DNA of 64,000 bases. It comes from Arenicellales bacterium (GTDB lineage: Bacteria > Pseudomonadota > Gammaproteobacteria > Arenicellales > JAJDZL01). How positions within the stretch are numbered: position 1 is the first letter of the stretch; every line of letters starts with the position of its first letter. The DNA is taken from NCBI GenBank assembly GCA_965214875.1, contig OZ243980.1:1496009-1560008 (forward strand), given 5' to 3'. This document shows positions 1 to 64,000 of this stretch, piece by piece. The position numbers were made by a program, and so were the translations under genes. The notes beneath the pieces are model-generated. The model was not told where the DNA came from. It saw nothing but the letters and a program-made list of their open reading frames with translations, and did no database searches.

Positions 1-851
1 GGATAGACCGGCGACCAAAACGAAGATTCGGCGGCGAGGAACTCTTCATAGATGAAATCCGCTCGATCCTGACAGCGTGATTCGGAATAGTCGTATGCGA
101 CGATTGCCGGACCGCATTGCGCGATATCCGATTGAGGGAATCCGAGCGAAATGTCTGCGTGCCCCGTATGCAAGCTGCACACTTTCGGCAAATGCCGATA
201 CAAAGAGAGGGCAGGCTCCAGCTCTGTGCATTGGGTATGCAACGGCATGATGAAAGGAAGCTTGCGAAATGCGCAGTTCGGCTTTTCATTGGCAACAATC
301 ATTTGAGACAGCATTTCGCCTGTTCGGTAGCCTGTAGCCGCCATGTCAAGATGGGGGTAGGTACGGAAGATGGCAATGATGTCGGAAAGATCCGACATCT
401 CCTTCGTTACGTTTGCGTGAAGATCAAGACTGACAGCGATCGGCATATCGAAGCCCACGCGGTCGCGAATCCGCCGCAGCAGTTCGCCTTCGCCGTCTTC
501 GAACGATTCGCAAACCATGGCGCCATGCAGATCGAGATAGATTCCGTCAATCCGGCCCGCTTTTTCAAATCCGGTCATGATTTTCTCTGCAATCTTGTCG
601 AATGCGTCGTCTTGAACCAGCCCGGCCGGCTCCGCGCTCGCCCATAGTACGGGCAGAACGTCAATGCCTTTTCGCTTTGCCAGGTTCAAAAAGCCGCCGA
701 TCGGGATGTTTGCAACCTGAAAGGTTTCGAAAATGCTTTTCCCTTCGGTCAATCCTGGCCAGCCGTCTTGACGCACGAAGTCGTCATAGGAGGTCAAAAT
801 TGGTGCGAACCTGTTCGTTTCGTGTTGAAAGCCTGCAATCGCTATTCGCAA
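1..851 (-). CDS. M81-family metallopeptidase / MlrC-like protein (N-terminal ~283 aa; 3' end outside the window)
   Basis: Not in the ORF track because it has no stop in the window. My translation of the minus strand from TTG at 851 gives (M)RIAIAGFQHETNRFAPILTSYDDFVRQDGWPGL...IDGIYLDLHGAMVCESFEDGEGELLRRIR...SLDLHANV. The IAIAGFxHETN N-terminus and the LDLHGAM/DLHAN blocks are typical of MlrC/DUF1485 proteins. The + strand ORFs 117..647 and 602..904 are its antisense shadows. Confidence 0.7.
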   Translation of the reverse strand, partial: MRIAIAGFQHETNRFAPILTSYDDFVRQDGWPGLTEGKSIFETFQVANIPIGGFLNLAKRKGIDVLPVLWASAEPAGLVQDDAFDKIAEKIMTGFEKAGRIDGIYLDLHGAMVCESFEDGEGELLRRIRDRVGFDMPIAVSLDLHANVTKEMSDLSDIIAIFRTYPHLDMAATGYRTGEMLSQMIVANEKPNCAFRKLPFIMPLHTQCTELEPALSLYRHLPKVCSLHTGHADISLGFPQSDIAQCGPAIVAYDYSESRCQDRADFIYEEFLAAESSFWSPVY

Positions 852-955
852 AACTTTGCCTCTGTATGTATTTTATAGGGCTTCGGCCGATGCCTTGTTG
901 CTGACCATATCGAATATCGCATCGTCCTGCATTAATTCATTCATGTTCCAGCGCA

Positions 956-1150
956 TCACTTCTTCTGATCGCATTGGCTATCGGACGAAATCGGTCTGGC
1001 GCTGTCGGGGCTGTCTTCGTCCATCAGGATCCGATGGGCTTCGGTTTCAAGGTCGTCGTATTGATCCCGATTGACAGACCAAAGGAAAAAGCCCGCGATT
1101 ACAACTGCCCCGAGAATCGTTATGGGGACCAAAATGTAGAGAACTTCCAT
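956..1150 (-). CDS. ccoS: cbb3-type cytochrome oxidase maturation protein CcoS/FixS
   Basis: 64-aa single-TM protein MEVLYILVPITILGAVVIAGFFLWSVNRDQYDDLE..RILMDED. It lies directly downstream of the CcoI ATPase (9-nt gap). Size and motif match the FixS/CcoS family. Confidence 0.8.
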   Translation of the reverse strand: MEVLYILVPITILGAVVIAGFFLWSVNRDQYDDLETEAHRILMDEDSPDSARPISSDSQCDQKK

Positions 1151-1158
1151 GGCGACAA

Positions 1159-3567
1159 CTATGCGGCTTGCGCCTTATAGGACATGATTCGAAGGGAGTT
1201 CAGCACGACGATCAGCGAGCTCGCCGACATGCCGATCGCTGCCGCGACCGGCGGCACCAGACCAGCTGCTGCAAACGAGATGCCGATCAAGTTGTAGGCG
1301 ATTGCCCAGATCGTGCCGTGCCTCATTACTGCGGCGCTGAATGCCGCGATTTGCAACGCGGTAGGCAGCAGGCTCAATCTGTCATCAAGGAACAGCACAT
1401 CCGCGTGCGCTTTTGCGATGTGCTGTGCATTCGAGGGCGCAATCGAAACATTTGCGGCTGCCAGTGTTGGCGCGTCATTGATGCCGTCGCCAACCATGGC
1501 GACGCACTGTCCATTTCTTTGATGTTCGCGAATGATCTTTAGTTTATCCTCTGGCGCGCATTTTGAATGAACTTCTTGAATGCCAAGTTCGGACGCAATG
1601 CGCTTTGCCTCCGACTCTCGGTCGCCGGTGACGAGCGCGGTTCGCTTTTGCAGCCGGTCGATGCGCTCGATGGTCTGCTTTGCATCCTTTCTCAGCGAGT
1701 TGGCGAAATAAAATCGGGCAATCGGTTTCAACTGGTCGCTTAAGTAGGCGACAAGCCCAGGGTGCTTTTGCATAGCAACTTGCGACATGTCGACATGGTG
1801 CTTGCGCATAAGATCTGCCGAACCGAAAAAATATTGCGTCCCAGCCACTGTCGCGCTGACCCCGCCGGGCTCGAGTTCGACATTGGTTGTATCGAGATGG
1901 CATTCGGATGAACGTTCGCTACGCAAGGCTATGGCGATGGGATGATCGGTGAACTGAGCGAGTGTGCGAGCGATTTGCGCGGCTTCATGCTGATTGCCCG
2001 GATCAAGCATTTCGATCCGGTCGAGATGGGCGACGGCCTGGGTCAAAGTCCCGGTTTTGTCGAAAACAAATGTGTCCGCTTTTGCGAGCGAATCGACCGC
2101 GCCGGGGCGCGCTAGTAGGATTCCATGCTTGGCCGATGCATTGACCGCCGCCGTCAGTGCAGTCGGGACTGCAAGAGAAAGCGCGCAAGGGCAAGCGACT
2201 ACTAGCACTGAAATTGTATGAGCCAGCCACTGTGGGTTGCCGGCCCATAGCCAGAAGCTGCCGACGCACGTTGCAATAAGTACGACGGTTATCGAAAAAT
2301 GGCGCGCGATCAGATCGGTCAATCTTCTGCTGGCAGGTTTTTCGGCTATCGACTGTTCGAGCAGAGTGATGATTGATGCCAAGGCGGATTCGGAACTTCG
2401 GGCAGTGACTTTTGCGACGACTGCATCGGTGACATTGATAGAGCCTCCGCAGATTGAATCGCCTTTGCCGCAACGAACCTGGCTAGATTCTCCGGTGATG
2501 ACGGATTGATCGATTCCGGTTTGCCCTGAGACGATTTCGCAGTCGCTTGGTGCGGTCTCGCCGGGTTTGATCAGGATGTGGTCGCCAACATTCAGGCGAA
2601 TGGCCGGGATGACTCTGGAAGAGTGCGCCTCATCTGCGCTTTCAAGGAGATTTGCGTAGCTTGGCGCAGTTGCGGCTAGAGTTGCGATCTGGTCGTTCAT
2701 GCGCCGAAAAGCACCTTGTTCAAAAAATCTTGCGACCAGTTGCAAGAAAACGAACATCGCAATGCTGTCAAAATATATTTCGCCTGTGCCGGAAAGCGTT
2801 GCGTAGGCGCTCGCCATAAAGGCGATCAGTAATCCCAGTGCGATAGGAATGTCCATGGTCGCTGAACGATGCCTGATGTCTCGAATGGCTCCGGAAAAGA
2901 TGGGTGCTGCGCAAAACAGCATGATCGGCAACACCAGCAGCAAGCTTAAACGGCGAAACAATTCCTCATATTGGCTTGCGATCGAGCTCCAGTCGCTTGC
3001 ATATAGGGCTACCGCCAAGACCATTATCTGCATCCCGAAGACTCCCGCGACCCCGAGACGCTTTAAAAGATCTTGGTGCTGCGCTCGGATGGTTTGGGCA
3101 AAGGTGCTTGGGCTATAGGGTAGCATGCCGTAGCCGAGTTCCTCGACGCAGCGGGCCAACTCGGAAGCACTAACTTGACCCCGCCTCCAGCGTAGCGACA
3201 GCTTCTGGTTGCGATAGTTTACTTTGGCCTCGACGACTCCCGGATAACTGTGCAGCCTTTGTTCGATTAGCCACACGCAAGTTGGGCAATGCATGTTTTG
3301 CACGATGAAGCTCATGTTGACCGAGTCGTCTTCGGTTGCTCGCGCATATTGGCTTTGGATGGCTTCGTCATCCAGAATGTCAATAAAAGCGTTGCCGGGC
3401 AGCGTTCTTGATTCATTGATCGGGCGCGGTCTAGCGGTTCTTCTTTTGTAATAGGCTTGAAGTCCGCTCTCGTGAATAATGGCGGCGGCCGTGGCGCAGC
3501 CGGTGCAGCACATGGATTCTTGCCGTCCATCGATTTGTGGCGGTTTTCTCAAAGCTGTTGCCACCAC
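1159..3567 (-). CDS. ccoI: Heavy-metal (copper) translocating P1B-type ATPase, CcoI/FixI type
   Basis: 802 aa with an HMA domain (MHCPTCVWLIEQ), CPC metal site (VVACPCALSLAVP), DKTGTLT phosphorylation site and GDGINDAP hinge. It is followed by ccoS. The N-terminus retains the CCxGC...GLxxYY box, but the usual upstream CxHC box is missing (see findings). Confidence 0.85.
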   Translation of the reverse strand: MVATALRKPPQIDGRQESMCCTGCATAAAIIHESGLQAYYKRRTARPRPINESRTLPGNAFIDILDDEAIQSQYARATEDDSVNMSFIVQNMHCPTCVWLIEQRLHSYPGVVEAKVNYRNQKLSLRWRRGQVSASELARCVEELGYGMLPYSPSTFAQTIRAQHQDLLKRLGVAGVFGMQIMVLAVALYASDWSSIASQYEELFRRLSLLLVLPIMLFCAAPIFSGAIRDIRHRSATMDIPIALGLLIAFMASAYATLSGTGEIYFDSIAMFVFLQLVARFFEQGAFRRMNDQIATLAATAPSYANLLESADEAHSSRVIPAIRLNVGDHILIKPGETAPSDCEIVSGQTGIDQSVITGESSQVRCGKGDSICGGSINVTDAVVAKVTARSSESALASIITLLEQSIAEKPASRRLTDLIARHFSITVVLIATCVGSFWLWAGNPQWLAHTISVLVVACPCALSLAVPTALTAAVNASAKHGILLARPGAVDSLAKADTFVFDKTGTLTQAVAHLDRIEMLDPGNQHEAAQIARTLAQFTDHPIAIALRSERSSECHLDTTNVELEPGGVSATVAGTQYFFGSADLMRKHHVDMSQVAMQKHPGLVAYLSDQLKPIARFYFANSLRKDAKQTIERIDRLQKRTALVTGDRESEAKRIASELGIQEVHSKCAPEDKLKIIREHQRNGQCVAMVGDGINDAPTLAAANVSIAPSNAQHIAKAHADVLFLDDRLSLLPTALQIAAFSAAVMRHGTIWAIAYNLIGISFAAAGLVPPVAAAIGMSASSLIVVLNSLRIMSYKAQAA

Positions 3568-3887
3568 GCCTGCCGTGGCAGGCGTTTTTTGGCGGAATGC
3601 TTTGGGGGTGGATTCCCTGCGGCCTGGTGTATTCTACTCTGGTGCTGGCTACGACCACAGCTAGCCCGGCTAGTGGCGGGCTTGTGATGCTCGCCTTTGG
3701 CATTGGAACACTGCCGATGGTGATTTCAATGGGTGTTGTCGCTGACCGGATTGGACGGTTGGCCCGATTTCGCTGGGTTTTCGGGAGTTTTGTTGCGACG
3801 GTGGGGATTTTGATCACGATCGGGGTCATTCCGTTGCACCCTGAGTCGCATGATCATTCACGCCATCATGCCCATACGGCTATGTAG
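3537..3887 (+). pseudogene. DsbD_2 / TauE-SafE-like membrane protein, C-terminal half only
   Basis: The 116-aa ORF contains GGMLWGWIPCGLVYSTLVLA...AFGIGTLPMV, typical of the second half of ~230-aa TauE/DsbD_2 proteins that often accompany ccoGHIS. Its first 31 nt overlap the ccoI start on the other strand, so the N-terminal half has no room. Confidence 0.45.
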
Positions 3888-3941
3888 ATGGACAATATGG
3901 CTTGCGTAAAGCGGCTAAATACGATAGATATGGGTGTAAAA

Positions 3942-4018
3942 TGGCGCACCCAAGAGGATTCGAACCTCTGACCTCTAGCTCCGGAGGCTAGCGCTCTATC
4001 CAGCTGAGCTATGGGCGC
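3942..4018 (-). tRNA. tRNA-Arg (anticodon CCG)
   Basis: Reverse complement gcgcccatagctcagctggatagagcgctagcctCCGgagctagaggtcagaggttcgaatcctcttgggtgcgcca. It folds as a cloverleaf with a 7-bp acceptor, TTCGAAT T-loop, encoded CCA and anticodon loop ctCCGga. Confidence 0.9.
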
Positions 4019-4115
4019 TTCGCTTAGGTTGAGCTAAAGTATAACAGCGCAATTCGGATTCGGCGGCTTTGTTGTACGGTCAATACGAGCAATTGTCAAA
4101 TCGAAGGGGCAACAA

Positions 4116-4508
4116 ATGTCTGAGCAAATGCGACGCCTGATATCGTCAGGCTCTCTGTATGAAGATAGAGTCGGGTATTCCAGAGCGGTGAGAGACGGCA
4201 AATGGGTGTTCGTTTCCGGAACAACTGGATTTGACTACGAGACAATGAAAATATCGGATAGCGTCATCGAACAATGCCGCCAGACATTGTCAAATATTGA
4301 TTTGGCGCTGCGTGAAGCCGGCAGCTCTTTTGATGACGTGGTGCGCGTCACCTATATTTTTCCAGATCCTGATGACTTCGAAAAATGCTGGTCCTTGTTG
4401 AAGGCGCGCTTTGACAATGTGCGGCCGGCATCGACAATGTATAGCGCAAGGCTTGCCGATTCGAGGATGAAAGTGGAAATCGAGGTGACCGCGCTAGACC
4501 GTGCGTAG
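4116..4508 (+). CDS. RidA/YjgF/UK114-family (Rid) protein
   Basis: 130 aa with ...GKWVFVSGTTGFDYETM...VVRVTYIF...KVEIEVTA, the size and block pattern of the RidA family. Confidence 0.75.
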   Translation: MSEQMRRLISSGSLYEDRVGYSRAVRDGKWVFVSGTTGFDYETMKISDSVIEQCRQTLSNIDLALREAGSSFDDVVRVTYIFPDPDDFEKCWSLLKARFDNVRPASTMYSARLADSRMKVEIEVTALDRA

Positions 4509-4520
4509 CGGCGATACCGG

Positions 4521-5204
4521 CTAGTTTGACACGTTTTCTCGCAAAATCTTCTCTGCGAGAAATTCTACGATCTCCAACGCCCGCTCCGACGATCCTGCTA
4601 GCGCAGGCGAAGTCTGGTACTTTTCGCCCACGATCAGTGTGGGAACCCCTTGGATCTGGTAGCGTTTTGCCAGCAGGCTTGCCTGATTCAGCTTGGTATT
4701 GGTAGCAAATGACCCTAACGATGCCATGAGCATGCCTGTATCAACGCCTTCTAGCACCGATGCCCAAGCTTCGAGAGCTTGCGGCGTGACAATATTATTG
4801 TCCTGCACATGGATTTGGTCGAAGAATTTTTCTGACAGTTCCCGGTGCATGCCAAGCAGTTCAAATGCAAAATGAACTCGAGCATGAAACTCCCAGCTGC
4901 TGTTGAGCGTTGCCGGAATTGGCACGAAGTTGATTGAATCAGGCTTATCGTTTTCAATCCAGTTGATCAATGCAGGTTCAAACCTGAAACATGCTGGACA
5001 TCCGTACCAGAAAAACTCATTGACTTCCACGCGTCCATCGTGCTGAACACGCGCTTCGCCGGGAAGCACTTTATAGTCATCTCCTGCAAAGAAAAATTCA
5101 GCGTTTGCGTTGCCAATCGCGACAAGGCTCACTATGGATGCGAAAGCTGCGGTGCGCATGTGCCTGAAGCAAATCGCAAGCGAAGCTGCAGTTGAAATGT
5201 TCAT
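4521..5204 (-). CDS. dsbA: Thiol:disulfide interchange protein DsbA
   Basis: Thioredoxin-fold motif FFWYGCPACFRFEP and the C-terminal GVPTLIVGEKY block. I moved the start to ATG 5204 (MNISTAASLA... signal peptide), which overlaps the mpl stop in an ATGA arrangement. Confidence 0.8.
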   Translation of the reverse strand: MNISTAASLAICFRHMRTAAFASIVSLVAIGNANAEFFFAGDDYKVLPGEARVQHDGRVEVNEFFWYGCPACFRFEPALINWIENDKPDSINFVPIPATLNSSWEFHARVHFAFELLGMHRELSEKFFDQIHVQDNNIVTPQALEAWASVLEGVDTGMLMASLGSFATNTKLNQASLLAKRYQIQGVPTLIVGEKYQTSPALAGSSERALEIVEFLAEKILRENVSN

Positions 5205-6595
5205 TTGATCTCCGGCTGTGAAGTTTTCGGTATCGAATGGCGGTTGGCGAGATGATTCTTCAACCGTGCTTGAATATTTTCGAAACCGCCATTGCTCATG
5301 AATAAGACACAATCGCCCGAGGCAAGTTCCGTGACGAGCGAATCGACAATAGATTGCGTTGAATCAAAAACGGCAAACCTTTCGTTTGCGCAGTCCGGTT
5401 CCCATTGGACCCCAGGGCCGCGATACATGTAGATACGATCAGCGTCGTTAAAGGCTTCGGTCAGCTTGTCGCCGTGAAAGCCCATGCGCATGGTGTTGGA
5501 GCGTGGTTCGAATACGGCGATCAACCGGTTCGGACATTCGGAGCTCTTTATAGCTCGAAGCGTCGATCGTATTGCGGTCGGGTGATGCGCAAAGTCGTCA
5601 TAAATGCGTATTGAATCGATATTGCCGAGAAATTCCAGTCGCCGGCGAACCGGAATGAACGACTGGAGTGCCTCGATTGCGGTGGCTGGATCGATCTTTG
5701 CGCAGACGGCAGTGGCGATGGCCGCGAGCGCATTTTCAGCATTGTGCCGGCCGGGAATCTGCCATGTCATCTTTTGGGGGGCGTGCTCTTTAGACAGTAT
5801 TTCGAATTCCTTGTAGTCATCGCTTGGATTGGTTACCCGCCACTCGGCATCGGCTTGACCGGATATCGAAAAGTTGACTGCTTTGACCCATGGGCTCAGT
5901 TCGACAATTTTCCGAATGCGCTCATCATCGAGATTTGCGATGATTCGGCCTTTGGACGGCAATGTCCGCACGAAATATTGGAACTGCCGCTCGATGTCCT
6001 TGATAGAATCGAAGATATCGGCATGATCGAACTCCAGATTTAGACAGGTCGCAAGAAGCGGGCGGTAGTGAATGAACTTTGAGCGCTTGTCGAAGTAGGC
6101 GGTGTCGTATTCGTCGCCTTCTACGACGAACCATTCGCCGTCGCCAATTCGCGCCGAATCATTGAAGTTTTGCGGCACGCCGCCAATAAGATAGCCAGGC
6201 TTGCGTCCAGCGTATTGCATTATCCAGGCAATCATGCTCGAAGTTGTTGACTTGCCGTGGGTGCCGGCCACTGCGACAACTTTTTTGCGATGCAGAATGT
6301 TTTCATAAAGCCACTGCGGACCGGAGTTGTATTTAAGCCCGCGGTTCAGTACAGCATCGATTTCAGGGTTTGTTCGGCTGATGGTATTGCCAATCAGAAC
6401 AAGGTCAGGATTGGCATCGAGGTTTTCTGCGCGGTAGCCGTTGATGCAATCGATGCCTTGCTCCCGTAGCATATCGCTCATTGGCGGATATGAATTAAAG
6501 TCGGAGCCTGTAATCTGATGTCCTAATTCTCTAGCGAGGAGGGCGAGGTTGCCCATGAATGTCCCGCATATCCCGATGACATGAAGACGTTTCAT
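5201..6595 (-). CDS. mpl: UDP-N-acetylmuramate:L-alanyl-gamma-D-glutamyl-meso-diaminopimelate ligase
   Basis: 464 aa starting MKRLHVIGICGTFMGNLALLARELGHQITGSD, with the Mur-ligase P-loop VAVAGTHGKSTTSSM. The length and N-terminus are characteristic of Mpl. Confidence 0.9.
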   Translation of the reverse strand: MKRLHVIGICGTFMGNLALLARELGHQITGSDFNSYPPMSDMLREQGIDCINGYRAENLDANPDLVLIGNTISRTNPEIDAVLNRGLKYNSGPQWLYENILHRKKVVAVAGTHGKSTTSSMIAWIMQYAGRKPGYLIGGVPQNFNDSARIGDGEWFVVEGDEYDTAYFDKRSKFIHYRPLLATCLNLEFDHADIFDSIKDIERQFQYFVRTLPSKGRIIANLDDERIRKIVELSPWVKAVNFSISGQADAEWRVTNPSDDYKEFEILSKEHAPQKMTWQIPGRHNAENALAAIATAVCAKIDPATAIEALQSFIPVRRRLEFLGNIDSIRIYDDFAHHPTAIRSTLRAIKSSECPNRLIAVFEPRSNTMRMGFHGDKLTEAFNDADRIYMYRGPGVQWEPDCANERFAVFDSTQSIVDSLVTELASGDCVLFMSNGGFENIQARLKNHLANRHSIPKTSQPEIK

Positions 6596-7176
6596 TGACC
6601 AACTGCGATTGGAGACGGGCTGGTCAGAAGAAACAATTCAATGACGACCAAAGGCACGATCATCACAATGGCGATGGTAATGAAAAAACTGGCAAGGCGT
6701 GAAATTTCCATCGCCTCACGGAAGATCATGACTAGTAGCGACAGACTCCAGATGGCTACAGCAAAAAAGAGCAACAATGCGAACAAGAACCAGTCGGATT
6801 GCTGACTGGAATTTTGCGCCTGCGCCATGATTGTTGTCACTGCTGGCCAGCTGACGATGCTCATCAAAGTGGTGGTCCCGTAGACCGCTGATGCAGTCTG
6901 AGCCCAACGCGAGGCGCGCTTTCGGATTCGAAGCACGACCCAGATCGCAATGCCGAATGTGACAACGTAGGATACCGCTACCGTGAATGAATTGCTGATC
7001 TGATCATTGAATCCGTCTGACGATATGTTAATCACGACTGCCAAGGACGCTAGAATCGCTGCCAGTACATTGGATGCTGGCAGATCTTGCGGCTTAGCTT
7101 TGAACAGGCAAATGAGTCCAAGCACCCGCAAAACCTCTAGAGGGTTTGGTGCTGATAGCGAATTTCGTGTATTCAA
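6592..7176 (-). CDS. Hypothetical polytopic inner-membrane protein
   Basis: 194 aa with about 5 hydrophobic segments. Its stop overlaps the mpl start by 4 nt (ATGA), so it is probably co-transcribed. I recognise no family. Confidence 0.5.
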   Translation of the reverse strand: MNTRNSLSAPNPLEVLRVLGLICLFKAKPQDLPASNVLAAILASLAVVINISSDGFNDQISNSFTVAVSYVVTFGIAIWVVLRIRKRASRWAQTASAVYGTTTLMSIVSWPAVTTIMAQAQNSSQQSDWFLFALLLFFAVAIWSLSLLVMIFREAMEISRLASFFITIAIVMIVPLVVIELFLLTSPSPIAVGQ

Positions 7177-7520
7177 GACAAGGTCTTTAAGGTGATTTAA
7201 TCATGCGAATCGAGGTAGATGAACTGCATTCAATCCAGACCATATGATACAACTTGGAGATGATTCAAGTTTTCCGTTTCTAGGTCTGAATTGCCTTATG
7301 CTTTACCAAGGTTTCTTTTTCGATATGCCGGTACCGGATGCTTGCGCCTTTTTACCGGCAAATTGTGGATTCATCTCTTATCATCAAATTGCTTGCCCAC
7401 TAAGAAGGCCATCTCAGTTTGCAAACTTCCCTCACATCGCTCTTAGATGATTTTGCTTGGCATGCCGCAGATATAATATTGTCAGTTTTAGCATCCAAAC
7501 TAATGAACTCTGGAAAGAAA

Positions 7521-7988
7521 ATGCGAACAAATCTGACATTGAATGGAGACGCGGTCAGCGTAGAGACTGATGGCCCCAAGCCTCTGCTTTGGGTGTTGCG
7601 TGATGATCTTAAGCTTACAGGTACCAAGTATGGTTGCGGCGTAGCGGCTTGCGGTGCCTGCACCGTGCATGTAGGCGGTGCTCCTGTGCGCAGTTGCGTT
7701 ACATTCATCAATACGCTCGAAGGCGCTGAAGTCACCACCATCGAGGGACTGAATACCGATGCCGGGCGGGCGGCGCAGCAAGCATGGGCTGAATTGAATG
7801 TGGTTCAATGCGGATATTGCCAATCCGGACAAATCATGTCAGCTGCCGCGCTTCTTGCTAGCAACTCCAACCCGCGTGTCGAGCAGATCGACGCCTTCAT
7901 GGCTGGCAACGTTTGCCGGTGCGCCACCTATCAGAGGGTTCGGGCGGCGGTTTTGCGGGCTTCAGAACTGCTTAGGAGGATGGCATGA
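7521..7988 (+). CDS. (2Fe-2S)-binding small subunit of a molybdenum hydroxylase (IorA / aldehyde oxidoreductase type)
   Basis: [14 protein letters not shown]...[14 protein letters not shown]...[10 protein letters not shown]...CRCATY shows two [2Fe-2S] cysteine clusters. The start was moved to ATG 7521. It overlaps the large-subunit start by 4 nt. Confidence 0.85.
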
Positions 7989-10171
7989 TGACCGCTGAAT
8001 TTTCTCGACGCGACTTTCTCAAAGCAACTTCAGCAGCCGCTGCAGGCGCCTTGATAGTCGGATTTTCACCGCGCGGCGTGCTTGCTTCTCAACCCGTTGA
8101 AGGCGGCAACTTTACGCCTTTCATTAAAATAGATAGCGATGGTGCCGTGACCGCAATCATCAAGCACTTCGAAATGGGGCAGGGAACCACCACCGGACTC
8201 GCCACCCTGATTGCGGAAGAGCTGGGTGTCAACATCGATGAAGTGGCGGTGGAATTTGCGCCATCAGATGCCGCTCGCTATGCCAATTCGTTTTTCGGCA
8301 TACAAGGCACAGGTGGATCGACAGCCATAGCGAATTCGTTCATGCAATATCGGCAGGCAGGCGCGGCCGCGCGACAGATGCTGATCAATGCTGCTGCGCT
8401 CAACTGGAATACTGACCCTGCGATTCTATCCATATCCGATGGCATGGTGGTTGGAAATGGCCGGAGCGCACCGATATCGCAGTTTGTCCCTGAAGCTGCC
8501 AGCATGGCGGTGCCCGAACAGCCGAGGCTCAAGGATCTGTCAGAATTTAAACTGATCGGCAATCCGTCCGTCGCTCGTCGAGATAACGAGCCAAAGATCA
8601 CCGGTACTGCTAAATTTGCGACGGATGTCCAATTAGATGGACAAATTGTCGCAGTGATCAAGCGTAGTCCGCGTTTCGGCGGCAAAATGGCGTCTATGGA
8701 TTCATCGGCGGCATCCGCTGTGCCCGGGTTCATCAACGCCGTGGCAATGCCCACGGGCGCCGGGATCGTCGTTTACGCTAAGGACACGTGGTCGGCGTTT
8801 CGCTCACGCGATGCTGTTGCAGTGGAATGGGATTTCAGCGCAGCGGAAAAGCGCAGTCAAAATGCGATCAACGCTGACATGCTCAAAGCGGTTCGTGAAG
8901 CGCCGGAGTTTGTTGCTAGTGCTGGCGCGGACTTGGCAAAAACGAATCGACTTCTCGAAGGTGCGAGCCAAATCATCGAGGCCGAGTTTGTGCTGCCCTA
9001 CCTGAGTCATGCTCCCATGGAGCCGCTGACCTGCACGATTGAGCCTGTGGCAGACGGTGTTGTTTTGCATGACGGATGCCAGATGCCTACAATTTCTCAA
9101 CAGGCGGTTGCCGCGGTATTGGAACTTCCGCCTGAAAAAGTTGGTGTCAACACGCTCTATGCGGGCGGTTCGTTCGGGCGGCGCGCAACCGCAGCCGCAG
9201 ACTACGGTGTCGAAGCCGCTATCGCGTTTGCATTGACTGATCGCGACCGCCCTGTCAAGCTTGCATGGTCTCGCGAAGATGATATTACCGGCGGCTATTA
9301 CCGGCCAGCCGCCGCCCATCGGGTCCGTGCCGGAATTGATGATTCAGGAAAAATCGTCGCATGGGACCACCGGATTGCGAGTCAGTCGATCATCAAGGGC
9401 ACTCCGTTCGAAGCTGTTTTGGTGAAAGACGGCGTGGATGGGAGCAGCGTGGAGGGTGTGCACGACACGCCGTATGAGATTCCTGGCCTGTTTGTCGGTT
9501 TGACTGACATGCAATCGCCGGTTACGGTACTTTGGTGGCGTTCAGTCGGGCACAGCCATACGGCATTCGTGATGGAGTCCATGATGGATATGGCGGCGAA
9601 GGCCGCTGGCCGCGACCCGGTTGCCTTTCGCCTGGATTATCTGTCAGGCGATACGCCTGATCAGCGACGCTTGGCTGGCGTGTTGAAGTTGGCGGCGCAG
9701 GAATCAGGTTGGGATAGCCCGGTGCGGCAAGGTCGTTCGCGCGGCGTGGCGGTTCACAAGTCTTTCAATTCGTACGTTGCTGAGGTCGTAGAAGTTTATC
9801 GGAATGATTCAGGCCATGTTAAGGTAGAGAGAGTCACTTGCGCGGTCGATTGCGGCATTGCGGTCAATCCTGACATAATCAAGGCGCAGATGGAAGGCGG
9901 CATCGGCTATGGGCTTGGTCATGTCATGCGCAACGAGGTGACTTTTGACGAAGGTCGCGTCGTGCAGCAGAACTTTCCGAACTATTCTCCGTTGCGCATT
10001 GCTGACATCGGGCGGATTGACGTGCATATTGTGCCCTCTACGGAAGCGCCGACTGGTGTTGGCGAGCCGGGATTGCCGCCCGCGGGGCCAGCGCTCGCAA
10101 ATGCCATTGCGGTTGAAGGGCCGCGTGTCACCAATTTGCCCATGACGCAGAACGGCATCCGGTTTGCTTGA
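7985..10171 (+). CDS. Molybdopterin-binding large subunit of a xanthine dehydrogenase-family oxidoreductase (IorB type), Tat-exported
   Basis: 728 aa with a twin-arginine signal [19 protein letters not shown] and Ald_Xan_dh_C2-like blocks ([32 protein letters not shown]). Confidence 0.85.
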
Positions 10172-10259
10172 AGCCGCCTGTCGTCGATCAACATTGATGA
10201 TGCGGCAATTGGATTCGGCTAGATGTGAAAATACTGCACATACAGGGCGGGAGCAACGC

Positions 10260-10517
10260 ATGCCTCCATTTAGCTTTAACAACCACGAAATTGAAGGAAT
10301 AACCGAAGCGGAAGGTCGGCGTATGTTGCAACTGCTGAATGAAGCGAATCCCCAAGTGGGCGACATTAGGATTGCCGAAGACTTTGTCGCGTTGATCAAT
10401 CGATGCATAGACGTTCTCATACATGAAGGGGGGCCTGAGGCGCATGCAGGGCCATGCGCCTTATTAGCCACGCAGTGGCGAGATTCAATTGGCCGCATTC
10501 CACGCGATGAAGCTTGA
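10260..10517 (+). CDS. Hypothetical small protein (85 aa)
   Basis: ATG 10260 is preceded by GGGAG. The product begins MPPFSFNNHEIEGITEAEGRRMLQLLNEANPQ... and has no recognisable family. Coding status is uncertain. Confidence 0.3.
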   Translation: MPPFSFNNHEIEGITEAEGRRMLQLLNEANPQVGDIRIAEDFVALINRCIDVLIHEGGPEAHAGPCALLATQWRDSIGRIPRDEA

Positions 10518-10831
10518 AGTATCAAACATTTAGTACCTTTCTTTTCGAAGGCGATCGGCTTCATTTTTGCACTTGCTTTAAAATCCATTCTTTCGCGCAT
10601 GATCTGCACCCTCGCAGCCCGATGCGAGGTCGTAAAGCCGATGCCTCGCAATACGCAGGACGATCGTCTTCAGGGTTTGCCGAAACGTCGGGCAGCTTGA
10701 TGAATTGGCGAAAATGTATAATCCCATATCGCTTTCACCCCTATCCTGCCGCAATCGCGGCGCTATCATCGATCAACGCCATCGGTATTGCTGACAATTG
10801 ATGGCTACAGAATGCGAAGATCGTTCTTCGA

Positions 10832-13800
10832 GTGCAAAAAATGAAAGATGCGTCCCCAAGTCTGATATCGACAGCGATTGATCGTCCCATTGCTGTGGTT
10901 GCAGTAGTGCTGATGATCATCCTGTTTGGCCTTGTCGCTTTGCAGACAATACCGATTCAGCTGGCTCCAGATGTGAATCGACCGGTCATCACCATCACCA
11001 CCACTTGGCCGGGTGCCGCACCCGCCGAAGTCGAGCGTGAAATTCTCAATCCGCAGGAAGAGGAACTGTCAGGGCTGGAGAATCTGCGAGACATCACTGG
11101 TCGAGCAGAATCGGGTCGAGCTAGAATCACGTTGGAATTCGATGTGGCAACGAATATGGACAAGGCGCTGCTGCTGGTGTCGAATCGACTCGATCGGATA
11201 TCAAACTATCCAGATGAGGCGCAATCTCCGCAGCTGAACACCGCTGGTAGCGAAGATAACGCGATCGCCTGGTTCACCATTACCCTTGAAGAGGGAAACA
11301 ATCGACCGATTCACGAATACGGACAGTTTGTCGAAGAGGTGATCAAAGAGCGTATTGAGCGCGTTCAGGGAGTTGCGCAGGTAACGGTATTTGGCGGCAG
11401 CGACCCGGAGATGCAGATCATTGTTCAACCGGACAGTCTCGTTCAATTTCAGTTGACCGTCGGCGATGTCATACGTGCGTTGCGTGCTGCCCATGTATCG
11501 CTGTCAGCCGGCGATGTGGAAGAGGGCAAGCGCCGATACATCGTTCGTTCAGAGGGTGAATTGCAAAGCGTCGAATCCATCGCCGGCATTGTTGTGCGAC
11601 CGTCGGCTTCTGGTGCAACCGGTCGTTCCGGCAGCGTGACGATCGGGGATATCGCCGACATTCGCCCATCGTTTAAAGAACCCAGTGCCATCATACGCTT
11701 TCTTGGTCAGCCGGCCATTCCATTCAACGCCACCCGACAGACCGGAGCCAACGTGATCGAGACGATGGAAGGAATTAGAGAGGCGGTAGCAGATCTGCAA
11801 GCCAATGAGATGGCCGGTTCCGGATTGATCCTGCAGCATGTTTACGACGAGACGGTCTACATCAATTCCTCCATTGAACTGGTGCAGCAGAATATTTGGA
11901 TCGGCGGCTTGCTGGCGGCCTTGGTCATGTTGCTGTTTCTGCGTTCATTTCGCGCGACATTTACTGTTTCGCTGGCGATTCCTGTATCGATCATTGGCGC
12001 GTTTGTCGCGATGGCGTTGCTCGGCCGTTCGATTAATGTGGTTTCTCTTGCCGGACTGGCTTTTGCGGTTGGCATGGTGGTAGATGCGGCGATCGTCATA
12101 CTGGAGAACATATTTCGGTTGCGGGAAAAGGGCGAGTCCGCCCGCGCTGCGGCGTTGCGCGGGGCGCAGCAGGTTTGGGGAGCGGTGTTTGTATCGTCTT
12201 TGACGACCGTTATGGTCTTTATTCCGATACTGGTCTCCGACCTTGAAGTGGGGCAGCTGTTCCGTGACATAGCAGTGGCGATTTCGGTGGCCGTGCTACT
12301 TTCTTTGCTTGTATCGATAACCGTCATACCGGCACTATCGCGGGCATTGTTGCGAGATAGCGGTTCTGGCGCAAGCGTGGTTCGAATGCGCTTGCCGGTG
12401 ATTGATGACGTTGCCGACAGGTTTGTGGAGCTCATTACACGCATGACAAGTCTGCTGACTCGGCACAGGACTATCGCGTTGGCGTGGGTTGGTGCGATCA
12501 CGCTTGCGGCAGGATTTGTTTTCGTTAGATTCTTGCCCAGTCTGGAATACTTGCCGGAAGGCAACAACAATTTGATATTCGGGTTGATTGTGCCGCCGCC
12601 GGGATACAATCTTGAGACGACTACCGATATCGCAGGCAGAATAGAAAATGCCATCCGTCCGCATTGGTCGTCGGAAGCGGGGTCGGAAGCCAGTGCCGAC
12701 GGTCCGCCGATGATTGAGCGATTCTTTTTTGTCTCGGCGCGTTCACAGATGTTTGTCGGCGCGACATCGTCTGACCCAAGCCGTGTTGCGGAACTTATAC
12801 CAATTCTGCAAACTCCGGTGTTTAGCGAGCCAGGCACCTTTGGATTCATGAGTCAGCCGTCTATATTTGGGCGCGGACTTGGAGCGGGTCGCAAGATCGA
12901 TCTTGACGTGTCTGGTGCATCGTTGGAGCAGATACTCGGCGTTGCTACACGCGCGGCGGGCAAGATTCTGCAGGTTATGCCACGCAGTGAGGGGCATCAG
13001 TTCCGCCCGAACCCTGGACTTGAACTTGGCGTGCCTGAATTGCGCATCATTCCAGATCGAGAACGGCTAGCAGATAACGGGCTGTCAGCGACAGATCTCA
13101 GCGTTGCGGTTGATGTCTTCAATGACGGCCTTCGCATCGATCAAACCATGTATGAAGGGCGTCAGATCGATTTGACTTTGCTCGGGGCGACCAACACCGT
13201 ACAGGCCACTCAGGAAATCGCAAACTTGCCGGTTGTAACACCGTCAGGAAGAATTGTTCCGGTTGGCTCGATAGCGACCGTCGAAATGACGGCGGGCCCC
13301 ACTGAGATACGGCATCGTGAGCGAGTGCGGACCATCACTTTGGAAGTTCGTCCGGCCCCGACACTTACGATTGAAGAAGCGATTGACATTATCCGGCAGG
13401 ATGTGATTGCGCCATTGCAAGAAGAAGGAGTCCCGCAAGATGTTCGATTCTCGCTGTCCGGCACTGCTAATGCGCTTGAAAAGACATGGAATGCGATGGT
13501 GATCGACCTGTTCGTAGCGCTCGTCATCGTCTATCTGGTGATGGCGATACTGTTTGAAAGTTTTGTCTATCCGCTGATCATCATGTTGTCGGTACCGGTG
13601 GCCGCAGCTGGCGGGGTTGCCGGTCTTGCAGTGCTGAATACCTATGTCTACCAGCCTCTTGACATGCTGACAATGCTTGGCTTCGTGATTCTGATCGGCA
13701 TTGTTGTCAACAATGCTATTTTGCTTGTGCATCGCTCGTTGCAGAATATGCGAAGCGGTGAGTTTTCTGGTAGCGAGGCGATCATTCAGGCGACTCGAAA

Positions 13801-14056
13801 CCGGATTCGTCCCATCTTCATGTCGACCTTCACCAGTGTTTGCGGGATGCTGCCCTTGGTGCTCTTCCCTGGTGCCGGCTCTGAACTTTATCGCGGCTTA
13901 GGCTCGGTGGTTGTCGGAGGATTGTCGATGTCGGCGCTTTTGACGCTGTTCATGGTTCCTCCGCTGACTGCAATATTGGTCATTCCACTTGAGCGGAGAC
14001 GGAAGCGAAAAAAGGCGGTTTCAACCTCTGATGCTTTGACCAACCCTGCATCTTGA
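10832..14056 (+). CDS. RND efflux transporter permease (AcrB/HAE-type), no adaptor gene adjacent
   Basis: 1074 aa with N-terminus ..LISTAIDRPIAVVAVVLMIILFGLVAL.., 12-TM topology with two large periplasmic loops, and VGMVVDAAIVILENI / GIVVNNAILLV motifs. Confidence 0.9.
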   Translation: MQKMKDASPSLISTAIDRPIAVVAVVLMIILFGLVALQTIPIQLAPDVNRPVITITTTWPGAAPAEVEREILNPQEEELSGLENLRDITGRAESGRARITLEFDVATNMDKALLLVSNRLDRISNYPDEAQSPQLNTAGSEDNAIAWFTITLEEGNNRPIHEYGQFVEEVIKERIERVQGVAQVTVFGGSDPEMQIIVQPDSLVQFQLTVGDVIRALRAAHVSLSAGDVEEGKRRYIVRSEGELQSVESIAGIVVRPSASGATGRSGSVTIGDIADIRPSFKEPSAIIRFLGQPAIPFNATRQTGANVIETMEGIREAVADLQANEMAGSGLILQHVYDETVYINSSIELVQQNIWIGGLLAALVMLLFLRSFRATFTVSLAIPVSIIGAFVAMALLGRSINVVSLAGLAFAVGMVVDAAIVILENIFRLREKGESARAAALRGAQQVWGAVFVSSLTTVMVFIPILVSDLEVGQLFRDIAVAISVAVLLSLLVSITVIPALSRALLRDSGSGASVVRMRLPVIDDVADRFVELITRMTSLLTRHRTIALAWVGAITLAAGFVFVRFLPSLEYLPEGNNNLIFGLIVPPPGYNLETTTDIAGRIENAIRPHWSSEAGSEASADGPPMIERFFFVSARSQMFVGATSSDPSRVAELIPILQTPVFSEPGTFGFMSQPSIFGRGLGAGRKIDLDVSGASLEQILGVATRAAGKILQVMPRSEGHQFRPNPGLELGVPELRIIPDRERLADNGLSATDLSVAVDVFNDGLRIDQTMYEGRQIDLTLLGATNTVQATQEIANLPVVTPSGRIVPVGSIATVEMTAGPTEIRHRERVRTITLEVRPAPTLTIEEAIDIIRQDVIAPLQEEGVPQDVRFSLSGTANALEKTWNAMVIDLFVALVIVYLVMAILFESFVYPLIIMLSVPVAAAGGVAGLAVLNTYVYQPLDMLTMLGFVILIGIVVNNAILLVHRSLQNMRSGEFSGSEAIIQATRNRIRPIFMSTFTSVCGMLPLVLFPGAGSELYRGLGSVVVGGLSMSALLTLFMVPPLTAILVIPLERRRKRKKAVSTSDALTNPAS

Positions 14057-14123
14057 TGAGCGAGCGGCTGACTAAATTGGCAAAACGATAGAAAAACTTT
14101 TCAGCACTATCGCCAAGCGCAAT

Positions 14124-14744
14124 TCAGGATATCGGGAGGCTATTATTTGAGCCAGTTGCGGGAGGAAACGAAGGTTCGGTCGGCTGTCGCGGTTGTTCAG
14201 GAATAATGATCTCACCGCTCTCTTCAGTTTCTCCTTGCCACTGCTGCATCAAGGTGTCGCGTTGCATCCAAGTCGCAACCCCAGCGGCCAGAATCATTAT
14301 GATCAAAAGCGCGATAGTGCTACGAATGAAAACCGATCGATAATTGATAGGTTCGCGAGTTGATCGCGATTGCATGGATGATTGCAGAACGTATGGCGGC
14401 ATCTGCGAGAAAGGCACCATTCCAAGATCCGGATCGTTCTCGATTAATTCGTCGGCATTTAGCTTCAGGTGTTTGGCATATGCTCGAACATAGCCTGTTG
14501 CATAGGTTTTTCCGGGCAATTCATGAAAATCATTATTCTCGATCGCCGTTATGCCTTCGACGGTAATTTTGAGAGTTTCGGATACTTCCTCGACTGTGAT
14601 TCCGAGCTCTTTGCGCACAGTAGCAAGGCGCTCGCCAGTGCTGATGCGCGCAGCAATCGTCGGGACTTCCTCATTGGAAGCAGAAATCGGCCAAGAAAAT
14701 AGGTGTTTAGCGGATTTTTCCAAGTTGCTTGCTCGTATCGGCAA
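14124..14744 (-). CDS. Helix-turn-helix membrane protein, RodZ-like N-terminal part
   Basis: GERLATVRKELGITVEEVSETLKITVEGITAIENNDFHELPGKTYATGYVRAYAKHLKL is the RodZ/HTH_25 signature, followed by one TM segment. The C-terminal DUF4115 part is absent. Confidence 0.6.
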   Translation of the reverse strand: MPIRASNLEKSAKHLFSWPISASNEEVPTIAARISTGERLATVRKELGITVEEVSETLKITVEGITAIENNDFHELPGKTYATGYVRAYAKHLKLNADELIENDPDLGMVPFSQMPPYVLQSSMQSRSTREPINYRSVFIRSTIALLIIMILAAGVATWMQRDTLMQQWQGETEESGEIIIPEQPRQPTEPSFPPATGSNNSLPIS

Positions 14745-14854
14745 CCCGCATCAGATGCATCGTGCAACACGAGCGCACCTTAATAGACAGTGTGTGTGCA
14801 ACACATTTTCAGTGAATTAATTGTAGCGGTACTTTGACTGTTTTGTCAACCAAA

Positions 14855-15265
14855 TGTACTGGTTCAATACATATGAGACTTTTCAGGCGGCAAGCGCCCT
14901 TTGTCCGAAGTTTTCATTATACGCCTGCATGGGCACCGTTTGTCCGAGCGCCTGATGCGGGCGATAGGCGTTGCAGAAGCGCTCGAATTCGGCCAGCTCG
15001 ACGTTCAGGGCGCCCACGCTCAGCTCGCCGTCGTAGAACTGGTGGAACTCGTAGTGGCCTGTGGCGGTGGCATGTTTCACGCAGCCGTTGCAATCCGACT
15101 TTATCGATGATCTGTAGCGAAATTTTGCCGCAAATCGAGGCGATAGGATTTCTGATGCGGATATTTGATTTGCATGACGCTTTCTCCCGCTTTTCGATGG
15201 CAAGATTTTTGCTAAGCGACATGCCGTCTGAAAATTTTCGCCCGTCTGTCTATTCCTTCCGGATT
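14855..15265 (-). mobile_element. IS481-like element, copy A (about 410-bp internal-deletion derivative, diverged and AT-enriched)
   Basis: The right end TGTACTGGTTCAATACATATGAG at 14855 (read on +) and ~250 bp of transposase 3' end (..YEFHQFYDGELSVGALNVELAEFERFCNAYRPHQALGQTVPMQAYNENF) are joined to a degenerate left end (..ttttcgcccgtctgtctattccttccgga). It is homologous to copies B-D. Confidence 0.6.
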
Positions 15266-15324
15266 GCGTCCTGTGAGAAGAGGCGGGTGCGCTGTTTATG
15301 GCAATCGATAGCTGCCTTTGCTGG

Positions 15325-15777
15325 CTAACCGACGATGTAGACACCAGTTCCGACAGCAATCAAGGCATTTTGGTCGTTATGCAGTTCCATTCGAGTCACT
15401 GACAATTTGTTGCCTGTCCGCAATACGAGCGCACTAGCAATGAATTGATTTCCCAGACCGGGGCGCAGGTAATCGACTCGAATATCAATCGTGCTCATTC
15501 GCGAAAATTGCTCAATCATTTCATTTCGTGTTTTCAGACTTTTGAGCTGAATGCTGTCTACAAGCGCAACTGCGCCGCCGGCGATGTCAAGAAGACTAGA
15601 AATTACGCCGCCGTGCAGGTTTCCTCGCATGAAGTTGCCGACAAATTTGTCTTTTTTTTCGATGATGATCTTTGGAGCTTGAGCCTCGATGCCGACAACT
15701 TTCAGGCCAAGCAGTTCGTGGAACGGAATATTCCGTTCGTATATTTGGCGAATAAATTCCCATGGATCGGTGTTCAT
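15325..15777 (-). CDS. Hotdog-fold acyl-CoA thioesterase (PaaI/YigI-like)
   Basis: MNTDPWEFIRQIYERNIPFHELLGLKV...NLHGGVISSLLDIAGG is the typical PaaI-family thioesterase core. The start is set to ATG 15777. Confidence 0.7.
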   Translation of the reverse strand: MNTDPWEFIRQIYERNIPFHELLGLKVVGIEAQAPKIIIEKKDKFVGNFMRGNLHGGVISSLLDIAGGAVALVDSIQLKSLKTRNEMIEQFSRMSTIDIRVDYLRPGLGNQFIASALVLRTGNKLSVTRMELHNDQNALIAVGTGVYIVG

Positions 15778-16022
15778 GCTAAATTGTCCTGGCACTAGAA
15801 TTCATGCAATTAAGTTTTTTGGGATTTAAGAGGCCCGGGCGCTTCTTGGCGAATGGGAAGTGCGATGCTTATGTGTTAAAACTTCACTCTTAGAAAGCGC
15901 AAGAATGCTGTTAGTCAGGATTATATACGGGAGCTTGAATCTGGCCGCCCGACCATGACTGATCTTGAATTTCGCAATAGATGCCAAAACCCGACCGATG
16001 CCGTTTGCCGAAGGAGATGAAA

Positions 16023-16523
16023 ATGCAACATATCCGGCTTATGTCGAATTTCAACGCTTGGGCAAACAAGTTGATCTATGCGGTTTGCTCGCAATTGAGC
16101 GATCAAGAATACCGGATCGACCGTAAAGCCTTTTTGGGATCGATCCGCCACATGCTCAATCATCTCATCCTTGTTGATCGCATTTGGATCTGTCGATTCC
16201 TTGGTTACGAGGATTCTGAAATTCACTCGCTTGATCAGATCTTGTTTGACGACTTTGAGGAATTGCAGCAAGCCAGAATTGATGAGGACCAAAGATTGAT
16301 CGACTTGATTGACTCGATCGATCAGTCTCAACTCGACCAGATTCTCCAATATAAACCGATGTGCGGTGAAAACACGAATTACGCTTTCGAGCAAATCCTT
16401 CTTACCGTATTCAATCATCAGACTCATCATCGCGGTCAAGTCCACGCGATGCTTACGCAATGCGGTCGAAAAGTTCCTGGCATGGATCTGATAGACTACC
16501 TGGCGGAACTGACACCCGGTTGA
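16023..16523 (+). CDS. DinB-family metal-dependent protein
   Basis: NFNAWANKLIY...IRHMLNHLILVDRIW...NHQTHHRGQVHAML shows the DinB His triad pattern. AAGGAG lies 6 nt upstream of ATG 16023. Confidence 0.75.
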   Translation: MQHIRLMSNFNAWANKLIYAVCSQLSDQEYRIDRKAFLGSIRHMLNHLILVDRIWICRFLGYEDSEIHSLDQILFDDFEELQQARIDEDQRLIDLIDSIDQSQLDQILQYKPMCGENTNYAFEQILLTVFNHQTHHRGQVHAMLTQCGRKVPGMDLIDYLAELTPG

Positions 16524-16702
16524 TTTGCAGGGGATTATGCCGATGCAAAAATATTGCGCTTCGCTACCAATGCATCCAGCTGGCTCGCAGATTTTTGTGC
16601 TGCGCTATTTACAACACGCTCGCGCCGTAGTATTCTCATATCTGGTATTTGGTATACCAGATACCTTCTAAATAACTATTTTTAGCAATTGAGGAGAAAG
16701 TG

Positions 16703-17710
16703 ATGTCAAAAATAAATTCAAAAGCCAAGATGACGGCCGCATTTGCCGCTGTCGCTATGGCCACGACTGTGGGATTGCAGTCACCCGCCATGGCGGACTG
16801 GTCTCCGAAAAAACCTATCGAGCTGATCATCATGGCAGGTGCCGGGGGCGGTGCTGACCAGATCGCGCGGTTGTTGCAAGGTTTGGCAGAGCAAAAGGAC
16901 TTGTCTCCGCGACCAATCATACCGATCAACAAGCCGGGCGGTTCCGGAGCGGAAGCATTGCGCTATATTCAGGATAAAGAGGGCGACGATCATACTATTT
17001 TGGTGACCTTGAACAGCTTCTACACCACGCCGGTTATTCAGCAAGGCATTGGCGTAGACGTGTCGAACTTCACGCCGATCGGCCGTATGGCAATCGATAA
17101 CTTTGTGCTGTGGGTGAACTCTTCGCGTGACGATATTACTGACCTCGATAGCTATGTAGGCGCTGTGAAGTCCGCAGGCAAGAACTGGAAGGTTGGTGGA
17201 ACCGGCACGGGTCAAGAGGATTCCATTCTGACTGCGATGATGGAGAACGAGTTCGACTATGAAGTGACCTATATCCCATTTCCTGGCGGCGGCACCGTTG
17301 CCAAGAATCTGGTGGGCAATCATATCGACTCGACTGTGAACAATCCGGCAGAGCAAAACGAGTTCTACCGCGCAGGCGAGACTAAACCGATCGTGCAGTT
17401 TACTGCCGAGCGGCTGGCTGCGTATCCTGACGTGCCAACCGCCAAGGAACTTGGCATCGATATGCAATACTATATGCAGCGCTCGATCAACGGGCCTCCG
17501 GGAATGTCCCCAGAAGCGCAGCAGTGGTACATTGATCTGTTCAAGACTTTGTTTGACTCTGCTGAATGGCAGCAATTCTGCACCGACGATGGCCTTGCAT
17601 GCGATCAGTGGCTAGCAGGCGACGACCTTGGAATGTATCACCAAGAGCAGATCGCTTTGCATAAGGATTTGATCGAATCGGTCGGCGCTTCCGCTATCAC
17701 AGGCGAATAA
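16703..17710 (+). CDS. tctC: Tripartite tricarboxylate transporter substrate-binding protein (TctC/Bug family)
   Basis: Signal peptide, then KPIELIIMAGAGGGADQIARLL...NKPGGSGAEAL. GAGGAG RBS lies 6 nt upstream. It is followed by tctB and tctA. Confidence 0.85.
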   Translation: MSKINSKAKMTAAFAAVAMATTVGLQSPAMADWSPKKPIELIIMAGAGGGADQIARLLQGLAEQKDLSPRPIIPINKPGGSGAEALRYIQDKEGDDHTILVTLNSFYTTPVIQQGIGVDVSNFTPIGRMAIDNFVLWVNSSRDDITDLDSYVGAVKSAGKNWKVGGTGTGQEDSILTAMMENEFDYEVTYIPFPGGGTVAKNLVGNHIDSTVNNPAEQNEFYRAGETKPIVQFTAERLAAYPDVPTAKELGIDMQYYMQRSINGPPGMSPEAQQWYIDLFKTLFDSAEWQQFCTDDGLACDQWLAGDDLGMYHQEQIALHKDLIESVGASAITGE

Positions 17711-17896
17711 GCCAATTATCCATCGTTTGTTCCCGATTGGATTCTGCCGAAGCGGAGTAGCGTTTGCGCTGCTCCGCTTCGGTGCAGATCTCAATTTTTC
17801 GCTCCGCATTTTTCAGAGAAGCTCGGAGAACACGCAAACTTTGATCGCTCGGCCGTCGATTTCAGCAATGGCGGACGAAGCATGCAGGAGATAGCC

Positions 17897-18403
17897 ATGA
17901 CAGTTCGGACTGCAGAACTCGTATTCGCCATACTGCTCGCGTTGTGCTCAATTGGTCTGATGATCAAAAGTGCCGAGCTCAGAATCGATTGGGTGCCCGG
18001 CCGCGGCCCGGGATCAGGAGCTTGGCCGTTCTGGCTGTCAGCAGGCATGCTGCTCGCATGCATTGCCACGATCTATAGATGGTTCCGGAAGATTACGCCG
18101 GAATCGAACAACCTTGAACCCTACATGACGCGCGAGACCGCTTTTCTGGTGGGAATTTCAGCTGGCTCTATCGTCTTTCTGCTAGTGGTGACTCATCTGC
18201 TCGGAATCTATGTCGCGCTGTTTCTCTTTTTGCTGTTCTACCTTAAGTTTATCGGTCATCACTCATGGCTGACAACATTTGCGCTCACACTCATTGTGCC
18301 AATATCCATTTTCTGCCTTTTTGAATGGGCGTTGAAGATACCTCTGCCAAAGTCGGTTACCGAACCGATGTTCTATCCGATCTACGATTTGATGTATTCG
18401 TAA
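17897..18403 (+). CDS. tctB: Tripartite tricarboxylate transporter small membrane subunit TctB
   Basis: A ~168-aa 4-TM protein between tctC and tctA. The assignment rests on position and topology. Confidence 0.7.
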   Translation: MTVRTAELVFAILLALCSIGLMIKSAELRIDWVPGRGPGSGAWPFWLSAGMLLACIATIYRWFRKITPESNNLEPYMTRETAFLVGISAGSIVFLLVVTHLLGIYVALFLFLLFYLKFIGHHSWLTTFALTLIVPISIFCLFEWALKIPLPKSVTEPMFYPIYDLMYS

Positions 18404-18452
18404 TGCGGCAACAGATGAAACTTTCGCTGAAATACGAAAACGCAATATAGCC

Positions 18453-19982
18453 ATGGAAACGATTCTGGTACACCTTGCTGGTGGGCTTGCGCAGGCGGTT
18501 GAGCCGCTTAATCTGACCATGATCATTGTCGGATGCACATTAGGTCTGCTCATTGGCGCTATGCCCGGCCTCGGCTCAGTCAATGGCGTTGCCATTCTTT
18601 TGCCGATCACTTTTCTGGTGCCGCCAACCTCGGCCATCATCTTTCTTGCCGCAATCTACTATGGCGCGATGTATGGAGGTGCGATCAGCTCGATAACGCT
18701 TGGCATTCCAGGCGCTTCGACTGCAGTGGCGACGGTATTTGATGGCAGGCCACTTGCCCAGGCGGGCCATGCAGATCGCGCGCTTACCGCTGCGGCACTG
18801 GCTTCATTCATTGGCGGAACCATTTCAGTCGTGCTGTTTACTGCGTTCGCGCCGCCGCTTGCTTCATTTGCGCTGAAGTTCGGACCGCCAGAAGAGTTCG
18901 CTCTGATGGTGATGGCCTTTGCCACATTTATTGGTCTTGGTGGCGATGATATTCCAAAGACCGTGTTTTCGATTTTGATCGGACTTGTTCTGGCTGCTGT
19001 CGGACTTGACATTATTTCGGGGCAGCCGCGTCTTATTTTCGGAGATATTGACGGGTTTCTTCATGGCATCAATTTTTTAGTGCTCGCCATCGGCATCTAC
19101 GGCATCGGTGAGATGCTTTGGACTTTGGAGACCACCAAGGGCAAAGTGATGGTGCACAAGGTCTTGATCTCATGGAGCCGGATGAAGCATAACTTCAAGG
19201 ATCTATCGTACTATATCAAGACCACCACCTTAGGTTCGATGCTCGGCTATTTCGTCGGAACGCTTCCTGCGGCCGGCGCGACTCCAGCCTCGCTGATGTC
19301 ATACGGTCTGGCAAAGACCTTCAGCAAGGATCCTGACAGTTTCGGCAAGGGCAATGTGTCGGGTGTTGCGGCGCCCGAAGCGGCAAACAATGCCGCTTCT
19401 ACTGGCTCGATGCTGCCGATGATCACGCTGGGCATTCCTGGCTCGCCTACGACCGCCATCTTGCTCGGCGGCATGATTATCTGGGGGTTGAGGCCGGGGC
19501 CGCTTTTGTTTACGGAAAATCCTGAATTTGTCTGGGGTCTAATCGGGTCGCTGTATATTGCAAACTTTGCCACTTTGTTGATCAACTTGGCATTTATTCC
19601 GTTATTCGTCAAGATCCTTACACTGCCATTCAGCATCTTGGCTCCGGTCATCTACATTTTGTGCGTGGTCGGAGGCTATGCGCCGACACAGACAATGCAT
19701 GACGTATGGCTTATGCTGCTATTCGGCGTGGCCGGCTATTTGCTGAGGAAGCTCAACTACCCGGTCGCGCCGGCGGTGTTGGCGATTGTGCTTGGTCCGC
19801 TAGCTGAACGGTCCATGAGGCAGTCGCTGCTAGCCTCTCAGGGCGATGTCAGCATTTTTATCACGCGACCGATATCGGGCATTTGCATTGCAATTGCGCT
19901 GGCGCTGATCTGCTACCCGCTGTATCAAAAGTTTGCTCGTCGAAAGCGCGAAAATCTCGGCATGGACGCCGGACAGGGGTAG
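18453..19982 (+). CDS. tctA: Tripartite tricarboxylate transporter large permease TctA
   Basis: 509 aa with GCTLGLLIGAMPGLGSVNGVAILLPITF and GIPGSPTTAILLGG motifs typical of TctA. Confidence 0.85.
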   Translation: METILVHLAGGLAQAVEPLNLTMIIVGCTLGLLIGAMPGLGSVNGVAILLPITFLVPPTSAIIFLAAIYYGAMYGGAISSITLGIPGASTAVATVFDGRPLAQAGHADRALTAAALASFIGGTISVVLFTAFAPPLASFALKFGPPEEFALMVMAFATFIGLGGDDIPKTVFSILIGLVLAAVGLDIISGQPRLIFGDIDGFLHGINFLVLAIGIYGIGEMLWTLETTKGKVMVHKVLISWSRMKHNFKDLSYYIKTTTLGSMLGYFVGTLPAAGATPASLMSYGLAKTFSKDPDSFGKGNVSGVAAPEAANNAASTGSMLPMITLGIPGSPTTAILLGGMIIWGLRPGPLLFTENPEFVWGLIGSLYIANFATLLINLAFIPLFVKILTLPFSILAPVIYILCVVGGYAPTQTMHDVWLMLLFGVAGYLLRKLNYPVAPAVLAIVLGPLAERSMRQSLLASQGDVSIFITRPISGICIAIALALICYPLYQKFARRKRENLGMDAGQG

Positions 19983-20059
19983 GCCGCTGAGGCCTATTGC
20001 TGTCATCGACAGTCAAAATGCGTCTGAATTAATCGTGTGAGAGCCGCAGGCCACGACCC

Positions 20060-20755
20060 ATGAATACCGCAGCATTTGAACTTCTGGACCCTATTCCAGA
20101 AGCGCTGACCTTGAAAGTGTCGGTGTATAAGGCGATACGCGAAGCGATTGGCAACATGGATATCTACTCCAGCCGCCAGCCGCTGAAGCTGGATGAGCGA
20201 ATGCTGGCGAAGACGCTTGGCGTCAGCAGAACCCCGGTGCGCGAAGCCATATCGCTGCTCGAACAAGAAGGTCTAGTCAAAACGCATTCGCGACATGGAA
20301 CTTTTGTGGTTAGAAAGAATAAATCGGAGATACTCGAAATCGTATATGTCTGGGCAGGGCTTGAAAGCGTAGCGGCACGCCTTGCGACTAAGAATGCCAG
20401 CGATGACGAAATCGAGTCGCTGCGCCGGATGTTTGTTACCTTCGAAGGCCGCAATGTGGCACAAGCCAAGATTGACGAATATTCCAAGACCAATATTGAA
20501 TTTCACAAGCGACTGATCGAGCTCAGTCGCAGCGAACTGCTGAATGAGCTTACCGACCGGCTGTTCATGCATATGCGAGCTATTAGAAGAACCACGATCG
20601 GCGAGCGGGACCGGGCGGTCAAATCGGTGATCGACCATATGCGGATCATCCATGCACTGGAAGTGCGCGATGCCTGCTTGGCGGAGCGGCTGGTACGCGA
20701 GCATGCGATGAATTTAGCCATGCACATCGAAATGCATGTGGACTACCTGGATTGA
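20060..20755 (+). CDS. GntR-family transcriptional regulator (FadR/FCD subfamily)
   Basis: The N-terminal wHTH ...LDERMLAKTLGVSRTPVREAISLLEQEGLV is followed by a helical FCD-like domain. Confidence 0.85.
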   Translation: MNTAAFELLDPIPEALTLKVSVYKAIREAIGNMDIYSSRQPLKLDERMLAKTLGVSRTPVREAISLLEQEGLVKTHSRHGTFVVRKNKSEILEIVYVWAGLESVAARLATKNASDDEIESLRRMFVTFEGRNVAQAKIDEYSKTNIEFHKRLIELSRSELLNELTDRLFMHMRAIRRTTIGERDRAVKSVIDHMRIIHALEVRDACLAERLVREHAMNLAMHIEMHVDYLD

Positions 20756-20795
20756 ACAATATTGACCAATTATAGTGATAGAGGATAACGATTAA

Positions 20796-22535
20796 ATGAA
20801 CGACATAAGCAAAGACACCGCAACCGATACATTGGTCCAAAAGGATAAAAGCGGCAAAGTCATTTCAGGGGGTCATCTAGTCGCCAAGGCGCTCGCTAGC
20901 GAGGGCGTGGACACCATCTTCACGCTATGCGGCGGGCACATCATCGACATTTATGATGGATGCATCGACGAAGGAATCCGCATCGTGGACGTACGGCATG
21001 AGCAGACTGCTGCTCATGCCGCCGACGGCTATGCCCGCCAGACCGGCAAGCTCGGTTGCGTTGTCACGACTGCAGGCCCCGGCTGCACCAATGCGGTAAC
21101 CGGTGTTGCTACAGCCTTTCGGTCCGAAAGTCCGATTTTGCATATTGGAGGTCAAAGCTCTTTGACGCAGCATAGGATGGGGTCTTTGCAAGATTTGCCG
21201 CACGTCGACATGATGACTCCGATCACGAAGTTTGCGTCGGGCGTGTTCTCGACCGAACGGGTGGCCGATATGGTCTGCATGGCTGTGCGCGAATGCTTCA
21301 ACGGAGCATATGGACCTTCCTATCTCGAAATCCCGCGCGACATTCTTGATGCTGAGATTCCAATCGACAAGGCTGTCATTCCCAAGCCTGGCCACTATCG
21401 GGCATCGGTCAAGTCGATTGGCGACCCTGACGACATTGAGCGGCTTGCAGAAATTTTGATTGGCTCCAAGCGCCCCGCAGTGCTTTTCGGCCAGCAAGTA
21501 TGGGCTTCGCAAGGGCATGAGCAGGCGATCGAATTCGTTCGCGCACTTGATATTCCCGCCTACATGAATGGAGCTAGTCGCGGGATGCTCCCGGAAAGCG
21601 ACCCGCACCATTTCGATCGTACTCGCCGAGACGCTTTTTCTAATGCTGATGTCATTCTCATAGTCGGTACGCCGTTCGATTTTCGCATGGGGTACGGAAA
21701 GCGCATTTCAAGCGAACTGACGCTTGTACAAATTGACCAAAGCTATGCCACGGTTGGCAAGAACCGCGATATTGATTTGGGCATTGCCGGTGACCCGGGT
21801 GGAATCTTGGCCGCTGTTGCGCAATCGGCCAGTGGTCGGATAAGTCAGCAGGCGAAGCAAGAGCGTCAAGCATGGATGAAGCAACTGCGCGAGATCGAAG
21901 GCAAAAAGCTGGAAAAGCTGATGCCGATGTTCACCACGGATCAAAATCCCATTCATCCGTATCGTCTGGCCTATGAAATCAACCAGTTTCTTGGCGATGA
22001 CACCATATACATCGGTGATGGTGGCGATATCGTGACTATTTCAGCGCAAGCCGTGCGGCCACGCAACCCAGGCCAATGGATGGACCCGGGAGCGCTTGGT
22101 TCGCTTGGTGTCGGAACCGGCTTTGCAATGGCCGCGAAACTAGCGCACCCGAACAAAGAGGTTGTGTGTCTGTATGGAGATGGATCTTTCGGCATGACTG
22201 CGTTCGATATGGAGACATCGCAGCGCTTTGGCGCTCCTTATCTTGCCGTTGTCGGTAACAACTCTGCTATGAACCAGATCCGCTATGGGCAGATTACCAA
22301 GTATGGCATGGAACGCGGCGATGTGGGCAACAAGCTTGGAGATGTGCCGTTTAGCAAGTTTGCGGAAATGATCGGGGGGTATGGCGAAGAGGTCCATCAG
22401 GCAAGCGAGATACAGCCGGCGTTGCAACGTGCTAGGGAAACGATTGCGCGGACCGGCAAGTGCGCGGTCATCAATGTCTGGGTCGACCCGAACGAATATG
22501 CTCCGGGCACCAAGGCTCAAACCATGTACAAGTAA
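20796..22535 (+). CDS. oxc: Oxalyl-CoA decarboxylase (ThDP-dependent)
   Basis: 579-aa ThDP enzyme (GGHLVAKALASEGVDTIFTLCGGHI, GDGSFGMTAFDMET). It lies immediately upstream of frc, which is the canonical oxc-frc pairing. Confidence 0.8.
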   Translation: MNDISKDTATDTLVQKDKSGKVISGGHLVAKALASEGVDTIFTLCGGHIIDIYDGCIDEGIRIVDVRHEQTAAHAADGYARQTGKLGCVVTTAGPGCTNAVTGVATAFRSESPILHIGGQSSLTQHRMGSLQDLPHVDMMTPITKFASGVFSTERVADMVCMAVRECFNGAYGPSYLEIPRDILDAEIPIDKAVIPKPGHYRASVKSIGDPDDIERLAEILIGSKRPAVLFGQQVWASQGHEQAIEFVRALDIPAYMNGASRGMLPESDPHHFDRTRRDAFSNADVILIVGTPFDFRMGYGKRISSELTLVQIDQSYATVGKNRDIDLGIAGDPGGILAAVAQSASGRISQQAKQERQAWMKQLREIEGKKLEKLMPMFTTDQNPIHPYRLAYEINQFLGDDTIYIGDGGDIVTISAQAVRPRNPGQWMDPGALGSLGVGTGFAMAAKLAHPNKEVVCLYGDGSFGMTAFDMETSQRFGAPYLAVVGNNSAMNQIRYGQITKYGMERGDVGNKLGDVPFSKFAEMIGGYGEEVHQASEIQPALQRARETIARTGKCAVINVWVDPNEYAPGTKAQTMYK

Positions 22536-22568
22536 TGTCAACTTATTAGCGTGTCGGAGTACGTGCCC

Positions 22569-23813
22569 ATGAAGGCTCTTGATGGAGTAAAGATCCTAGA
22601 TTTCACCCATGTCCAGTCAGGTCCGACCTGTACTCAGCTTCTGGCCTGGTTTGGTGCGGATGTCATTAAGGTCGAGCGTCCCGGAGTCGGTGATGCAACG
22701 CGCAAGCAGCTGGTTGACATTCCCGATGCGGATTCGCTCTACTTCACCATGCTCAATCATAACAAGCGCTCATTGACCTTGAATACCAAGACTGAGCAAG
22801 GCAAGGAGGCATTGGAGCGACTGATCAAAGAGTGCGATGTGCTGGTTGAAAACTTCGCGCCCGGCGCTCTTGATCGAATGGGCTTCGGATGGGACCGGGT
22901 GCAGAAAATAAATCCGAGGATGATCATGGCTTCGGTCAAGGGTTTTGGTCCCGGACCGTACGAGAATTGCAAAGTCTATGAAAATGTCGCGCAATGTGCC
23001 GGTGGTAGTGCTTCTACGACCGGATTTCGCGAGGGTCCGCCGCTGGTAACCGCGGCGCAAGTTGGCGACTCTGGCACTGGGCTTCATCTGGCATTGGGAA
23101 TTGTCACGGCGCTCTATCATCGGGAAAAATCAGGCAAAGGCCAGCGTGTCATGGCGGCAATGCAGGATGGGGTGCTCAACCTTTGCAGAGTCAAGTTGCG
23201 TGACCAGCAGCGACTTGCGGCAGGTCCGTTGAAGGAGTATTCGCAATATGGCGAAGGCGTTCCGTTTGGCGGGGCGACCCCGCGAGCAGGGAACGACTCA
23301 GGCGGAGGACAGCCTGGCCGCATACTGAAGTGCAAGGGTTGGGAGAACGACCCCGATGCATATACCTACTTCATTACGCAAGCGGCGGTCTGGCAGCAGA
23401 TTTGCGATGTAATCAGCAAGCCCGAGTGGAAAGAAGATCCCGATTATGCGACACCAGATGCTCGCTTGCCCAGACTCAATGAGGTATTCGGGGCAATCGA
23501 ACGGTGGACGATGACTAAGACAAAGTTTGAAGTCATGGATATCTGCAACCCGCTGAATATTCCGGTTGGTCCAATACTATCGATGAGGGAATTGGCGGAG
23601 GAGCCGTCGTTGCGACGTACTGGCACTGTGGTTGAGGTGGATCACCCCGAGCGCGGCAAGTATCTGACGGTGGGCTGCCCGGTCAAGTTGTCTGATTCGC
23701 CTGCCGAGGTGACACGCTCGCCGTTGCTTGGCGAGCATAGCGATGAAGTGCTGATGGAGCTGGGCTACTCTGAATCGGATATTCGCAGGATGCGTGAAAC
23801 TGGCGTCATCTGA
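22569..23813 (+). CDS. frc: Formyl-CoA:oxalate CoA-transferase (class III CoA-transferase)
   Basis: [45 protein letters not shown] closely follows the Frc N-terminus. 414 aa from ATG 22569. Confidence 0.85.
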
Positions 23814-23890
23814 TGATTGCAGGGTAGCGCGATTAGCCGCGAGCTCTATCACGCAGCGTTTGAACTTTAGCTCGCAAGGAGATTGGATAA

Positions 23891-24802
23891 ATGAGAATTG
23901 TTGTTCACGGACAGCAGGCATTCGGGCGCGCGGTGCTTGAAAAGTTGCTCGATCGAGGGGAAGATGTCGTGGCAGTTTGCACGGCGCCGGACAAGGAAGG
24001 CCGTCCGGTAGACACGCTGAAAGAACTGGCGCTAGAAAAAGGGCTTGAAGTGCATCAGCCATCTTCGTGGAAGGCCGACGAGGCGGTAGAGCTGATGAAG
24101 TCGTTTAATGCAGACCTATGCATGATGGCGTATGTGCTGCTTTTTGTCCCTTCAGCGGTGCTTAATGTTCCGAAACATGGCTCGTTTCAATATCATCCAT
24201 CGTTGCTTCCCATGCATCGGGGGCCATCATCGATAAATTGGCCTATCGCGATGGGTGCGACCCAAACCGGACTGTCCATCTTTTGGCCTGACGATGGTTT
24301 GGATGAAGGCCCGATACTCATGCAAAAGACATGCGAAATCGGACCCGACGAGACGCTAGGCGATATCTACTTCAAAAAACTCTTCCCGATGGGGGTCGAA
24401 GCGATGATTGAATCGCTCGATTTGGTACGAGCGGGCATGGCGCCGCGAATTGAGCAAAATCTTTCAGATGGCTCGTACGAGTCATGGTTTGGCAAGGAAG
24501 AAGCTCAGATTGATTGGACTGCGCCGATTGCCAATGTCTACAACATGATTCGTGCGGCGAATCCCCAGCCTGGCGCATGGACCACGCGAAATGGTTCGGA
24601 GGTCAAAATTTACAACTGCTCCAAGCAAGATGGTGCGGGCAATCCTGGTGAAGTGATCGGGCTGGATGACAGCAGCTTTGAAGTGGCTGCCGTCGGCGGT
24701 TCCATTCGGATACATAAGGTTCGCGCCTCCGCTGGCAAGGTTTCAGCAGGAGAGTATGCGTCGGAATCTGCACTGAGCATTGGCGAAGTTCTAGGCCGGT
24801 AG
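23891..24802 (+). CDS. Formyltransferase-family protein resembling the N-terminal hydrolase/formyl-transfer domain of 10-formyl-THF dehydrogenase (Fmt/FDH-N like)
   Basis: MRIVVHGQQAFG...HPSLLPMHRGPSSINWPI...GLSIFWPDDGLDEGPIL. The HxSLLPxxRG and D-containing catalytic blocks of formyl_trans_N are followed by a formyl_trans_C-like domain. AAGGAG RBS. Confidence 0.7.
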   Translation: MRIVVHGQQAFGRAVLEKLLDRGEDVVAVCTAPDKEGRPVDTLKELALEKGLEVHQPSSWKADEAVELMKSFNADLCMMAYVLLFVPSAVLNVPKHGSFQYHPSLLPMHRGPSSINWPIAMGATQTGLSIFWPDDGLDEGPILMQKTCEIGPDETLGDIYFKKLFPMGVEAMIESLDLVRAGMAPRIEQNLSDGSYESWFGKEEAQIDWTAPIANVYNMIRAANPQPGAWTTRNGSEVKIYNCSKQDGAGNPGEVIGLDDSSFEVAAVGGSIRIHKVRASAGKVSAGEYASESALSIGEVLGR

Positions 24803-24949
24803 AATCCGGCCAAGAACTCCAACCTCATCTAGTTGTTGCCACGAGCCGCGGATTGCGCCGATCTTACGCGGCCTCACTGTGCGAGACGGCTATCGCTTTA
24901 ACAGGCAGCGATACAGTTCACCCAAGCGCAGGTCGAAGGCGGGTTGACC

Positions 24950-26721
24950 ATGCAATACTTTCAGACACAGGGCAACGGCGATTCTGCAGATCATTATTCG
25001 CCTGCGCTTTGGGATAATGTTGCTAATCGTGTTCTGAATGAATTCAGAGATTTCTACCGCCAATTTCAAAAAATACCTAAACTATCGAACTAGCTTTCGA
25101 AAGACGGGACCACACCCGCTCACTACGTCTGAGTAGCCGGCGATTGCGGCTTTGCAGCATCAGCATTCGCGATTTCAGCCCCTATCTTGCGCAGGAGTTT
25201 CCAGATCTTGCGGCCGCCGAACCGTTATGGAAAAAGTCGAGAATCGATACCTTGAAATGGTGGAAGGCGATTACACTGCTGACTTTTCGTTTGCCTATCT
25301 GCACTCGATTCGCCGCACAATCTATCGGGGCGAATGGCGCATCGAAGACTATGCCAGCTACCGTAACAAGTATCAGACTGATGAGGTGATGGACGATCAG
25401 ATCGTTCGCTACGCGATTGAAGGCGAGCTGACGGCCGAGACAGTCAAGAAAATTTTGGCAATGGAAGTTTTTCGAGCGTCTTTCGAGGATATTGATCGGG
25501 ATGCCGATCGAATCGTAAAGCATGCATATCGAAACCTTGATCTCGAATCTCGTCTCGCGAATTCACCAATGACCATCGAAATGTTTCTGGCTGGTTTCTA
25601 CCGCAATCTAGGCGCCTATCTCGTTGGACGAGTTACTTTCGACAACAAGCGCTATCGCCCATTCATTATCGCTTTGCTAAATGGCGACCATGGCAGCTAT
25701 GTGGATGCATTGATAAACCTATGCGCATAACATGTTCAGTTCGACGTTAGGCCAATTTCAATGTGACCAATTTCTACTCTCACGAATTGTGCCGGTTTTT
25801 ACGCAGCATCATGCCGAAACGTTCGCTGGGCCCGCACTATTCGACGATCGGGTGCAACCATTTGGGAAAAGTGGCAGTGATGGCTGAATTGCAAGGTGAA
25901 TTTGCATCCCATCGCGAACCGATGAATGTAGCCCCCGGAAAGCCGGGAACGGTGGCCATTGCATTTTGCATGCCTCAGTCGGCATATGTTCTCAAGGTTA
26001 TTCGCGATATGCCGGCAGGCGACTACAAGTGGGGCAAGTTTGAAGGCACGGCATCGGTGCTTCGAAAATATAACAGGGTGCACGAAATCAACCGCATGGA
26101 CAGCATGCTGGATACGATGATTTTCTATAATCTTCTACTGAAGATTTCATGGTTCGCGCCTGAGTTGCTGAGTCTGCTTCTTGCTGACGCAAGCGAGAGC
26201 GTGGTGCTTGATGATGAAGCGCTGGTGTTCAAATATCTGGTTGTGCAGCGCAAGTTAACCCCATTGCCGATCTATCTTGAGAACGCAGCACCTCATCAAG
26301 CTGCCATAGCAATGAGCAATCTGGGATATTGCATCAAGAATATGCTGCAGGCAACATTTTCAATCGCGATCTTGATGCGCGCAATTATGGCGTATCTTCC
26401 TATTTGAAGGTCTATCTGTACGACTATGATGCGCTGGAAGATCTCACCAATGTCAGGATACGCACCAACTCCGACCGGGTTGACGGAGAGGAGGATGTGC
26501 CGGAGTGGTATTTCGAAGACGGCGTAGCATTCTTGCCGGAAGAGCTTGTTGTCGGCTTATGTTTGCCGCATCGGGATTTGCGTCGCCGATTTTCGGCCGA
26601 GCATGCTTCGTTGCTCGAGATGAGCTACTGGAAATCGGTGCAAGAAGACTTGCTGGTCGGCAAAGTGCCGCCGGTGAGCGTCTATCCGGATTCGGAGCGG
26701 TTGACGGATACGGACGCTTGA
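24950..26721 (+). pseudogene. aceK: Isocitrate dehydrogenase kinase/phosphatase, disrupted by multiple frameshifts and a stop
   Basis: AceK-like blocks are spread over all three + frames: NRVLNEFRDFYRQFQ (ends at TAG 25091), ..FSPYLAQEF.., VENRYLEMVEGDYTADFSFAYLHSIRR...FYRNLGAYLVGRV, FLRSIMPKRS...PGKPGTVAIAF.., NIFNRDLDARNYGVS...VYLYDYDALE...VPEWYFEDGVAFLPEE. At least 5 frame breaks, near 25091, 25225, 25725-25760 and 26345. Confidence 0.7.
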
Positions 26722-26732
26722 CGGCCTCCTGG

Positions 26733-27110
26733 CTAGACCGGCAGCGTGAAAATCCACCGGTCGATAGCCCAGATCGTCGCATAGTAGACGGCCAGCAGTT
26801 GGGCGAGCATAACGGCTGTTCCGCTCCAGCGGACCAGCGTTGCGCTTTGGGAGGTGAATTCGCCATTGCGGTGCATTGCGACCCATTGAGCTAGCCGTTG
26901 ATGCATCCAAGCCGGTGCGCCGCCGATGACGATGCCGCAAAATAGCAGGCCGCAAAGCACAAAGAGCAGTCCTTTCCACTGAAAAAGATGTTTCCAGGCA
27001 TCGTTTTGCCAGACAATGAAAAACGTCACGCCAATAAATGCCATGGCTGCGAAGTTGAGCGTGGCTCGTTTTGCTACGGAATAAACCAGATTTTTCGGCA
27101 GTGAGCGCAT
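26733..27110 (-). CDS. Hypothetical 4-TM membrane protein
   Basis: 125 aa, hydrophobic, with host-like composition. No family recognised. Confidence 0.45.
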   Translation of the reverse strand: MRSLPKNLVYSVAKRATLNFAAMAFIGVTFFIVWQNDAWKHLFQWKGLLFVLCGLLFCGIVIGGAPAWMHQRLAQWVAMHRNGEFTSQSATLVRWSGTAVMLAQLLAVYYATIWAIDRWIFTLPV

Positions 27111-27119
27111 TATCTCCTT

Positions 27120-27254
27120 AAAATCGCGTTAGGGAGGCTGAAAAAGGGAAGAAAATCTTGCATGCAATAATCGGTGTTTTACATGAAACAACCTTTCACG
27201 TGTTGGGTGAATCGGATTGAGGCAAGGCTTTACGGCTATCCTAATCACACACAA
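27120..27254 (+). mobile_element. IS1380-like left-end remnant, interrupted by IS481-like copy B
   Basis: aaaatcgcgttagggaggctgaaaaaggg...ggcaaggctttacggctatcctaatcacacacaa aligns with the left end of the 62093 copy (aaaatcgcgttagggtggctgcaaaagggg...ggagcaaggctttatggacatccaatcatacaag). It is more AT-rich and stops where IS481-like copy B begins. Confidence 0.55.
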
Positions 27255-28020
27255 TGTCCGGGGTCAAATACATGCGGGCGCACGAAAATTTTTCAGGCAG
27301 CATAGTGCTTCACACAAATCCATCAGCCGAAAGGCGGGAGAAAGCACCATGCAAGCCGAATATCCGCACCGCAGATTTTATCGCCTCGACGCGATCCGCG
27401 ACGAACTTTCGCCGCAGGCCGCCTAGTGCTTCGACAGTCTCGCGCTGTTCGACCGCCACGCCAAGCGCTGGCGCTACGGCGACCGCAGGCGAAAGCTGGG
27501 CTAGATGGTCCAAATCGATCACCTGAGCGTCTCTATCGAAGCCGGCTTCGCGGTCAAGGAGTCCGAGGCCGTCTGCCCGGTCTCTAAACTTTGCTGTATG
27601 CGCGCCTGCTCGCGCGCCACCGCCGCTTGCACCTCGAAGTTCCTGGACCATCTCATCCGCCAGGCGCCGTTCAATATCGAGTCGGTGCAGGTCGACGGCG
27701 GCAGCGAGTCCGCGGCCGAGTTCGAGACCGCCTGCCAGCGGCGCGGCATCGCCCTGTTCGCGCTGCCGCCCAAAAGCCCCAATTGCAGCGGCTGCGTCGA
27801 GCGCGCCAACGCGGCCGGCCGCTACGAGTTCCACCAGTTCTACGACGGCGAGCTGAGCGTCGGCGCCCTGAACGTCGAGCTGGCCGAATTCGAGCGCCTC
27901 TGCAACGCCTATCGCCCGCACCAGGCACTCGGGCAAGCGGCGCCCATGAGGCGTATAATGAAAACTTCGACCAAGGCGCGCTTGCCGCCTGAACAGTCTC
28001 ATATGCATTGAACCAGTACA
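27255..28020 (+). mobile_element. IS481-like element, copy B (766 bp, internal 374-bp deletion)
   Basis: Ends are TGTCCGGGGTCAAATACATG ... CATATGCATTGAACCAGTACA. Relative to copy C it lacks the segment between two GTTCGACC octamers (48456 and 48830 in copy C). It retains the rve C-terminal half (ORF 27505..28011). Confidence 0.75.
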
Positions 28021-28159
28021 CATAAATTTCAAAAATTCAAGCGGTTGATGTATCATGATGCCTGCAATCTAGTTGGCAATCGCTGTCGCGAATAAGGAGT
28101 GTATCAGCATCATGACAGAAAAAATGCAGCGAAAAGGAAAGAGCCGGCTTAGCTTTCCG

Positions 28160-28168
28160 CCCCCCCCC
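28160..28168 (+). repeat. Homopolymer C9 inside the 5' end of the autotransporter gene
   Basis: Counted directly: ...agctttccg CCCCCCCCC tccttcaac... Confidence 0.95.
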
Positions 28169-28236
28169 TCCTTCAACTAAGGCCGCATAGATTCCGGCCG
28201 TCCCGGTCTGGCCGGGCGCTGGTCCCGGCAATCGCC

Positions 28237-31200
28237 ATGCTGGCGCTTTGCGCCTCCCCCGCGCAGGCCGCGAACGAATGCGGCGAACTCGACCCTGACA
28301 ACTCCCGGTCCATCGTTTGCGCGGCCGGCGATTCGGCCGGCGACTACGACGCATCCGAAGGCAACATCTTCTACGAGATTTCGGACCGGGATGCCGACTA
28401 CCGGTTCGAGGTCCGCGAAGGGGTGGTCATCACGGGGGTGCGCAGCAACAAGTCGCAGGCGCTCGAGGAGGACAACGTCGGCGGCGAGCCCCAGGACGAC
28501 CACGGCCGGCGGAACTACAGGCCAGGTGGTGTCCTGGGCGATCCCAAGAATCCCGTGGAGGGGGATCCGCCGCACGCCTTGTACGGCGGCATCTTCATCG
28601 ACACGGACGAGGAGTTCGACGGCGACATCGCGCTGGAGTCGCGGGCCGACATCACGGTGATGAACGAGCCCTTCTCCACCGACGACCCGAACCTGAGAGG
28701 ACAAAGGCGCGAGGGCTTGCACGCTGTCTCCGTCGCCCGCGGCATCAGCGTCGCGCACTACGGCAGGTCGGGCGACCTCGACTTGAGGGTCGGGGGCTCG
28801 ATCCGCAGTCCCGGGACCGGCGTGTACGCCGAGATCGACAGCTTGCACCCCGACAAGGAGGGCAGCATGTTCAGGGACATCGACTTCGTCGGCGACATCG
28901 CCATCGATCTGCTGCCCGGCTTGAAAATCCTGACCGACGGCGAGGACGGTCATGGCGTGAGCGCGCAAAACTTCGGCAGCGGCGATATCACCATCACCGC
29001 GAGGAGGGCGAGGCGCTCCGGCGGGCCCGACATCCGGACCATGGGCCATGACGCCAGCGGGTTTCAGGTCAGACTGGGCAACCGGCATGACGTTTTCGAA
29101 AATGTCGAGGACCGCAATATAAACATCGATCTTGAGAATTTCCATATCAAAACCGAAGGCGGCTTCGGCACCGATAGCGGCCGGGATTTCGGGGCTCCCA
29201 GAGATTACTCGTTCGAAGGATCCAGGGGCTTGAAGGTTTACCACTTTACGAAAGGCGCGATGAACATCGCCCTGGCCGGCAGCAAGGTGGAGACCGAAGG
29301 CGTGCGCGGCCAGGGCATCTACGCGGTGTATTTTGCCGACGGCAGGCGAATGAATCAGGATGGCATGCTGCAGAATCACGGTCCCTTGCCTAAGAATACT
29401 AACGGCGGCGGGGCTATCAATATCGATCTCGCGGACACGCAGATCATGACCAGGGGAAACTATGCGGACGCGGTCTTCGGCTATCACGGGTCGGAAGGCG
29501 ATATCGACATCGATGTCGCTCGCGGCAGCGAAGTCACGACGGAGGGCGCGAACGCGCATGCCGTCGCCGGCCTGCATCACGGCACGGGCGATGTGATTGT
29601 CGATGTTCGCAGCAGCCGCATCGCCACGAAGGGCGCGGGGTCGGACGGCATCCGCGGCGGGCACCGCGGCGCGGGGGCCGTCATGATCACGGCCCGGAAC
29701 GCGGACATCAGGACGGAGGGCGATAAGGCGGACGGCATCTTCGCCTTCCATTTGGGGGCGGGCGGCACAGTCGATCTGACGAAATATGATCAGGCGGCGC
29801 CGGTATCGGCGGCGCGCGGCACCGGCCCTCGGGAACTTTTCGATGCGGCGCCGGCAGCGGATTTCGATTCGAGCGCAGGACCGCCCCGGATCCGTATCGA
29901 GGTCGATGGCGGAGAGATCGTCGCGGCCTGCGCCGGCGAGGACGCGGAGGACCCCGCCGACTGCCGGGGCCGGGGCATCGTCGCCGAGTTCGGCCCTGCC
30001 GCGCAAGACGGCGAGGCCCGGGTCGACATCGCCCGGGCGGTGGTCAGGGGCAGGCGCGCGGTCGAGTTCAAGGGCGGCCGGGGCGTGCTCAATCTCGCCG
30101 ACAGCCGTTTGGTCGGCAATGTGCTGTTTGCCGATGGCGACTACGACGACGTGCTGAGCATCACGCAAAGGTCCGGTTCCGGGCGGATTGGCGGAAGCGT
30201 CAATTTCCTTGGCGGCGACAACGACAAGCTGACGCTCGACATTGCCGACGGCCAGCACTTTGTTTTCGACGGGCCGGTTGTCGGGCTGGAGTCCTTCAGC
30301 AAAACGGGCGGCGGCTGGGTGCGCCTCGCCGACAATGCCGACTTCGCAAACAGCAGCCTGATGGTGGATGACGGGTATCTGGTCGTTGCCGGGCTGCTGA
30401 ATGCCGGCTCGGGCGAGCTGACCGTAAAAAACGCCGGCCGGCTGGTGTTCGAGGCGGGCCTTGACGGCTCGCCCGGCACCATCAGGCATGGGCAGATCAT
30501 TGCCGGCAGGCTGCGCTTTGAGGGCGTTCAAGGCGATGGCGGGCCGTTCGTGCTTTTTCAGCTGGACGAAGATTTGAGCGAAAAGCAGGTCGCTGAGGCG
30601 CGGCGGCTTCTGGCGGCATCGAACGGCTTGAATCTGCTCTATCCCGTCGAGTCGGTCACCGACGGGGCTGAGTCTGAGCTGGACGACCTGGAGATTCGGT
30701 CGCGGTCGGATGGCGGCGGCGAGTCGAAGGTCGGCATGATAGCGATCGATGATGACGGCATAGGCAAAGCCACGTTTGATCAGGAGGCGAAAGACAGGAT
30801 TGGCCGGCTGGATTTGCCGGGGACGTTCGTTGCCGGCGGGGGCGGGGGCACCGGCGGTTCCGGCGGGGGCGGTTCCGGCGGCGGGGGCGGCATTCTCGGC
30901 CTCGGCCTGCTGGCGGTGCTGCTGGGCGCTTTCCTTGGCGGCGGCGAGGAGGCGGATGCGGGCTTTGCCGAATACGGCCTGGGCTTTGCGCGGCCGGCCC
31001 ATGTCGCCGCGGCCGACGAGCGCGGCGTGCTGACCTTGCGCGAAGCGGGCGGGCGGCCCTACCGGCTGTGGGTGCGCACCGGCGCGGGCGCCCAGGCGCT
31101 GCCGATGGCCGGAGTCCCGGGCCTTGGCGCGGACGGCCTGGAGATCGGCTTCAGCCTGCGCGGCGGGGACGGCTTCCGTCTGAGCGCCTCGGCGGTGCCC

Positions 31201-31878
31201 GAGGCGGCGGCGCGGGCGGACGCGCTGAGGCTGTCCGCCGAGGGCTCGGCGCTGGCGCTTAGCGGCGGCTGGAGCGACGGGCGGCGCTTTGCGGGGCTGC
31301 GCCTGTCGCAGGGCGCCTTCGAGGCGGCCTCGGTGGTGGCCAATCCGGCGGCCGGCGGGGCGCTGCTGAGCCGGGCCCGGCTCGATGGCCGGCAGGCGCA
31401 GCTGCGGGCGGGCCTGCACCTCGATTCGGAACGCTGGCGGTGGACCCCGTCGGTCGCATTTCGCGCGGGCTCCTTCAGGCAGGGCGCGCACACGGCGCAA
31501 GGCGCGGCCCTCAGGGCGGAGGTCCCCGCGTTCGAGCAGGACTACGACAGCTTACAGCTGGGACTGAGGATGGCCGCGAAGGGGTGGCTGGACCTCGCCG
31601 GCGGCAAGTGGCGGCCGCAGCTGAAGCTCGGCACGGTGCGCACCTCGGCGGGCGGCGCCCGGTCGGCGGGGCTGGCCCAGTCCGACCGGCTCGGGGTGCT
31701 GAGCTTCACCACGCGGGCCGGCATCCGGGCCCTGCCGGAGACGGTCCATTCGCTGAGCTTCGGCGCGCAGGTGAAGGCTGGCGGCGGGCGGGCAGCATGG
31801 CGGTTCGGCCTCGCCGGACTCGAGGCCGACGGCGAGAAGCACTACGCGGCGCTGGCCGGCTACCGGCTGAGATTCTGA
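28237..31878 (+). CDS. Autotransporter (type Va) outer-membrane protein; the true start is probably ATG 28112 after a 1-nt correction in the C9 tract
   Basis: 1213-aa ORF. The passenger has degenerate beta-helix-like repeats (..GDIDIDVARGSEVTTEGANAHAV.., ..AVMITARNADIRTEGDKADGI..). A Gly-rich linker GGGGGTGGSGGGGSGGGGG follows, then a ~300-aa C-terminal domain with alternating-hydrophobic strands ending ..HYAALAGYRLRF (aromatic terminal residue typical of OM beta-barrels). I counted about 72% G+C at 28201-28300. Confidence 0.8.
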   Translation: MLALCASPAQAANECGELDPDNSRSIVCAAGDSAGDYDASEGNIFYEISDRDADYRFEVREGVVITGVRSNKSQALEEDNVGGEPQDDHGRRNYRPGGVLGDPKNPVEGDPPHALYGGIFIDTDEEFDGDIALESRADITVMNEPFSTDDPNLRGQRREGLHAVSVARGISVAHYGRSGDLDLRVGGSIRSPGTGVYAEIDSLHPDKEGSMFRDIDFVGDIAIDLLPGLKILTDGEDGHGVSAQNFGSGDITITARRARRSGGPDIRTMGHDASGFQVRLGNRHDVFENVEDRNINIDLENFHIKTEGGFGTDSGRDFGAPRDYSFEGSRGLKVYHFTKGAMNIALAGSKVETEGVRGQGIYAVYFADGRRMNQDGMLQNHGPLPKNTNGGGAINIDLADTQIMTRGNYADAVFGYHGSEGDIDIDVARGSEVTTEGANAHAVAGLHHGTGDVIVDVRSSRIATKGAGSDGIRGGHRGAGAVMITARNADIRTEGDKADGIFAFHLGAGGTVDLTKYDQAAPVSAARGTGPRELFDAAPAADFDSSAGPPRIRIEVDGGEIVAACAGEDAEDPADCRGRGIVAEFGPAAQDGEARVDIARAVVRGRRAVEFKGGRGVLNLADSRLVGNVLFADGDYDDVLSITQRSGSGRIGGSVNFLGGDNDKLTLDIADGQHFVFDGPVVGLESFSKTGGGWVRLADNADFANSSLMVDDGYLVVAGLLNAGSGELTVKNAGRLVFEAGLDGSPGTIRHGQIIAGRLRFEGVQGDGGPFVLFQLDEDLSEKQVAEARRLLAASNGLNLLYPVESVTDGAESELDDLEIRSRSDGGGESKVGMIAIDDDGIGKATFDQEAKDRIGRLDLPGTFVAGGGGGTGGSGGGGSGGGGGILGLGLLAVLLGAFLGGGEEADAGFAEYGLGFARPAHVAAADERGVLTLREAGGRPYRLWVRTGAGAQALPMAGVPGLGADGLEIGFSLRGGDGFRLSASAVPEAAARADALRLSAEGSALALSGGWSDGRRFAGLRLSQGAFEAASVVANPAAGGALLSRARLDGRQAQLRAGLHLDSERWRWTPSVAFRAGSFRQGAHTAQGAALRAEVPAFEQDYDSLQLGLRMAAKGWLDLAGGKWRPQLKLGTVRTSAGGARSAGLAQSDRLGVLSFTTRAGIRALPETVHSLSFGAQVKAGGGRAAWRFGLAGLEADGEKHYAALAGYRLRF

Positions 31879-31999
31879 CCGGACCGGACAACAGGAGGAT
31901 TGCCGCAAGGGCGCAAGGCGCGGTAGCCCTCCAAGTCTAAATGCCGCAGAGCGCAACGGCCCGAAACCCGCGCCGGAGTTTTTTGCGGACGAGTCTCCG

Positions 32000-32011
32000 C
32001 CCCCCCCCCCC
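32000..32011 (+). repeat. Homopolymer C12 in the unassigned spacer after the autotransporter
   Basis: Counted directly: ...gagtctccg CCCCCCCCCCCC aattcatcg... Confidence 0.95.
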
Positions 32012-32370
32012 AATTCATCGCCTTGGGAAATTCCGGACAGGCCGGCGCTGAAAAAGCGCATGAAGCAGAAACAGGGCCAAGGACCGGCAATGGGCGCAAG
32101 CGTCCAAGCTGAAACAGCCGCTTTCGCGGTTGCGGCGCCAAGGCCGCCCAGCACCCGAATCATCCCGGCCGCCTCGCTCAGATCCCTCAACGCCGCACTT
32201 GGACTCGATGTGCATCGGCTCAAATCTCACATCCAGCATTTGGTGCGGTGATGTGAAGCAGGCGCATTGGCGCCGAAACCGCTGCAGATGGATGAGACTG
32301 TGGAAATATTCCGTTTTTGCATAAATATCATCCTATTAAAAATGAAATATCTTTGAACACAACAACATAA

Positions 32371-32381
32371 CCCCCCCCCCC
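32371..32381 (+). repeat. Homopolymer C11 abutting the left inverted repeat of the IS30-like element
   Basis: Counted directly: ...aacaacataa CCCCCCCCCCC attccactatgaagtgcaacacc... Confidence 0.95.
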
Positions 32382-32480
32382 ATTCCACTATGAAGTGCAA
32401 CACCCTGGAGGTGGGTGGGGTGTTGCAAACGGCCGGCAGGCGGATGACAATCTCCATGTCAACCACAACGGAGAGCTGTC

Positions 32481-33613
32481 ATGCACAAGTGCTACCACCA
32501 GCTGGCCTATCACGAACGATGCCGGATCAAGGTCCTGCTGTCAAGGGGGTTTTCGATGCGCGGCATCGCCGGTGACCTGAACCGGAGTCCGGCCACGATC
32601 AGCCGCGAGGTCGCCCGCAACCGGGGAGGACGCGGCTACCGGCACGGGCAGGCCCAGGAGAAGGCTGTCGCCCGCCGCAGCGAGGCGTCGGGCGCACCCC
32701 GCAAGCTGACCGAGGCGCTGTGGCGGCGCATCACTGGCCTGCTGAGGCAGGGCTGGAGTCCGGAGCAGGTCGAGGGTCGCCTGAAGCGTCTGGGCGAGGA
32801 GACGGTGGGCCGGGAGTGGATCTGCCGGCAGGTCCGGGCGGACCGCAAGGCCGGGGGCGACCTGTGCCTGTGCCTGAGGCGACGGGGCCGGAAGCCGAAC
32901 TGGAAGGGCGGGCGGCATGCCGGTCGGGGCCGCATTCCGGGGCGGGTGGACATTGCCGAGCGTCCTGCGGCGGTGGAGGAGAAGAGCCGGGTCGGGGACT
33001 GGGAGCTGGACACGATCGTCGGCGCGATGCACCGGGGGGGGGGGCTTTGCTGTCCTCGGTGGATCGGGGGTCCTGGTTCACCATCCTGGAGCTTCTGGCC
33101 GGCAAGGCCGCGGCACCGGTGACCGAGGCCCTGCTGCGGCGCCTGGGGCCGTTCCGCGACCGGACACACACCCTGACCGCGGACAACGGCAAGGAGTTCG
33201 CCGGCCACGAGGAAGTGGCGGCCGGGCTGGACGCGGGGTTCTACTTCGCGATCCCGTACCATTCCTGGGAGCGCGGCCTGAACGAGCGCGTCAACGGCCT
33301 GGTGCGCCAGTACTTCCCGAAGGGCGCCGACTTCCGCCAGGTCGCGGCGGAGCAGGTGCGCGAGGTCGAGGACCGGCTGAACCACCGCCCCCGCAAGGTG
33401 CTGGGCTACCGCACGCCCTACGAGGTCTTCCACGGGGGACTGGCCCCGCCCGGACCCTGCCGCCCGGACGGTCCCGCGCCGCGCCCGCCAAGGGCGGGCG
33501 ATGCACCCGTACGCCCGGCATCGGGCCTTGCAATGCCGCCCGGCACTGTCTACAATGCCGGAAAGTCGGGATTGTCACCGCTTCGGGGCCGAACGAACAC
33601 TCCGCTCCCCTGA
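32481..33613 (+). pseudogene. IS30-family DDE transposase, frameshifted in a G11 tract
   Basis: The N-terminal frame (32481..) reads YHQLAYHERCRIKVLLSRGFSMRGIAGDLNRSPATISREVARN...WSPEQVEGRL...GDWELDTIVGAMHRGGG. It continues in another frame (to 33613): ALLSSVDRGSWFTILELL...TLTADNGKEFAGH...YFAIPYHSWERGLNERVNGLVRQYFPKGADF...LNHRPRKVLGYRTPYEVF. The switch is exactly at the G11 tract. Confidence 0.8.
33034..33044 (+). repeat. Homopolymer G11 inside the IS30-like transposase gene
   Basis: Counted directly: gatgcacc GGGGGGGGGGG ctttgctgtcc. G12 or G9 would restore ..HRGG(G)ALLSSVDRGSWF.. Confidence 0.95.
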
Positions 33614-33614
33614 T

Positions 33615-33665
33615 TGCCCCCTGCCTGTCCATGAAGGCGTAGCCTTCATGGACAGGCAGGGGGCA
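33615..33665. repeat. Perfect 24-bp-arm palindrome (3-nt loop) at the right end of the IS30-like element
   Basis: TGCCCCCTGCCTGTCCATGAAGGC gta GCCTTCATGGACAGGCAGGGGGCA. It starts right after the transposase stop and ends at the right IR. It may be a terminator or a subterminal structure. Confidence 0.9.
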
Positions 33666-34122
33666 GTGTTGCACTTCGGAGTGGAACTGGGGAACTGATT
33701 ATTTGCCGATCCTAGTTAATATTGGAACACTTTTACAGTCTCGGATGCGCCGTGCTGCAAACTGCTTCTTAACTCGCAGATGCAGTTGAATCGTCGTGCC
33801 TTCGTTTATGCCTGTGGATCGCCTAGCTGTTGGATTTCGCATAAAAATAGGATTTTCCCATGCCATTGGAACCACGCGATTGATCGTTTTCGATCATCGA
33901 TTTGCGCGTACGAACTGACTTTTTCGTTCTAGTGGTGTATGTGTATGCGCCATCGGATTTGTGCTACGCAATCAGGGTCTGCAGTGCGGCATACATGCCC
34001 GGGAGGTGTCGGTGCGTCTTGCGCAGTCTGAACGAATGCGTTATCTGTTGCCGCCGTGCGGTTTCATTGCAAACTATCCAAGTTTCACAACGTACAATTG
34101 ATCTATACTATGCATCCGTTGT

Positions 34123-34198
34123 GGGGCGGTAGCTCAGTTGGGAGAGCGTAGCGTTCGCAATGCTAAGGTCGGGAGTTCGATCCTCCTCCGCTCCACCA
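34123..34198 (+). tRNA. tRNA-Ala (anticodon CGC)
   Basis: ggggcggtagctcagttgggagagcgtagcgttCGCaatgctaaggtcgggagttcgatcctcctccgctccacca. It has the G3:U70 alanine identity pair, a TTCGATC T-loop and encoded CCA. Confidence 0.9.
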
Positions 34199-34715
34199 AT
34201 TCGCTGCGCGATAAGAACCTTTGTGAGTGTCGTTGTGCAAGGAGCTTTGAAATCACTCTTGTTCAGCCGATACGAATCCCATGTAAGCATCGAAGCTGGC
34301 GATAGTTTGCAGTGCAAAGCGCGTTGCCGCTTGCTCACGGGTCATTAAGCTCATAGGCGAAGCCTCTACATCCACGAAGTTCCGTCAATCATCGCAGAAT
34401 CGAAAATGTATGCCACCGCGCGATCTGCTGGTGGCGTCTTTGTTGCTCAGTGGCTATGATTCTACGGGCATGGTCGTAGACATTCAGCATGTTGCGGCGA
34501 TGCCGATAAGCGAGAAGGTGAATGTGTCGAGATAAATTGAGGGCGGTTGATGGACGTACGTACGTTTCAACTGTGAATGCGCGATGGACTTGAAGTTGTC
34601 GATTCAAACCGTCGCTAACAATTAATCGTGTTGATATCGCAGAACAGTTGCAGCAGAAGTGAAGAACGCTATAGCGGTAAATTTCAGCACTGCTTTTGCC
34701 TATGCACGAGGCAAC

Positions 34716-35852
34716 TCAACCGACAACTCGCACTTTTTGACCGGGCGTTAGACGTTCGTTGCCGCGAATAACGACGCTTTCGCCAGACTCCAGACCGCTG
34801 ATTACTTCAAATCTGTTGCCGACCGCATCCCCGATCACAATGGGACGCGGCGATGCCGTATCTTCTTCGCTGACAACATAGACTAGATGCCCGTCTCCTT
34901 GCGAGATAATAGCATCCTTATGCACGCTCAATGATTCGTTCATGCGCGAAGTGGGAACGTTGATAGTCACATTCTGATTGATGGCGAGGGACTGTTGCGA
35001 GTCCTGTCCAAGATCGAATGTCAGTCGTACTGCTCGTGTTCTGGTGCTCGCATGCTCTTCCGGAATGAATGCGCGTACGGTTGCATCGAAGGTGGTGCCG
35101 TTGTCGAAGCTCGCCGAAACCGAATCTCCGACCTGAAATGAATCAATGTAGCGATAGGGAATATATGCTTCAATTTCCAATTGACGATCGGCCACCATTC
35201 GAACGATCCGATCACCGACTCGGGCATACTCTCCAACCTCGATAAATTTTTCGACAATAACGCCAGAGTAGGGTGCCTTGATCTGTGTCAGCGAAAGCGA
35301 GTGATCTTCCAGTTCAAGCTCGCGCAGAACAAGCTCGCTTGAGGCTTTAGCTTCGCCGAGTGCATTTCGAGCGGATTCTAAAAGTAGCACGGCATCTTCA
35401 TGTTGCGCTTCTGTTGTTGCAGCGGAGTGGCGCAGCAAAGCGAGGCGTTCTTCTTGCTGAGCCTTGAGTTGGACTTCCAGACTGGCTCGCTTGATTGCCC
35501 AATCGGACACTTCGGAGCGCGCTTGCACACGAGCCCGTTGCAATTGATGGGTCGAATCATCCAGCGAGGCGATGAGATCATCCCTTTCGACGCGATCGCC
35601 CACGCTGACATGCAGCGAAGCGACCGGAGCGCTTACTGCAGCAGCGACAGTGCCTGCTTGTTTCGAGATTAATTGGCCAAAAATTGCGGCTGTTTCCTCT
35701 ACCGCAACCAATCGAACCTGATCGAGCTCGACAGGTGTGGCGGGGGCTTGAGCGCGGGTGGGTGGAACGGCTATCGTCAAAAAGAAGGCCATAGTGGCCA
35801 GTGTTGCAAATTTTGATGTGTTCAGGCTTTGTTTGACGCTATTGGCTGGCAT
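34716..35852 (-). CDS. Efflux RND-transporter periplasmic adaptor (MFP/HlyD family), with no permease gene adjacent
   Basis: Signal/anchor MPANSVKQSLNTSKFATLATMAFFLTIAVPP, a coiled-coil hairpin (QLQRARVQARSEVSDWAIKRASLEVQLKAQQEERLALL), and lipoyl and beta-barrel blocks (IKAPYSGVIVEKFIEVGEY). Confidence 0.85.
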   Translation of the reverse strand: MPANSVKQSLNTSKFATLATMAFFLTIAVPPTRAQAPATPVELDQVRLVAVEETAAIFGQLISKQAGTVAAAVSAPVASLHVSVGDRVERDDLIASLDDSTHQLQRARVQARSEVSDWAIKRASLEVQLKAQQEERLALLRHSAATTEAQHEDAVLLLESARNALGEAKASSELVLRELELEDHSLSLTQIKAPYSGVIVEKFIEVGEYARVGDRIVRMVADRQLEIEAYIPYRYIDSFQVGDSVSASFDNGTTFDATVRAFIPEEHASTRTRAVRLTFDLGQDSQQSLAINQNVTINVPTSRMNESLSVHKDAIISQGDGHLVYVVSEEDTASPRPIVIGDAVGNRFEVISGLESGESVVIRGNERLTPGQKVRVVG

Positions 35853-36111
35853 TACTTTTTCGCAACCTCGCAAGTATCATGGTTGACCGCGACTGGTAAG
35901 TCGGGCTGTTCGATATCATTTCTTCGATTATTCTTGATGCGCCATGGTATTCGCATGGCGGCGATTTTGTAAGGATACGAAAGATTATACAAACTAACTG
36001 CGAAGGCGTGCATTGCTACGCCGGTGCATTTGCTGCTTGGGGCGGGCCTGTTTGGCTAAATCCGCCCCGATGCTTTGCGGCTCGCAGCTTCGCTATTGAA
36101 CAATTTTCGCA

Positions 36112-37152
36112 TTGCGCTTATTTGCGATTGGCTCAGGGAGTGTTCGGGTGGGATTGAACATCAAGTTAAGGTGGCTCGCTTTAGCGATATCGCTCGTTAC
36201 GGTTTGTGCCGGGCTGACACTTTGGTTTTTGAGGGCCGGCACGATCATGCCGGGGGAAACCTTTTCAAATTCGAATCTGCCTGCAAAGGAGCCTGCCCCG
36301 CAGCTTGAGCTGAGACTCAAACGCCATGTTGAGGAACTTGCAGGAAAAATTGGGCCTCGGCACATGGGCAGACCAGTTGCGCTTGAAGCGGCTGCTGCCT
36401 ACATTGAATCGGAATTTCGAAGCTATGGATATGAGCCAAGGCGCGAGACGTTTCCGGTCCGGGCGCAGGAGGCTTCCAACATCTACGTGGAGTTGGAAGG
36501 GACATCCGATCAGGTTGTCATTTTCGGGGCGCACTACGACACAGTGCCTCAGTCGCCTGGCGCGAATGACAATGCAACTGGCGTTGCCGCGATGCTTGAG
36601 CTTGCCAGATTGCACCGAAGCGACTCGCCCGGCCCTACCATCCGTTTCATTGCGTTTGTCAATGAGGAGGCACCTTACTTTTTTACAAACTTCATGGGCA
36701 GTCGAGTTCATGCCCAGAGGAGTCTGCAACGAAACGAGCGCATTGCATGCATGTTTTCGCTGGAGACGATCGGGTACTACAGCGATGAAGCGGGCGGGCA
36801 AAGATATCCGTTTCCTTATTCGCTGTTTTATCCGAGGGTCGGCAACTTTGTAGGGTTTGTCGGCAATTCTGCGTCAAAAGCTGAATTGCATAGAGCGATT
36901 GCCGCGTTCAGGTCTGAAGCGGCTATTGACTCAGAAGGGCTTGCAGCGCCACGAATTATTGCGGATATCAATCGTTCGGATCAGATTTCCTTTTGGGGCA
37001 TTGGCGCACCGGCGATCATGGTGACCGACACAGTAGATTTTCGCTATGAACACTATCACCTGCCGACGGATACGCCGGAAATTATTGTCTATCCTGAATT
37101 TGCTAAGGTTGTAGACGGATTGTCAGCAGTGGTGAGCGAGTTCATGAATTGA
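36112..37152 (+). CDS. M28-family aminopeptidase
   Basis: One N-terminal TM segment, then ...VVIFGAHYDTVPQSPGANDNATGVAAMLELARL...IRFIAFVNEEAPYF (M28 zinc ligand blocks). Confidence 0.75.
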   Translation: MRLFAIGSGSVRVGLNIKLRWLALAISLVTVCAGLTLWFLRAGTIMPGETFSNSNLPAKEPAPQLELRLKRHVEELAGKIGPRHMGRPVALEAAAAYIESEFRSYGYEPRRETFPVRAQEASNIYVELEGTSDQVVIFGAHYDTVPQSPGANDNATGVAAMLELARLHRSDSPGPTIRFIAFVNEEAPYFFTNFMGSRVHAQRSLQRNERIACMFSLETIGYYSDEAGGQRYPFPYSLFYPRVGNFVGFVGNSASKAELHRAIAAFRSEAAIDSEGLAAPRIIADINRSDQISFWGIGAPAIMVTDTVDFRYEHYHLPTDTPEIIVYPEFAKVVDGLSAVVSEFMN

Positions 37153-37699
37153 ACGATGTGCTATGGCGCTTTGGTGCGCCACAGGCGGAGCTTAGTCTTC
37201 AAACTCTTCTGCGATGATCGACTTTGAATCAGTTGACGCTTTGCTGGATATATTTTTTGGAATCTCGCTATGCCTTTGGGCCCGTTCAACAATTAAAGTT
37301 GATAACGACTGCCCGCTTCAGCTCCCGCTCGCCTTCAAGCAGTTCTCGATAGCCGCTTCGACCAGATATCGCTCGCCGGAACGTTCTAGAGTAGGCAGCG
37401 CCTCGCGGTAGGTTGCAAAAGTTTCGATGGTGAAGAAAAGACCGGTTTTTTGAGTGCAAGGTATGCCCGCGGTTCGGAGAATCTAGTTGGCTACCCGATG
37501 CGTTCATGACGCAGATGTGGCAAGGGGTACAGAGCTACGTAGCGCATTTTCAAATCGCGAAGCTGGACGATAGAAATTTATCGCCCTGTTGCTCAGTCGC
37601 TGACGATTGGCATCTGCAATATACTATGCGCCGGTTTACCCCTTCCTCGCCAGAGTCGGCGGGCTTTCCGCAATTTGAGGATCAAATTCAGGTGTGCGA

Positions 37700-38377
37700 A
37701 TGAGCGATAGCGTTGTAGTTCAGACAGGGCCGTCGCCGTGCTTGTCGGTGATTTGGCTTCATGGACTTGGAGCGGATGGGCACGATTTCGAGCCTATCGT
37801 CGACTATTTGAACATTCCATCATCGCATTCCATGCGATTCATCTTTCCGCATGCTCCCAAGCGGCCAGTGACAGTCAATTTCGGAATGATCATGAGAGCT
37901 TGGTATGATCTTTACGACCCGGTGATCAGTGGTGATGCTAGGCTGGATAAAGAGGGTCTCGCTGATTCAGCCGAGATCGTGAACAAGCTGGCCGGAGAAG
38001 AATTGGAGCATGTCGGGGACTATAGGAGGATCGTTTTTGGCGGATTTTCTCAAGGCGGCGCGGTCGCGCTTCACACCGGATTAAGGTTTCGCCATTCCCT
38101 GGGTGGAATTTTTGCTTTATCGTCGTATCTTCCGGGCCATCATGCGTTTGCGGAACAAGCTTCACAATCGAATGGCGGCACGCCGATTCTGTTGCGCCAT
38201 GGGACGATGGATCCGGTCATCACAGTTCAAAACGCCTATGCAACTTACAGCACGCTCTACGATCTTGGCAATCCGGTAGATTGGAAATCCTATCTCGTTG
38301 CGCATTCGGTGTCTCCCGAAATATGCCTCGACATTGGGAAGTTTCTCACGAACTGCTGCCACTCCGAAATGCAGTAG
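37700..38377 (+). CDS. Carboxylesterase / phospholipase-family alpha/beta hydrolase
   Basis: VIWLHGLGADGHDF...GGFSQGGAVALHTGL (GxSxG nucleophile elbow) ...LLRHGTMDPVI. About 225 aa, typical of the Abhydrolase_2 family. Confidence 0.8.
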   Translation: MSDSVVVQTGPSPCLSVIWLHGLGADGHDFEPIVDYLNIPSSHSMRFIFPHAPKRPVTVNFGMIMRAWYDLYDPVISGDARLDKEGLADSAEIVNKLAGEELEHVGDYRRIVFGGFSQGGAVALHTGLRFRHSLGGIFALSSYLPGHHAFAEQASQSNGGTPILLRHGTMDPVITVQNAYATYSTLYDLGNPVDWKSYLVAHSVSPEICLDIGKFLTNCCHSEMQ

Positions 38378-38421
38378 CTTTCCGAATGCTTGCGACAAAA
38401 TGCAATCGTCGGTTCGATCAG

Positions 38422-38997
38422 CTAAACAGGATCGTCGCGCAAAATAGCCTTTAGCCGCTCGATTTGCTTCTTGGGTCCAGGAAGATGCGGATTAACTTCA
38501 AGAGCCTTTTCAAATGCAGTTATTGCTGCTTCGTAGCGCTTCGTTCCCATCAAGATGAGACCCATGCCTGCGATCGCTCCGAAGTGCCGTGGCTCCAAAA
38601 GGAGCGTCTCGTGCACATCGGCGGCTGACTTGTCGAGTTCCCCCATGAAATAGTATGCTGTTGCGCGCTTGTTCCATCCCTCTGCGAATTGCGGGTCCTT
38701 TTCGATGATCCGGCTGAAGATGACTATCGCTTCCGACAGACTGCCGCGCGACATCAGCAGTACGCCTTGCCCGAGTAGGCTATTGATGCTTTGGTCTTCA
38801 TGCTCGCGCCATACCGCCCAGATCTCACCTGTGATCCTGTCTCCTGCCTCAGCTTCGGTTTCGGCCTGCAGCTGTGCAAATAGATTGTCTAAACGAGGAT
38901 CATTTTGATCTGCGGTGGCTAACAAAGAAGTGCTGGCAAGAACAAGCATGCCAGCGGCTAGGCTGATCATATTCTGAATCAAATGGTATTTGTACAT
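38422..38997 (-). CDS. Secreted TPR-repeat protein
   Basis: Signal peptide MISLAAGMLVLASTSLLATA, followed by about 3 TPR units (..AEGWNKRATAYYFMGELDKSAADVHETLLLEPRHFGAIAGMGLILMGTKRYEAAITAFEKALEVNP). Confidence 0.7.
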   Translation of the reverse strand: MYKYHLIQNMISLAAGMLVLASTSLLATADQNDPRLDNLFAQLQAETEAEAGDRITGEIWAVWREHEDQSINSLLGQGVLLMSRGSLSEAIVIFSRIIEKDPQFAEGWNKRATAYYFMGELDKSAADVHETLLLEPRHFGAIAGMGLILMGTKRYEAAITAFEKALEVNPHLPGPKKQIERLKAILRDDPV

Positions 38998-39696
38998 TTG
39001 GCTATTTCCGGTTTTTGTTCTCGCACGTGCTTATAGTTCATTTATATGCGCCAATCGGCATCGCCGCTACAATCAAACGCCGCCAAGACCAGGCGCATTG
39101 GTGAAATGCCAGGTACGCCGATGCTTATTATAGTGGACAAGCCCGCCTCCTGCGATTACGCTGACACGCAAAGAATAAAAGCATGAATTCTTCAATATCA
39201 GCAAGTTGTATGTTGTAGTTCTTAAAAAGCAATGCTGAACCGGATGAACAAATCATGATGAAGGCGTGAAAGCGCCGCATGTTTGAATCTGCCTGCATAT
39301 TGATGGTGGCATTGGGGCTATGCTTGACGCAGATTTGCGTGTGCTGCAAAAGGGCAGCGCGCATGTCGGGTCGATTTCGGCAACAAAAGAGGTCGCAGAT
39401 AGAAGTTCAAATCGTGTTGCACAAAATCGCTTTTGTTGCTTGATTTTACAAGATTTTTAGTTTACTCTTACGCCACTTAAGGAGGATGCCTTTGCCAGTC
39501 GCAAGGCAAGTCAAAAACAACCGTTGCGCGACACAATTATTCGGTCGCACCCGTATCTGTTTGCCGATGTTTCGCTTTTGTCCGTTTCAGATCAGGAACT
39601 GTCGCATTTGCGAAAGACTATTGGCAACGATTAACCTATTGTTTACACGTTGTGCCGCGCTTGGCAGTGCAACGACAAAGCTGGGGTATTCAACTA

Positions 39697-40410
39697 ATGA
39701 ACAATCCTGATAACGCAGAACAAATGGATGATATCGATCTGTCGGCGCTTAGCGACGAAGATTTGGTCGTACAGATGCATGACGATCTTTATGATGGACT
39801 CAAAGAAGAAATAGAAGAGGGCACCCGCATTCTGCTTGGTCGCGGCTGGGAACCTTATCGGGTTCTGCAAGACGCATTGGTGGAAGGAATGAGGATCGTC
39901 GGCATCGATTTCAGGGATGGCATTCTGTTTGTGCCGGAAGTCCTCATGTCGGCGAATGCGATGAAGGGCGGGATGGCTATTTTGCGACCGCTGCTGGCGG
40001 AAACCGGCGCCCCCACGATCGGAAAGATGGTTATCGGCACGGTCAAAGGCGATATTCACGATATCGGCAAGAATCTGGTCGCAATGATGCTTGAAGGGGC
40101 CGGATTTGAAGTCATCAATATAGGCATCAATAATCCGGTTGAGAACTATCTGGAAGCGATGGATGAGCATAAGCCGGAACTGCTTGGCATGTCCGCATTG
40201 CTCACCACCACAATGCCCTACATGAAAGTCGTTATCGACACATTGGTTGAGCAAGGCATTCGCGAAGAGTATGTTGTTATTGTCGGTGGCGCACCCTTGA
40301 ACGAAGAGTTTGCGGAAGCGATTGGCGCAGATGCCTACTGTCGCGATGCGGCGGTTGCGGTTGAAACCGCAAAAACTTTCGTATCTAAATTGAGGGCGCA
40401 GAGCGCGTAA
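39697..40410 (+). CDS. Corrinoid (cobalamin-binding) methyl-carrier protein, MtbC/MtgC type
   Basis: B12-binding_2 cap helix domain plus a Rossmann B12 domain with the DxHxxG motif GDIHDIGKN and ..SALLTTTM...VGGAPL. Confidence 0.85.
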   Translation: MNNPDNAEQMDDIDLSALSDEDLVVQMHDDLYDGLKEEIEEGTRILLGRGWEPYRVLQDALVEGMRIVGIDFRDGILFVPEVLMSANAMKGGMAILRPLLAETGAPTIGKMVIGTVKGDIHDIGKNLVAMMLEGAGFEVINIGINNPVENYLEAMDEHKPELLGMSALLTTTMPYMKVVIDTLVEQGIREEYVVIVGGAPLNEEFAEAIGADAYCRDAAVAVETAKTFVSKLRAQSA

Positions 40411-40466
40411 TAGCCCTTTTCATCTAAACATAAATTCTAACCCCCTCGTTTAGGCGGAGACCTGCG

Positions 40467-41381
40467 ATGACGGAAACAGCTATTTCCTCTGAAACCAAAA
40501 CTGTAGTGATTGGCTACGAGCATCCGTTTTGCGTTATTGGCGAACGGATTAATCCGACAGGACGCAAGCTGCTTGCCGCAGAAATGGCGGCAGGGGACTA
40601 CAGCCGTGTCGAATCTGATGCGCTGGCGCAGGTCAATGCTGGCGCGCACATGCTCGATGTCAATGCCGGCATTCCGCTAGCGGACGAACCTCGCATTCTG
40701 GCCGAGTGCATCCAGCTGGTGCAATCGGTCACCGATGTGCCGTTATCAATCGACTCATCGATCGTTGCCGCGCTTGAAGCTGGGCTTGAAGTCTATAAGG
40801 GTCGACCGCTTGTCAATTCGGTAACTGGCGAGGAAGAGCGGCTCGAGACGGTGTTGCCTCTGGTGAAAAAATACGATGCGGCGGTGGTCGCGATATCGAA
40901 CGATGAAACCGGTATCTCCGAAGATCCCGATGTTCGTTACACGGTCGCGAAAAAAATTGTTGAACGTGCAGAAGACTACGGGATCAAGCGTTGTGATGTA
41001 GTTGTTGATCCATTAGTGATGCCGATCGGAGCTATCGGATTGGCCGGAAGGCAAGTCTTTCGAATCGTTCAGCGTTTGCGTGAAGAATTGAAAGTCAATA
41101 CGACCTGCGGTGCGTCGAACATCAGCTTCGGGTTGCCGAATCGTCACGCATTGAACGCGTCATTCCTTTCCATGTCGATTGGAGCCGGCATGACATCTGC
41201 AATTACCTCTCCGCTGCATGAAGAGATCATGACTTCGGTGATGGCGGCAAATGTCATGATGGGCACAGACCGCGAATGCAGGCAGTGGATCCGAAAATTC
41301 CGGGCGCCAATTCCTGATGCTGTAAATGTTGATCGCCCGGCAGGTCGTCGAAATGGTCGTCGGCGTCGGCAATACGCCTAG
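40467..41381 (+). CDS. Methyl-corrinoid:tetrahydrofolate methyltransferase (pterin-binding, MtgA/AcsE-like)
   Basis: IGERINPTGRKLLAAEM...MLDVNAG...PLSIDSS...LVNSV is the pterin-binding (DHPS-like) barrel signature. It lies directly after the corrinoid protein. Confidence 0.8.
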   Translation: MTETAISSETKTVVIGYEHPFCVIGERINPTGRKLLAAEMAAGDYSRVESDALAQVNAGAHMLDVNAGIPLADEPRILAECIQLVQSVTDVPLSIDSSIVAALEAGLEVYKGRPLVNSVTGEEERLETVLPLVKKYDAAVVAISNDETGISEDPDVRYTVAKKIVERAEDYGIKRCDVVVDPLVMPIGAIGLAGRQVFRIVQRLREELKVNTTCGASNISFGLPNRHALNASFLSMSIGAGMTSAITSPLHEEIMTSVMAANVMMGTDRECRQWIRKFRAPIPDAVNVDRPAGRRNGRRRRQYA

Positions 41382-41538
41382 CTTGGTCGGATGCTGGCAT
41401 GGCTGATAGTGAAAATTTTCTGCCAGATACATGCGTTTGATAGCGGTGCTTGCCGCTTATCTCTCCCTTCGGCGCTGATTTGGCCAATGCTGCCGCTTTT
41501 TCGATAGATTGACTGCTTCCCGCCAACAATCGGACGCG

Positions 41539-43536
41539 ATGGTTGTCTTTACGCCGTCTGGGCGGCGTGGTCGATTTGCGATAGGCACAACCATATTGCA
41601 GGCGGCTAGAGCTCTTGGCGTCGATCTGGATTCTGTTTGTGGCGGCCGCGCTATGTGCGGGCGTTGCCAGGTAGTGCTAAGTGTCGGCGCTTTTGCCAAG
41701 CATGGCGTCAATTCAGATCCGAACCATTTGTCTTCGATAAGTGTCTTGGAGAAGGAATACTCCAAGACCAATGAACTGAAACCGGAACGGCGGCTCGGAT
41801 GCTCTGTTGAAATTCTTGGCGATGTGGTTATCGATGTGCCGCCGGATAGCCAGGTTCATCGCCAGGTGGTTCGAAAACGCGCCGAGGTGCATGCGATTAA
41901 TCTTGACCCTGTAGTGCGGCTGTACTACGTAGATGTCCAAGAGCCCAATATGCACGATCCTTCTGGCGATTTGCAACGGCTTAAGGATGCGTTGGAATTC
42001 GAATGGCGTTTGGAAAATCTCGCCTGCGACTTGCGACAGATTCAGAATTTGCAGCAAGCATTGCGTCAGGGCGAATGGAGTGTCACGTGCGCCGTACACG
42101 ACGGGTCGCAGATTGTGGCAATCTGGCCGGGATTTAGCAACAGTGCTTTCGGCATCGCTTTCGACATCGGTTCGACCACAATCGCAGCGCATCTTTGCGA
42201 TCTCTCCAGCGGTGAGGTTGTTGCAGCGTCGGGTGCGATGAACCCTCAGATCCGATTCGGCGAGGATCTTATGAGCCGCGTGTCGTATCTGATGATGAAC
42301 CCTGGCGGAGAGCATGATATGACGCGCGAAGTTCGCAAGGCGATACAGAAGCTTGCTGAAGAAGTGTGTCAAGAGCACGGCATCAGTGCAGATGATGTGC
42401 TCGATGTAGTATTTGTGGGAAACCCCATCATGCAGCACTTGCTGCTCGGAGTGAGCCCAATTGAACTGGGCGGAGCGCCGTTCGCGCTGGCAACTGACGA
42501 AGCGGTCAGCGTATGGGTATCCGAGCTGGATCTAAAGTTTCATCAGAATGCCCGAGCTTTCGTTTTGCCTTGCATCGCCGGGCATGTCGGTGCCGATACG
42601 GCGGGCATGATACTTTCCGAACAGCCGTATGCCCATGACGAGTTGATGTTGCTGGTAGATGTTGGAACCAATGCGGAAATCGTGCTAGGCAATCGCCATA
42701 GGCTCCTTGCAGCATCGAGTCCTACCGGTCCGGCGTTCGAAGGTGCGCAGATTAGCGGCGGTCAGCGCGCGGCGCCAGGCGCCATTGAGCGCGTTAGAAT
42801 CGATCGTGAAACATTGGAACCGAAGTTCAAAGTTATTGGTTGCGATTTGTGGTCGACGGATCCGGATTTTGAAAATGCCGTCCAAGCGACTGGCGTGACA
42901 GGGATTTGCGGTTCCGGAATTATCGAGGCGATTGCTGAGATGTATTTGGCGGGAGTCATCGATCCGGATGGAGTGGTGCAATCGAGCAAGGCGGATATCA
43001 GCGGCAGAATTGTCGCAGAAGGCCGAACCTATGCCTATGTGATGAACGATAGTAATCCTCGGATCAGGATTACGCAAAACGATGTTCGAGCCATCCAGCT
43101 CGCAAAAGCGGCGCTTTACGCGGGCATCCGTCTGCTGATGGATCGAATGGGCATCGATGTGGTTGATCGTATTCGATTGGCCGGCGCTTTCGGCAGTCAC
43201 ATTGATGTCAAATATGCGATGATTCTCGGGCTAGTGCCGGACTGCAAGCTTGACAATGTCACCTCGGCGGGCAACGCTGCCGGTACAGGAGCGCGGATTG
43301 CGTTGCTTGATCGCAATTCGAGAAGCGAAATTAGTCAAGTTGTCCGTAATGTCGAGAAAATTGAAACTGCGGTCGAATCGCAGTTTCAGAAGCACTTCGT
43401 TGAAGCGATGGCGATTCCGCATAAAGTTGACCCATTTCCCGAATTGAGCAAAGTTGTCGATTTGCCCCGGCGGTCAGGAAAATATGGCGCTCAAAATACA
43501 GGCAGGCGCCGCCGCGGTCGTCGAACTGGCACTTGA
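41539..43536 (+). CDS. Corrinoid reductive-activation enzyme (RACE; N-terminal 2Fe-2S ferredoxin + ASKHA/DUF4445 ATPase)
   Basis: N-terminal plant-type ferredoxin CGGRAMCGRCQV, then FGIAFDIGSTTIAAHL... and LLVDVGTNAEIVLG (ASKHA phosphate-binding motifs). This is the typical RamA/RACE architecture. Confidence 0.8.
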   Translation: MVVFTPSGRRGRFAIGTTILQAARALGVDLDSVCGGRAMCGRCQVVLSVGAFAKHGVNSDPNHLSSISVLEKEYSKTNELKPERRLGCSVEILGDVVIDVPPDSQVHRQVVRKRAEVHAINLDPVVRLYYVDVQEPNMHDPSGDLQRLKDALEFEWRLENLACDLRQIQNLQQALRQGEWSVTCAVHDGSQIVAIWPGFSNSAFGIAFDIGSTTIAAHLCDLSSGEVVAASGAMNPQIRFGEDLMSRVSYLMMNPGGEHDMTREVRKAIQKLAEEVCQEHGISADDVLDVVFVGNPIMQHLLLGVSPIELGGAPFALATDEAVSVWVSELDLKFHQNARAFVLPCIAGHVGADTAGMILSEQPYAHDELMLLVDVGTNAEIVLGNRHRLLAASSPTGPAFEGAQISGGQRAAPGAIERVRIDRETLEPKFKVIGCDLWSTDPDFENAVQATGVTGICGSGIIEAIAEMYLAGVIDPDGVVQSSKADISGRIVAEGRTYAYVMNDSNPRIRITQNDVRAIQLAKAALYAGIRLLMDRMGIDVVDRIRLAGAFGSHIDVKYAMILGLVPDCKLDNVTSAGNAAGTGARIALLDRNSRSEISQVVRNVEKIETAVESQFQKHFVEAMAIPHKVDPFPELSKVVDLPRRSGKYGAQNTGRRRRGRRTGT

Positions 43537-43588
43537 TTCGATACGGTACCGGCGAAAATCTGTAGCACATGATGATTCAAAATCGGGC

Positions 43589-45019
43589 ATGAAAGCGGAT
43601 TTTGTCATCGAAAATGGCATGGTTGTGGACGGTACCGGATGCCCTGCGTATCTGGCCAATGTTGCGGTGCGCGGAAATCGCATCATTGCAGTCGGAGATA
43701 CGACGCATGTCCAAAGCGGTTCTAGACTTGATGCCGAAGGCAGCATGGTCTCTCCGGGGTTCATCGATGCGCACACGCATGACGATCGCGTTTTGCTTTC
43801 CTCGCCTGATATGACGAGCAAAATCAGCCAAGGCGTTACAACTGTGGTGACTGGAAATTGCGGAATCAGCCTGGCTCCGATCGCTGGAAAAAATCCGGTG
43901 CCGCCCATGAATCTGCTTGGCGACCGCAACTGGTATCGTTTCGAATCCGTGGCCGACTACGCTGCAATGCTTGATGCTGAGCCGGCCGCGGTGAATTCAG
44001 TCATGCTTGTCGGTCATACGACACTCAGGGTTGCGACGATGAATCGGGTTGATCGAGCTGCCACGCGTGATGAGGCGCTCAGCATGGAGCGCATGGTTGA
44101 TAGTGCGATGCAAGATGGTTGTATCGGTCTGAGTAGCGGGCTTGAATATCCGCCAGCTAAGGCCGCGCCGCCCGACGAGGTATTGCAGCTAGCGAAGAGG
44201 GCATCATCTGCAAACGGCATCTATGCCACCCATATGAGAGATGAGGCGGACCAAGTTTGCGACTCGATACGCGAGACGGTGGATGTGGCTGAACACGCTT
44301 CAATACGAACTATCATTTCTCACCATAAGACCTGCGGCAAGAAAAACTGGGGACGTACGGCGGAAACGTTGCCCTTAATTAGCGCTGCTCAAAAGCGTGT
44401 CGATATTAACATTGATGTCTATCCTTATACGGCAAGTTCGACATCGCTGCTAAAGCAATACTTGCCAAAGGCTGACCGGGTCGTTGTGACATGGTCGGAA
44501 CCGTATCCGGAATTTTCCGGAGCTGATCTGTCAGACATTGTCGAGTGCTGGGGCGTTAGTCGATCAGAGGCGGTTGATCGGCTTTCTCCGGCCGGAGCAA
44601 TCTACTTCCAGATGGACGAAAACGATCTGCGGCGGGTGCTCAAGTTCAACGGCAGCATGATTGGGTCAGACGGCTTGTCAAGCGATAGATTCCCGCATCC
44701 GAGACTGTGGGGAACATTCCCCAGAGTGCTTGGGCGATATGCGAGAGAACTGGATCTTTTCCCGATTGAGGTTGCGGTCGCTAAAATGACTGGGATAACT
44801 GCTCGCACTTTCGGTCTTCAGTGCAGGGGGTTGATCCAGCCGGATATGTTCGCCGATATCGTGATTTTCGATTTCGAATCAGTGGCAGATCGGGCAGATT
44901 TCAAAAATCCGATTCAATCAGCTGCAGGGATTGAGTGCGTCATGGTAAACGGCGAGATCGTCTATACCCGAGAGGGCTGGACAGGCAAGCGTCCCGGTCG
45001 CTTGCTGAAAGGCGGCTGA
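43589..45019 (+). CDS. N-acyl-D-amino-acid deacylase (D-aminoacylase, amidohydrolase superfamily)
   Basis: MKADFVIENGMVVDGTG...VSPGFIDAHTHDD...GIYATHMRDE...ISHHK...GSDG are the canonical D-aminoacylase blocks. Confidence 0.8.
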   Translation: MKADFVIENGMVVDGTGCPAYLANVAVRGNRIIAVGDTTHVQSGSRLDAEGSMVSPGFIDAHTHDDRVLLSSPDMTSKISQGVTTVVTGNCGISLAPIAGKNPVPPMNLLGDRNWYRFESVADYAAMLDAEPAAVNSVMLVGHTTLRVATMNRVDRAATRDEALSMERMVDSAMQDGCIGLSSGLEYPPAKAAPPDEVLQLAKRASSANGIYATHMRDEADQVCDSIRETVDVAEHASIRTIISHHKTCGKKNWGRTAETLPLISAAQKRVDINIDVYPYTASSTSLLKQYLPKADRVVVTWSEPYPEFSGADLSDIVECWGVSRSEAVDRLSPAGAIYFQMDENDLRRVLKFNGSMIGSDGLSSDRFPHPRLWGTFPRVLGRYARELDLFPIEVAVAKMTGITARTFGLQCRGLIQPDMFADIVIFDFESVADRADFKNPIQSAAGIECVMVNGEIVYTREGWTGKRPGRLLKGG

Positions 45020-45083
45020 TGCGCCGCAATCTGTTTTTCAAGCGCGAAAGAAAGCTGAATCTGAGGGTCGGGTCGCGAGGCCG

Positions 45084-46103
45084 CTATTCTTCCGATGTTT
45101 CCATGTTCGGTCTCAGGCCTCCCCGTCGATCATCGCGAGGCGTGACTCCGAAGTAGAGTCGGTAGACCTTGCTGAAGTGCGGCGCGGAATAGAACCCGCA
45201 GGAAATTCCAACATCTAAAATCGGTTTTTCTGTTAGTAGCAACAGCTCTCGTGCCCTTTCGAGCCGCATGTTTAGATAGTATCGATTGGGTGATACATTC
45301 AAGCAGTTTTTGAACATGCGTTGCAGATGCCGCCCCGACATGTTCGCGTGCTTCGCCAGATATGGCAACGAGACCGGTTCTTCGATGTTGGCTGCCATTA
45401 GTGCGATTACCGAACATAAAGCGGCACTTTTTGCACCGGTAATGCTCTTCATTCCAGGTCTTTGCACACTATGGGTGTCGCGAACTTTCTCGTACATGAA
45501 CTCATCGCAAATATCGAGCGCCAAAGAGCCTCCGTGTTGCTGGTGAATTATGCCAAGAATCATGTCTGCCGGAGCTTGGCCGCCAGCGCAGGTATAAAGG
45601 CGCCGATCAATTTCGAACAGCTTTTGGGTCAAGTTGATTTTTGGAAACTTTTTACGGAAGGTATCAAACAATTCCCAATGCACGGTGCAACGACGACCGC
45701 CGATTAAATCGGCTTTCGCGAGCATGTAGGCACCGGTGCATAGTCCTCCGATTTCTACGCCGGAGTTTGCCAAATCACGTAGCCACCTGATCAAAGCCGG
45801 GTCAGATCCGTGCTTCTCGATGTTGATGCCGCCGCAAACGAAGACGGCATCAAGATTGACGGAATTTGAAATTCCGTTGTCAGGTTCTACAGCCAAGCCG
45901 TTGCTTGCCGCAATTGCTTTGCCGTCTTTCGAAAAGGTGTGCCAAGAGAAAAGCTCATGCTTGGACACATAGTTTGCCATGCGTAACGGCTCGACCGCGG
46001 ACGTAAGCGCGATCATGGAATATTCGGGGAGCAAGAGAAAGCCGAATGCCTTTTTCTTCGGCGACCATCCCATCGTCCTTGTTGGCAGCGACTTTGTGCT
46101 CAT
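45084..46103 (-). CDS. GlxA-family transcriptional regulator (DJ-1/PfpI domain + AraC HTH)
   Basis: FGFLLLPEYSMIALTSAVEPLRMAN...GGLCTGAYMLA... with a C-terminal AraC-type HTH (..LAKHANMSGRHLQRMFK...GFYSAPHFSKVYRLYFGVTP). Confidence 0.8.
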   Translation of the reverse strand: MSTKSLPTRTMGWSPKKKAFGFLLLPEYSMIALTSAVEPLRMANYVSKHELFSWHTFSKDGKAIAASNGLAVEPDNGISNSVNLDAVFVCGGINIEKHGSDPALIRWLRDLANSGVEIGGLCTGAYMLAKADLIGGRRCTVHWELFDTFRKKFPKINLTQKLFEIDRRLYTCAGGQAPADMILGIIHQQHGGSLALDICDEFMYEKVRDTHSVQRPGMKSITGAKSAALCSVIALMAANIEEPVSLPYLAKHANMSGRHLQRMFKNCLNVSPNRYYLNMRLERARELLLLTEKPILDVGISCGFYSAPHFSKVYRLYFGVTPRDDRRGGLRPNMETSEE

Positions 46104-46220
46104 GTTTTGAATTGTTGCTAAATTCAAGCAAATATTACATCCGAATATCTTATTTGTCAAAAAATTTATTTTTCAGATTTGCGGCAAAAGCAGGTTTCGA
46201 TTTGAATTTAATGTCTGGCA

Positions 46221-48206
46221 CTATGTTTTTGTCTTATAACTATCTGAATATGCATATGAATAAATCTGCGACTCAATAAATATGCCATCGATGCCGAGTG
46301 TTCCCACTATGATATCTTTTCTTTTTGACGAAATGACAGGATTTCTCGCATTTGATTCCAAAGCCGATTTTTCTACCATCGATTCCAGTTCTGATTGTGC
46401 AAAATTGGCAGCGTCTTCCAGATTGCCAAAATCTTTCATTCCAAGCGGCGTATGTGCTCGATAGACTCCTTCAGCGGGCGCTGTAACCAGTCCGGACATT
46501 CTTTGAGAGATGCCGCCTGCTACAGCGCCGACCGCGTTGCCGACCGCGGCGTGTTCGGGGATGTCTAGGGGTGTATTCAATCTGCGGCAGATTTCCGGAT
46601 AAAGGGGCGCTGCCGGGGCGCCGACCGCGACGACGGTTCCGCCAAAAGAGAAGTCGACTTTTAAAGTGTCGTTTGCATTGGTCGGCGAGATGCCTTTGCG
46701 CAATAGTATCGAGTCGATGCTATTGGTCTTATGCATATCAAATTCCGATGCGATCGCTGCGCTGACGAGCACTTCGCAGCTTCGCTCGATCACCTGATCG
46801 ATCACTGCTTGGGAAAATTTTTCAGCATTGCTTCGAACAGGTTTCGCATCTCTTCTGAATCCGCGAGCCCACAATTGCGCCCCCAATTCGGCGGCCGGTT
46901 TCGACCAGCGGTCCATCTTATCGAGGACATGCAACGAATCGGTCGGCGTAAATGCGGCAAGGATGGCGATATCCATGGCGCGCAAGCGCAAAAACGCCCT
47001 GAACATGCGCAGGTCCCGGTATAGCTTTTCGCAACTGACCGGTCCGGTGCGTATCTGCTCTAGCATTACGCGCTCGCTTTTCGCGAGTGCTGCGGTATTT
47101 GCCATGTCCTTGCGCAAAACGGCAAAGCATCCCTGGTATTCTTGCGGGCGCCGCGCGACCTGGCTTCGCAGAGTTTCGATAATGGCAGGGTTTCGCTGGG
47201 CTAGCACGCAAAGCGGGAGTGCTCGCTCTGGTCCGATTTCGATCGGCTCACCAAAGCCTACCTGGCTATCGCCGCCGAGTCCGACGGTATAGATATCAAC
47301 CGCCTCGACAAACGTTCTAAACCCGCCAACAGTCGCTCCTTCGCGAGCAACTCTTGGCGTTCCGTTTTCGAGCATTGCCACATCGGTTGTGGTGCCTCCG
47401 ATGTCGGATACAAGTCGGACATCGGCTTTCGACAGGCGACATGCACCGACCACGCTGGCCGCCGGCCCGGACAAAATTGTTTCGACAGGCCGTGAAGCCG
47501 CCATTTCTGCGCCAATCATCGAGCCGTCACCCTTTACGACCATGAATGGAGAGTCGATTCCGCGGTGCTTTAGCTCGTCGCGAACCGTTCGAATCAGCTC
47601 GGAAATCGGTGCGATCAATCGAGCATTCAGCGCGGTTGTCATGGCGCGGCGAGGACCGTTAAGCTTTGAGCTTAGCTCGAAGCTGCAGGTGACCGGGGTG
47701 TCGGTCATTTCCAGGATTAGATCTCGAACAGCGATTTCGTGCTCAGTATTGCGAACCGAAAAAATTCCGGCAACTGCGAACGCGGTGATGCTATCTCGAT
47801 GTCGTTCGATGGCTTGTCTTGCGGCATCAAGATCGAGTGGTTCGATCTCATCTCCTAAAGCGGTGTGACCGCCGCGTATCATTTCAACCGGATCGTTGCG
47901 AATGGCATGATTCAACTGAGCGCGTTTAAGCGCATCATGACTGTGTCCGATCAGAAGCAGGCAGATTGTTCCTCCATGTCCCTCAACAATCGCATTTGTT
48001 GCCAGGGTGGTTGAGATGGAAGTGAGTTCGACGATATCTGAAAGTGGTCGTTTACTGCAATTGTCGATTCGCTGTATTACTTCTCGGATTCCGATCGACA
48101 GGTCATGGTGAGTTGTTAATGACTTGGCAGTGTGGACGACGCCTTTTTTGCCATTAAAGAGGACTGCATCCGTGTATGTTCCTCCTGTGTCGATTCCTAG
48201 TCGCAT
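46221..48206 (-). CDS. Hydantoinase/oxoprolinase-family (ASKHA) protein
   Basis: True N-terminus MRLGIDTGGTYTDAVLF (Hydant_A_N), later DIGGTTTDVAML. The 59 extra N-terminal residues in the track ORF read into the IS481-like left end and are not genuine. Confidence 0.8.
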   Translation of the reverse strand: MRLGIDTGGTYTDAVLFNGKKGVVHTAKSLTTHHDLSIGIREVIQRIDNCSKRPLSDIVELTSISTTLATNAIVEGHGGTICLLLIGHSHDALKRAQLNHAIRNDPVEMIRGGHTALGDEIEPLDLDAARQAIERHRDSITAFAVAGIFSVRNTEHEIAVRDLILEMTDTPVTCSFELSSKLNGPRRAMTTALNARLIAPISELIRTVRDELKHRGIDSPFMVVKGDGSMIGAEMAASRPVETILSGPAASVVGACRLSKADVRLVSDIGGTTTDVAMLENGTPRVAREGATVGGFRTFVEAVDIYTVGLGGDSQVGFGEPIEIGPERALPLCVLAQRNPAIIETLRSQVARRPQEYQGCFAVLRKDMANTAALAKSERVMLEQIRTGPVSCEKLYRDLRMFRAFLRLRAMDIAILAAFTPTDSLHVLDKMDRWSKPAAELGAQLWARGFRRDAKPVRSNAEKFSQAVIDQVIERSCEVLVSAAIASEFDMHKTNSIDSILLRKGISPTNANDTLKVDFSFGGTVVAVGAPAAPLYPEICRRLNTPLDIPEHAAVGNAVGAVAGGISQRMSGLVTAPAEGVYRAHTPLGMKDFGNLEDAANFAQSELESMVEKSALESNARNPVISSKRKDIIVGTLGIDGIFIESQIYSYAYSDSYKTKT

Positions 48207-48242
48207 TCGAGGGCACTGTCCGGGTTCAGATACATGTGAGAC

Positions 48243-48289
48243 CGTCCGCCTCCTCCCGAAGGACGCAGTCCGAAGGGAGGAGGCGGACG
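48243..48289. repeat. 15-bp-stem hairpin within a ~51-bp insertion unique to the left end of IS481-like copy C
   Basis: CGTCCGCCTCCTCCC gaaggacgcagtccgaa GGGAGGAGGCGGACG. Copies B and D read ...acatgcgggcgc(a/g)cgaaaa... at this point without it. Confidence 0.85.
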
Positions 48290-48317
48290 CGCGAAAATTT
48301 TTGAGGTAGCATGGCGC

Positions 48318-49376
48318 TTGATTAAAACCCAACAGCCGAAAGGCGGGAGAGAGCGCCATGCAAACCGAATGTCCGCACCGCAAATTTTATCGTCTCGATC
48401 CAATCCGCGACGAACTTTCGCCGCAGGCCGCCGAGCGCTTCGACAATATCGCGCTGTTCGACCAGCTTCGCCGCGAGGGCGCGACCGAAGCGACCGCCCT
48501 GAAGGGATCGGCTGCTCCCGGGCCACGCCCTGCCGCTGGAAGCGGCGCCTGCGCGAGCAGGGCGTCCGCGCCCTGGCCGACCGCTGCCGCCGCCCGCACC
48601 GGGTGCGGCAGCGCCAATGGACCGACCGCGAGCTCGAGCTGGTGCGCCAGGCGCGGCAACGCTTTCCGCTGCGGGGGTGCGCCAAGATCCGCGCCGTGCT
48701 GGCGCGCGAGCGCGGCTTCGCGCCCAGCGAGTCCGCCACCGGACGCATGATCGCCCGCCTGGTTCGCACCGGCCAGGCCGAGCCCGTCGCGTTCCATTAC
48801 GGGCGCGTCAAGCCCAAGCGGCGGTGCAAGTTCGACCGCCACGCCCGGCGCCGGCGCTACGGCGCCCGCGGGCGAAAGCCCGGCCAGATGGTGCAGATCG
48901 ATCATACGGGCGTCGCCATCGAGGCCGGCTTCGCGGTCAAGGAGTCCGAGGCCGTATGCCCGGTCTCTAAGCTTTGCTGCATGCGCGCCTATTCGCGCGC
49001 CACCGCCACCTGCGCCACAAGATTCCTCGGCCATCTGATCCGCCAGGCGCCGTTCAATATCGGGCCGGTGCAGGTCGACGGCGATAGCGAGTCCGCGTTC
49101 GAGTTCGAGACCGCCTGCCGGCGCCGCGGCATCGCCCTGTTCGCGCTGCCGCCCAGAAGCCCCAAGCATAGCGGCTGCGCGGAACGCGCCAACGCGTCCG
49201 GCCGCTGCGAGTTCCACCGGTTCTGCGCCGGCGCGCCGGGCGTGGGCGCCCTGAACGTCGAGCTGGCCGAATTCGGGCGCCTCTGCAACGACTGCCGCCC
49301 GCATCAGTCGCTCGGACAAACGGCGCCCATGCAGGCGTATAATGAAAACTTCAACCAAAGCGCGCTTGCCGCCTGA
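48318..49376 (+). CDS. IS481/IS3-superfamily integrase-type (rve, DDE) transposase
   Basis: 352-aa ORF: ..RWKRRLREQGVRALADRCRRPHR.. (HTH region) ... QMVQIDHTGV ... FNIGPVQVDGDSE ... LPPRSPKHSGCAERAN (rve core). The likely authentic N-terminus MQTECPHRKFYRLDPIRDEL.. (ATG 48358) is in another frame. Copy D shows the two parts were once contiguous, so copy C carries a 1-nt deletion near 48505. Confidence 0.7.
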   Translation: MIKTQQPKGGRERHANRMSAPQILSSRSNPRRTFAAGRRALRQYRAVRPASPRGRDRSDRPEGIGCSRATPCRWKRRLREQGVRALADRCRRPHRVRQRQWTDRELELVRQARQRFPLRGCAKIRAVLARERGFAPSESATGRMIARLVRTGQAEPVAFHYGRVKPKRRCKFDRHARRRRYGARGRKPGQMVQIDHTGVAIEAGFAVKESEAVCPVSKLCCMRAYSRATATCATRFLGHLIRQAPFNIGPVQVDGDSESAFEFETACRRRGIALFALPPRSPKHSGCAERANASGRCEFHRFCAGAPGVGALNVELAEFGRLCNDCRPHQSLGQTAPMQAYNENFNQSALAA

Positions 49377-49471
49377 AAAGTCTCATATGTATTGAACTCG
49401 TACACCGAATTGGTTTACAATGGGGGCATTCCTATTCATTCGGAGATTGAAAAATGCTGAAGCTGAACTCA

Positions 49472-49482
49472 CCCCCCCCCCC
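49472..49482 (+). repeat. Homopolymer C11 between a start codon and a signal-peptide coding region
   Basis: Counted directly: atgctgaagctgaactca CCCCCCCCCCC atccagctagg. Confidence 0.95.
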
Positions 49483-49523
49483 ATCCAGCTAGGTTAGCTG
49501 CCGTCGGGCTAGCGCTTGCCGCG

Positions 49524-49988
49524 TTGTTGGTCTTGCCTGTGACTGCGCAGGCACAAGTGAAAGAGGAATGCGGTGCGGAAGACATCACCATAACGCTGCA
49601 TAAAAGCACCCCAAATACCTCTGTTGTTGAAGGCGTAAGCTCGACAATCGTATTCCGAAGAGATGCGGAAAAATGCTCCACGGATAATCCGCTCCCCTTT
49701 TGTGTCCGAATAATAGACACCACCCCATGCAATCCCGGTGATGCCACATGCTACCGCGGCACAGCCTATGCACATCAATCAAGAATTGTGAATCTTATAC
49801 CCCTCAACGCTCTTGAGCCTAGGGGACTAGAAAAGCTTTGCGGCCAAATGATAGCAGGTGCACCTCAAGTATTTCTCACTTACCGCACTTACAATAATTC
49901 CATCCGAGACTCCATTCCGAATGCGCTGCATATATTGATGATGAACCCGACGCGCATGCTAACCCTTGAAATTATGGACAACGACTGA
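49524..49988 (+). CDS. Hypothetical secreted Cys-rich protein; 5' end interrupted by C11, 3' end at an IS1380-like junction
   Basis: The frame is open from 49482 and encodes ..HPARLAAVGLALAALLVLPVTAQA/QVKEECGAEDITITL.. (signal peptide with an AQA cleavage site). The only RBS+ATG (GGAGA, ATG 49454) is in another frame upstream of the tract. The ORF ends ..LTLEIMDND exactly where the IS1380-like fragment begins. Confidence 0.5.
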   Translation: MLVLPVTAQAQVKEECGAEDITITLHKSTPNTSVVEGVSSTIVFRRDAEKCSTDNPLPFCVRIIDTTPCNPGDATCYRGTAYAHQSRIVNLIPLNALEPRGLEKLCGQMIAGAPQVFLTYRTYNNSIRDSIPNALHILMMNPTRMLTLEIMDND

Positions 49989-50377
49989 CATTTGTGCGAG
50001 CGCCTCGAGCAGGCGCCGCTCGCGGTGAAGATGCGACACGTCGTCCATGCACCGCCCGCCTTCGTGCAGCATCAGCATGAACGCGCTCAGAACCTCGCCG
50101 CTGCGGTAGCCCCGATTGCTGCCGGGCGATGCTATCCTGTCGTCGGCCGCCCGCTCCAGCCCCAGACGACCGAGCAGCTCCGCCGCCACCGCCAAGCCGG
50201 CTCGCGAAGCGGATTTCTTGCCGGTCGACTCGATCTTGCAGGGTAGAGCATCCATCAGCCTTGTACCGTTTGTGTCGTTCTCCGGCCTTCACCCGGAGGG
50301 TAACACCTCGAATGTTGGTAAAGCCTTATGATGCAAAATTTCCCGCTATTTTGCAGCCTCCTAATTGCCGATTAGGG
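49989..50377 (-). mobile_element. IS1380-like fragment (left end plus the first ~85 codons of the transposase)
   Basis: ORF 49959..50255 MDALPCKIESTGKKSASRAGLAVAAELLGRLGLE...RGYRSGEVLSAFMLMLHEGGRCMDDVSHLHRERRLLEAL parallels the 62200 transposase N-terminus. The upstream sequence (reverse complement ccctaatcggcaattaggaggctgcaaaatagcggg) matches the IS left end. Confidence 0.6.
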
Positions 50378-51299
50378 CTATATAACTTTGAGGCAATGAT
50401 CGTGTGCAAGTTTTAGCCGCTCCGAAATTTGCGATAGAGCTGACGCTCGGGTCCGAGACTGATTTTAGCTGGACGGAGGGGCTGGCGCAGATTATTGGCA
50501 AAATCGCTACATGGTGTCTGCCAGAAAACATCCTGATTTTAAGCGCAGATCGGCACCGAAAGAGCAGAAAGCATGATTGTCGCAACGGCGACGGAGCAGC
50601 GGCAGGCGGGAAACCGCTCCATCGGCCCTTTCGATCAGTGCCGGTTCAAGAACAGTCCAGGTTAATTGGTTCAGCAAATTGGAGTGCGCCAAATGCTTTA
50701 ACGCTTATGCTGCTTCGCCTCTTTTCCTCCTCGTACACTCGCTTGTTGAAAATGTCCGCAATGTTCGATCTTCTTCTCGTGGATTCGGTACAAGCTAAAG
50801 ATACCGCGACGGCTCGGCAAGTGCTGGGAGTCCTGACTAGTTTTTCCTAATGCTGAAGTCAGGTGACAGCATGGTGGAAACCCGATCTTCGCCCGTGTTT
50901 CGAAGTGCGATTCAGACTAACCGGCAACTGGGTTGTTCGAGCAGAGTAATCGCTCAGATAACGACCTAAAGGATTATCTGATTTCCCATCCATCAGACCT
51001 CCTGTACTTTTAGCACTAGGTTGAGCAAGTTCGCCGCACTAGGCCAGATGAAGGCACGATTTTAGGGCTAAGGCGGGTTCGTCGCACTTTTACTAACGAC
51101 AAGCTGCCATTTCGGGCGGCTATAATCAGATCTAGTTCGTTATCGTGCCTTAGTTCAGTGGTCTGCAATTACGAATTGGACCGCAAGTTCTCCGTAGTAT
51201 CGGGCTTGCCGAGGCCGGTCGCTGAAGCGCCATGCCGTTCTATATGATTGACGAACCATTGATTCTAGCCGGCATCGCCGGTATGGTTTCAGATCTTGT

Positions 51300-51375
51300 G
51301 CCGGTGTAGCTCAGTCGGCAGAGCAGCTGATTCGTAATCAGCAGGTCGGAGGTTCAAATCCTCTCGCCGGCACCA
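51300..51375 (+). tRNA. tRNA-Thr (anticodon CGU)
   Basis: gccggtgtagctcagtcggcagagcagctgattCGTaatcagcaggtcggaggttcaaatcctctcgccggcacca. Cloverleaf with a 7-bp acceptor (one G:U), TTCAAAT T-loop and encoded CCA. Confidence 0.9.
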
Positions 51376-51427
51376 AATACTCGCCTGCTCATGCAGGTGT
51401 TCACTTTTTGCGAGAGGATTCGGCCAA

Positions 51428-52369
51428 TCATGCCGCGATCTCGCTCGATCTGCCTCCTATGGCATCGAAAGACGCTTGCGATCGGTCGGCTTCGTCAAGT
51501 AGCCAGCTTCGAAATGCCGCTATGCGCGGCAATTCGACAGATTTTTCGGGATACACTAGGTAGTGGGACAGTGGCGAAGGGCTGTAGACATCAAATAGTT
51601 TCACAAGTCTTCCGTTCGCCAAATCATCTTCGACAATTGCGCTTCGAGCCAGTGCTACACCTTGATGATCCACTGCCGCTTGAGCCGCCATTCCAGAGTC
51701 TGGAAACTGCGACCCGCGAGGCAAGGATTTCACATTGATGCCCGCATCGCGGAACCAGTCGCGCCAGCGCGAACAGGCATCGTGCGAGTATCGATAGAGC
51801 AGAGGATATCGCAACAGGTCTTCCGGTGTGCTAGGCTTGCCAAGCCTGTCAATCAAGTCATTGCTGCAAACCGGAAACACATATTCTTCTAGCAGAAGAT
51901 CGACGTGAAGGTTTGGGTAAACGCCGTTGCCAAGCCGAATTGCGAGATCGACCTCGCCGTCTGTAAAATCTACCAGATCGTCTGTTGTTGATACCCAGAC
52001 ATCAATATCTGGATAGATTTCATTAAATCGCCGCAAGCGTGGCAACAGCCATTTCATCGCTAGCGATGGAACAAGGCTGACGCGAATCGATTTTCTGGAG
52101 TCGATGTTTTGAATGTCTTGAAGTGCGCGATTGAGCCCTTCCATGAACTCGCGAATCACGGGCACAATAATCTGTGCCTCATTAGTCAAGATTAAGCGTC
52201 TTCCTTGCCGGGTGAACAATTTGATCCCCCACAGGTCTTCGATATGCCGAATTTGATGGCTGACTGCGCTTTGCGAGATAAATAGCTCTTCGGCTGCGCG
52301 TGTGAAACTGAGGTGGCGCGAGGATGCTTCCAGCGCACGCAAAGCTGCAATAGGCGGCAGTCTATTCAT
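51428..52369 (-). CDS. LysR-family transcriptional regulator (GcvA-like)
   Basis: MNRLPPIAALRALEASSRHLSFTRAAEELFISQSAVSHQIRHIE is the classic LysR wHTH. 313 aa. Confidence 0.85.
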   Translation of the reverse strand: MNRLPPIAALRALEASSRHLSFTRAAEELFISQSAVSHQIRHIEDLWGIKLFTRQGRRLILTNEAQIIVPVIREFMEGLNRALQDIQNIDSRKSIRVSLVPSLAMKWLLPRLRRFNEIYPDIDVWVSTTDDLVDFTDGEVDLAIRLGNGVYPNLHVDLLLEEYVFPVCSNDLIDRLGKPSTPEDLLRYPLLYRYSHDACSRWRDWFRDAGINVKSLPRGSQFPDSGMAAQAAVDHQGVALARSAIVEDDLANGRLVKLFDVYSPSPLSHYLVYPEKSVELPRIAAFRSWLLDEADRSQASFDAIGGRSSEIAA

Positions 52370-53087
52370 GTGAAATTCGAGTCTCGCTAAAGTCCATTTT
52401 GCAAGTGTTCATATTAGAATAACTCAAGAATAGAATTTTTGTAATTTATCACTCTTGGGTTAATTTACCTAAGTTTAACAAATAATTATAGTTGGCGCAT
52501 TTTAAGAGATGGATATGAGTAAAAACTCATGCAATTAGGAATTTTTGTACTGCAACATTCAAGAAATATCGGCTATCATTATGTCACAGTTATGGTTTCG
52601 AATCATTGCAATATAGTAAGATGCAGCAATTTAGATCGCATTTTGCCTATTGCAGGGTACGCATTATTAACCGTGAATGAAATCAGGCGTGATATATTAA
52701 AAGGGCATGTTGTCGCAAAATAGACCATGCTAGCAGGGATGATGATGCCGGTGATGCCATGCAAAGCGCGCTGGGATAGAAAACTTCCCCATCTTCAATC
52801 GAATTAGCAAGGATGACCATTGAGCATGGACGCTCGCTTTTTTCTCCAATTGATCATTAGTCGGCTTCTGGCCTTATTGCCGTGCGCTGGCGGCGTTATG
52901 CAATACTGTCATCAAGTTGGGCTAGCAGACAGTATCAAATTGAATTTTGTTCGGTGCGCAACGAACCAATTCGATGGCTTGTTCGATCATGTTCAGTGAA
53001 CATGGAATTTACCATAAACGACTAAACAGGTTTCAACTCTATCTCCTTTTTTCTCTAACTCCTCCCTTTTTTAGTTAGCACTTTGCA

Positions 53088-53120
53088 CCGGAGACACCCT
53101 CTGTCTCCGGTTTTCTTTTT
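53088..53120 (+). terminator. Rho-independent terminator-like hairpin with no annotated gene upstream
   Basis: CCGGAGACA ccctc TGTCTCCGG TTTTCTTTTT: a 9-bp GC-rich stem followed by a T-tract on the + strand. Confidence 0.55.
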
Positions 53121-53378
53121 GAATTAAGATATCTAATCGCAGCTAGATTGCGTTAAAGAACATTGCTCCGGGTCGGTAGCAGACTTTATGGTTTCATGCT
53201 AAGATTTGCCGAGTGCTCGCCAATGATAGAATTTGCCGCGCAGTGATTTGCAATTGAGCTTCTGCCAAGCGGCATCCGACTTATGTCGCTCAATTTGTCT
53301 ATATTTGTCATGCGAAAACATTGGCATTTTCGCGAGATTCCAGTTACTACCGGCAATTTCGCGATAGAGAAATATCTG

Positions 53379-54896
53379 ATGAATCTTCATGCCAAGCTGC
53401 GACAACTTCAAAGTGCGGGCAGACCGATCCGGGTCGGCGTGGTCGGGACAGGCAAGTTCGCAACCATGTTTCTTTCACAAGTTCTCCGCACTTCGGACAT
53501 GAAACTGACATGGGTGTGCGATCTGAATCTGAATCGGGCTCGATCTAGTCTGCAGACAGCAGGGTTTGACCCCGGTCAAATTTCCTGCAAACCCAATAAC
53601 GCTGAGTCGGCTGTGATCATCACCGATCGAATTGATGACATGATTGCAAGCGATGCTGTTGATGTGGTCATCGAATCGACCGGCGACCCAATTGCCGGAG
53701 CCATTCATGCCATGAAGTGCATCGACGCTGGCATTCACCTGGTAATGGTCAATGTTGAGGCCGATGCGCTCATTGGACCAATGCTGAATGCAAAGGCGTA
53801 CCAGCAAGGATCGATCTATTCGCTGGCTTATGGAGATCAGCCTGCGTTAATCGCCGAACTTGTAGACTCTATCCGAACGGTGGAATTCGATGTGACATGT
53901 GCGGGTAAAGGGACAAAGTATCTGCCGGACTATCATGAATCGACACCGGAAACGGTTTGGAGCTATTACGGACTCACTGAACAGCAGGCGCGACAGGGCG
54001 GGATGAACAGCAAGATGTTCAATTCATTCCTTGACGGAACCAAATCTGCGATCGAAATGGCGGCGGTATCAAATGCAACCGGACTTCGCGCGCCAGCTGC
54101 AGGACTTAAGTTTCCAGCTTGCTCTGTTGATAATCTGCCAAGCGTTTTGAAACCACGCTCGCAAGGAGGAATATTGGATGGCGAGCGCACAGTCGAAGTA
54201 ATTTCCTCGCTTAAGCGTGATGGCACCTCGGTTGACCATGATCTTCGCTGGGGAGTCTATGTAGTTTTTGAAGCGCCGACAGACTATGTGCGGCGATGCT
54301 TTGGCGAGTATGGGCTTGTCACCGATGAATCCGGAATCTATTCAAGCCTGTATCGTCCGTATCATTTGATCGGGTTGGAACTGGGTGTCAGCGTTGCTTC
54401 TGTTGCGCTTCGCGGCGAACCTACTGGCGCTCCTTCGTTTTTCAATGCGGATGTTGCGTGCATTGCGAAAAAAGACTTGAGGTCCGGCGAAAGGCTGGAT
54501 GGCGAGGGCGGCGCGACTGTATGGGGAAGGTTAACAACCGCCGAAGAGTCTATAGCGCAGCGCTATTTGCCGATTGGATTGTCCTGCGGCGCTCGGATTT
54601 TGAGGTCAATTGCAAAGGGGCAGGCTATAAGACGGGATGATGTAGAGATCATGTGTGACAAGATTGTCGTCAAAATGCGTAGAAATGGAAACTGCATGGG
54701 GCAGCGGCCAACGCTGAAGTATCTACGATTTATGGTACACCTGCATCTTGGTTTGATCCTGTCGAAGACCGAATACATAACGCTCACGGCGAATATCCTC
54801 GAGATAATGGAATGTACGTCGTTTCAATCCGATAAAGCCTGGCGCGGCCATAAGTATCACATCTCCAGGCATGTTGGCGATCTCCTGTTGATTTGA
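53379..54896 (+). CDS. NAD(P)-binding oxidoreductase with C-terminal SAF domain (COG4091-like, homoserine-dehydrogenase-like fold)
   Basis: IRVGVVGTGKFATMFLSQ (Rossmann GxGxxG) ... the SAF-like end ..ILRSIAKGQAIRRDDVEI lies near 54650. The ORF then runs ~80 codons further into the convergent gene, so the 3' end is uncertain. Confidence 0.6.
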   Translation: MNLHAKLRQLQSAGRPIRVGVVGTGKFATMFLSQVLRTSDMKLTWVCDLNLNRARSSLQTAGFDPGQISCKPNNAESAVIITDRIDDMIASDAVDVVIESTGDPIAGAIHAMKCIDAGIHLVMVNVEADALIGPMLNAKAYQQGSIYSLAYGDQPALIAELVDSIRTVEFDVTCAGKGTKYLPDYHESTPETVWSYYGLTEQQARQGGMNSKMFNSFLDGTKSAIEMAAVSNATGLRAPAAGLKFPACSVDNLPSVLKPRSQGGILDGERTVEVISSLKRDGTSVDHDLRWGVYVVFEAPTDYVRRCFGEYGLVTDESGIYSSLYRPYHLIGLELGVSVASVALRGEPTGAPSFFNADVACIAKKDLRSGERLDGEGGATVWGRLTTAEESIAQRYLPIGLSCGARILRSIAKGQAIRRDDVEIMCDKIVVKMRRNGNCMGQRPTLKYLRFMVHLHLGLILSKTEYITLTANILEIMECTSFQSDKAWRGHKYHISRHVGDLLLI

Positions 54897-55361
54897 ACGT
54901 TCACGATCGTCGCTTACGCAAAAACTGCCATGACCGGTCAATACGAATAGGCACACGATATTGCGGTAGTTCGTGTGGTCGCGATGAGGCGTGATGCCGA
55001 TCTTGCCGATTTCATATTTTTGCAGCATCCAGTCGTTGAAGATAACAGGCTCGGCAAAAAACCCTTGTCCATCGATCGCCTCGCCGAAAAGGTTTTGAAA
55101 TTCGCGGGCTAGTTCCCCGAAGGTGCTTGTCGAACTAAGTTTATTTTGCAGTGTCATCCGTTGCAGTACGATGTTGGTGCCGCTGCCGACAGACTTCTTT
55201 GCTGTGCGAAGCGGCAATTGCCGCGCTTCGTGGAGCAAAGTGCGGCGGAATTCGTCTGAGATGATTGGAACCGAGACCGCCGGCAGGTATCGCAGCGAAG
55301 CGACCGCTCCTGCGAGATGAGCTGGCGAAGTGCTGAAGAAGTTTTTTATCGATTCATTCAT
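54723..55361 (-). CDS. Hypothetical protein (possible Fe(II)/2OG-dioxygenase-like fold)
   Basis: 212 aa. GITPHRDHTNY contains an HxD motif and a distal His lies in ..RRTFHYLEDI... The fold assignment is tentative. Confidence 0.4.
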   Translation of the reverse strand: MNESIKNFFSTSPAHLAGAVASLRYLPAVSVPIISDEFRRTLLHEARQLPLRTAKKSVGSGTNIVLQRMTLQNKLSSTSTFGELAREFQNLFGEAIDGQGFFAEPVIFNDWMLQKYEIGKIGITPHRDHTNYRNIVCLFVLTGHGSFCVSDDRERSNQQEIANMPGDVILMAAPGFIGLKRRTFHYLEDIRRERYVFGLRQDQTKMQVYHKS

Positions 55362-55588
55362 TTTCGCATTTCTTTAAATGAGGATTAGGAACCCCAGGCG
55401 GCAAGGTTACTGAATTCGCTGATTCAGATCAGGAAATCTGCTTGAAGCAAGGGGATTATATGTTTGGGTTGACAAGGTCCGTAAGATGGACGGGGAAAGC
55501 CGGAAAAGTCATACAGCCTGCAGAAAACAATTGCACAACTATTGTTGTAAACATTACGCACATGACAGGAGGGCAACATGATGAAGCA

Positions 55589-55598
55589 CCCCCCCCCC
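55589..55598 (+). repeat. Homopolymer C10 four codons after a strong RBS+ATG
   Basis: Counted directly: acAGGAGGgcaacATGATGAAGCA CCCCCCCCCC ataagcgttaaattg|TGTCCGGGG (IS481-like copy D starts 15 nt after the tract). Confidence 0.95.
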
Positions 55599-55613
55599 AT
55601 AAGCGTTAAATTG

Positions 55614-56235
55614 TGTCCGGGGTCAGATACATGCGGGCGCGCGAAAACATTTTCAGGTAGCATGGCGCTTGACAACAATCCAGTAGCCGAAAAGCTGGAG
55701 AATGCGCCATGCAAACCGAATGTACGCACCGCAAATTTTATCGTCTCGATCCGATCCGCGACGAACTTTCGCCGCCGGCCGCCGAGCGCTTCGACAAGCT
55801 CGCGCTGTTCGACCAGCTTCGCCTCGAAGGTGCCTCGCAAGCGACCGCCCTGAAGGCGATCGGTTGCTCCTGAGCTACGCCCTGCCGCTGGAAGCGTCGC
55901 CTGCGCGAGCACGGCTTCGCGCCCAGCGCCTCCGCCACTTGCGCCTCGAAGCTGCTCGACCGCCTGATCCGCCAGATGCCGTTCGACATCGGGCCGGTCC
56001 AGGTCGACGGCGGCGGCGAGTCCGTGGCCGAGTTCGAGAACGTCTGCCAGCACCGCGGCATCGAACTGTTCGCGCTGCCGCCCAAAAGCCTCATTTGTAG
56101 CGACTACGTCGAGTGTTCCAGCACTGCCGGCCGCACCAGGCGCTCGGACAAACGGTGCCCATGCAGGCGTATAATCGGAACTTCGAACAAAGTGGCTGGC
56201 CGTCTGAACAGTCTAATATGTATCGAACCCGTACA
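55614..56235 (+). mobile_element. IS481-like element, copy D (622 bp, several internal deletions, in-frame stop)
   Basis: Ends are TGTCCGGGGTCAGATACATG ... TAATATGTATCGAACCCGTACA. It retains MQTECTHRKFYRLDPIRDELSPPAAERFDKLALFDQLRLEG..ALKAIGCS*ATPCRWKRRLREHG, then jumps to ..LIRQMPFDIGPVQVDGGGES... Confidence 0.7.
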
Positions 56236-56240
56236 TAATC

Positions 56241-56468
56241 AGTGTCTGCCAGAAAACTCTAATATCGCATTAAAGCTATTGTTTTGATTTAATTTTTTTC
56301 TCAGATGAGAAACCGAAGATTTTCGAAAATCGGTCCTGCGACCGCAAGATGCGGTCGAAATCGATTCGAATGGGCTAAATACGGCTAAATATTCGAAAGA
56401 TACATCTCATTAAAACTTCAATAAAAACAACAGTTTTAATGCAAAATCAGAGTTTTCTGGCAGACACT
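56241..56468. mobile_element. 228-bp MITE-like element with perfect 20-bp terminal inverted repeats and a 4-bp target duplication
   Basis: Left TIR AGTGTCTGCCAGAAAACTCT (56241-56260) and right TIR AGAGTTTTCTGGCAGACACT (56449-56468). It is flanked by AATC on both sides (56237-40 and 56469-72). The interior is AT-rich and non-coding. Confidence 0.7.
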
Positions 56469-56914
56469 AATCAGGTAAGTGTATTGGTATTATGTTAATT
56501 ATGTGATTTATGTGGTTTCAAGCCGATGGCGGCCTGCGAGATTCGAAGGTTCGCAAGGGCGCGGAATGCCGGCCATCATGGTTCGGGCGACCGTCCTAGC
56601 CGTGCGCGGCCGCGCCGGTCTACCGTTCAGCTTTCAGCAGTTCAACGATCAGCGAGACCGGCTATCGCCAAAATTCTTCGCGAAAAGACCCGCATCGCGA
56701 ATTGGGCCTCAGAGAGGTGTTGAACAATGTGTTCGGTCGGGGCCGGACATCCGGAAAGACTTGTCCGCTGCGAATTGAATCGCGCTTTGAAACTTAGATG
56801 CCGGGCAAGCCGGCCGGCTTTGGCGCGGCCTTCAGCCGCTGACTAGCCGCGCTTGCAGAACGCAACATCGCAGGCTGGCCGGCATCGGACCGGCAATGCC
56901 CGCCAAATTGGAAA

Positions 56915-57406
56915 TCATGGCATCGGCAGCCGGGAGAAGAGCATGCCGAATCCGCCGACCATGATGCCGAATCCGCCGATCATGACCGCCATCTGCACCC
57001 CGACCACCCACTTGAGCCAGGTCAGGCCGCTCTCTACACCGCTTATCCGGGCCTCGAGCTCGGTGCGCAGCTTCTCGTTGTCGGCGGTCAGCTTGGCCTG
57101 CAGACTCTCGTTGTCGGCGGTCAGCTTGGCCTGCAGACTCTCGTTGTCGGCGGTCAGCTTGGCCTGCAGACTCTCGATATCGGCACCGAGTTCGGTTCGG
57201 ACCAGACCGAGTTCAGTTCGGACCAGATCGAGTTCGGCTCGGACCCGATCGACATCGGCTCGGACCAGATCGACATCGGACTTGGTCGCAAGTTCGCCCT
57301 GGCTGTCCTTGATCACCAAGGCGATGGCTTCGGCCTGCGCCGTGCCGAAGCCGGCCTTGTGCAAGCTCTTCGATGCGGTTAAAGTGTCAAACGTCATATT
57401 CGCCAT
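56915..57406 (-). CDS. DUF1640 (CCDC90-like) coiled-coil protein with C-terminal TM anchor
   Basis: From ATG 57406: MANMTFDTLTASKSLHKAGFGTAQAEAIALVIKDSQGELATKSDV..., then repeated coiled-coil units and a C-terminal hydrophobic tail WLKWVVGVQMAVMIGGFGIMVGGFGMLF. GC-rich relative to the host. Confidence 0.65.
   Translation of the reverse strand: MANMTFDTLTASKSLHKAGFGTAQAEAIALVIKDSQGELATKSDVDLVRADVDRVRAELDLVRTELGLVRTELGADIESLQAKLTADNESLQAKLTADNESLQAKLTADNEKLRTELEARISGVESGLTWLKWVVGVQMAVMIGGFGIMVGGFGMLFSRLPMP
57074..57172. repeat. Three perfect tandem 33-bp repeats inside the DUF1640 gene
   Basis: CTCGTTGTCGGCGGTCAGCTTGGCCTGCAGACT x3 (encoding LQAKLTADNES x3 on the minus strand), followed by a degenerate fourth unit. 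Looser ~24-bp repeats lie at 57184-57280. Confidence 0.85.
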
Positions 57407-57439
57407 GCCCACATGATACGAAATTCCTTCCGCAGGCGC

Positions 57440-57647
57440 TGAACTTTTCGCAAGCCCGCCCGAAGCCGCATCGCGGCAGCTGCCGGAGCGTCGCGCCCGC
57501 GCCAAGTGTCTGGCGGCTCGTCTTGCCGGTGCCGTCCGGCCAGCGCATCTTGAACAGCTCGTCGAGGCGCTTGTCCTCGTCGCCGTATTATTGAAGGAAT
57601 TCGTCCGGGCTGAGGCCTTTCTGGAACTGGACAGCATTTCGCTTCAT
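57440..57647 (-). pseudogene. IS1595-family transposase N-terminal fragment
   Basis: My translation from ATG 57647: MKRNAVQFQKGLSPDEFLQ*YGDEDKRLDELFKMRWPDGTGKTS. It matches the conserved IS1595/ISXO2-like start (..NAVQFQKGLSL.EFL..YGTEE.C...L...RWP.GF.CP). It has an in-frame TAA and the zinc-finger cysteines are lost. Confidence 0.55.
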
Positions 57648-58315
57648 GGCTGATGCCCGCTTCTAATCAAATGCTTGCAATGATTCCATCATGCCATGAA
57701 ACGAACTTGTAATTAGCGATAACTAGGAAATTCATTGTCCATGGAAACTCCAGCACCCCGCGGCATGGTCGATTTGATTCTGGCCGAACCGACGGCCATC
57801 CTGTATGCCAAGATGGCGGTAGCTTGAGCTGGGCAAGATAAGCGAGGTGCGCGATATAGTTGAAGCGCTCCTACAGCGGCATGAATATATTTTTTCAAGC
57901 ATGATCGTTTTTCCGTAAATGTGAAAAACGATCATCGCGACATATTCTCTGCCAAAACCGAATTAAGGAGCTTTGCAACGAATTTCATGCGATCAAGCCG
58001 CGCTACCCTGTATGCGTTGGACTGCTAAAATCAGGCTGTAGCCCAGAATTTAGGTTTTACTTTCGGATTGAATGGGGTGCGAACCCTAAAAATGTGAGTG
58101 CATCTGTGGTAGCATCCGAATAAGATACTCAACGTTCGCGAATGAGCTCATGGTGCCCATGATGCGGAATTAAAAGTGTCATGCAACTTGCTCAATTCAT
58201 TTCTATTGACCCGATCGGTCGCCAAGTGCCTAAATCAGATTGATAGTTTCGTATCGTTGACGGAAGTGCGCATGGCGGCGCATCGCAACAACCGGCGATT
58301 GTGATTTCATAGGCT

Positions 58316-58996
58316 ATGTCGAAGATTGGCGTCATCATGTTGAACACTGGATTTCCCCGCCTTGTGGGGGACATCGGCAATCCTGATACATTTGATCGCG
58401 CTGTGGATTACGAAGTGATCGAAGCAGGCACCGTCGGTGCTGTTGTCGGGCCTGAACCTCCAAATGAGAAAATCCTGCATCAATCTGCCCGTGCCGCACA
58501 AAATCTTGAAAGGCGAGGTGCCACTGTAATAGGCTCCAGTTGCGGGTTTTTGTATTCGATTCAGGATGAAATCTGCAAATATGTGTCCGTCCCGGTGCTG
58601 GCTTCGGCCTTGCTGGTTATTCCAACACTGCGGACGATGTACGGAACTGATGCAGGTATTGGCATCTTGACATATGATCGACGGGCTTTGGAAAATGCCT
58701 CGGCGTTCCAAGCCATGGGAAGCTCAATTTATATTCAAGGGATTCCCAAGCATGGGCATTTGTATCGAGTTATCAAGAATGATTTGCCAAACCTTGACTA
58801 CGACACAGCACAGGATGAAGTCACAGCAACGGTACAAGAACTTCTGCAACAAAGCCCAGACATCAGGCTGTTTGTCTTTGAATGCACCAACTTGTCACCG
58901 TATAAGGCGAAAATTATTGAGCAATTCGGCCACCCGGTGTTCGATCTTGTCGATATGTTGAAATGGGTGGCAGGATCGAGCGAGATAACGGAATAA
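58316..58996 (+). CDS. Asp/Glu/hydantoin-racemase-superfamily protein
   Basis: 226 aa: IGVIMLNTGFPRLVGDIGNP...VIGSSCGFL...FVFECTNLSPY. The two Cys-containing half-site motifs are arranged as in Asp/Glu racemase-like enzymes. Confidence 0.6.
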   Translation: MSKIGVIMLNTGFPRLVGDIGNPDTFDRAVDYEVIEAGTVGAVVGPEPPNEKILHQSARAAQNLERRGATVIGSSCGFLYSIQDEICKYVSVPVLASALLVIPTLRTMYGTDAGIGILTYDRRALENASAFQAMGSSIYIQGIPKHGHLYRVIKNDLPNLDYDTAQDEVTATVQELLQQSPDIRLFVFECTNLSPYKAKIIEQFGHPVFDLVDMLKWVAGSSEITE

Positions 58997-59107
58997 GTAA
59001 AAATAGGGCGAAACTTGAATGAGAATATCGCGGGGAAACGAATCTCAAAGCAAAGCCGCTCCTGATACGCATTTCGACTGCATCGGCAGCTGTTGCCCGC
59101 CGAACTC

Positions 59108-60409
59108 TCACCGCTGATACATAATGCTAGGCAAAAATGTGGCTAGCTCAGGGAATGCGAGCAAAATCCCTACCGCGACGATCATCAGCAGAAACATCGG
59201 CAGTGCGGCACGGGAAATGAATGCCATGTCTTTCCCTGTCATATCTTGCAAGACGAATAGGTTGAATCCGACTGGTGGTGTGATCTGAGCCATCTCGACG
59301 GCCACCATCAGAAAAATACCAAACCAAATCATGTCGAACCCGGCGCTCCGGGCCATTGGCTCAATAACTGCCATGGTAAGGACGACTGAAGAAATTCCAT
59401 CTAAGAAACAGCCAAGGATGATGTAAAAGGTCAGAAGCGCAAAAATCAACATCCACGGAGATAGTTGCAACTCTCCAATCCATTCGGCCAAGGCTCGCGG
59501 CAAGCCGGTAAACCCCATCGTCAACGACAGAAATGTCGAACCGGCCAAAATGAAAGCGATCATGGCCGATGTTCGGGTGGCACCAAGTAAGGAAGCTACG
59601 AAGCTGTCTCGTGTCAAAGACCCCTGCATAGCGGAAAGAGCTAATGCGCCAGCGACGCCAAGAGCTGCAGCTTCTGTCGCTGTGGCTAGACCAAGATAGA
59701 TTGACGACATTACTCCTGCAATAAGCAGAAACACTGGAATCAATTGGCCGACATCTTTCAGTCGGCCAACTTTTTTTTGATCGAGGGATTCCTTGTTGCG
59801 ACCTTTGGTTATGATCCCCCATGTCGCGACGTATCCCATAAATAGTGTGGCCAGCATGAGTCCCGGCAAAATGCCGGCTATGAACAATTGCGCGATTGAC
59901 TCGTTTACCGTAACACCGTAAATGATCAAAGTTATCGAGGGCGGGATTAGAAGGCCAAGCGTTCCAGCCCCGGCCAGCGTCCCGATGATCATTCTCTCAG
60001 GATATTTGCGTGCCCGAAGTTCCGGGATGGACATCTTGCCGACGGTTGCAACCGTTGCGGCGGAAGAGCCGGAAATTGCCGCAAAAACCGTGCAGCCGGC
60101 GATATTCACATGAAGTAGGCCGCCTGGGAGTTTCCAGAGGATGGGGGAAAGCCCTTTGAATAGGTTCTCTGACATTTTGGTGCGAAAAAGAATTTCGCCC
60201 ATCCAGATGAACAATGGCAGTGCGGTTAGCGTCCAGCTCGATGCTCCGCCCCAAATCGTAGTTGCCATTGCATCGCCGACCGGCCGGTCTGTGAACAACA
60301 TCATTCCAACCCATGCCACCCCAATCAAGCTGATCGCAATCCAGACTCCCGAGCCAAGAAGGAAGAACAATACGAACAGAAAGACGATGATTAGGTTGAA
60401 TTCTTCCAT
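59108..60409 (-). CDS. dctM: TRAP transporter large permease DctM
   Basis: From ATG 60409: MEEFNLIIVFLFVLFFLLGSGVWIAISLIGV... About 433 aa, polytopic, preceded by dctQ and dctP. Confidence 0.85.
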   Translation of the reverse strand: MEEFNLIIVFLFVLFFLLGSGVWIAISLIGVAWVGMMLFTDRPVGDAMATTIWGGASSWTLTALPLFIWMGEILFRTKMSENLFKGLSPILWKLPGGLLHVNIAGCTVFAAISGSSAATVATVGKMSIPELRARKYPERMIIGTLAGAGTLGLLIPPSITLIIYGVTVNESIAQLFIAGILPGLMLATLFMGYVATWGIITKGRNKESLDQKKVGRLKDVGQLIPVFLLIAGVMSSIYLGLATATEAAALGVAGALALSAMQGSLTRDSFVASLLGATRTSAMIAFILAGSTFLSLTMGFTGLPRALAEWIGELQLSPWMLIFALLTFYIILGCFLDGISSVVLTMAVIEPMARSAGFDMIWFGIFLMVAVEMAQITPPVGFNLFVLQDMTGKDMAFISRAALPMFLLMIVAVGILLAFPELATFLPSIMYQR

Positions 60410-60918
60410 TGCTGCAGCGAATGCGTATTGCGCCCGGTCACAAACTTGATCAAATGATGCAGAATACAAACGGTCAAGACAAATGCGCCGACCATCGCGA
60501 CGGATTGTGGCTTCCAAAGCAAAATTGCATCGGACCCTTCGCTATGCTCGTTGAATTTCCATGACCAGTACACAAGCCTGGCCATGTAGAAAGAAAGCAA
60601 CGTGGAGACGACAGCAGCAACCGAGAGACACCAAAGTTCGGCGTACCAGCGGCTCAATTTGCCAAATCGAGAAATCACGATTTCAACCCGGATATGCCCG
60701 TGCTGATGAAATGTATAAGCCAATGCTAGGAAACTCGCTGCCACCATCGCATAACCCGAAAATTCCGTCAGCCCAGGAATATAGGTTGAAAATAATCGCG
60801 ATATGATGCTGGTGAGCACCAATATCGCGATTACAACAAGGCAAACGGCGGCCAAGTAGCCGCTGAATCGGTACAGCCTGATCAGCCACCGGTCAACGCT
60901 TGCGAAAAATCTTTTCAT
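60391..60918 (-). CDS. dctQ: TRAP transporter small permease DctQ
   Basis: From ATG 60918: MKRFFASVDRWLIRLYRFSGYLAAVCLVVIAILVL... About 175 aa, 4 TM, overlapping the dctM start. Confidence 0.75.
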   Translation of the reverse strand: MKRFFASVDRWLIRLYRFSGYLAAVCLVVIAILVLTSIISRLFSTYIPGLTEFSGYAMVAASFLALAYTFHQHGHIRVEIVISRFGKLSRWYAELWCLSVAAVVSTLLSFYMARLVYWSWKFNEHSEGSDAILLWKPQSVAMVGAFVLTVCILHHLIKFVTGRNTHSLQQWKNST

Positions 60919-60959
60919 CTGCAGTGCAGTTCCACTTGCATTGCCCGAACAGCGTCGGG

Positions 60960-61931
60960 TCACATCGCATGGAATGCTTCGATTGCCGCTTTTCCAGTCT
61001 CGCCAGAACGTTCTAGCCATTCACTAGTCATGATCGTTCCGATTGCCTTGAAATCAGATTTGAGCTGGTCGCTGGGAGGCAGAATCGCCATGCCGTTAGC
61101 CTGCAGCTGCTCTTTATACCAGTCTGCCAATTCTTCAGCCTTTGCCCAACCTGCTTGTTCCGCATCCGCAGCGGCGTTTCGGATAATGGCCTGTGTGGGC
61201 GCATCAAGACTGTCCCAAGCCGCCTTATTTGCGATTACCATGTTCTTTGGCAGCCATGCTTGCACGTCGTACCAATGAGAAGTATGCTCCCAGAGTTTTC
61301 TGTCGTAGCCGGTTGAACCTGAAGATATCATGCTCTCCGCTTGCCCTGTCGCAAATGCCTGCGACACCTCTGCCGCCTCAATTTTGGTTGGCACCGCACC
61401 CATCAGGTCAGCGAGTCTAGATGTGGCAGAATTGTATGCTCTGAACTTGACTCCCTCCATATCGGCGGCACTGTTGATTGGCTTGACGGCGTAAAGCCCT
61501 TGCGGCGGCCAAGGCACCGCGTAGAGGAAAACCAGGCCTTGTTCTTGAAGCAGTTTCTCCAGAAATGGCTTGGTGGCTTCATGCAGTTTCTTTGCGTCAG
61601 CGAAACTGGTAGCCAGAAAAGGCAACGCATCAATTTCAAAGATTGGATCTTCGTTGCCGAGTGCTGAAATCAGTCGTTCGCCGATCGGTGCCTGACCGGT
61701 TCTGACTGCTCGAAATATTTCGCCTCCCTTGTAAAGTGATCCGGACGGATGGGGAACGATCTCTAGTTCGCCACCGGTAGCTTCTGTAACTGCAGCTGCG
61801 AATCTTGCAGCATTTTCAGAATGATAGTTTGTCGCCGAATAGGCGAGAGGCATGTCCCACTTTGCAGCGAGCGCCGCACTTGGAAGCAGTAGCGACGATG
61901 CAGCGCATAGTGCCATTACACTTTTTTTCAT
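60960..61931 (-). CDS. dctP: TRAP transporter substrate-binding protein DctP
   Basis: 323 aa: signal peptide MKKSVMALCAASSLLLPSAALA, then KWDMPLAYSATNYHSENAARFA... and the ..YDRKLWEH.. DctP-family pattern. Confidence 0.85.
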   Translation of the reverse strand: MKKSVMALCAASSLLLPSAALAAKWDMPLAYSATNYHSENAARFAAAVTEATGGELEIVPHPSGSLYKGGEIFRAVRTGQAPIGERLISALGNEDPIFEIDALPFLATSFADAKKLHEATKPFLEKLLQEQGLVFLYAVPWPPQGLYAVKPINSAADMEGVKFRAYNSATSRLADLMGAVPTKIEAAEVSQAFATGQAESMISSGSTGYDRKLWEHTSHWYDVQAWLPKNMVIANKAAWDSLDAPTQAIIRNAAADAEQAGWAKAEELADWYKEQLQANGMAILPPSDQLKSDFKAIGTIMTSEWLERSGETGKAAIEAFHAM

Positions 61932-62092
61932 GAATATACTCCTATTGTCCTATTGTTTGAAGTTGGTGATATGCGCATCAGCTTCTGTGATGCTAGGAAC
62001 TGAGGGGAAATGCTCTCTTTCCTGCGAATATGCTAATAGTTGCAATTGAGAAGATTAACATATTCATGCGATCTTTTGCAGTTTGTTCCCTT

Positions 62093-63716
62093 AAAATCGC
62101 GTTAGGGTGGCTGCAAAAGGGGATAAAGCCTTGCATAATGCGGGTTTTTAACAAAATCACATTTCACCCGTTGGGCGGACCCGATCGGAGCAAGGCTTTA
62201 TGGACATCCAATCATACAAGATTTCGACCACGAAAGACAAATCGGCTTCGCGAAGCGGCCTGGCGGCGCTCGCCGAGCTGATCCGCAAGCTGGGGCTCGA
62301 CACCCATTTCGAGCGGCTGATGCCGGAGCCGGGCAGCAGCCGCGGCTTGCGCCCGGGGGCGTATTTGACGACGTTCATGCTGATGATGCACGAGGGCTCG
62401 CGGCATCTGAGCGGAGTGGCGCAGCTGCGCGAGGAGCGGCCGCTGCTGGAGCTGCTCGGCATCCGCCGGCTGCCGGGCGACGACGCCTTGGGCCGCACGC
62501 TGCATGCCCTGCAGCTGGTGAACCGCCGGCTGCTGGCGGTCGCGCTGCACCATCGGAAAAGGGCGGCCCTGGACATCGACGCGACCGCGGCGCTGCGAGA
62601 AGTCTTCGGCGGAGTTCACGTACAAGAAGGAGCGGGGCTGCATGCCGATCGTCGGCCATATCGCCGAGACCGGCATGGCGGTGGCGGCGGAGTTCAGGGG
62701 CGGCCCGGTCTCGCCGAACGCGCGCAACTTCGAGTTCGTCCGCCAGTGCGAGCGCGCCCTGCCCAAGGGCGCCGAGGTGCATCGCGCCCGCATCGACGCG
62801 GCGGGCTGCCAGGCGAGGATCATCAACCACTTCACGAGCCGGGGAATCGGCTACGCGATCCGCGCCAGGCTCGACGCGAGCGTGGTCGAGCAGACCGGGG
62901 CGCTGGACGAGTCGCGGCGGCAGCCCTTCATCGAGCGCGACGGGACGGCGAGCGAGACGCAGCAGACGGCGCGGTTCCCGCACTCGATGAACGACACGCC
63001 CGAAGCGTTCGCGGTGGTGGTGCAGCGGCTTAGAAAATCCGGCCAGCAGGAGCTCGAGCCCGGCTGCCCGCAGGCCGGCGACACCCTGTCGCAGGGCGGC
63101 TACATCTACCGGGCGCTGGCGACCAGCCTCTGCCGGCGGAGCGACTCGCGGGCGGTCCGCTGATGCAGCCGCAGGGGCGACGACTCCGAAAATCGCATCC
63201 GCGAGCTTCGCAGCGGCTTCGGCGCGGCGCATCCCCCGTGCAGCGACTTCCATGCCAACGCGCTGCATTCCGCGCTGTGCATGCTCGCGTTCAACCTGTT
63301 CGCGCTGATGCGCCAGGCGCTGGACGCGAGCTGCGAGTCGATGCGCATCGAGACCTTTCGCCGCCGGCTCTGCTGCAGGGCGGGCAAGATCGCGCGCCAT
63401 GCCAGGGGCCGGGCCTTGAAGCTGTGCGACGCGCGCGCGGCGGCTTAGCGACGCCATCGGCATGATCCGGGCGACGGCCCTGGCGCCGCAGCCGCCGGAA
63501 ACGCAAAAAAAGCATCGCGCGCACGACAAAAAAATCGGCTGCGTCCCGGCGCGTTGCGGACTGTCATTGATCTTTCGCCCCGGTTCCGCTCCTCCGCCCT
63601 TTCCGGCCGCGTCCCGCCCGCAAGCCCGCCCGGCATCGCCGCGGCGAACGCCAAAATCTCTCCGCGCCCCGGATTTCGGCAAAATCCGCCCCAAAAAAAT
63701 CTCTAACGCGGATTTT
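62093..63716 (+). mobile_element. IS1380-like insertion sequence (about 1.6 kb, both ends present)
   Basis: Left end (cc)ttAAAATCGCGTTAGGGTGG. Right end in reverse complement cccAAAATCCGCGTTAGAGAT. It holds one transposase gene in three frames. High G+C. Confidence 0.7.
62200..63448 (+). pseudogene. IS1380-family DDE transposase, broken into at least 3 frames
   Basis: Frame 1: MDIQSYKISTTKDKSASRSGLAALAELIRKLGLDTHFERLMPEPGSSRGLRPGAYLTTFMLMMHEG... Frame 2 (from about 62640): PIVGHIAETGMAVAAEFRGG..SPNARNFEFVRQCERALP...IDAAGCQARIINHFTSRGIGYAIRARLD. Frame 3 (from about 63170): ENRIRELRSGFGAAHPPCSDFHANALHSALCMLAFNLFALMRQAL...RRRLCCRAGKIARHARGRALKL, with stop at 63446-48. Confidence 0.7.
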
Positions 63717-64000
63717 GGGTGTTCCTCGCGATACCCATAGGCATCGAATCGGGTTTATGCCATTTCCGTGATGCGGCTTGACACCGAGTTTGCTCGCGTA
63801 TCGCTGGATTGTCGTCGTTCAGGGAAAATGGGCGGGCAGGAGCCTCGCTGTCCGCCTTGACACTGGTTCGCCGCAAACGGCGGATTACAGGGATAGTTCG
63901 TGATTGAAATAGCCGGCGTTGGAATCCGGCGGGGCAGATCATTCTCGCAGACTGAGCTTTAAGGGTCGGGGCTTGAAGTTGCACGAAAATTCTCTGGATG

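Follow-up and report, generated by a model that had tools for sequence, protein, structure and literature searches.

Phase variation of autotransporters has well-established precedents in nalP, ausI, autA/autB and bapC (PMC5472700, PMC1891110). In Neisseria meningitidis autA and autB, AAGC repeats lie directly after the start codon (PMC5472700), while the Bordetella pertussis autotransporter gene bapC carries a tract of 10-11 G together with a second tract, C14, at its 5' end; its predominant allele is one base out of frame, and mixed tract lengths are found within cultures (PMC1891110). Outer-membrane genes of the oipA type in Helicobacter pylori have CT repeats in their 5' region (PMC10564699).

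Here we report a locus within a 64-kb stretch of DNA from an Arenicellales bacterium (the window) that we consider likely to serve as a contingency switch, placing a divergent type Va autotransporter gene under phase variation at the level of translation. The nearest relatives of this bacterium are sponge-associated, and a search of the sponge and symbiont literature for phase variation, contingency loci and homopolymeric tracts found no such loci described. The type of switch is well known; what is new is its occurrence in a group where none was found described.

Results

[quoted passage not shown] A Shine-Dalgarno-like AAGGAG (28094-28099) lies 12 nt 5' of ATG 28112, and a second ATG in the same frame follows at 28124, the start that alignment shows to be kept in orthologues. 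The leader frame (28112..28180, + strand) reads MTEKMQRKGKSRLSFPPPPSFN and ends at TAA 28178-28180, yielding a 22-aa product at the assembled tract length; its peptide is retained between the window gene and the orthologues (MQRKGKSRLSFPPPP and MQQKANDRLNFPPPP, respectively). Within it lies a run of exactly nine C (28160-28168), with G on one side and T on the other. The 1213-codon autotransporter frame is open from 28153, directly after TAG 28150-28152, and contains no ATG, GTG or TTG between there and ATG 28237, from which the open reading frame is listed (28237..31878, 1213 aa). This frame is uninterrupted and can be aligned with homologues over its whole length (97% coverage). Direct reading of the sequence and translation thereby reproduced what a first-pass annotation of the letters had claimed for the positions of AAGGAG, ATG 28112 and TAA 28178, and for the startless stretch of the long frame.

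Altering the tract in silico showed how its length couples the two frames. At C7, C10 and C13 they fuse into MTEKMQRKGKSRLSFPPP(P)LLQLRPHRFRPSRSGRALVPAIAMLALCASPAQA followed by ANECG, extending to C7 and C10 as first proposed and to C13 likewise, whereas C6, C8, C9, C11 and C12 lead to an early stop, the non-fusing lengths ending after 22-25 codons. The tract (28160..28168, + strand) would accordingly be ON at C7, C10 and C13 and OFF at C8, C9, C11 and C12 by frame arithmetic, and since the start codons of the window gene stand in one frame only, one third of the length classes are ON. The C10-fused protein comprises 1255 aa, with the tract itself translated as poly-Pro in the n-region whenever the frame is ON.

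The remainder of the signal peptide is encoded in the autotransporter frame (28153..28269, + strand), as judged from translation, hydropathy and the layout of homologues. Its parts are a basic n-region RPHRFRPSRSGR, an h-region ALVPAIAMLALCA and a c-region SPAQA, with cleavage predicted before ANECG. Once fused, the presequence measures 53 residues from ATG 28112 or 49 from ATG 28124 and has 10 K/R, a maximum 9-residue hydropathy of 2.63 (at AIAMLALCA) and an AQA/A cleavage site. Judged manually and against in-frame homologues, a Sec signal peptide is predicted only after the frame has been restored. The same layout is found in four in-frame relatives (L005, L006, L007 and L010), for example MKHLPKFTPPPLALGPVNTVRRGLVTTIALLVLGAAPAQA/ADECG in L005 and MKPCSSSTPPPPPPLSLKSGRWRPSRNRWALLPAVAVLGLWAAPGQA/ANECG in L007, and the presequences of in-frame homologues span 32-47 residues. 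The restored presequence, though long, is no ESPR: no Pfam family, and hence no ESPR motif (PF13018), was matched in the C10-fused protein at E<0.01. The proposal that fusion yields a complete, extended signal peptide of the autotransporter kind is thus upheld as regards completeness and resemblance to in-frame homologues, but not as regards the ESPR.

Assignment of the protein to the type Va (classical) autotransporters, as a divergent member, is supported by profile-profile comparison and by modelled structure, to which we turned because Pfam and NCBIfam were silent. Pfam gave no match on the whole protein, the passenger or the C-terminal 353 aa (E<=1 for the whole protein and the C-terminus), the PF03797 beta-domain model did not match the whole protein or the C-terminal 353 aa at E<=1, and NCBIfam scans of the protein were likewise without a match. 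Aligning the C-termini of the family with those of distant homologues bearing PF03797 by hhalign, however, gave a probability of 96% and an E of 2e-9 over 164 columns; PF03797 being linked through this comparison while unmatched directly, the family represents a divergent subfamily. The passenger domain (28270..30900, + strand), delimited by homology to 16 close family members, has the family motif A-N/D-E-C-G at its start, together with an invariant pair of Cys residues, and continues in repeated units rich in G. It is homologous to the passenger of P0021 (E 1e-22, residues 10-567), a PF03797-bearing protein whose passenger shares the N-terminal ENECG motif, beginning with ENECGEP.

For the C-terminal 353 aa, an AlphaFold2 (AF2) model computed from an alignment of 58 sequences has a mean pLDDT of 78, exceeding 90 across most of the barrel, and consists of a helix followed by some 12-14 long antiparallel strands. 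The helix, hydrophobic and located in the GILGLGLLAVLLGAF region (30901..30936, + strand; residues 29-40 of the construct), comes after a Gly-rich linker and is a candidate for the pore-spanning linker helix. The predicted beta-barrel translocator (31030..31878, + strand), delimited by AF2, Foldseek and hhalign, ends in YRLRF and the stop codon; the final F of the C-terminal GYRLRF is invariant in 58 relatives. Foldseek searches against the PDB returned autotransporter beta-domains as all of the best 11 matches, including EstA (3kvn, 2.5e-7), AaaA, BrkA (3qq2) and EspP, with AIDA-I and NalP (1uyn, 1uyo) lower in the list, albeit at TM-scores of just 0.4-0.58. The label of autotransporter, originally given from the letters alone, thus finds support in structure and profile comparison even though Pfam and NCBIfam are silent.

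Further evidence comes from relatives. In sponge-type metagenome-assembled genomes (MAGs; 13 loci), a run of C or G occupies the same position in seven related genes, at lengths of C9, C12, C13, C19, C24, C31, G9 and G20. Both states occur among them, members with C12, C31 and G20 being ON and one with G9 being OFF, and in L001 and L011 the tract encodes poly-Gly instead of poly-Pro. One gene is represented in two assemblies by C19 (L007) and C24 (L002). The comparison of orthologous loci that had been suggested as a check found the tract conserved in position and variable in length: among five near-identical alleles of orthologues of P0005, the window gene's paralogue in its own genome, alleles whose flanks are ~97-100% identical, it measures C9 (L008), C9 (L009), C13 (L012), C9 (L013) and C12 (L014). 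The same five alleles contain a second, non-coding tract ~150 nt upstream (G10, G11, G9, G11 and G9, respectively). All five are OFF, as is the window gene at its assembly length. In three Poriferihabitaceae loci (L002, L006 and L007), two ATGs in two frames precede the tract (ATGAAACCATGC), so that two thirds of length classes would be ON.

No second allele of the window gene was found in the collections searched, where it stands alone in its 90% cluster. In JGI metagenomes, a degenerate leader/tract pattern had no match, and a protein-based scan recovered only two weak partial relatives and no further allele. A plasmid megablast of positions 27000-29000 likewise gave no match.

Long G/C tracts are not confined to this gene. 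Among the C runs in the window, 11 have a length of five and none of six to eight; the longer ones are C9, C10, C11, C11 and C12, to which a single G run, G11, is added. Apart from the C9 switch, these long tracts are located at 32000, 32371, 33034, 49472 and 55589. A 9-mer G/C pattern gave 16 matches in six tracts, against 0.27 expected from shuffles (n=100; highest shuffle value 4), and tracts of at least nine are strongly over-represented in the window, beyond chance. A second gene of the same design (49454-49988) has a C11 tract and is OFF, with a predicted signal-peptide switch; at C10 or C13 it reads MLKLNSPPPHPARLAAVGLALAALLVLPVTAQA/QVKEECG. An IS30-like transposase is broken at the G11 run, with G12 or G9 restoring 377 or 376 aa. 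Tracts of C10 and C11 are found close to further copies of an IS481-like element.

Upstream of the autotransporter gene lies an internally deleted member of these IS481-like elements (27256..28021, + strand), recognised by Pfam rve_3 (transposase C-terminus, 27505-28011) and by copy alignment. Its right end, GAACCAGTACAC, is positioned 90 nt 5' of ATG 28112. The window contains four IS481-like copies or fragments in addition to IS30-like and IS1380-like elements. We considered whether the C tract is part of the IS481-like element, and rejected this as the IS homology ends at 28021 and orthologues have the tract without the IS. In alignment, the element replaces a G-tract/TACAAT segment that is found upstream of the orthologues, and since part of the ancestral upstream region has been replaced, the gene might be transcriptionally silent at any tract length. 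Upstream of the gene, the + strand yields a single sigma-70-like promoter sequence, TTCAAA, 17 nt, TATCAT (28028..28056), which is a match to consensus only, at 9/12 positions.

Discussion

The arrangement described here suggests a mechanism in which translation would begin (at ATG 28112 or 28124) and run for ~15 codons in one frame, the remaining signal peptide and 1200-residue protein being encoded in the other and the poly-C tract joining the two. Changes in tract length would arise through slipped-strand mispairing at replication. At C10 (or C7 or C13), a basic, poly-Pro n-region would be joined to the hydrophobic core and AQA/A site of a Sec signal peptide, the product would be exported, its C-terminal barrel would enter the outer membrane and the passenger would be displayed; at C9, the assembly length, translation would stop after 22 codons and no protein would be made. 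Gain or loss of a single C would flip individual cells between these states, such that a population would always contain both types. The layout of the locus, its frame arithmetic, the autotransporter fold and the variable length of the homologous tract in relatives are shown here; switching at the window locus itself, and its rate, we infer. The benefit would presumably lie in avoiding the cost of surface display, for example recognition by host cells or phages. That the window gene and all orthologue alleles are OFF fits either a dominant OFF state or genes heading to loss.

The first-pass annotation had described a slipped-strand switch that is currently OFF. The switch is backed by the tracts of the relatives, but the OFF state rests on a single consensus, probably a PacBio HiFi/metaMDBG assembly as in the relatives, in which the length may be off by one, and for this reason the state of the locus is not readable from it. 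A consensus miscall, with C10 as the true majority or a mixture of reads, most cells in frame and the frameshift an artefact, would alter the reported state rather than the nature of the site, and we consider it unlikely. Such errors as remain in HiFi reads are for the most part indels in homopolymers, and two near-identical assemblies lie one G apart in the upstream tract (L008 and L009). That the relatives are HiFi/metaMDBG assemblies is indicated by contig names of the form ctgN_72x_l and by the Sanger sponge genome note (PMC12859430). An added base would restore the frame in six of the eight OFF alleles, the window's included, but L013 and L014 require the removal of one. With repair needed in either direction, the pattern is not that of a one-directional sequencing bias, and systematic undercalling, in which all OFF alleles would need +1, is ruled out as a complete explanation. 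Moreover, C9 was found twice in independent orthologue assemblies (L008, at 690x, and L009), the gaps between C9 and C12/C13 and between C19 and C24 are too big for a calling error, and long housekeeping open reading frames nearby are intact, showing that the assembly is not generally indel-ridden.

Three further explanations concern the gene and its translation. An ordinary inactivating frameshift amid IS expansion and gene decay, leaving a tract with no role in switching, is improbable. The setting is consistent with decay: aceK, lying ~1.5 kb upstream, has been broken into three or more open reading frames, the window is rich in IS elements, one of them 90 nt before the start codon, an IS has truncated the second tract-bearing gene (49454), and the orthologue group is wholly OFF. 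A 3.6-kb reading frame free of further lesions would nonetheless be unexpected under decay; the sole defect coincides exactly with a tract whose place is conserved and whose length varies across a family that has in-frame members, and signal-peptide coding is kept on both sides of it. Recoding, whether by RNA polymerase slipping to a C10 mRNA or by ribosomes shifting -1 on C CCC CCC, would mean constitutive low-level expression instead of a heritable switch. Long homopolymers are known slippage sites, the direction needed is -1, and the IS30-like transposase is likewise split at a homopolymer; this reading is very improbable all the same, as RNA 3' of the tract is no better structured than random (z = -0.91), the direction of the shift needed varies between alleles, and length differences are seen directly at the DNA level. 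Shine-Dalgarno pairing with CUCCUU 3' of the tract was present in one fold, not above shuffles (z = +0.41), and documented transcriptional slippage is mostly on A/T runs. It is scarcely credible that translation begins at ATG 28237 and that the 11-residue presequence MLALCASPAQA is functional, although it is the start assigned by gene callers both to the window protein (P0001) and to five relatives (P0002-P0005, P0008). As already remarked in the first-pass annotation, this start leaves only an uncharged presequence with no ribosome-binding site: it has 0 K/R and a low hydropathy of 1.67, and no Shine-Dalgarno-like sequence was found upstream of 28237 (ggtcccggcaatcgccATG). In addition, sequence coding for the n- and h-regions directly precedes this ATG without a change of frame, and in-frame homologues have far longer presequences.

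With a phase-variation switch as the preferred account of the locus, a wider reading is possible and is put forward tentatively. One divergent autotransporter family may be common to at least three sponge-associated lineages (Arenicellales, Ca. Poriferihabitaceae and Paracoccaceae), its leaders having repeatedly gained poly-C/G switches of 9-31 bases, some with dual starts and some with a second, promoter-proximal tract, and its passengers having been swapped between conserved 5' and 3' ends. The six tracts in 64 kb, including those in a second secreted-protein gene and the IS30-like transposase, might then form a dense hypermutable set. If true, contingency loci, until now characteristic of pathogens and commensals adapted to vertebrate hosts, would represent a standing form of bet-hedging in uncultivated, presumably mutualistic sponge symbionts, and ON/OFF ratios would be measurable in situ from existing HiFi reads.

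The mechanism is textbook phase variation and leaves the understanding of such switches unchanged; its value lies in the setting, uncultivated bacteria known only as sponge MAGs. For the question of how these symbionts deal with being recognised by host cells and phages, a family of large surface proteins with stochastic ON/OFF expression offers a concrete, testable handle. The family is mostly OFF in assembled consensus, and the long-read data behind the genomes already hold the tract-length distributions. Gene callers cut the genes back to a false start (MLALCASPAQA...) in six of the 16 closest proteins, which, together with Pfam missing the family, renders both the autotransporters and their switches invisible to standard annotation.

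Compared with the systems described previously, the locus resembles NalP in its translocator, NalP being among the structural matches to the window barrel. It differs in a passenger with no detectable sequence relationship and no Pfam-recognised protease family, in a sponge-type symbiont as host rather than a human mucosal pathogen, in family tracts reaching C31, and in a switch that is predicted from sequence. Like bapC, the orthologue group combines two tracts, one upstream (G9-11) and one coding (C9-13), and every allele in it is OFF, although the protein families differ, the orthologues' upstream tract is non-coding and in the window the upstream G-tract segment has been lost to an IS. As in autA/autB and oipA, the repeat is situated just 3' of the start and the whole exported protein depends on its length; those repeats are tetra- and dinucleotides, respectively, whereas here the run is a mononucleotide one that encodes poly-Pro, with poly-Gly taking its place in L001 and L011. 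Finally, lic-type contingency genes of Haemophilus influenzae have alternative start codons in different frames, an arrangement matched by the two-frame ATGs of L002, L006 and L007 and unlike that of the window gene, whose starts share one frame.

Results

The presence of an out-of-frame C9 tract at the start of the main gene is confirmed. On the + strand an AAGGAG motif (28094-99) precedes a leader ATG at 28112, which is followed by a second in-frame ATG at 28124 and a run of exactly nine C residues (28160-68); translation from 28112 yields MTEKMQRKGKSRLSFPPPPSFN and ends at a TAA stop (28178-80), as the first-pass annotation had described. Immediately past a TAG (28150-52), the long frame runs free of stops from 28153, and translation bore out the earlier claim that it contains no ATG, GTG or TTG before the ATG at 28237, where the listed 1213-aa autotransporter ORF (28237..31878, + strand) begins. 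Among tract lengths rebuilt in silico, C7, C10 and C13 fused both frames (ON) and every other length led to an early stop (OFF), in agreement with the fusion previously proposed for C10 or C7, to which C13 is added.

The main-gene frame 5' of ATG 28237 encodes RPHRFRPSRSGRALVPAIA-MLALCASPAQA/ANECG, in which an AXA site follows a basic n-region and a hydrophobic core. A start at 28237 leaves, as had been noted, only the uncharged 11-residue presequence MLALCASPAQA, with no ribosome-binding site. Fused at C10, the presequence extends to 53 residues (K/R n=10; maximum hydropathy 2.63) in a layout matching the in-frame presequences of relatives. The earlier description of an extended signal peptide therefore stands for length and layout, but not for the conserved ESPR motif, because a Pfam search of the C10-fused protein returned no ESPR match.

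Pfam and NCBIfam searches of the main protein returned nothing, even at E<=1, and the autotransporter label therefore needed a test of its own. The passenger aligns (E 1e-22) to that of P0021, a homologue carrying a PF03797 beta-domain, from a shared ENECG motif just past the signal peptidase site onward, and profile-profile comparison matched the family C-termini to those of distant PF03797-bearing homologues (96% probability, E 2e-9). The last 353 residues served as query in an exhaustive search, which recovered 125 relatives. A confident AlphaFold model of the C-terminus, built on an alignment of 58 of them (mean pLDDT 78; >90 across most of the barrel), places a hydrophobic helix ahead of a barrel with ~12-14 long strands. 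The best 11 PDB structure matches to this barrel are all autotransporter translocators (EstA, AaaA, BrkA, EspP), with AIDA-I and NalP ranking lower. Together with the C-terminal ...YRLRF, whose final F is invariant across the family, these lines of evidence identify the protein as a divergent classical (type Va) autotransporter and uphold the identity first assigned to it.

The closest proteins are encoded on complete or large contigs, with named records from MAGs of Arenicellales, Ca. Poriferihabitaceae and Paracoccaceae; contigs of other relatives bear metaMDBG-style names. MAGs of this kind, assembled with metaMDBG from PacBio HiFi reads of a sponge, are described in a Sanger genome note (PMC12859430). 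Gene calls in 6/16 of the closest proteins use a truncated start, M[LA]ALCA..AQA, and tract states were read from the DNA 5' of each gene. Loci L005 (C12), L006 (C31), L007 (C19) and L011 (G20) are ON and L001 (G9) is OFF; L002, the gene of L007 in another assembly, has C24 and is ON only via a second ATG in another frame, and L010 has an ordinary signal peptide and no tract. The Ca. Poriferihabitaceae genes (L002, L006, L007) carry two ATGs in different frames before the tract (ATGAAACCATGC...), with alternative N-termini MKPCSSSTPPP... or MLIIYPPP..., so that two of three length classes yield full-length protein. Two paralogues in the Paracoccaceae MAG OZ244066 (L003, L004) have ordinary in-frame signal peptides, and their runs (C8 and C11, respectively) are non-coding, ~60 nt 5' of the start, and may represent the same theme at the level of transcription or the 5'-UTR. 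Both runs share one position, ACACAGTTG-Cn-G[A/G]CTTCCGG.

Most informative were the orthologues of P0005, the paralogue in the window's own genome. Their leader is positionally homologous to that of the main gene (MQQKANDRLNFPPPP versus MQRKGKSRLSFPPPP) and the tract occupies identical alignment columns, with lengths of C9, C9, C13, C9 and C12 in five alleles (L008, L009, L012, L013, L014) whose flanks are almost identical. All five are OFF, three requiring +1 and two -1. This comparison of orthologous loci, which the first-pass annotation had suggested, favours a hypermutable tract. The same alleles carry a second, non-coding tract (G10, G11, G9, G11, G9) ~150 nt 5' of the leader ATG and directly preceding TGAGATACAAT, which differs between two assemblies of nearly one sequence (L008 G10, L009 G11). 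This second tract might act as a switch in promoter spacing; inspection by eye revealed no convincing -35 element.

The window holds 11 C5 runs, no C6-C8, and then C9, C10, C11, C11 and C12, plus one G11; nine-mer G/C matches number 16 versus 0.27 expected from shuffles, and the C9 tract is not attributable to chance. A second gene of the same design (49454-49988) has C11 at 49472-49482, where translation from ATG 49454 gives MLKLNSPPPPSS and a stop. In-silico C10 or C13 variants give MLKLNSPPPHPARLAAVGLALAALLVLPVTAQA/QVKEECGAED..., which reads as a complete signal peptide followed by the same 'ECG' start as in the autotransporter family. Cut by a reverse-oriented IS1380-like element, the ORF is limited to 154-177 codons. 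Its sole homologue, P0163 (locus L017), is OFF and shares this truncation, its run being C13 through an A-to-C change at unchanged total length.

Further tracts were observed elsewhere. A C12 (32000-32011, ~120 nt past the autotransporter stop) separates a 36-codon ORF (31941) from a 63-codon ORF (32060), which one added C would join; neither shows signs of being a real gene. At 55578-55633, ATGATGAAGCA-C10 (MMKHPPP...; tract 55589-55598) resembles a further tract-bearing leader. Some 16 nt past this tract lies the left end of an IS481-like element (GTCCGGGGTCAGATACATG, 55615), beyond which no signal peptide continuation was recognised.

The IS load is heavy for 64 kb. One IS481-like element occurs as four copies or fragments (14855-15238, 27256-28021, 48260-49405, 55615-56192; 83-92% identical), with a 352-aa ORF kept only in 48318-49376, and there are at least three IS1380-like pieces (27116-27250, 49959-50300, 62089 onward), one interrupted by an IS481-like copy. 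The internally deleted copy at 27256-28021 sits within the end of the IS1380-like element beginning at 27116, and its right end (28021) is 90 nt before the main-gene start codon, where the orthologues have the G-tract/TACAAT segment; homology restarts at AAATTCAAGCGG (28033). The sole promoter-like match in the remaining 90 nt is TTCAAA, 17 nt, TATCAT (28028-56). An IS30-like element (32383-33686) lies 3' of the autotransporter gene, with inverted repeats ttccact(at/cc)gaagtgcaacac and a C11 (32371-32381) two bases beyond the left one. The IS30-like transposase breaks precisely at G11 33034-33044, with HTH_38 in the first ORF and rve_3 in the second, and a single ORF (377 or 376 aa) returns with G12 or G9. 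Phase variation of the transposase, its dependence on slippage or a homopolymer miscall could account for the split. Tandem 33-nt and 21-nt repeats (57057-57291) were also seen inside a 240-aa minus-strand ORF (56915-57637) with weak coiled-coil-type Pfam matches.

GC content is 52-54% for the window and 59-75% in the segment containing IS elements and the autotransporter gene (27000-34200), versus 48-56% around it. This segment ends at tRNA-Ala (34123-34198) and a tRNA-Thr (51300) adjoins the other IS/tract cluster, an arrangement consistent with horizontally acquired islands. Relative to P0005, the main protein is 28-52% identical in the passenger and 80-93% in the last ~300 residues, which are 91-96% identical to those of P0003; an Arenicellales MAG protein, P0002, matches the passenger better (55-70%) and the barrel worse (47-69%). 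The 5' leader is also of the paralogue-like type. The gene is a mosaic, and these comparisons suggest that its ends underwent gene conversion or that paralogues exchanged passengers.

Discussion

The interpretation of the C9 tract as a slipped-strand phase switch, proposed at first pass, is supported by the tract-length variation among relatives. A consensus miscall of tract length is unlikely: it could account for the ±1 state, given that HiFi reads underlie the assemblies of the relatives and probably that of the window, but it leaves C9 versus C12/C13 and C19 versus C24 unexplained, and if true would not alter the nature of the site. A plain pseudogene would suit the surroundings, which are rich in IS elements and partly decayed: aceK (isocitrate dehydrogenase kinase/phosphatase; 25152-26721) survives as at least three ORFs matching successive parts of the Pfam models, is broken away from long homopolymers and is probably a real pseudogene. 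However, the 3.6-kb autotransporter ORF is otherwise intact and its sole lesion falls within a family-wide variable tract, which makes decay improbable. Recoding through transcriptional slippage or -1 frameshifting is slightly less probable again, since different alleles need opposite shifts and no supporting RNA structure was found, and initiation at 28237 is very improbable, as no functional signal peptide would remain.

The mechanism of such a slipped-strand switch is ordinary; its setting and tract density merit a targeted look at the reads. Full-text literature searches turned up no account of phase-variable loci in sponge symbionts. In design the main gene resembles nalP and ausI, with poly-C inside the coding region, autA/autB, with repeats directly after the start codon, and bapC, which has two 5'-end tracts and a predominant allele one base out of frame (PMC5472700, PMC1891110). 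It differs from all of these in its biological setting, in a protein subfamily unrecognised by current HMM libraries, in the very long tracts of some family members (up to C31) and in the dual start codons of the Poriferihabitaceae genes.

Follow-up and report, generated by a model that had tools for sequence, protein, structure and literature searches.

Homopolymer-based contingency loci are textbook features of Neisseria, Haemophilus, Campylobacter, Helicobacter and Bordetella, and they are taken to mark an arms race, either with phages or with a host that is adaptive or otherwise discriminating. The 64-kb stretch of DNA analysed in this work (the window) contains six C/G homopolymers of 9-12 nt, and the question that it raises is whether these tracts are switches of this type, by-products of mutation or technical artefacts. 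The window bacterium is closely related to genomes obtained from marine-sponge metagenomes, and long C/G runs are slippage-prone in such lineages; the mechanism behind the runs is a well-known one, met here in a bacterium of a kind that occurs in marine sponges. The reading that we consider likely assigns different roles to the individual tracts: tracts 1 and 5 are contingency switches, tract 6 is a relic gene start, tracts 3 and 4 are slippage expansions within one copy of an IS30-like element, and tract 2 is probably an unconstrained expansion. All coordinates are window positions, and all features are on the plus strand unless stated otherwise.

Long C/G runs in the window

A run scan of the 64-kb window recovered C9, C12, C11, G11, C11 and C10, in exact agreement with the positions and lengths counted by hand in the earlier note. 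The run-length spectrum is bimodal: C runs of at most 5 nt are followed by a jump to 9-12 nt, G runs reach a maximum of 6 nt (n = 3) apart from the single G11, and C/G runs of 7-8 nt are absent from the window. The longest A/T run is 8 nt, and the earlier remark that comparable runs are lacking elsewhere holds across the whole 64 kb, with all other C/G runs at 6 nt or less. The expected numbers of runs were estimated analytically, using i.i.d. models with whole-window or local 2-kb composition, as well as extrapolation of the run-length decay. Six C/G runs of at least 9 nt were observed, against 0.8 (i.i.d., whole-window) to 1.3 (i.i.d., local 2-kb composition) expected, and against about 0.08 when the run-length decay of the window itself is extrapolated. 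For runs of at least 11 nt the i.i.d. expectation is 0.06-0.14, compared with four observed, so that the rough value of 0.2 given previously was of the right order of magnitude. Tracts 1, 5 and 6 are homopolymers of at least about 7 nt within a 5' coding region, each behind an ATG with an upstream ribosome-binding site; they begin 48, 18 and 11 nt past the ATG, respectively, in line with the earlier placement of three tracts just after a start codon.

Tract 1 and an autotransporter-like surface protein

Tract 1 (C9, 28160..28168) is located in the 5' coding leader of an autotransporter-like surface-protein gene (28112..31878), whose ATG at 28112 has an AAGGAG ribosome-binding site upstream and opens the leader MTEKMQRKGKSRLSF-PPP. 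The gene is OFF as assembled: its signal peptide (...AMLALCASPAQA followed by ANECG) and the 1213-aa body (28237-31878) occupy the frame next to that of the ATG leader. When the tract length was varied in silico, an open reading frame (ORF) of 1,254/1,255 aa was obtained only at C7, C10 or C13, and the Sec signal peptide (...RALVPAIAMLALCASPAQA followed by ANECG), as judged by eye, is accessible only in this ON frame.

Two homologues, P0014 and P0015, share the passenger domain with the window protein (35% identity, residues 1-508) and carry the Pfam autotransporter beta-domain (PF03797), for which no match was found in the window protein, nor in any of 13 family members. The window protein ends in ...GYRLRF and contains internal repeats, which appear as self-similar BLAST matches with P0014. 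The beta-helix signal in the family consists of weak DUF2807 and Beta_helix matches in 1-2 members, and a PDB profile search with the family alignment returned matches to Gly/Ser linkers only. Modelling of the C-terminal 373 aa with AF2 gave no usable structure (pLDDT 31).

The GC content of the gene is 65-80%, compared with 54% for the window. The possibility that tracts 1 and 2 are recombination junctions of a GC-rich island was considered and rejected, as GC content jumps at tract 1 but stays at 62-68% for 250 bp past tract 2. An internally deleted IS481-like element (copy A, 27255..28020) has its right end 139 bp upstream of tract 1. Exact-protein look-ups with the 537-aa DRL oxidoreductase, P0001 and the 191-aa TPR protein gave no match, and the 28-34 kb island is therefore without a sister-strain comparator. 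In the protein search, the surface-protein family and the family of the tract-5 protein described below were almost absent from JGI sources.

The surface-protein family was recovered from MAGs of Arenicellales, Ca. Poriferihabitaceae and Paracoccaceae. Homologues in genomes from sponge metagenomes carry C/G tracts at the position equivalent to tract 1: G9 directly behind ATGC in L001, C8 and C11 in the leaders of L004 and L005, G20 in L016, and C24 or C19 in L003 and L007, which represent one locus in two strains (98.3% identity). Poly-Pro or poly-Gly N-termini are found in P0004, P0013, P0016 and P0022. In-frame ON alleles are present among the homologues, comprising C19, G20 and the poly-Pro N-termini. 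Tract length is polymorphic both at the C19/C24 locus and among copies of the IS30-like element (G6, G8 and G11).

Tract 5 and a secreted protein under positive selection

Tract 5 (C11, 49472..49482) is located in a gene for a small secreted Cys-rich protein (49454..49988; 177 aa when ON), which has the leader MLKLNS-PPP and a signal peptide ...LPVTAQA followed by QVKEECG. This gene is also OFF as assembled, and in silico its 177-aa ORF is obtained only at C10 or C13. In a sister strain (L015), found only via the tract-5 homologue P0152, C13 fills the same 13-nt span and the gene is OFF there too; tract 6 has the same C10, and thus the span of both tracts is identical in the two strains. Of the differences that the tract-5 gene has accumulated between the strains, 48 are nonsynonymous and 4 synonymous (dN/dS 4.2, P = 0.002), with the ORF intact in both and with the signal peptide and all Cys residues conserved; the four neighbouring genes have a dN/dS of 0.07-0.42 at similar dS. 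The tract-5 gene is under positive selection, and a dN/dS of about 4, significantly above 1, together with the intact ORF makes it unlike a neutral pseudogene. In all four remote homologues of the protein (28-34% identity), the Met is separated from the signal peptide by a proline run, from PPP to PPPPPPP.

The gene is bordered by mobile-element sequences. Upstream, the near full-length IS481-like copy B (48217..49404), whose N-terminus is frameshifted relative to the sister-strain copy, has its right end 67 bp before tract 5. A promoter-like site (49392..49421), identified by consensus match only, has its -35 element (TTGAAC) inside the IS481-like right terminus and its -10 element (TACAAT) in the flank, 33 nt before the ATG at 49454. 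On the minus strand, a GC-rich fragment of a DDE_Tnp_1_4 (IS1380-like) transposase (49959..50255) adjoins the stop codon. The tract-5 protein was also considered as a truncated autotransporter N-terminus; this candidate was dismissed, the alignment being limited to the signal peptide and the ECG motif (hhalign probability 27%). The predicted structure was unusable (pLDDT 44).

Tracts 1 and 5 share the layout that is classic for contingency loci, in which the tract lies between a ribosome-binding site, ATG and short basic leader on one side and the hydrophobic core of the signal peptide on the other. In this position, slipped-strand mispairing of ±1 nt would link or unlink the start codon and the secreted protein. 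Both genes are a single step from ON, with C9 to C10 restoring the 1,255-aa autotransporter-like protein and C11 to C10 restoring the 177-aa Cys-rich secreted protein. A role of the products at the surface or in host interaction is suggested by their signal peptides, by the passenger homologous to that of PF03797-bearing autotransporters and by the selection on the tract-5 gene. The two genes would be expected to switch within populations, and the benefit may be evasion of host or phage recognition.

Tracts 6 and 2

Tract 6 (C10, 55589..55598) follows AGGAGG-N5-ATGATGAAGCA, an orphan gene start whose reading frame runs only into an IS. The left end of a degraded IS481-like element (copy C, 55614..56235) lies 15 bp past the tract. 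What survives at tract 6 is the start of a gene that the IS481-like insertion has cut off, and this would have been a third gene of the same type as those with tracts 1 and 5. The IS481-like elements have HTH_32 and rve_3 domains, a weak LZ_Tnp_IS481 match and, in four copies, the termini TGTCCGGG... and ...GTACA; judged by these features, they can be assigned to the IS481 family, characterized by a single DDE transposase with an N-terminal HTH/leucine zipper and TGT...ACA termini.

Tract 2 (C12, 32000..32011) is intergenic, 122 nt 3' of the stop codon of the surface-protein gene, which bears out the earlier description of one tract in the spacer past the autotransporter. No gene-start layout, promoter, terminator or structure was found at tract 2 (fold z-score -0.28), and it has no similarity to any fetched locus. 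An ATG occurs at 31932 on the plus strand and a short ORF (ATGAATT-G12) on the minus strand; neither has a ribosome-binding site or a signal peptide, and both were rejected as gene starts. Most likely, tract 2 is another unconstrained expansion.

Tract expansions in an IS30-like element

Tracts 3 and 4 belong to an insertion sequence (32372..33692) with imperfect terminal inverted repeats (CCCCCATTCCACT.../...AGTGGAACTGGGG) and a target duplication AAC (32369-32371 and 33693-33695). Its transposase has HTH_38 and rve_3 domains and thousands of IS30-family homologues, one of which is named IS30 family transposase by its source. With an HTH and a DDE domain, inverted repeats and 3-bp target duplications (CGA, TTG, GTT and AAC), the element appears from its sequence to belong to the IS30 family, in which duplications are 2-3 bp long.

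Tract 3 (C11, 32371..32381) consists of the last base of the AAC target duplication and the terminal C10 of the element; in all four other copies this left-end run is C5. The tract had been described as abutting the left inverted repeat: its location at the left end of the element is correct, while the run itself is the element's own terminus, grown from C5 to C10. Tract 4 (G11, 33034..33044) lies inside the transposase at the conserved HRGALL motif, where lengths of 6, 9 and 12 are in frame, and it splits the gene, as noted earlier, into an HTH_38 part (32481-33122) and an rve frame (32720-33613). Among copies of the element that are 98.9-99.6% identical the run is G6 (in frame), G8 or G11, and all close intact relatives have one uninterrupted ORF (about 322 aa) that encodes HRGALL with an in-frame G6; tract 4 is therefore a recent copy-specific expansion. 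Both tracts are run expansions in one IS30-like copy, of a terminal C5 to C10 and of an internal in-frame G6 to G11. The same mutational process would here have acted on unconstrained DNA, the growth of G6 to G11 frameshifting the transposase.

Alternatively, along the lines of the frameshift-controlled transposase suggested in the earlier note, G11 could be a programmed control of the IS1/IS3 type, in which synthesis of the full-length transposase depends on transcriptional slippage or on a -1 ribosomal frameshift at the G run. Consistent with this scheme, a -1 shift or an extra G at G11 would join the HTH part to the DDE part (377 aa at G12), and in other IS families an HTH-only upstream product acts as a regulator. 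The element resembles IS1 and IS3 in having two successive transposase frames that a -1 shift at a homopolymer brings together; it differs from them in that its copies do not have the shift site in common and that the ancestral state is a single ORF. Slippery motifs of the IS1 and IS3 families are typically A/T-rich, and the run here is G. As one copy, 99% identical, has the in-frame G6 and another has G8, no frameshift site is conserved, and neither is the two-ORF organisation among copies or relatives. In addition, the growth of the terminal run in the same copy points to copy-specific slippage damage, and frameshifting is not known from IS30-family elements. Programmed control of this transposase is thus very improbable.

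Neutral and technical explanations

A more serious alternative to contingency switches at tracts 1 and 5 is that all six tracts are non-adaptive, weak homopolymer repair having inflated unconstrained C/G runs to about 9-12 nt, so that the tracts at gene starts would mark decaying genes. Four of the six tracts (2, 3, 4 and 6) do lie in non-functional or broken DNA, all six fall in the narrow range of 9-12 nt with the 7-8 nt classes empty, and neither switch gene is ON in the window, the tract-5 gene being OFF in the sister strain as well; there is further decay in the window, with an aceK that has become a pseudogene and four IS481-like copies that are degraded. Against this explanation, C/G tracts are found repeatedly at one 5' position in diverged members of two unrelated protein families, some of them as in-frame ON alleles, and the tract-5 ORF is intact in both strains and keeps its signal peptide and cysteines at a dN/dS of about 4. 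We regard this explanation as unlikely for the set as a whole. The proposal of contingency loci made in the earlier note is supported for tracts 1 and 5, by the toggling frames, the tracts of homologues, the C19/C24 difference and the selection on the tract-5 gene, and for tract 6 as a relic.

The same note had offered a technical artefact as the other option; homopolymer mis-calls or mis-restoration of runs after compression would be examples. Related contigs have metaMDBG-style names, and tract lengths may be off by ±1; metaMDBG compresses homopolymers while building minimizers, and homopolymers are the main class of residual errors (PMC11392814; PMC12859430). The base sequence is nevertheless taken from the reads and polished by consensus (PMC11392814). 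Moreover, no other run in the window exceeds 6-8 nt and most genes are intact, homologous genes in independent assemblies have a tract at the equivalent functional position, which is a C run in some of them and a G run in others, tracts 5 and 6 were recovered independently in the assembly of a second sample, and IS copies differ by +2 to +5 nt, more than a typical consensus error. An artefactual origin is hardly credible, and the presence of the tracts is real, although consensus errors of ±1 are possible in a HiFi/metaMDBG-type assembly (PMC11392814).

Comparison with known systems

Phase variation of an autotransporter gene by a poly-C tract occurs in nalP of Neisseria meningitidis, and IS481-family elements are abundant in Bordetella. 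In Bordetella pertussis, the autotransporter genes tcfA (G9) and bapC (G11, C14) have the most variable homopolymer tracts (PMC1891110). The window resembles this system in having poly-C/G runs of about 9-14 nt in a large gene of the secreted or surface autotransporter type, in which ±1 nt truncates or restores the protein and reference genomes are often OFF, and in the plentiful IS481-family elements of the same genome. It differs in the position of the tract, which here falls inside the first 5-17 codons, in the n-region of the signal peptide, whereas that of tcfA begins at codon 130 (PMC1891110); in the tracts of homologues, which reach 19-24 nt; and in the hosts, uncultured sponge-type bacteria rather than vertebrate pathogens.

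Among IS30-family elements, the likeness extends to the HTH_38 and DDE (rve) transposase, the imperfect inverted repeats and the 3-bp target duplication; this copy stands apart by its two slippage expansions, which should disable it, and to our knowledge the family has not been described as showing homopolymer growth of this kind.

In Campylobacter jejuni, which is without MutS/MutL-type mismatch repair, most tracts belong to genes for surface-glycan modification, in contrast to the position ahead of signal peptides in the window. The bimodal run-length spectrum of the window, with tracts clustered at about 9-11 nt, is similar to that of C. jejuni, where the mutational bias shifts from insertion at G8-G9 to deletion at G10-G11 and the modal length is 9 (PMC3401435). 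A length-dependent shift of this type would explain how selected and unselected tracts alike settle at 9-12 nt, and such a mutational equilibrium may operate in the window lineage.

Implications for sponge-associated bacteria

More tentatively, sponge bacteria from three or more orders (Arenicellales, Ca. Poriferihabitaceae and Paracoccaceae) and the window lineage could share a poly-C/G switch in the signal-peptide n-region of horizontally shared surface proteins, namely a large family of autotransporter-like adhesins and a small Cys-rich secreted family with a dN/dS of about 4, perhaps with a lineage-wide drive to 9-12 nt (up to 24). No paper linking phase variation to sponge symbionts was found in a literature search. 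The device is seen repeatedly, in two families of secreted proteins and in several bacterial orders, and one of its targets is under strong positive selection. The finding nominates candidate host-interaction proteins for a symbiosis in which few are known. There is also a warning for annotation, since gene calling truncates the ORFs of such genes at the N-terminus (P0001 and P0002, as annotated, start inside the signal peptide), and the ON/OFF states in the consensus of long-read MAGs are population averages. The findings suggest that sponge-associated bacteria hedge their surface exposure against phagocytic recognition by the sponge, phages or competitors. If the switch is shared among these orders, stochastic surface variation, mainly known from vertebrate pathogens, would be a general strategy in an ancient animal-microbe symbiosis.

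Census of long C/G tracts and their genomic setting

A full homopolymer census of the window returned exactly the six C/G runs listed in the earlier note: C9 at 28160-28168 (tract 1), C12 at 32000-32011 (tract 2), C11 at 32371-32381 (tract 3), G11 at 33034-33044 (tract 4), C11 at 49472-49482 (tract 5), and C10 at 55589-55598 (tract 6), all confined to 28-56 kb. Run lengths are distributed bimodally: there are 393 C runs of length 3, 65 of length 4, and 11 of length 5, no C runs of 6-8, and then five of 9-12. For G the maximum is 6 (three cases) apart from a single G11, and no A/T run exceeds 8. The expectation is 0.8-1.3 C/G runs of at least 9 and 0.06-0.14 of at least 11 under an i.i.d. model, or ~0.08 runs of at least 9 by extrapolation of the window's own run-length decay; the six long runs, four of them of at least 11, are an excess far above chance.

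The window has a GC content of 54% and carries ordinary proteobacterial housekeeping genes, such as mpl, an RND pump, a P-type ATPase, a TRAP transporter, and a corrinoid-dependent methyltransferase cluster (39652-43536; B12-binding protein, pterin-binding MtrH-like protein, and AcsV-like reductive activase). The aceK gene for isocitrate dehydrogenase kinase/phosphatase (25152-26721) is broken into at least three ORFs across three reading frames and looks like a pseudogene. A GC island at 28.2-32.25 kb (63-80% GC) carries a 1213-aa ORF; a GC-rich IS30-like element and tRNA-Ala lie on its 3' side. One database entry matches the 1213-aa protein with 100% identity; related proteins were found in MAGs titled Arenicellales, Candidatus Poriferihabitaceae, and Paracoccaceae, and in the ENA assemblies ERZ25070844, ERZ25072448, and ERZ25070825, whose contig names are metaMDBG-style. 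A sponge genome note mentioning Poriferihabitaceae used PacBio HiFi and metaMDBG (PMC12859430).

Tract 1 and the surface-protein family

The gene of the surface protein starts with an AAGGAG ribosome-binding site, ATG at 28112, and the leader MTEKMQRKGKSRLSF, after which comes the C run of tract 1. As assembled (C9), the reading frame ends after 22 codons. With C7, C10, or C13 it runs through RALVPAIAMLALCASPAQA followed by ANECG, yielding a 1,254/1,255-aa protein with the C-terminal end GYRLRF. The database gene call begins at an internal Met within the signal peptide, a truncation of the kind that a frameshifted switch presents to a gene finder. The passenger region shares 35% identity over ~500 residues with proteins bearing the Pfam autotransporter beta-domain. 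For the window protein itself the Pfam search gave no match and an AlphaFold model of the C-terminal part was unusable, hence the label autotransporter-like.

Tracts occupy the same place in homologous genes. The Arenicellales locus L001 (55% identity) reads GGAGG-N6-ATGC-G9 and is out of frame, and with G10 it would encode MRGGGRSHRLSGSLCCAALLGMLSLAGAPAQA. In a Poriferihabitaceae locus, represented by two assemblies 98.3% identical across 10 kb, ATGAAACCATGCTCATCATCTA is followed by C24 in L003 (out of frame) vs C19 in L007 (in frame). In two Paracoccaceae paralogues the leader contains C8 and C11, located 57-60 nt 5' of the main ATG, and the L016 gene carries an in-frame G20. The N-termini of further homologues (eleven prolines in P0004, WGGG in P0013, PPPP in P0016, and PPPPP in P0022) imply additional tracts, as judged from the protein sequences. 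No tract was found at the surface-protein gene in L006, L008, L009, and L010.

About 1 kb 3' of the L008 surface-protein gene, a 190-aa secreted protein (7718-8290) begins with ATG, five codons, and C10 (7735-7744); its start codon is out of frame with the downstream ORF (OFF) as assembled and in frame (ON) at C8 or C11, and there is weak N-terminal similarity to the tract-5 protein. A conserved 286-291-aa lipoprotein (LTACGG..., ending GLFWTPDM.GAFGAK) lies directly 3' of the surface-protein gene in L008 (6701-7564), L009 (6737-7612), and L016 (6938-7798); the window lacks it and has tract 2 and the IS30-like element on that side instead. In the window, a GC-rich fragment with a weak DDE_Tnp_1_4 (IS1380-like) match (49959-50255, minus strand) adjoins the tract-5 gene stop, and a fragment similar to it is located just 5' of the surface-protein gene in L001 (4243-4617, minus strand).

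Tract 5 and a rapidly evolving secreted protein

In the tract-5 gene, the C run comes after GGAG-N8-ATG at 49454 and the codons for MLKLNS. In the assembled C11 form a stop is reached after 12 codons, while C10 or C13 opens a 177-aa protein with six cysteines and the signal peptide ARLAAVGLALAALLVLPVTAQA followed by QVKEECG. Its sole close homologue (74% identity) led to the sister-strain locus L015, a 12.4-kb syntenic stretch of 97.3% identity overall, where C13 replaces CA plus C11 with equal span and equal frame (OFF). Between the mature proteins (window 49485-49988, L015 5929-6435) there are 48 nonsynonymous and 4 synonymous differences (dN 0.139, dS 0.033, dN/dS 4.2; binomial P = 0.002 against neutrality), whereas four neighbouring genes show dN/dS of 0.07-0.42 at similar dS (0.008-0.046). 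The signal peptide is identical, every cysteine is retained, and the one 3-nt indel is in frame. By these sequence criteria, the tract-5 gene appears to be functional and under strong diversifying selection rather than a pseudogene.

An exhaustive HMMER search revealed four remote homologues (167-192 aa, 28-34% identity), all with PPP to PPPPPPP separating the initiator Met from the signal-peptide core, so that at the protein level the switch position is conserved in this second family too. Another match, P0156 (129 aa, 30% identity), begins inside the protein, without the poly-Pro N-terminus. Upstream, a -35 TTGAAC within the right terminus of IS481-like copy B and TACAAT in its flank (49392-49421; 18-nt spacer), 33 nt 5' of the tract-5 ATG, match the promoter consensus and form a possible hybrid promoter, consistent with IS-driven expression.

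Tracts 2 and 6 and the IS481-like copies

Tract 6 shares the layout of the switch-type gene starts (AGGAGG-N5-ATGATGAAGCA-C10). The left terminus of the degraded IS481-like copy C (TGTCCGGGGTCAGATACATG at 55614) starts 15 bp 3' of the run, and nothing gene-like was found downstream of this copy; tract 6 is an orphan gene start. Both this IS and the C10 are present in L015 as well. Tract 2 lies 122 nt 3' of the surface-protein stop codon inside GC-rich sequence. Neither strand shows a ribosome-binding site, ATG, or signal-peptide layout there, and the tract has no terminator, unusual fold, or similarity to the other-genome loci compared; by default it is read as an unconstrained expansion.

Each of the four IS481-like copies, A (27255-28020), B (48217-49404), C (55614-56235), and D (~14855-15290, minus strand), shows some damage. 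Three of them lie at most 140 bp from a long C tract, for which chance placement is unlikely. The sites of copies B and C are also occupied in the sister strain. Copy B (48000-49400) diverges from L015 by ~8-12%, compared with ~1% in flanking genes, which suggests replacement or gene conversion among IS copies; its N-terminus is frameshifted relative to L015, and L015 carries a 16-bp tandem duplication of the right terminus (GTATTGAACCAGTACA GTATTGAACTCGTACA) at ~5817-5832 (window 49389). A 71-nt inverted repeat (56227-56297/56412-56482), its arms 82% complementary and separated by 114 nt, lies directly 3' of copy C and may represent a MITE-like or hairpin element. Window and L015 differ by substitutions directly 5' of tract 5 (49470-49471 vs 5914-5926; CA to CC, joining the run) and tract 6 (55588 vs 12023; A to G), suggesting that point mutation may be elevated at tract borders.

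Contingency loci, transposase control, or artefact

The earlier note had proposed contingency loci, a frameshift-controlled transposase, or a technical artefact. The second proposal concerned tract 4, which, like tract 3, is associated with the IS30-like element (32372-33692). Its other copies (L011 and L012, 98.9-99.6% identical; L013 and L014, 88%) all start with exactly C5 (CCCCCATTCCACT...) and end with ...GGAACTGGGG, and three of the four have 3-bp target duplications (CGA, TTG, and GTT); the window duplication AAC/AAC indicates a terminal run of C10. The transposase is full-length only at a G run of 6, 9, or 12, and the run is G6 (in frame) in L011, G8 in L012, and G11 in the window. Since intact relatives all read in frame through HRGALLSSVDR and the copies vary in run length, conserved frameshift control is not supported. 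Against the other copies, both runs of an otherwise nearly unchanged element have grown by five bases (C5 to C10 and G6 to G11), which on sequence grounds we attribute to slippage damage or drift. A 51-nt near-perfect palindrome (94%) at the 3' end of the element (33615-33665) is kept in all other copies.

An artefact could explain at most small length errors: the ON/OFF calls derive from polished long-read consensus, with ±1 errors or population mixtures possible (PMC11392814). Among the surface-protein homologues, some genes have C runs and others G runs, placed at differing codon positions and in independent assemblies, which is not an artefact pattern. For tracts 1 and 5 the contingency-locus reading finds support in the toggling frames, tracts at the same place in homologues, and the tract-5 selection; for tract 6 the gene-start layout holds, but as a relic, the gene having been cut off by the IS481-like copy.

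The analysis demonstrates the reading frames, the conserved position of the tracts, run lengths that differ among strains and among copies, and selection acting on one target. Slipped-strand mispairing during replication would alter run length, and the changes would toggle translation of the secreted proteins ON or OFF in a fraction of cells. The same-locus comparison, covering tracts 5 and 6 and one sister strain, revealed no length difference. Unconstrained runs would drift in length toward an equilibrium. In Campylobacter jejuni, insertions predominate at G8-G9 and deletions at G10-G11, and the modal length is 9 (PMC3401435); a similar bias would account for selected and unselected tracts all at 9-12 nt and no runs of 7-8. 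The nearest published parallels come from Bordetella pertussis, whose autotransporter genes tcfA (G9) and bapC (G11, C14) hold the most variable homopolymer tracts of that species (PMC1891110).

Our literature search found no publication connecting phase variation with sponge symbionts. The homopolymer switching mechanism itself is already known; of moderate interest is its occurrence in sponge-type bacteria, in two secreted-protein families, with one target at dN/dS ~4.

Follow-up and report, generated by a model that had tools for sequence, protein, structure and literature searches.

A probable contingency gene for a predicted secreted six-cysteine protein, with a poly-C tract ahead of its signal peptide, in an uncultured marine gammaproteobacterium

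In the DNA described here, a stretch of 64,000 nucleotides (the window) from an uncultured marine gammaproteobacterium, a run of eleven cytosines stands between a short leader and the hydrophobic core of a signal peptide and leaves the two out of frame with one another. We consider it likely that this is a contingency (phase-variable) gene for a secreted protein, at present OFF, with switching by changes in the length of the run. The first-pass annotation had proposed a gene with a ribosome-binding site, ATG, leader, poly-C run and signal peptide in that order, OFF by one extra cytosine, and this proposal is now supported by homologues that read through the run in frame, by differences in run length and by selection on the mature protein. 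The promoter, the export of the product and the switching by replication slippage within a population are what we infer from the DNA sequence.

Results

Anatomy of the tract

The features of the locus are collected in Table 1. From the ATG at 49454 the sequence continues CTG AAG CTG AAC TCA, then eleven cytosines beginning 18 nt 3′ of the ATG, then ATCCAGC and the TAG at 49490, an open reading frame whose translation is MLKLNSPPPPSS. Direct reading and re-translation bear out the layout first reported for this stretch, from GGAGA through the start codon and leader to the stop. Homopolymers of about 8 nt or more in a 5′ coding region or promoter are the kind expected of such loci, and the run of eleven lies in the 5′ coding region. 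When its length was varied in silico from C8 to C14, read-through was observed at C10 and C13 only, with the product MLKLNSPPP(P)HPARLAAVGLALAALLVLPVTAQA/QVKEEC... reading on to the TGA at 49986-49988 (the fusion including the start of the signal peptide can also be written MLKLNSPPP(P)HPARLAAVGLALAALLVLPVTAQAQVKEEC...). The predicted fusion of leader to signal peptide at C10 was thereby recovered, and C13 restores it too. The other lengths terminate early, as SS* after 2 codons for C8, C11 and C14 and as IQLG* after 4 codons for C9 and C12, and a change of one unit toggles in silico between the full-length product and early termination.

Judged by eye against the n/h/c and −3,−1 rules, which for a Sec-type (SPase I) peptide ask for an h-region of 10-20 residues and small residues at −3 and −1, the predicted signal peptide begins with a basic n-region, followed by 16 residues of hydrophobic core and the putative cleavage motif A-Q-A (by inspection, K3 and R13; LAAVGLALAALLVLPV; A-Q-A before Q), and the signal peptides of the homologues share this n/h/c pattern. 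The mechanical open reading frame call begins at an internal TTG (49524) within the hydrophobic core, just as had been noted. The downstream frame had been described as open from 49482; it is open there, but it opens already at 49467, just after the TGA at 49464-66.

The sequence that follows the run, GCTAGGTTAGC, holds two TAG triplets at a spacing of five bases, so that each OFF frame meets one, and is translated A-R-L-A in the ON frame. With a TAG in each OFF frame, OFF products end within 2–5 codons of the run. At the same place the relatives of the gene have GCTAGACTAGC or GCTAAACTAGC, so that the ON frame reads A-R/K-L-A. A role for the 12-codon open reading frame as a poly-proline stalling leader was considered and rejected, since the homologues fuse it in frame and there is no usable restart codon before the hydrophobic core.

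Table 1. Positions of features at the target locus and elsewhere in the window
Feature	Position	Strand	Basis or remark
Other IS481-like copies	27255-28021, 55613-56235, 14855-15287(-)
Companion gene: ATG, 16-codon leader, C9 (28160-28168)	28112-28168	+	In silico translation
IS481-family copy, frameshifted transposase	48217-49404	+	NCBIfam transpos_IS481 E=2e-32; Pfam rve_3/HTH_32
Candidate sigma-70 promoter TTGAAC-18-TACAAT	49392-49421	+	Consensus match
Shine-Dalgarno GGAGA	49442-49446	+	7 nt 5′ of ATG; direct reading
Start codon and six-codon leader MLKLNS	49454-49471	+	Direct reading, in silico translation
Poly-C tract C11, proposed slipped-strand switch	49472-49482	+	Out of frame as assembled
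Rest of signal peptide HPARLAAVGLALAALLVLPVTAQA, ON frame	49482-49553	+	In silico translation
TAGGTTAG, two TAG stops (49490-49492, 49495-49497), one per OFF frame	49490-49497	+
Mature protein, 144 aa and stop	49554-49988	+	Six conserved cysteines; C-terminal ...EIMDND
IS1380-family transposase N-terminal fragment	49959-50255	-	NCBIfam transpos_IS1380 E=2.6e-11, model 1-81 of 419
tRNA-Thr(CGT)	51300-51375	+	Borders the IS-rich islet holding the target gene

A small protein family that shares the tract

The target protein gave no sequence match in Pfam, NCBIfam or PDB. A word-indexed search of 5.8 billion proteins returned a single match, the copy in a second strain (L001, below), and a full HMMER search of 1.84 billion representatives together with a profile search added eight more distant relatives, for nine in all, one of which (P0035) is marginal (E = 5e-4). 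Neither the gene nor its flanks were found in scans of species-representative genomes, JGI metagenomes and a viral collection. The family is unannotated, very small and patchily distributed.

Four distant homologues, 26-30% identical to the target, carry leader, run and signal peptide in one continuous open reading frame; leaders in the homologues are 5-8 codons long, with equivalent GGAG sites before the ATG. Poly-C is found at the same position in all seven tract-bearing loci, which span several genomes of 45-65% GC, with lengths of 10, 11, 12, 13, 13, 18 and 23. Four of these are in frame, two (the window and L001) are out of frame and one (P0033) is ambiguous, and both ON and OFF states are accordingly found in nature. 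The four ON loci have runs of pure C in genomes of 45%, 57%, 54% and 65% G+C, respectively: P0031 (C13; MFKLMKLPPPPLAKLATLF.. / MFKLMKLPPPPLAKLATLFLLIILAMPVQAQ), P0034 (C12; MKQTNRKSPPPHLARLAA.. / MKQTNRKSPPPHLARLAAILLLALPAGPAMAE), P0037 (C10; ..SPPPLARLAA.. / MKQTNRKSPPPLARLAA...) and P0036 (C18; ..SPPPPPLARLAA.. / MNQTNRKSPPPPPLARLAA...). P0033 lies in a type III secretion cluster, and the state of its C23 run depends on the start codon: ON from a distant GTG, OFF from a nearby ATG that has a ribosome-binding site. Two JGI fragments have no run.

AlphaFold (AF2) modelling with six family sequences as input gave a confident beta-sandwich (pLDDT 84.7, pTM 0.80). Foldseek against the PDB returned generic Ig-like domains only, with pilin and Gram-positive adhesin domains at the top at TM 0.42-0.47, where a TM of 0.5 or more was taken as the threshold for membership of the Ig-like adhesins or pilins and one match alone had E <1e-3. 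The target is therefore predicted to be a small secreted six-cysteine protein of the beta-sandwich fold class; a role in binding or adhesion would be a guess. A Calx-beta-like domain had been suspected from the ...I.DND ending, and was dropped when nothing relevant appeared in Pfam, even at E up to 10.

Long C/G runs and other tract-led genes

The window has a G+C content of 54% and contains six C/G runs of at least 9: C9 at 28160, C12 at 32000, C11 at 32371, G11 at 33034, C11 at 49472 and C10 at 55589. A first-order Markov model predicts 0.21 such runs, an excess of about 30-fold, and for runs of at least 11 the four observed compare with 0.012 expected, an excess of about 300-fold. Runs of 6-8, by the same model, are depleted (3 observed, about 16 expected), and C runs of this size are absent from the window altogether. 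Long runs in excess together with avoidance of medium runs point to a pattern produced by selection for a few hypermutable tracts. The tract layout at the target is more than chance.

The run at 28160 belongs to a companion gene in which C9 precedes the signal peptide of a 1213-aa autotransporter-like protein (28237-31878), for which no Pfam autotransporter domain match was found. As first described, this gene shares the layout of the target and needs the opposite shift, being in frame at C10 or C7; the first-pass annotation read this as a possible sign of contingency loci that switch independently. An orthologue in another circular genome (L020), 55% identical, carries G9 in the corresponding position, one short of the G10 that it needs; the sequence of the tract differs (C versus G) and its position is the same. 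All four 5′-coding tracts that were checked, namely the target in the window and in L001, the companion and the L020 orthologue, are one base out of frame. Further tract-led genes occur in L021. A 201-aa protein there has the module MHNTTL-C10-TTGCTAGACTAGCGG in frame with a mature part that shows no relation to the target family (hhalign probability 0.1%), and a 302-aa protein has C9 in the same place.

Run lengths in a second strain

The second strain, L001, is represented by an ENA metagenome contig that is 98.1% identical to the window over positions 39576-60000. An A-to-C substitution at 49471 converts CA plus C11 into C13 in this strain, leaving both the total of 13 nt and the OFF phase unchanged, and the run at 55589 is C10 in both. 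Between the two assemblies there are 13 indel events in 20 kb, none of them in a long homopolymer, which argues that run lengths are reproducible between assemblies. Across about 2% genome divergence, then, two comparable runs (the target and 55589) kept their length, and this counts as evidence against very fast switching, or as a sign that the OFF state is favoured. The tract lengths at 28-33 kb were compared only with the 55%-identical orthologue in L020.

These data bear on whether the frameshift is real. If the true run were C10 (or C13), the gene would be intact and the frameshift an artefact of assembly or consensus; to judge from contig names such as ctg22928_317.58x_l, these are probably long-read metagenome assemblies, in which errors fall most often in long homopolymers, and the fact that each of the four tracts above is exactly one base off would fit such a pattern. 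However, two independent assemblies agree on 13 nt at the target and on C10 at 55589, with no long homopolymer among their indels, and miscalls would have had to add a base (+1) at the target and drop one (−1) from the autotransporter-like genes. In-frame runs of C10, C12, C13 and C18 were moreover assembled from the same ENA samples and, even were the length wrong, a conserved C run of 10-23 nt at this position would make a slippage-prone switch. We therefore think a miscall unlikely, in agreement with the first-pass annotation, which had thought it a poor explanation.

A different reading accepts the assembled length and takes the out-of-frame state as normal, with slippage of RNA polymerase, or of the ribosome by +1 at tRNA-Pro on CCC-C, giving constant low expression. 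Long homopolymers cause transcriptional slippage, CCC-C is a +1 shift-prone site, and both strains hold the same out-of-frame length though one of them gained a C by substitution. Four homologues read through the run in frame, however, so that being out of frame is no conserved trait of the family; a shift opposite to that of the target is needed at the autotransporter-like genes; and the locus showed neither a conserved stimulatory structure nor a stall signal, its sole nearby stem-loop-like site being a weak pattern-scan match. Recoding as the normal mode of expression is on this evidence improbable, whilst slippage may add leakiness on top of the DNA-level switching that we favour.

Selection on the mature protein

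Divergence between the window and L001 peaks at 48250-50000. Over the 144 mature codons of the target there are 4 synonymous and 48 nonsynonymous differences (pS 0.039, pN 0.146), to be compared with pS 0.045 and pN 0.005 for the flanking hydantoinase gene and pS 0.040 and pN 0.003 for the flanking LysR gene. The resulting pN/pS of 3.7 (binomial p = 0.0026 against neutrality) stands against 0.07-0.42 for the neighbours, and the amino-acid divergence of the target is 30-50 times theirs at a normal synonymous divergence. All six cysteines are kept, and the two mature proteins differ by one in-frame codon indel and have no stops. On this pattern of substitution the mature protein is under positive selection. 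Two other origins of divergence were considered. Recombination with a divergent donor, which could account for the peak, was rejected for the gene body as pS is not raised, although it may still fit the IS part. Mutagenesis by a diversity-generating retroelement (DGR), which the high pN/pS had brought to mind, was rejected as the 52 substitutions are of all types with no adenine bias, and a template-repeat search of the window found no template repeat or second copy of the gene body.

The same numbers speak to the possibility that the gene is a decaying pseudogene in an IS-ridden islet, with the frameshift a fixed lesion and the tract of no consequence. The gene does have a degenerate IS481-like copy on one side and an IS1380 transposase fragment on the other, neither available strain has it in frame, and its family is tiny and patchy. 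A pseudogene would, however, be expected to show pN close to pS; a pN/pS of 3.7 with pS like that of the neighbours indicates a gene that is used and not decayed, and excludes a neutral pseudogene. Furthermore, neither strain shows another lesion anywhere in the 144 codons, the sole indel being of a whole codon, and the cysteines, promoter, ribosome-binding site and signal peptide are all conserved, the last three perfectly. Decay is thus very unlikely. For selection to act on its amino-acid sequence, the protein must be produced, at the least intermittently.

The 5′ part of the gene behaves quite differently from its body. Promoter, ribosome-binding site, leader and signal peptide are nucleotide-identical in L001 save for the A-to-C change that lengthens the run, and the 72 nt of signal-peptide DNA 3′ of the run are 100% identical against a mature part that is 12% diverged. 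This weighs against a downstream start, at GTG 49557 (ATG in L001) or TTG 49524, that would make leader and signal peptide irrelevant. Such a start was chosen by automated calls: the gene caller used for L001 begins its protein (P0001) at the ATG equivalent to 49557, and so without the signal peptide, and the mechanical open reading frame begins at the TTG. There is no good ribosome-binding site before either codon, however; a start at TTG 49524 would leave a hydrophobic stub lacking its head, six conserved cysteines make a cytoplasmic protein unlikely, and the signal peptide is fused in frame in every full-length homologue. We regard initiation at these codons as extremely unlikely, and start the protein at ATG 49454.

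Genomic setting and a recurrent 5′ module

The right terminal repeat of the IS481-like element upstream (...GTCTCATATGTATTGAACTCGTACA) ends 49 nt 5′ of the target ATG. The candidate promoter is the sole promoter-like site on both strands of 49000-50400, where chance predicts 0.7 such sites per 1.4 kb. Its −35 hexamer lies within the IS right end and its −10 (TACAAT, 49416-49421) in the flanking DNA, so that it would be a hybrid promoter, partly built from the end of the IS481-like element; L001 has the same site unchanged, although immediately 5′ of it 16 bp of the IS end are duplicated. On the other side, the IS1380 fragment, which also has a weak Pfam DDE_Tnp_1_4 match, is convergent with the target gene and overlaps its last 30 nt. 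An Rfam scan found three tRNAs and no other RNA family. Arenicellales (Gammaproteobacteria) MAGs encode proteins 54-69% identical to the neighbouring LysR-type regulator, and these relatives retain the LysR/oxidoreductase pair, with the tRNA-Thr present in three of the five scanned; at this locus they have no IS, no target gene and no long C/G run.

Six tract-led genes (the target, the gene at 28160, two in L021, one in L026 and one in L025) have an IS481-like right end at 49-91 nt 5′ of their ATG. The GCTAGryTAGC arrangement recurs 3′ of the run in five homologous modules (two in L021 and one each in L022, L025 and L026). Those of L021, L026 and L025 are near-identical, with 64-66 of the 66 nt after the run the same, but the DNA between the flanks AAAT and TCGCTAGAC measures 15 nt in L021, 12 nt in L026 and 18 nt in L025. 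The same flanks with differing lengths between them mark the run as the mutable element. The corresponding mature regions are far more diverged (pS 0.17-0.47, pN/pS 0.6-1.0), and a near-identical 5′ module on diverged bodies suggests that the module is held constant by conversion or transfer as the bodies evolve fast. Parts of it are common to unrelated secreted proteins and to genomes of 45-65% GC from the same host-associated communities. We raise as a tentative possibility that the switch is a portable module consisting of an IS481-like right end, a short leader, a poly-C run and the GCTAGryTAGC motif, in which the IS end may supply promoter elements. At L022, a locus of 45% GC, there is no IS end upstream.

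Discussion

The scheme that best accommodates these observations is as follows. Transcription would probably start from the hybrid promoter, with its −35 in the IS481-like end and its −10 in the flanking DNA, and translation would begin at ATG 49454 behind GGAGA, pass through the six leader codons and enter the C run. With 10 or 13 cytosines the run would be read as Pro3-4 and on into the Sec signal peptide (…HPARLAAVGLALAALLVLPVTAQA/Q), and the 144-residue six-cysteine beta-sandwich protein would be exported. In any other phase, including the assembled C11, a TAG would be met within 2-5 codons and no protein made. Slipped-strand mispairing at replication would add or remove cytosines, giving reversible and random flips between ON and OFF in individual cells. 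Once exported, the protein would probably be exposed to a host, phage or competitor, and amino-acid change would be selected.

Several known systems offer parallels. The nanH3 sialidase gene of Gardnerella has a C8-C14 run in its first ~100 nt, beside the part coding for the signal peptide, every third length alone gives the full protein, and clone sequencing has shown length heterogeneity within a colony (10.1101/2020.09.16.300947). The likeness extends to annotation: where the run is out of frame, the protein is annotated without its signal peptide, just as P0001 is here. The two differ in that the nanH3 run lies 3′ of the signal peptide and that of the target 5′ of the hydrophobic core, in that protein and host are unrelated, and in that the lengths at the target are known from consensus assemblies. 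In Neisseria, pilC has a poly-G run in the signal-peptide coding region. A survey covers other homopolymer contingency genes of this genus (PMC5084427). What is shared is a 5′ G/C homopolymer, an exported surface-associated protein, ON/OFF control by frameshift and many such loci per genome; the target differs in its protein and in belonging to an uncultured marine gammaproteobacterium. We know of no Neisseria counterpart to the shared module of leader, poly-C and ARLA or to the linkage with an IS end.

For the companion gene at 28160, the closest parallels are the phase-variable autotransporters of N. meningitidis, AutB (PMC5118866) and NalP/MspA (reviewed in PMC5472700). In both cases a 5′ homopolymer sets the frame, in a genome with other tract-bearing genes, although this parallel concerns the companion gene and not the 144-aa protein. 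The oipA gene of Helicobacter pylori has CT repeats in its signal-peptide coding region that set ON or OFF by frame, and strains are found in either state (PMC10564699); there the repeat is a dinucleotide and the product an outer-membrane protein of a known family, whereas the target has a homopolymer. More generally, a statistical survey found homopolymeric tracts to be enriched at the 5′ ends of prokaryotic genes (PMC2831843). As in that survey, the tract here is near the start codon, so that OFF products are very short; the difference is that here it is a specific gene family in which the position of the tract is conserved.

Homopolymer contingency genes are textbook material in host-adapted pathogens such as Neisseria, Haemophilus, Campylobacter and Helicobacter. 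Our literature search found no description of such genes in uncultured marine gammaproteobacteria related to Arenicellales, bacteria that, to our knowledge, are known from metagenomes only. The mechanism proposed is thus a classical one, and what is new is the protein family, the uncultured marine host lineage and a recurrent, possibly IS-linked leader module.

In conclusion, the finding defines a new family of small secreted proteins. If the switch is real, these bacteria would vary stochastically a set of exported proteins under strong diversifying selection, which would point to an arms race, be the opponent a host, a phage or a neighbour. Truncation of such genes by gene callers, with loss of the signal peptide as happened with P0001, would then be systematic, and distributions of tract length in long reads already available could serve to read the ON/OFF states of populations in natural communities. 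The recurrent leader module provides a searchable pattern, ATG-N(15-24)-C(9 or more)-N(0-6)-GCTAGNNTAGC. Should the tentative reading of this module as portable be true, uncultured marine symbionts would be acquiring a phase-variable secretion leader ready-made, spread among them by an insertion sequence.

The autotransporter-like gene and its surroundings

The 1213-residue product of the autotransporter-like gene had no Pfam or NCBIfam match at E ≤ 0.01; its label is owed to remoter homologues that carry PF03797 (34–35% identity) and to its C-terminus, ...GYRLRF, which is typical of outer-membrane barrels. A 55%-identical orthologue is found in a different circular genome of 3.29 Mb (L020), where the run between the leader (MKKIPQAGLPASRRIEMRGGG) and the signal peptide is G9 on the coding strand, whereas it is C9 in the window: a different base at the same position. 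With G9 the reading frame is one base off; G10 would restore it.

In the window the gene lies within a block of 59–75% G+C, compared with about 52% in the flanks. This block, which is probably a genomic island, terminates at a tRNA-Ala gene and contains an IS481-like copy, the autotransporter-like gene and an IS30-type element. Of the six long runs in the window, four fall within the block. The IS30-type transposase is broken by its G11 run into open reading frames of 213 and 297 amino acids, and substituting G12 gives a single protein of 377 amino acids with Pfam matches to HTH_38 and the integrase core; its expression may be frameshift-controlled or phase-variable. For the C12 and C11 runs upstream, no ORF logic was found.

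Coordinates of runs, leaders, insertion sequence ends and associated features
Feature	Locus	Position	Remark
High-G+C block	window	27000-34200	
Autotransporter-like ORF	window	28237-31878	
C12 run	window	32000-32011	non-coding, between autotransporter-like gene and IS30-type element
C11 run	window	32371-32381	non-coding, same interval; ~100 nt 5′ of IS30-type transposase ATG
G11 run	window	33034-33044	within IS30-type transposase, 32481-33613
tRNA-Ala	window	34123-34198	
Third tract-led leader, RBS (GGAGGG)-ATGATGAAGCA-C10	window	55568-55613	C10 at 55589-55598
Same C10 run	L001	16024-16033	second strain
IS481-like right ends	window	28021, 49404, 14855(-), 56235	
IS481-like right ends	L021	9913, 841(-)	
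IS481-like right end	L026	~9937	
IS481-like right end	L025	~9932	
16-bp duplication	L001	9822-9837	window equivalent 49397
G9 run	L020	9943-9951	autotransporter-like orthologue
Family gene with C23	L023	10001-10579	C23 at 10072-10094
5′ module	L021	9960-10100	
5′ module	L026	9960-10100	
5′ module	L025	9960-10105	

A third leader and the IS481-like element

A third poly-C leader looks like the 5′ stump of a further tract-led gene severed by an IS481-like insertion, the left terminal repeat of which (TGTGTCCGGGGTCAGATACATG..., from ~55613) starts 15 nt 3′ of the C10 run. The length of this run is the same in both strains. The right-end sequence of one IS481-like element, GTCTCATATGTATTGAACyrGTACA, lies 49–91 nt 5′ of the ATG in six poly-C-led genes, one of them from a genome of 65% G+C. 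Every IS copy in the window is frameshifted or internally deleted. In the second strain the right end carries a 16-bp tandem duplication (TATTGAACCAGTACAG TATTGAACTCGTACA) that is absent from the window and leaves the promoter-like hexamers untouched.

Relatives of the six-cysteine protein

One distant relative of the putatively secreted six-cysteine protein (L023) sits inside a type III secretion gene cluster. Its C23 gene has two starts in different frames, an ATG close to the run and a GTG farther off, each with a ribosome-binding site, so that two of the three phases could yield product, as in multi-start phase-variable genes. In three other family genes (L021, L026 and L025) the 5′ modules, comprising upstream region, leader and signal peptide, are near-identical while the mature parts differ (pS 0.17–0.47), which suggests that the 5′ module of these genes has been exchanged or is evolving in concert.
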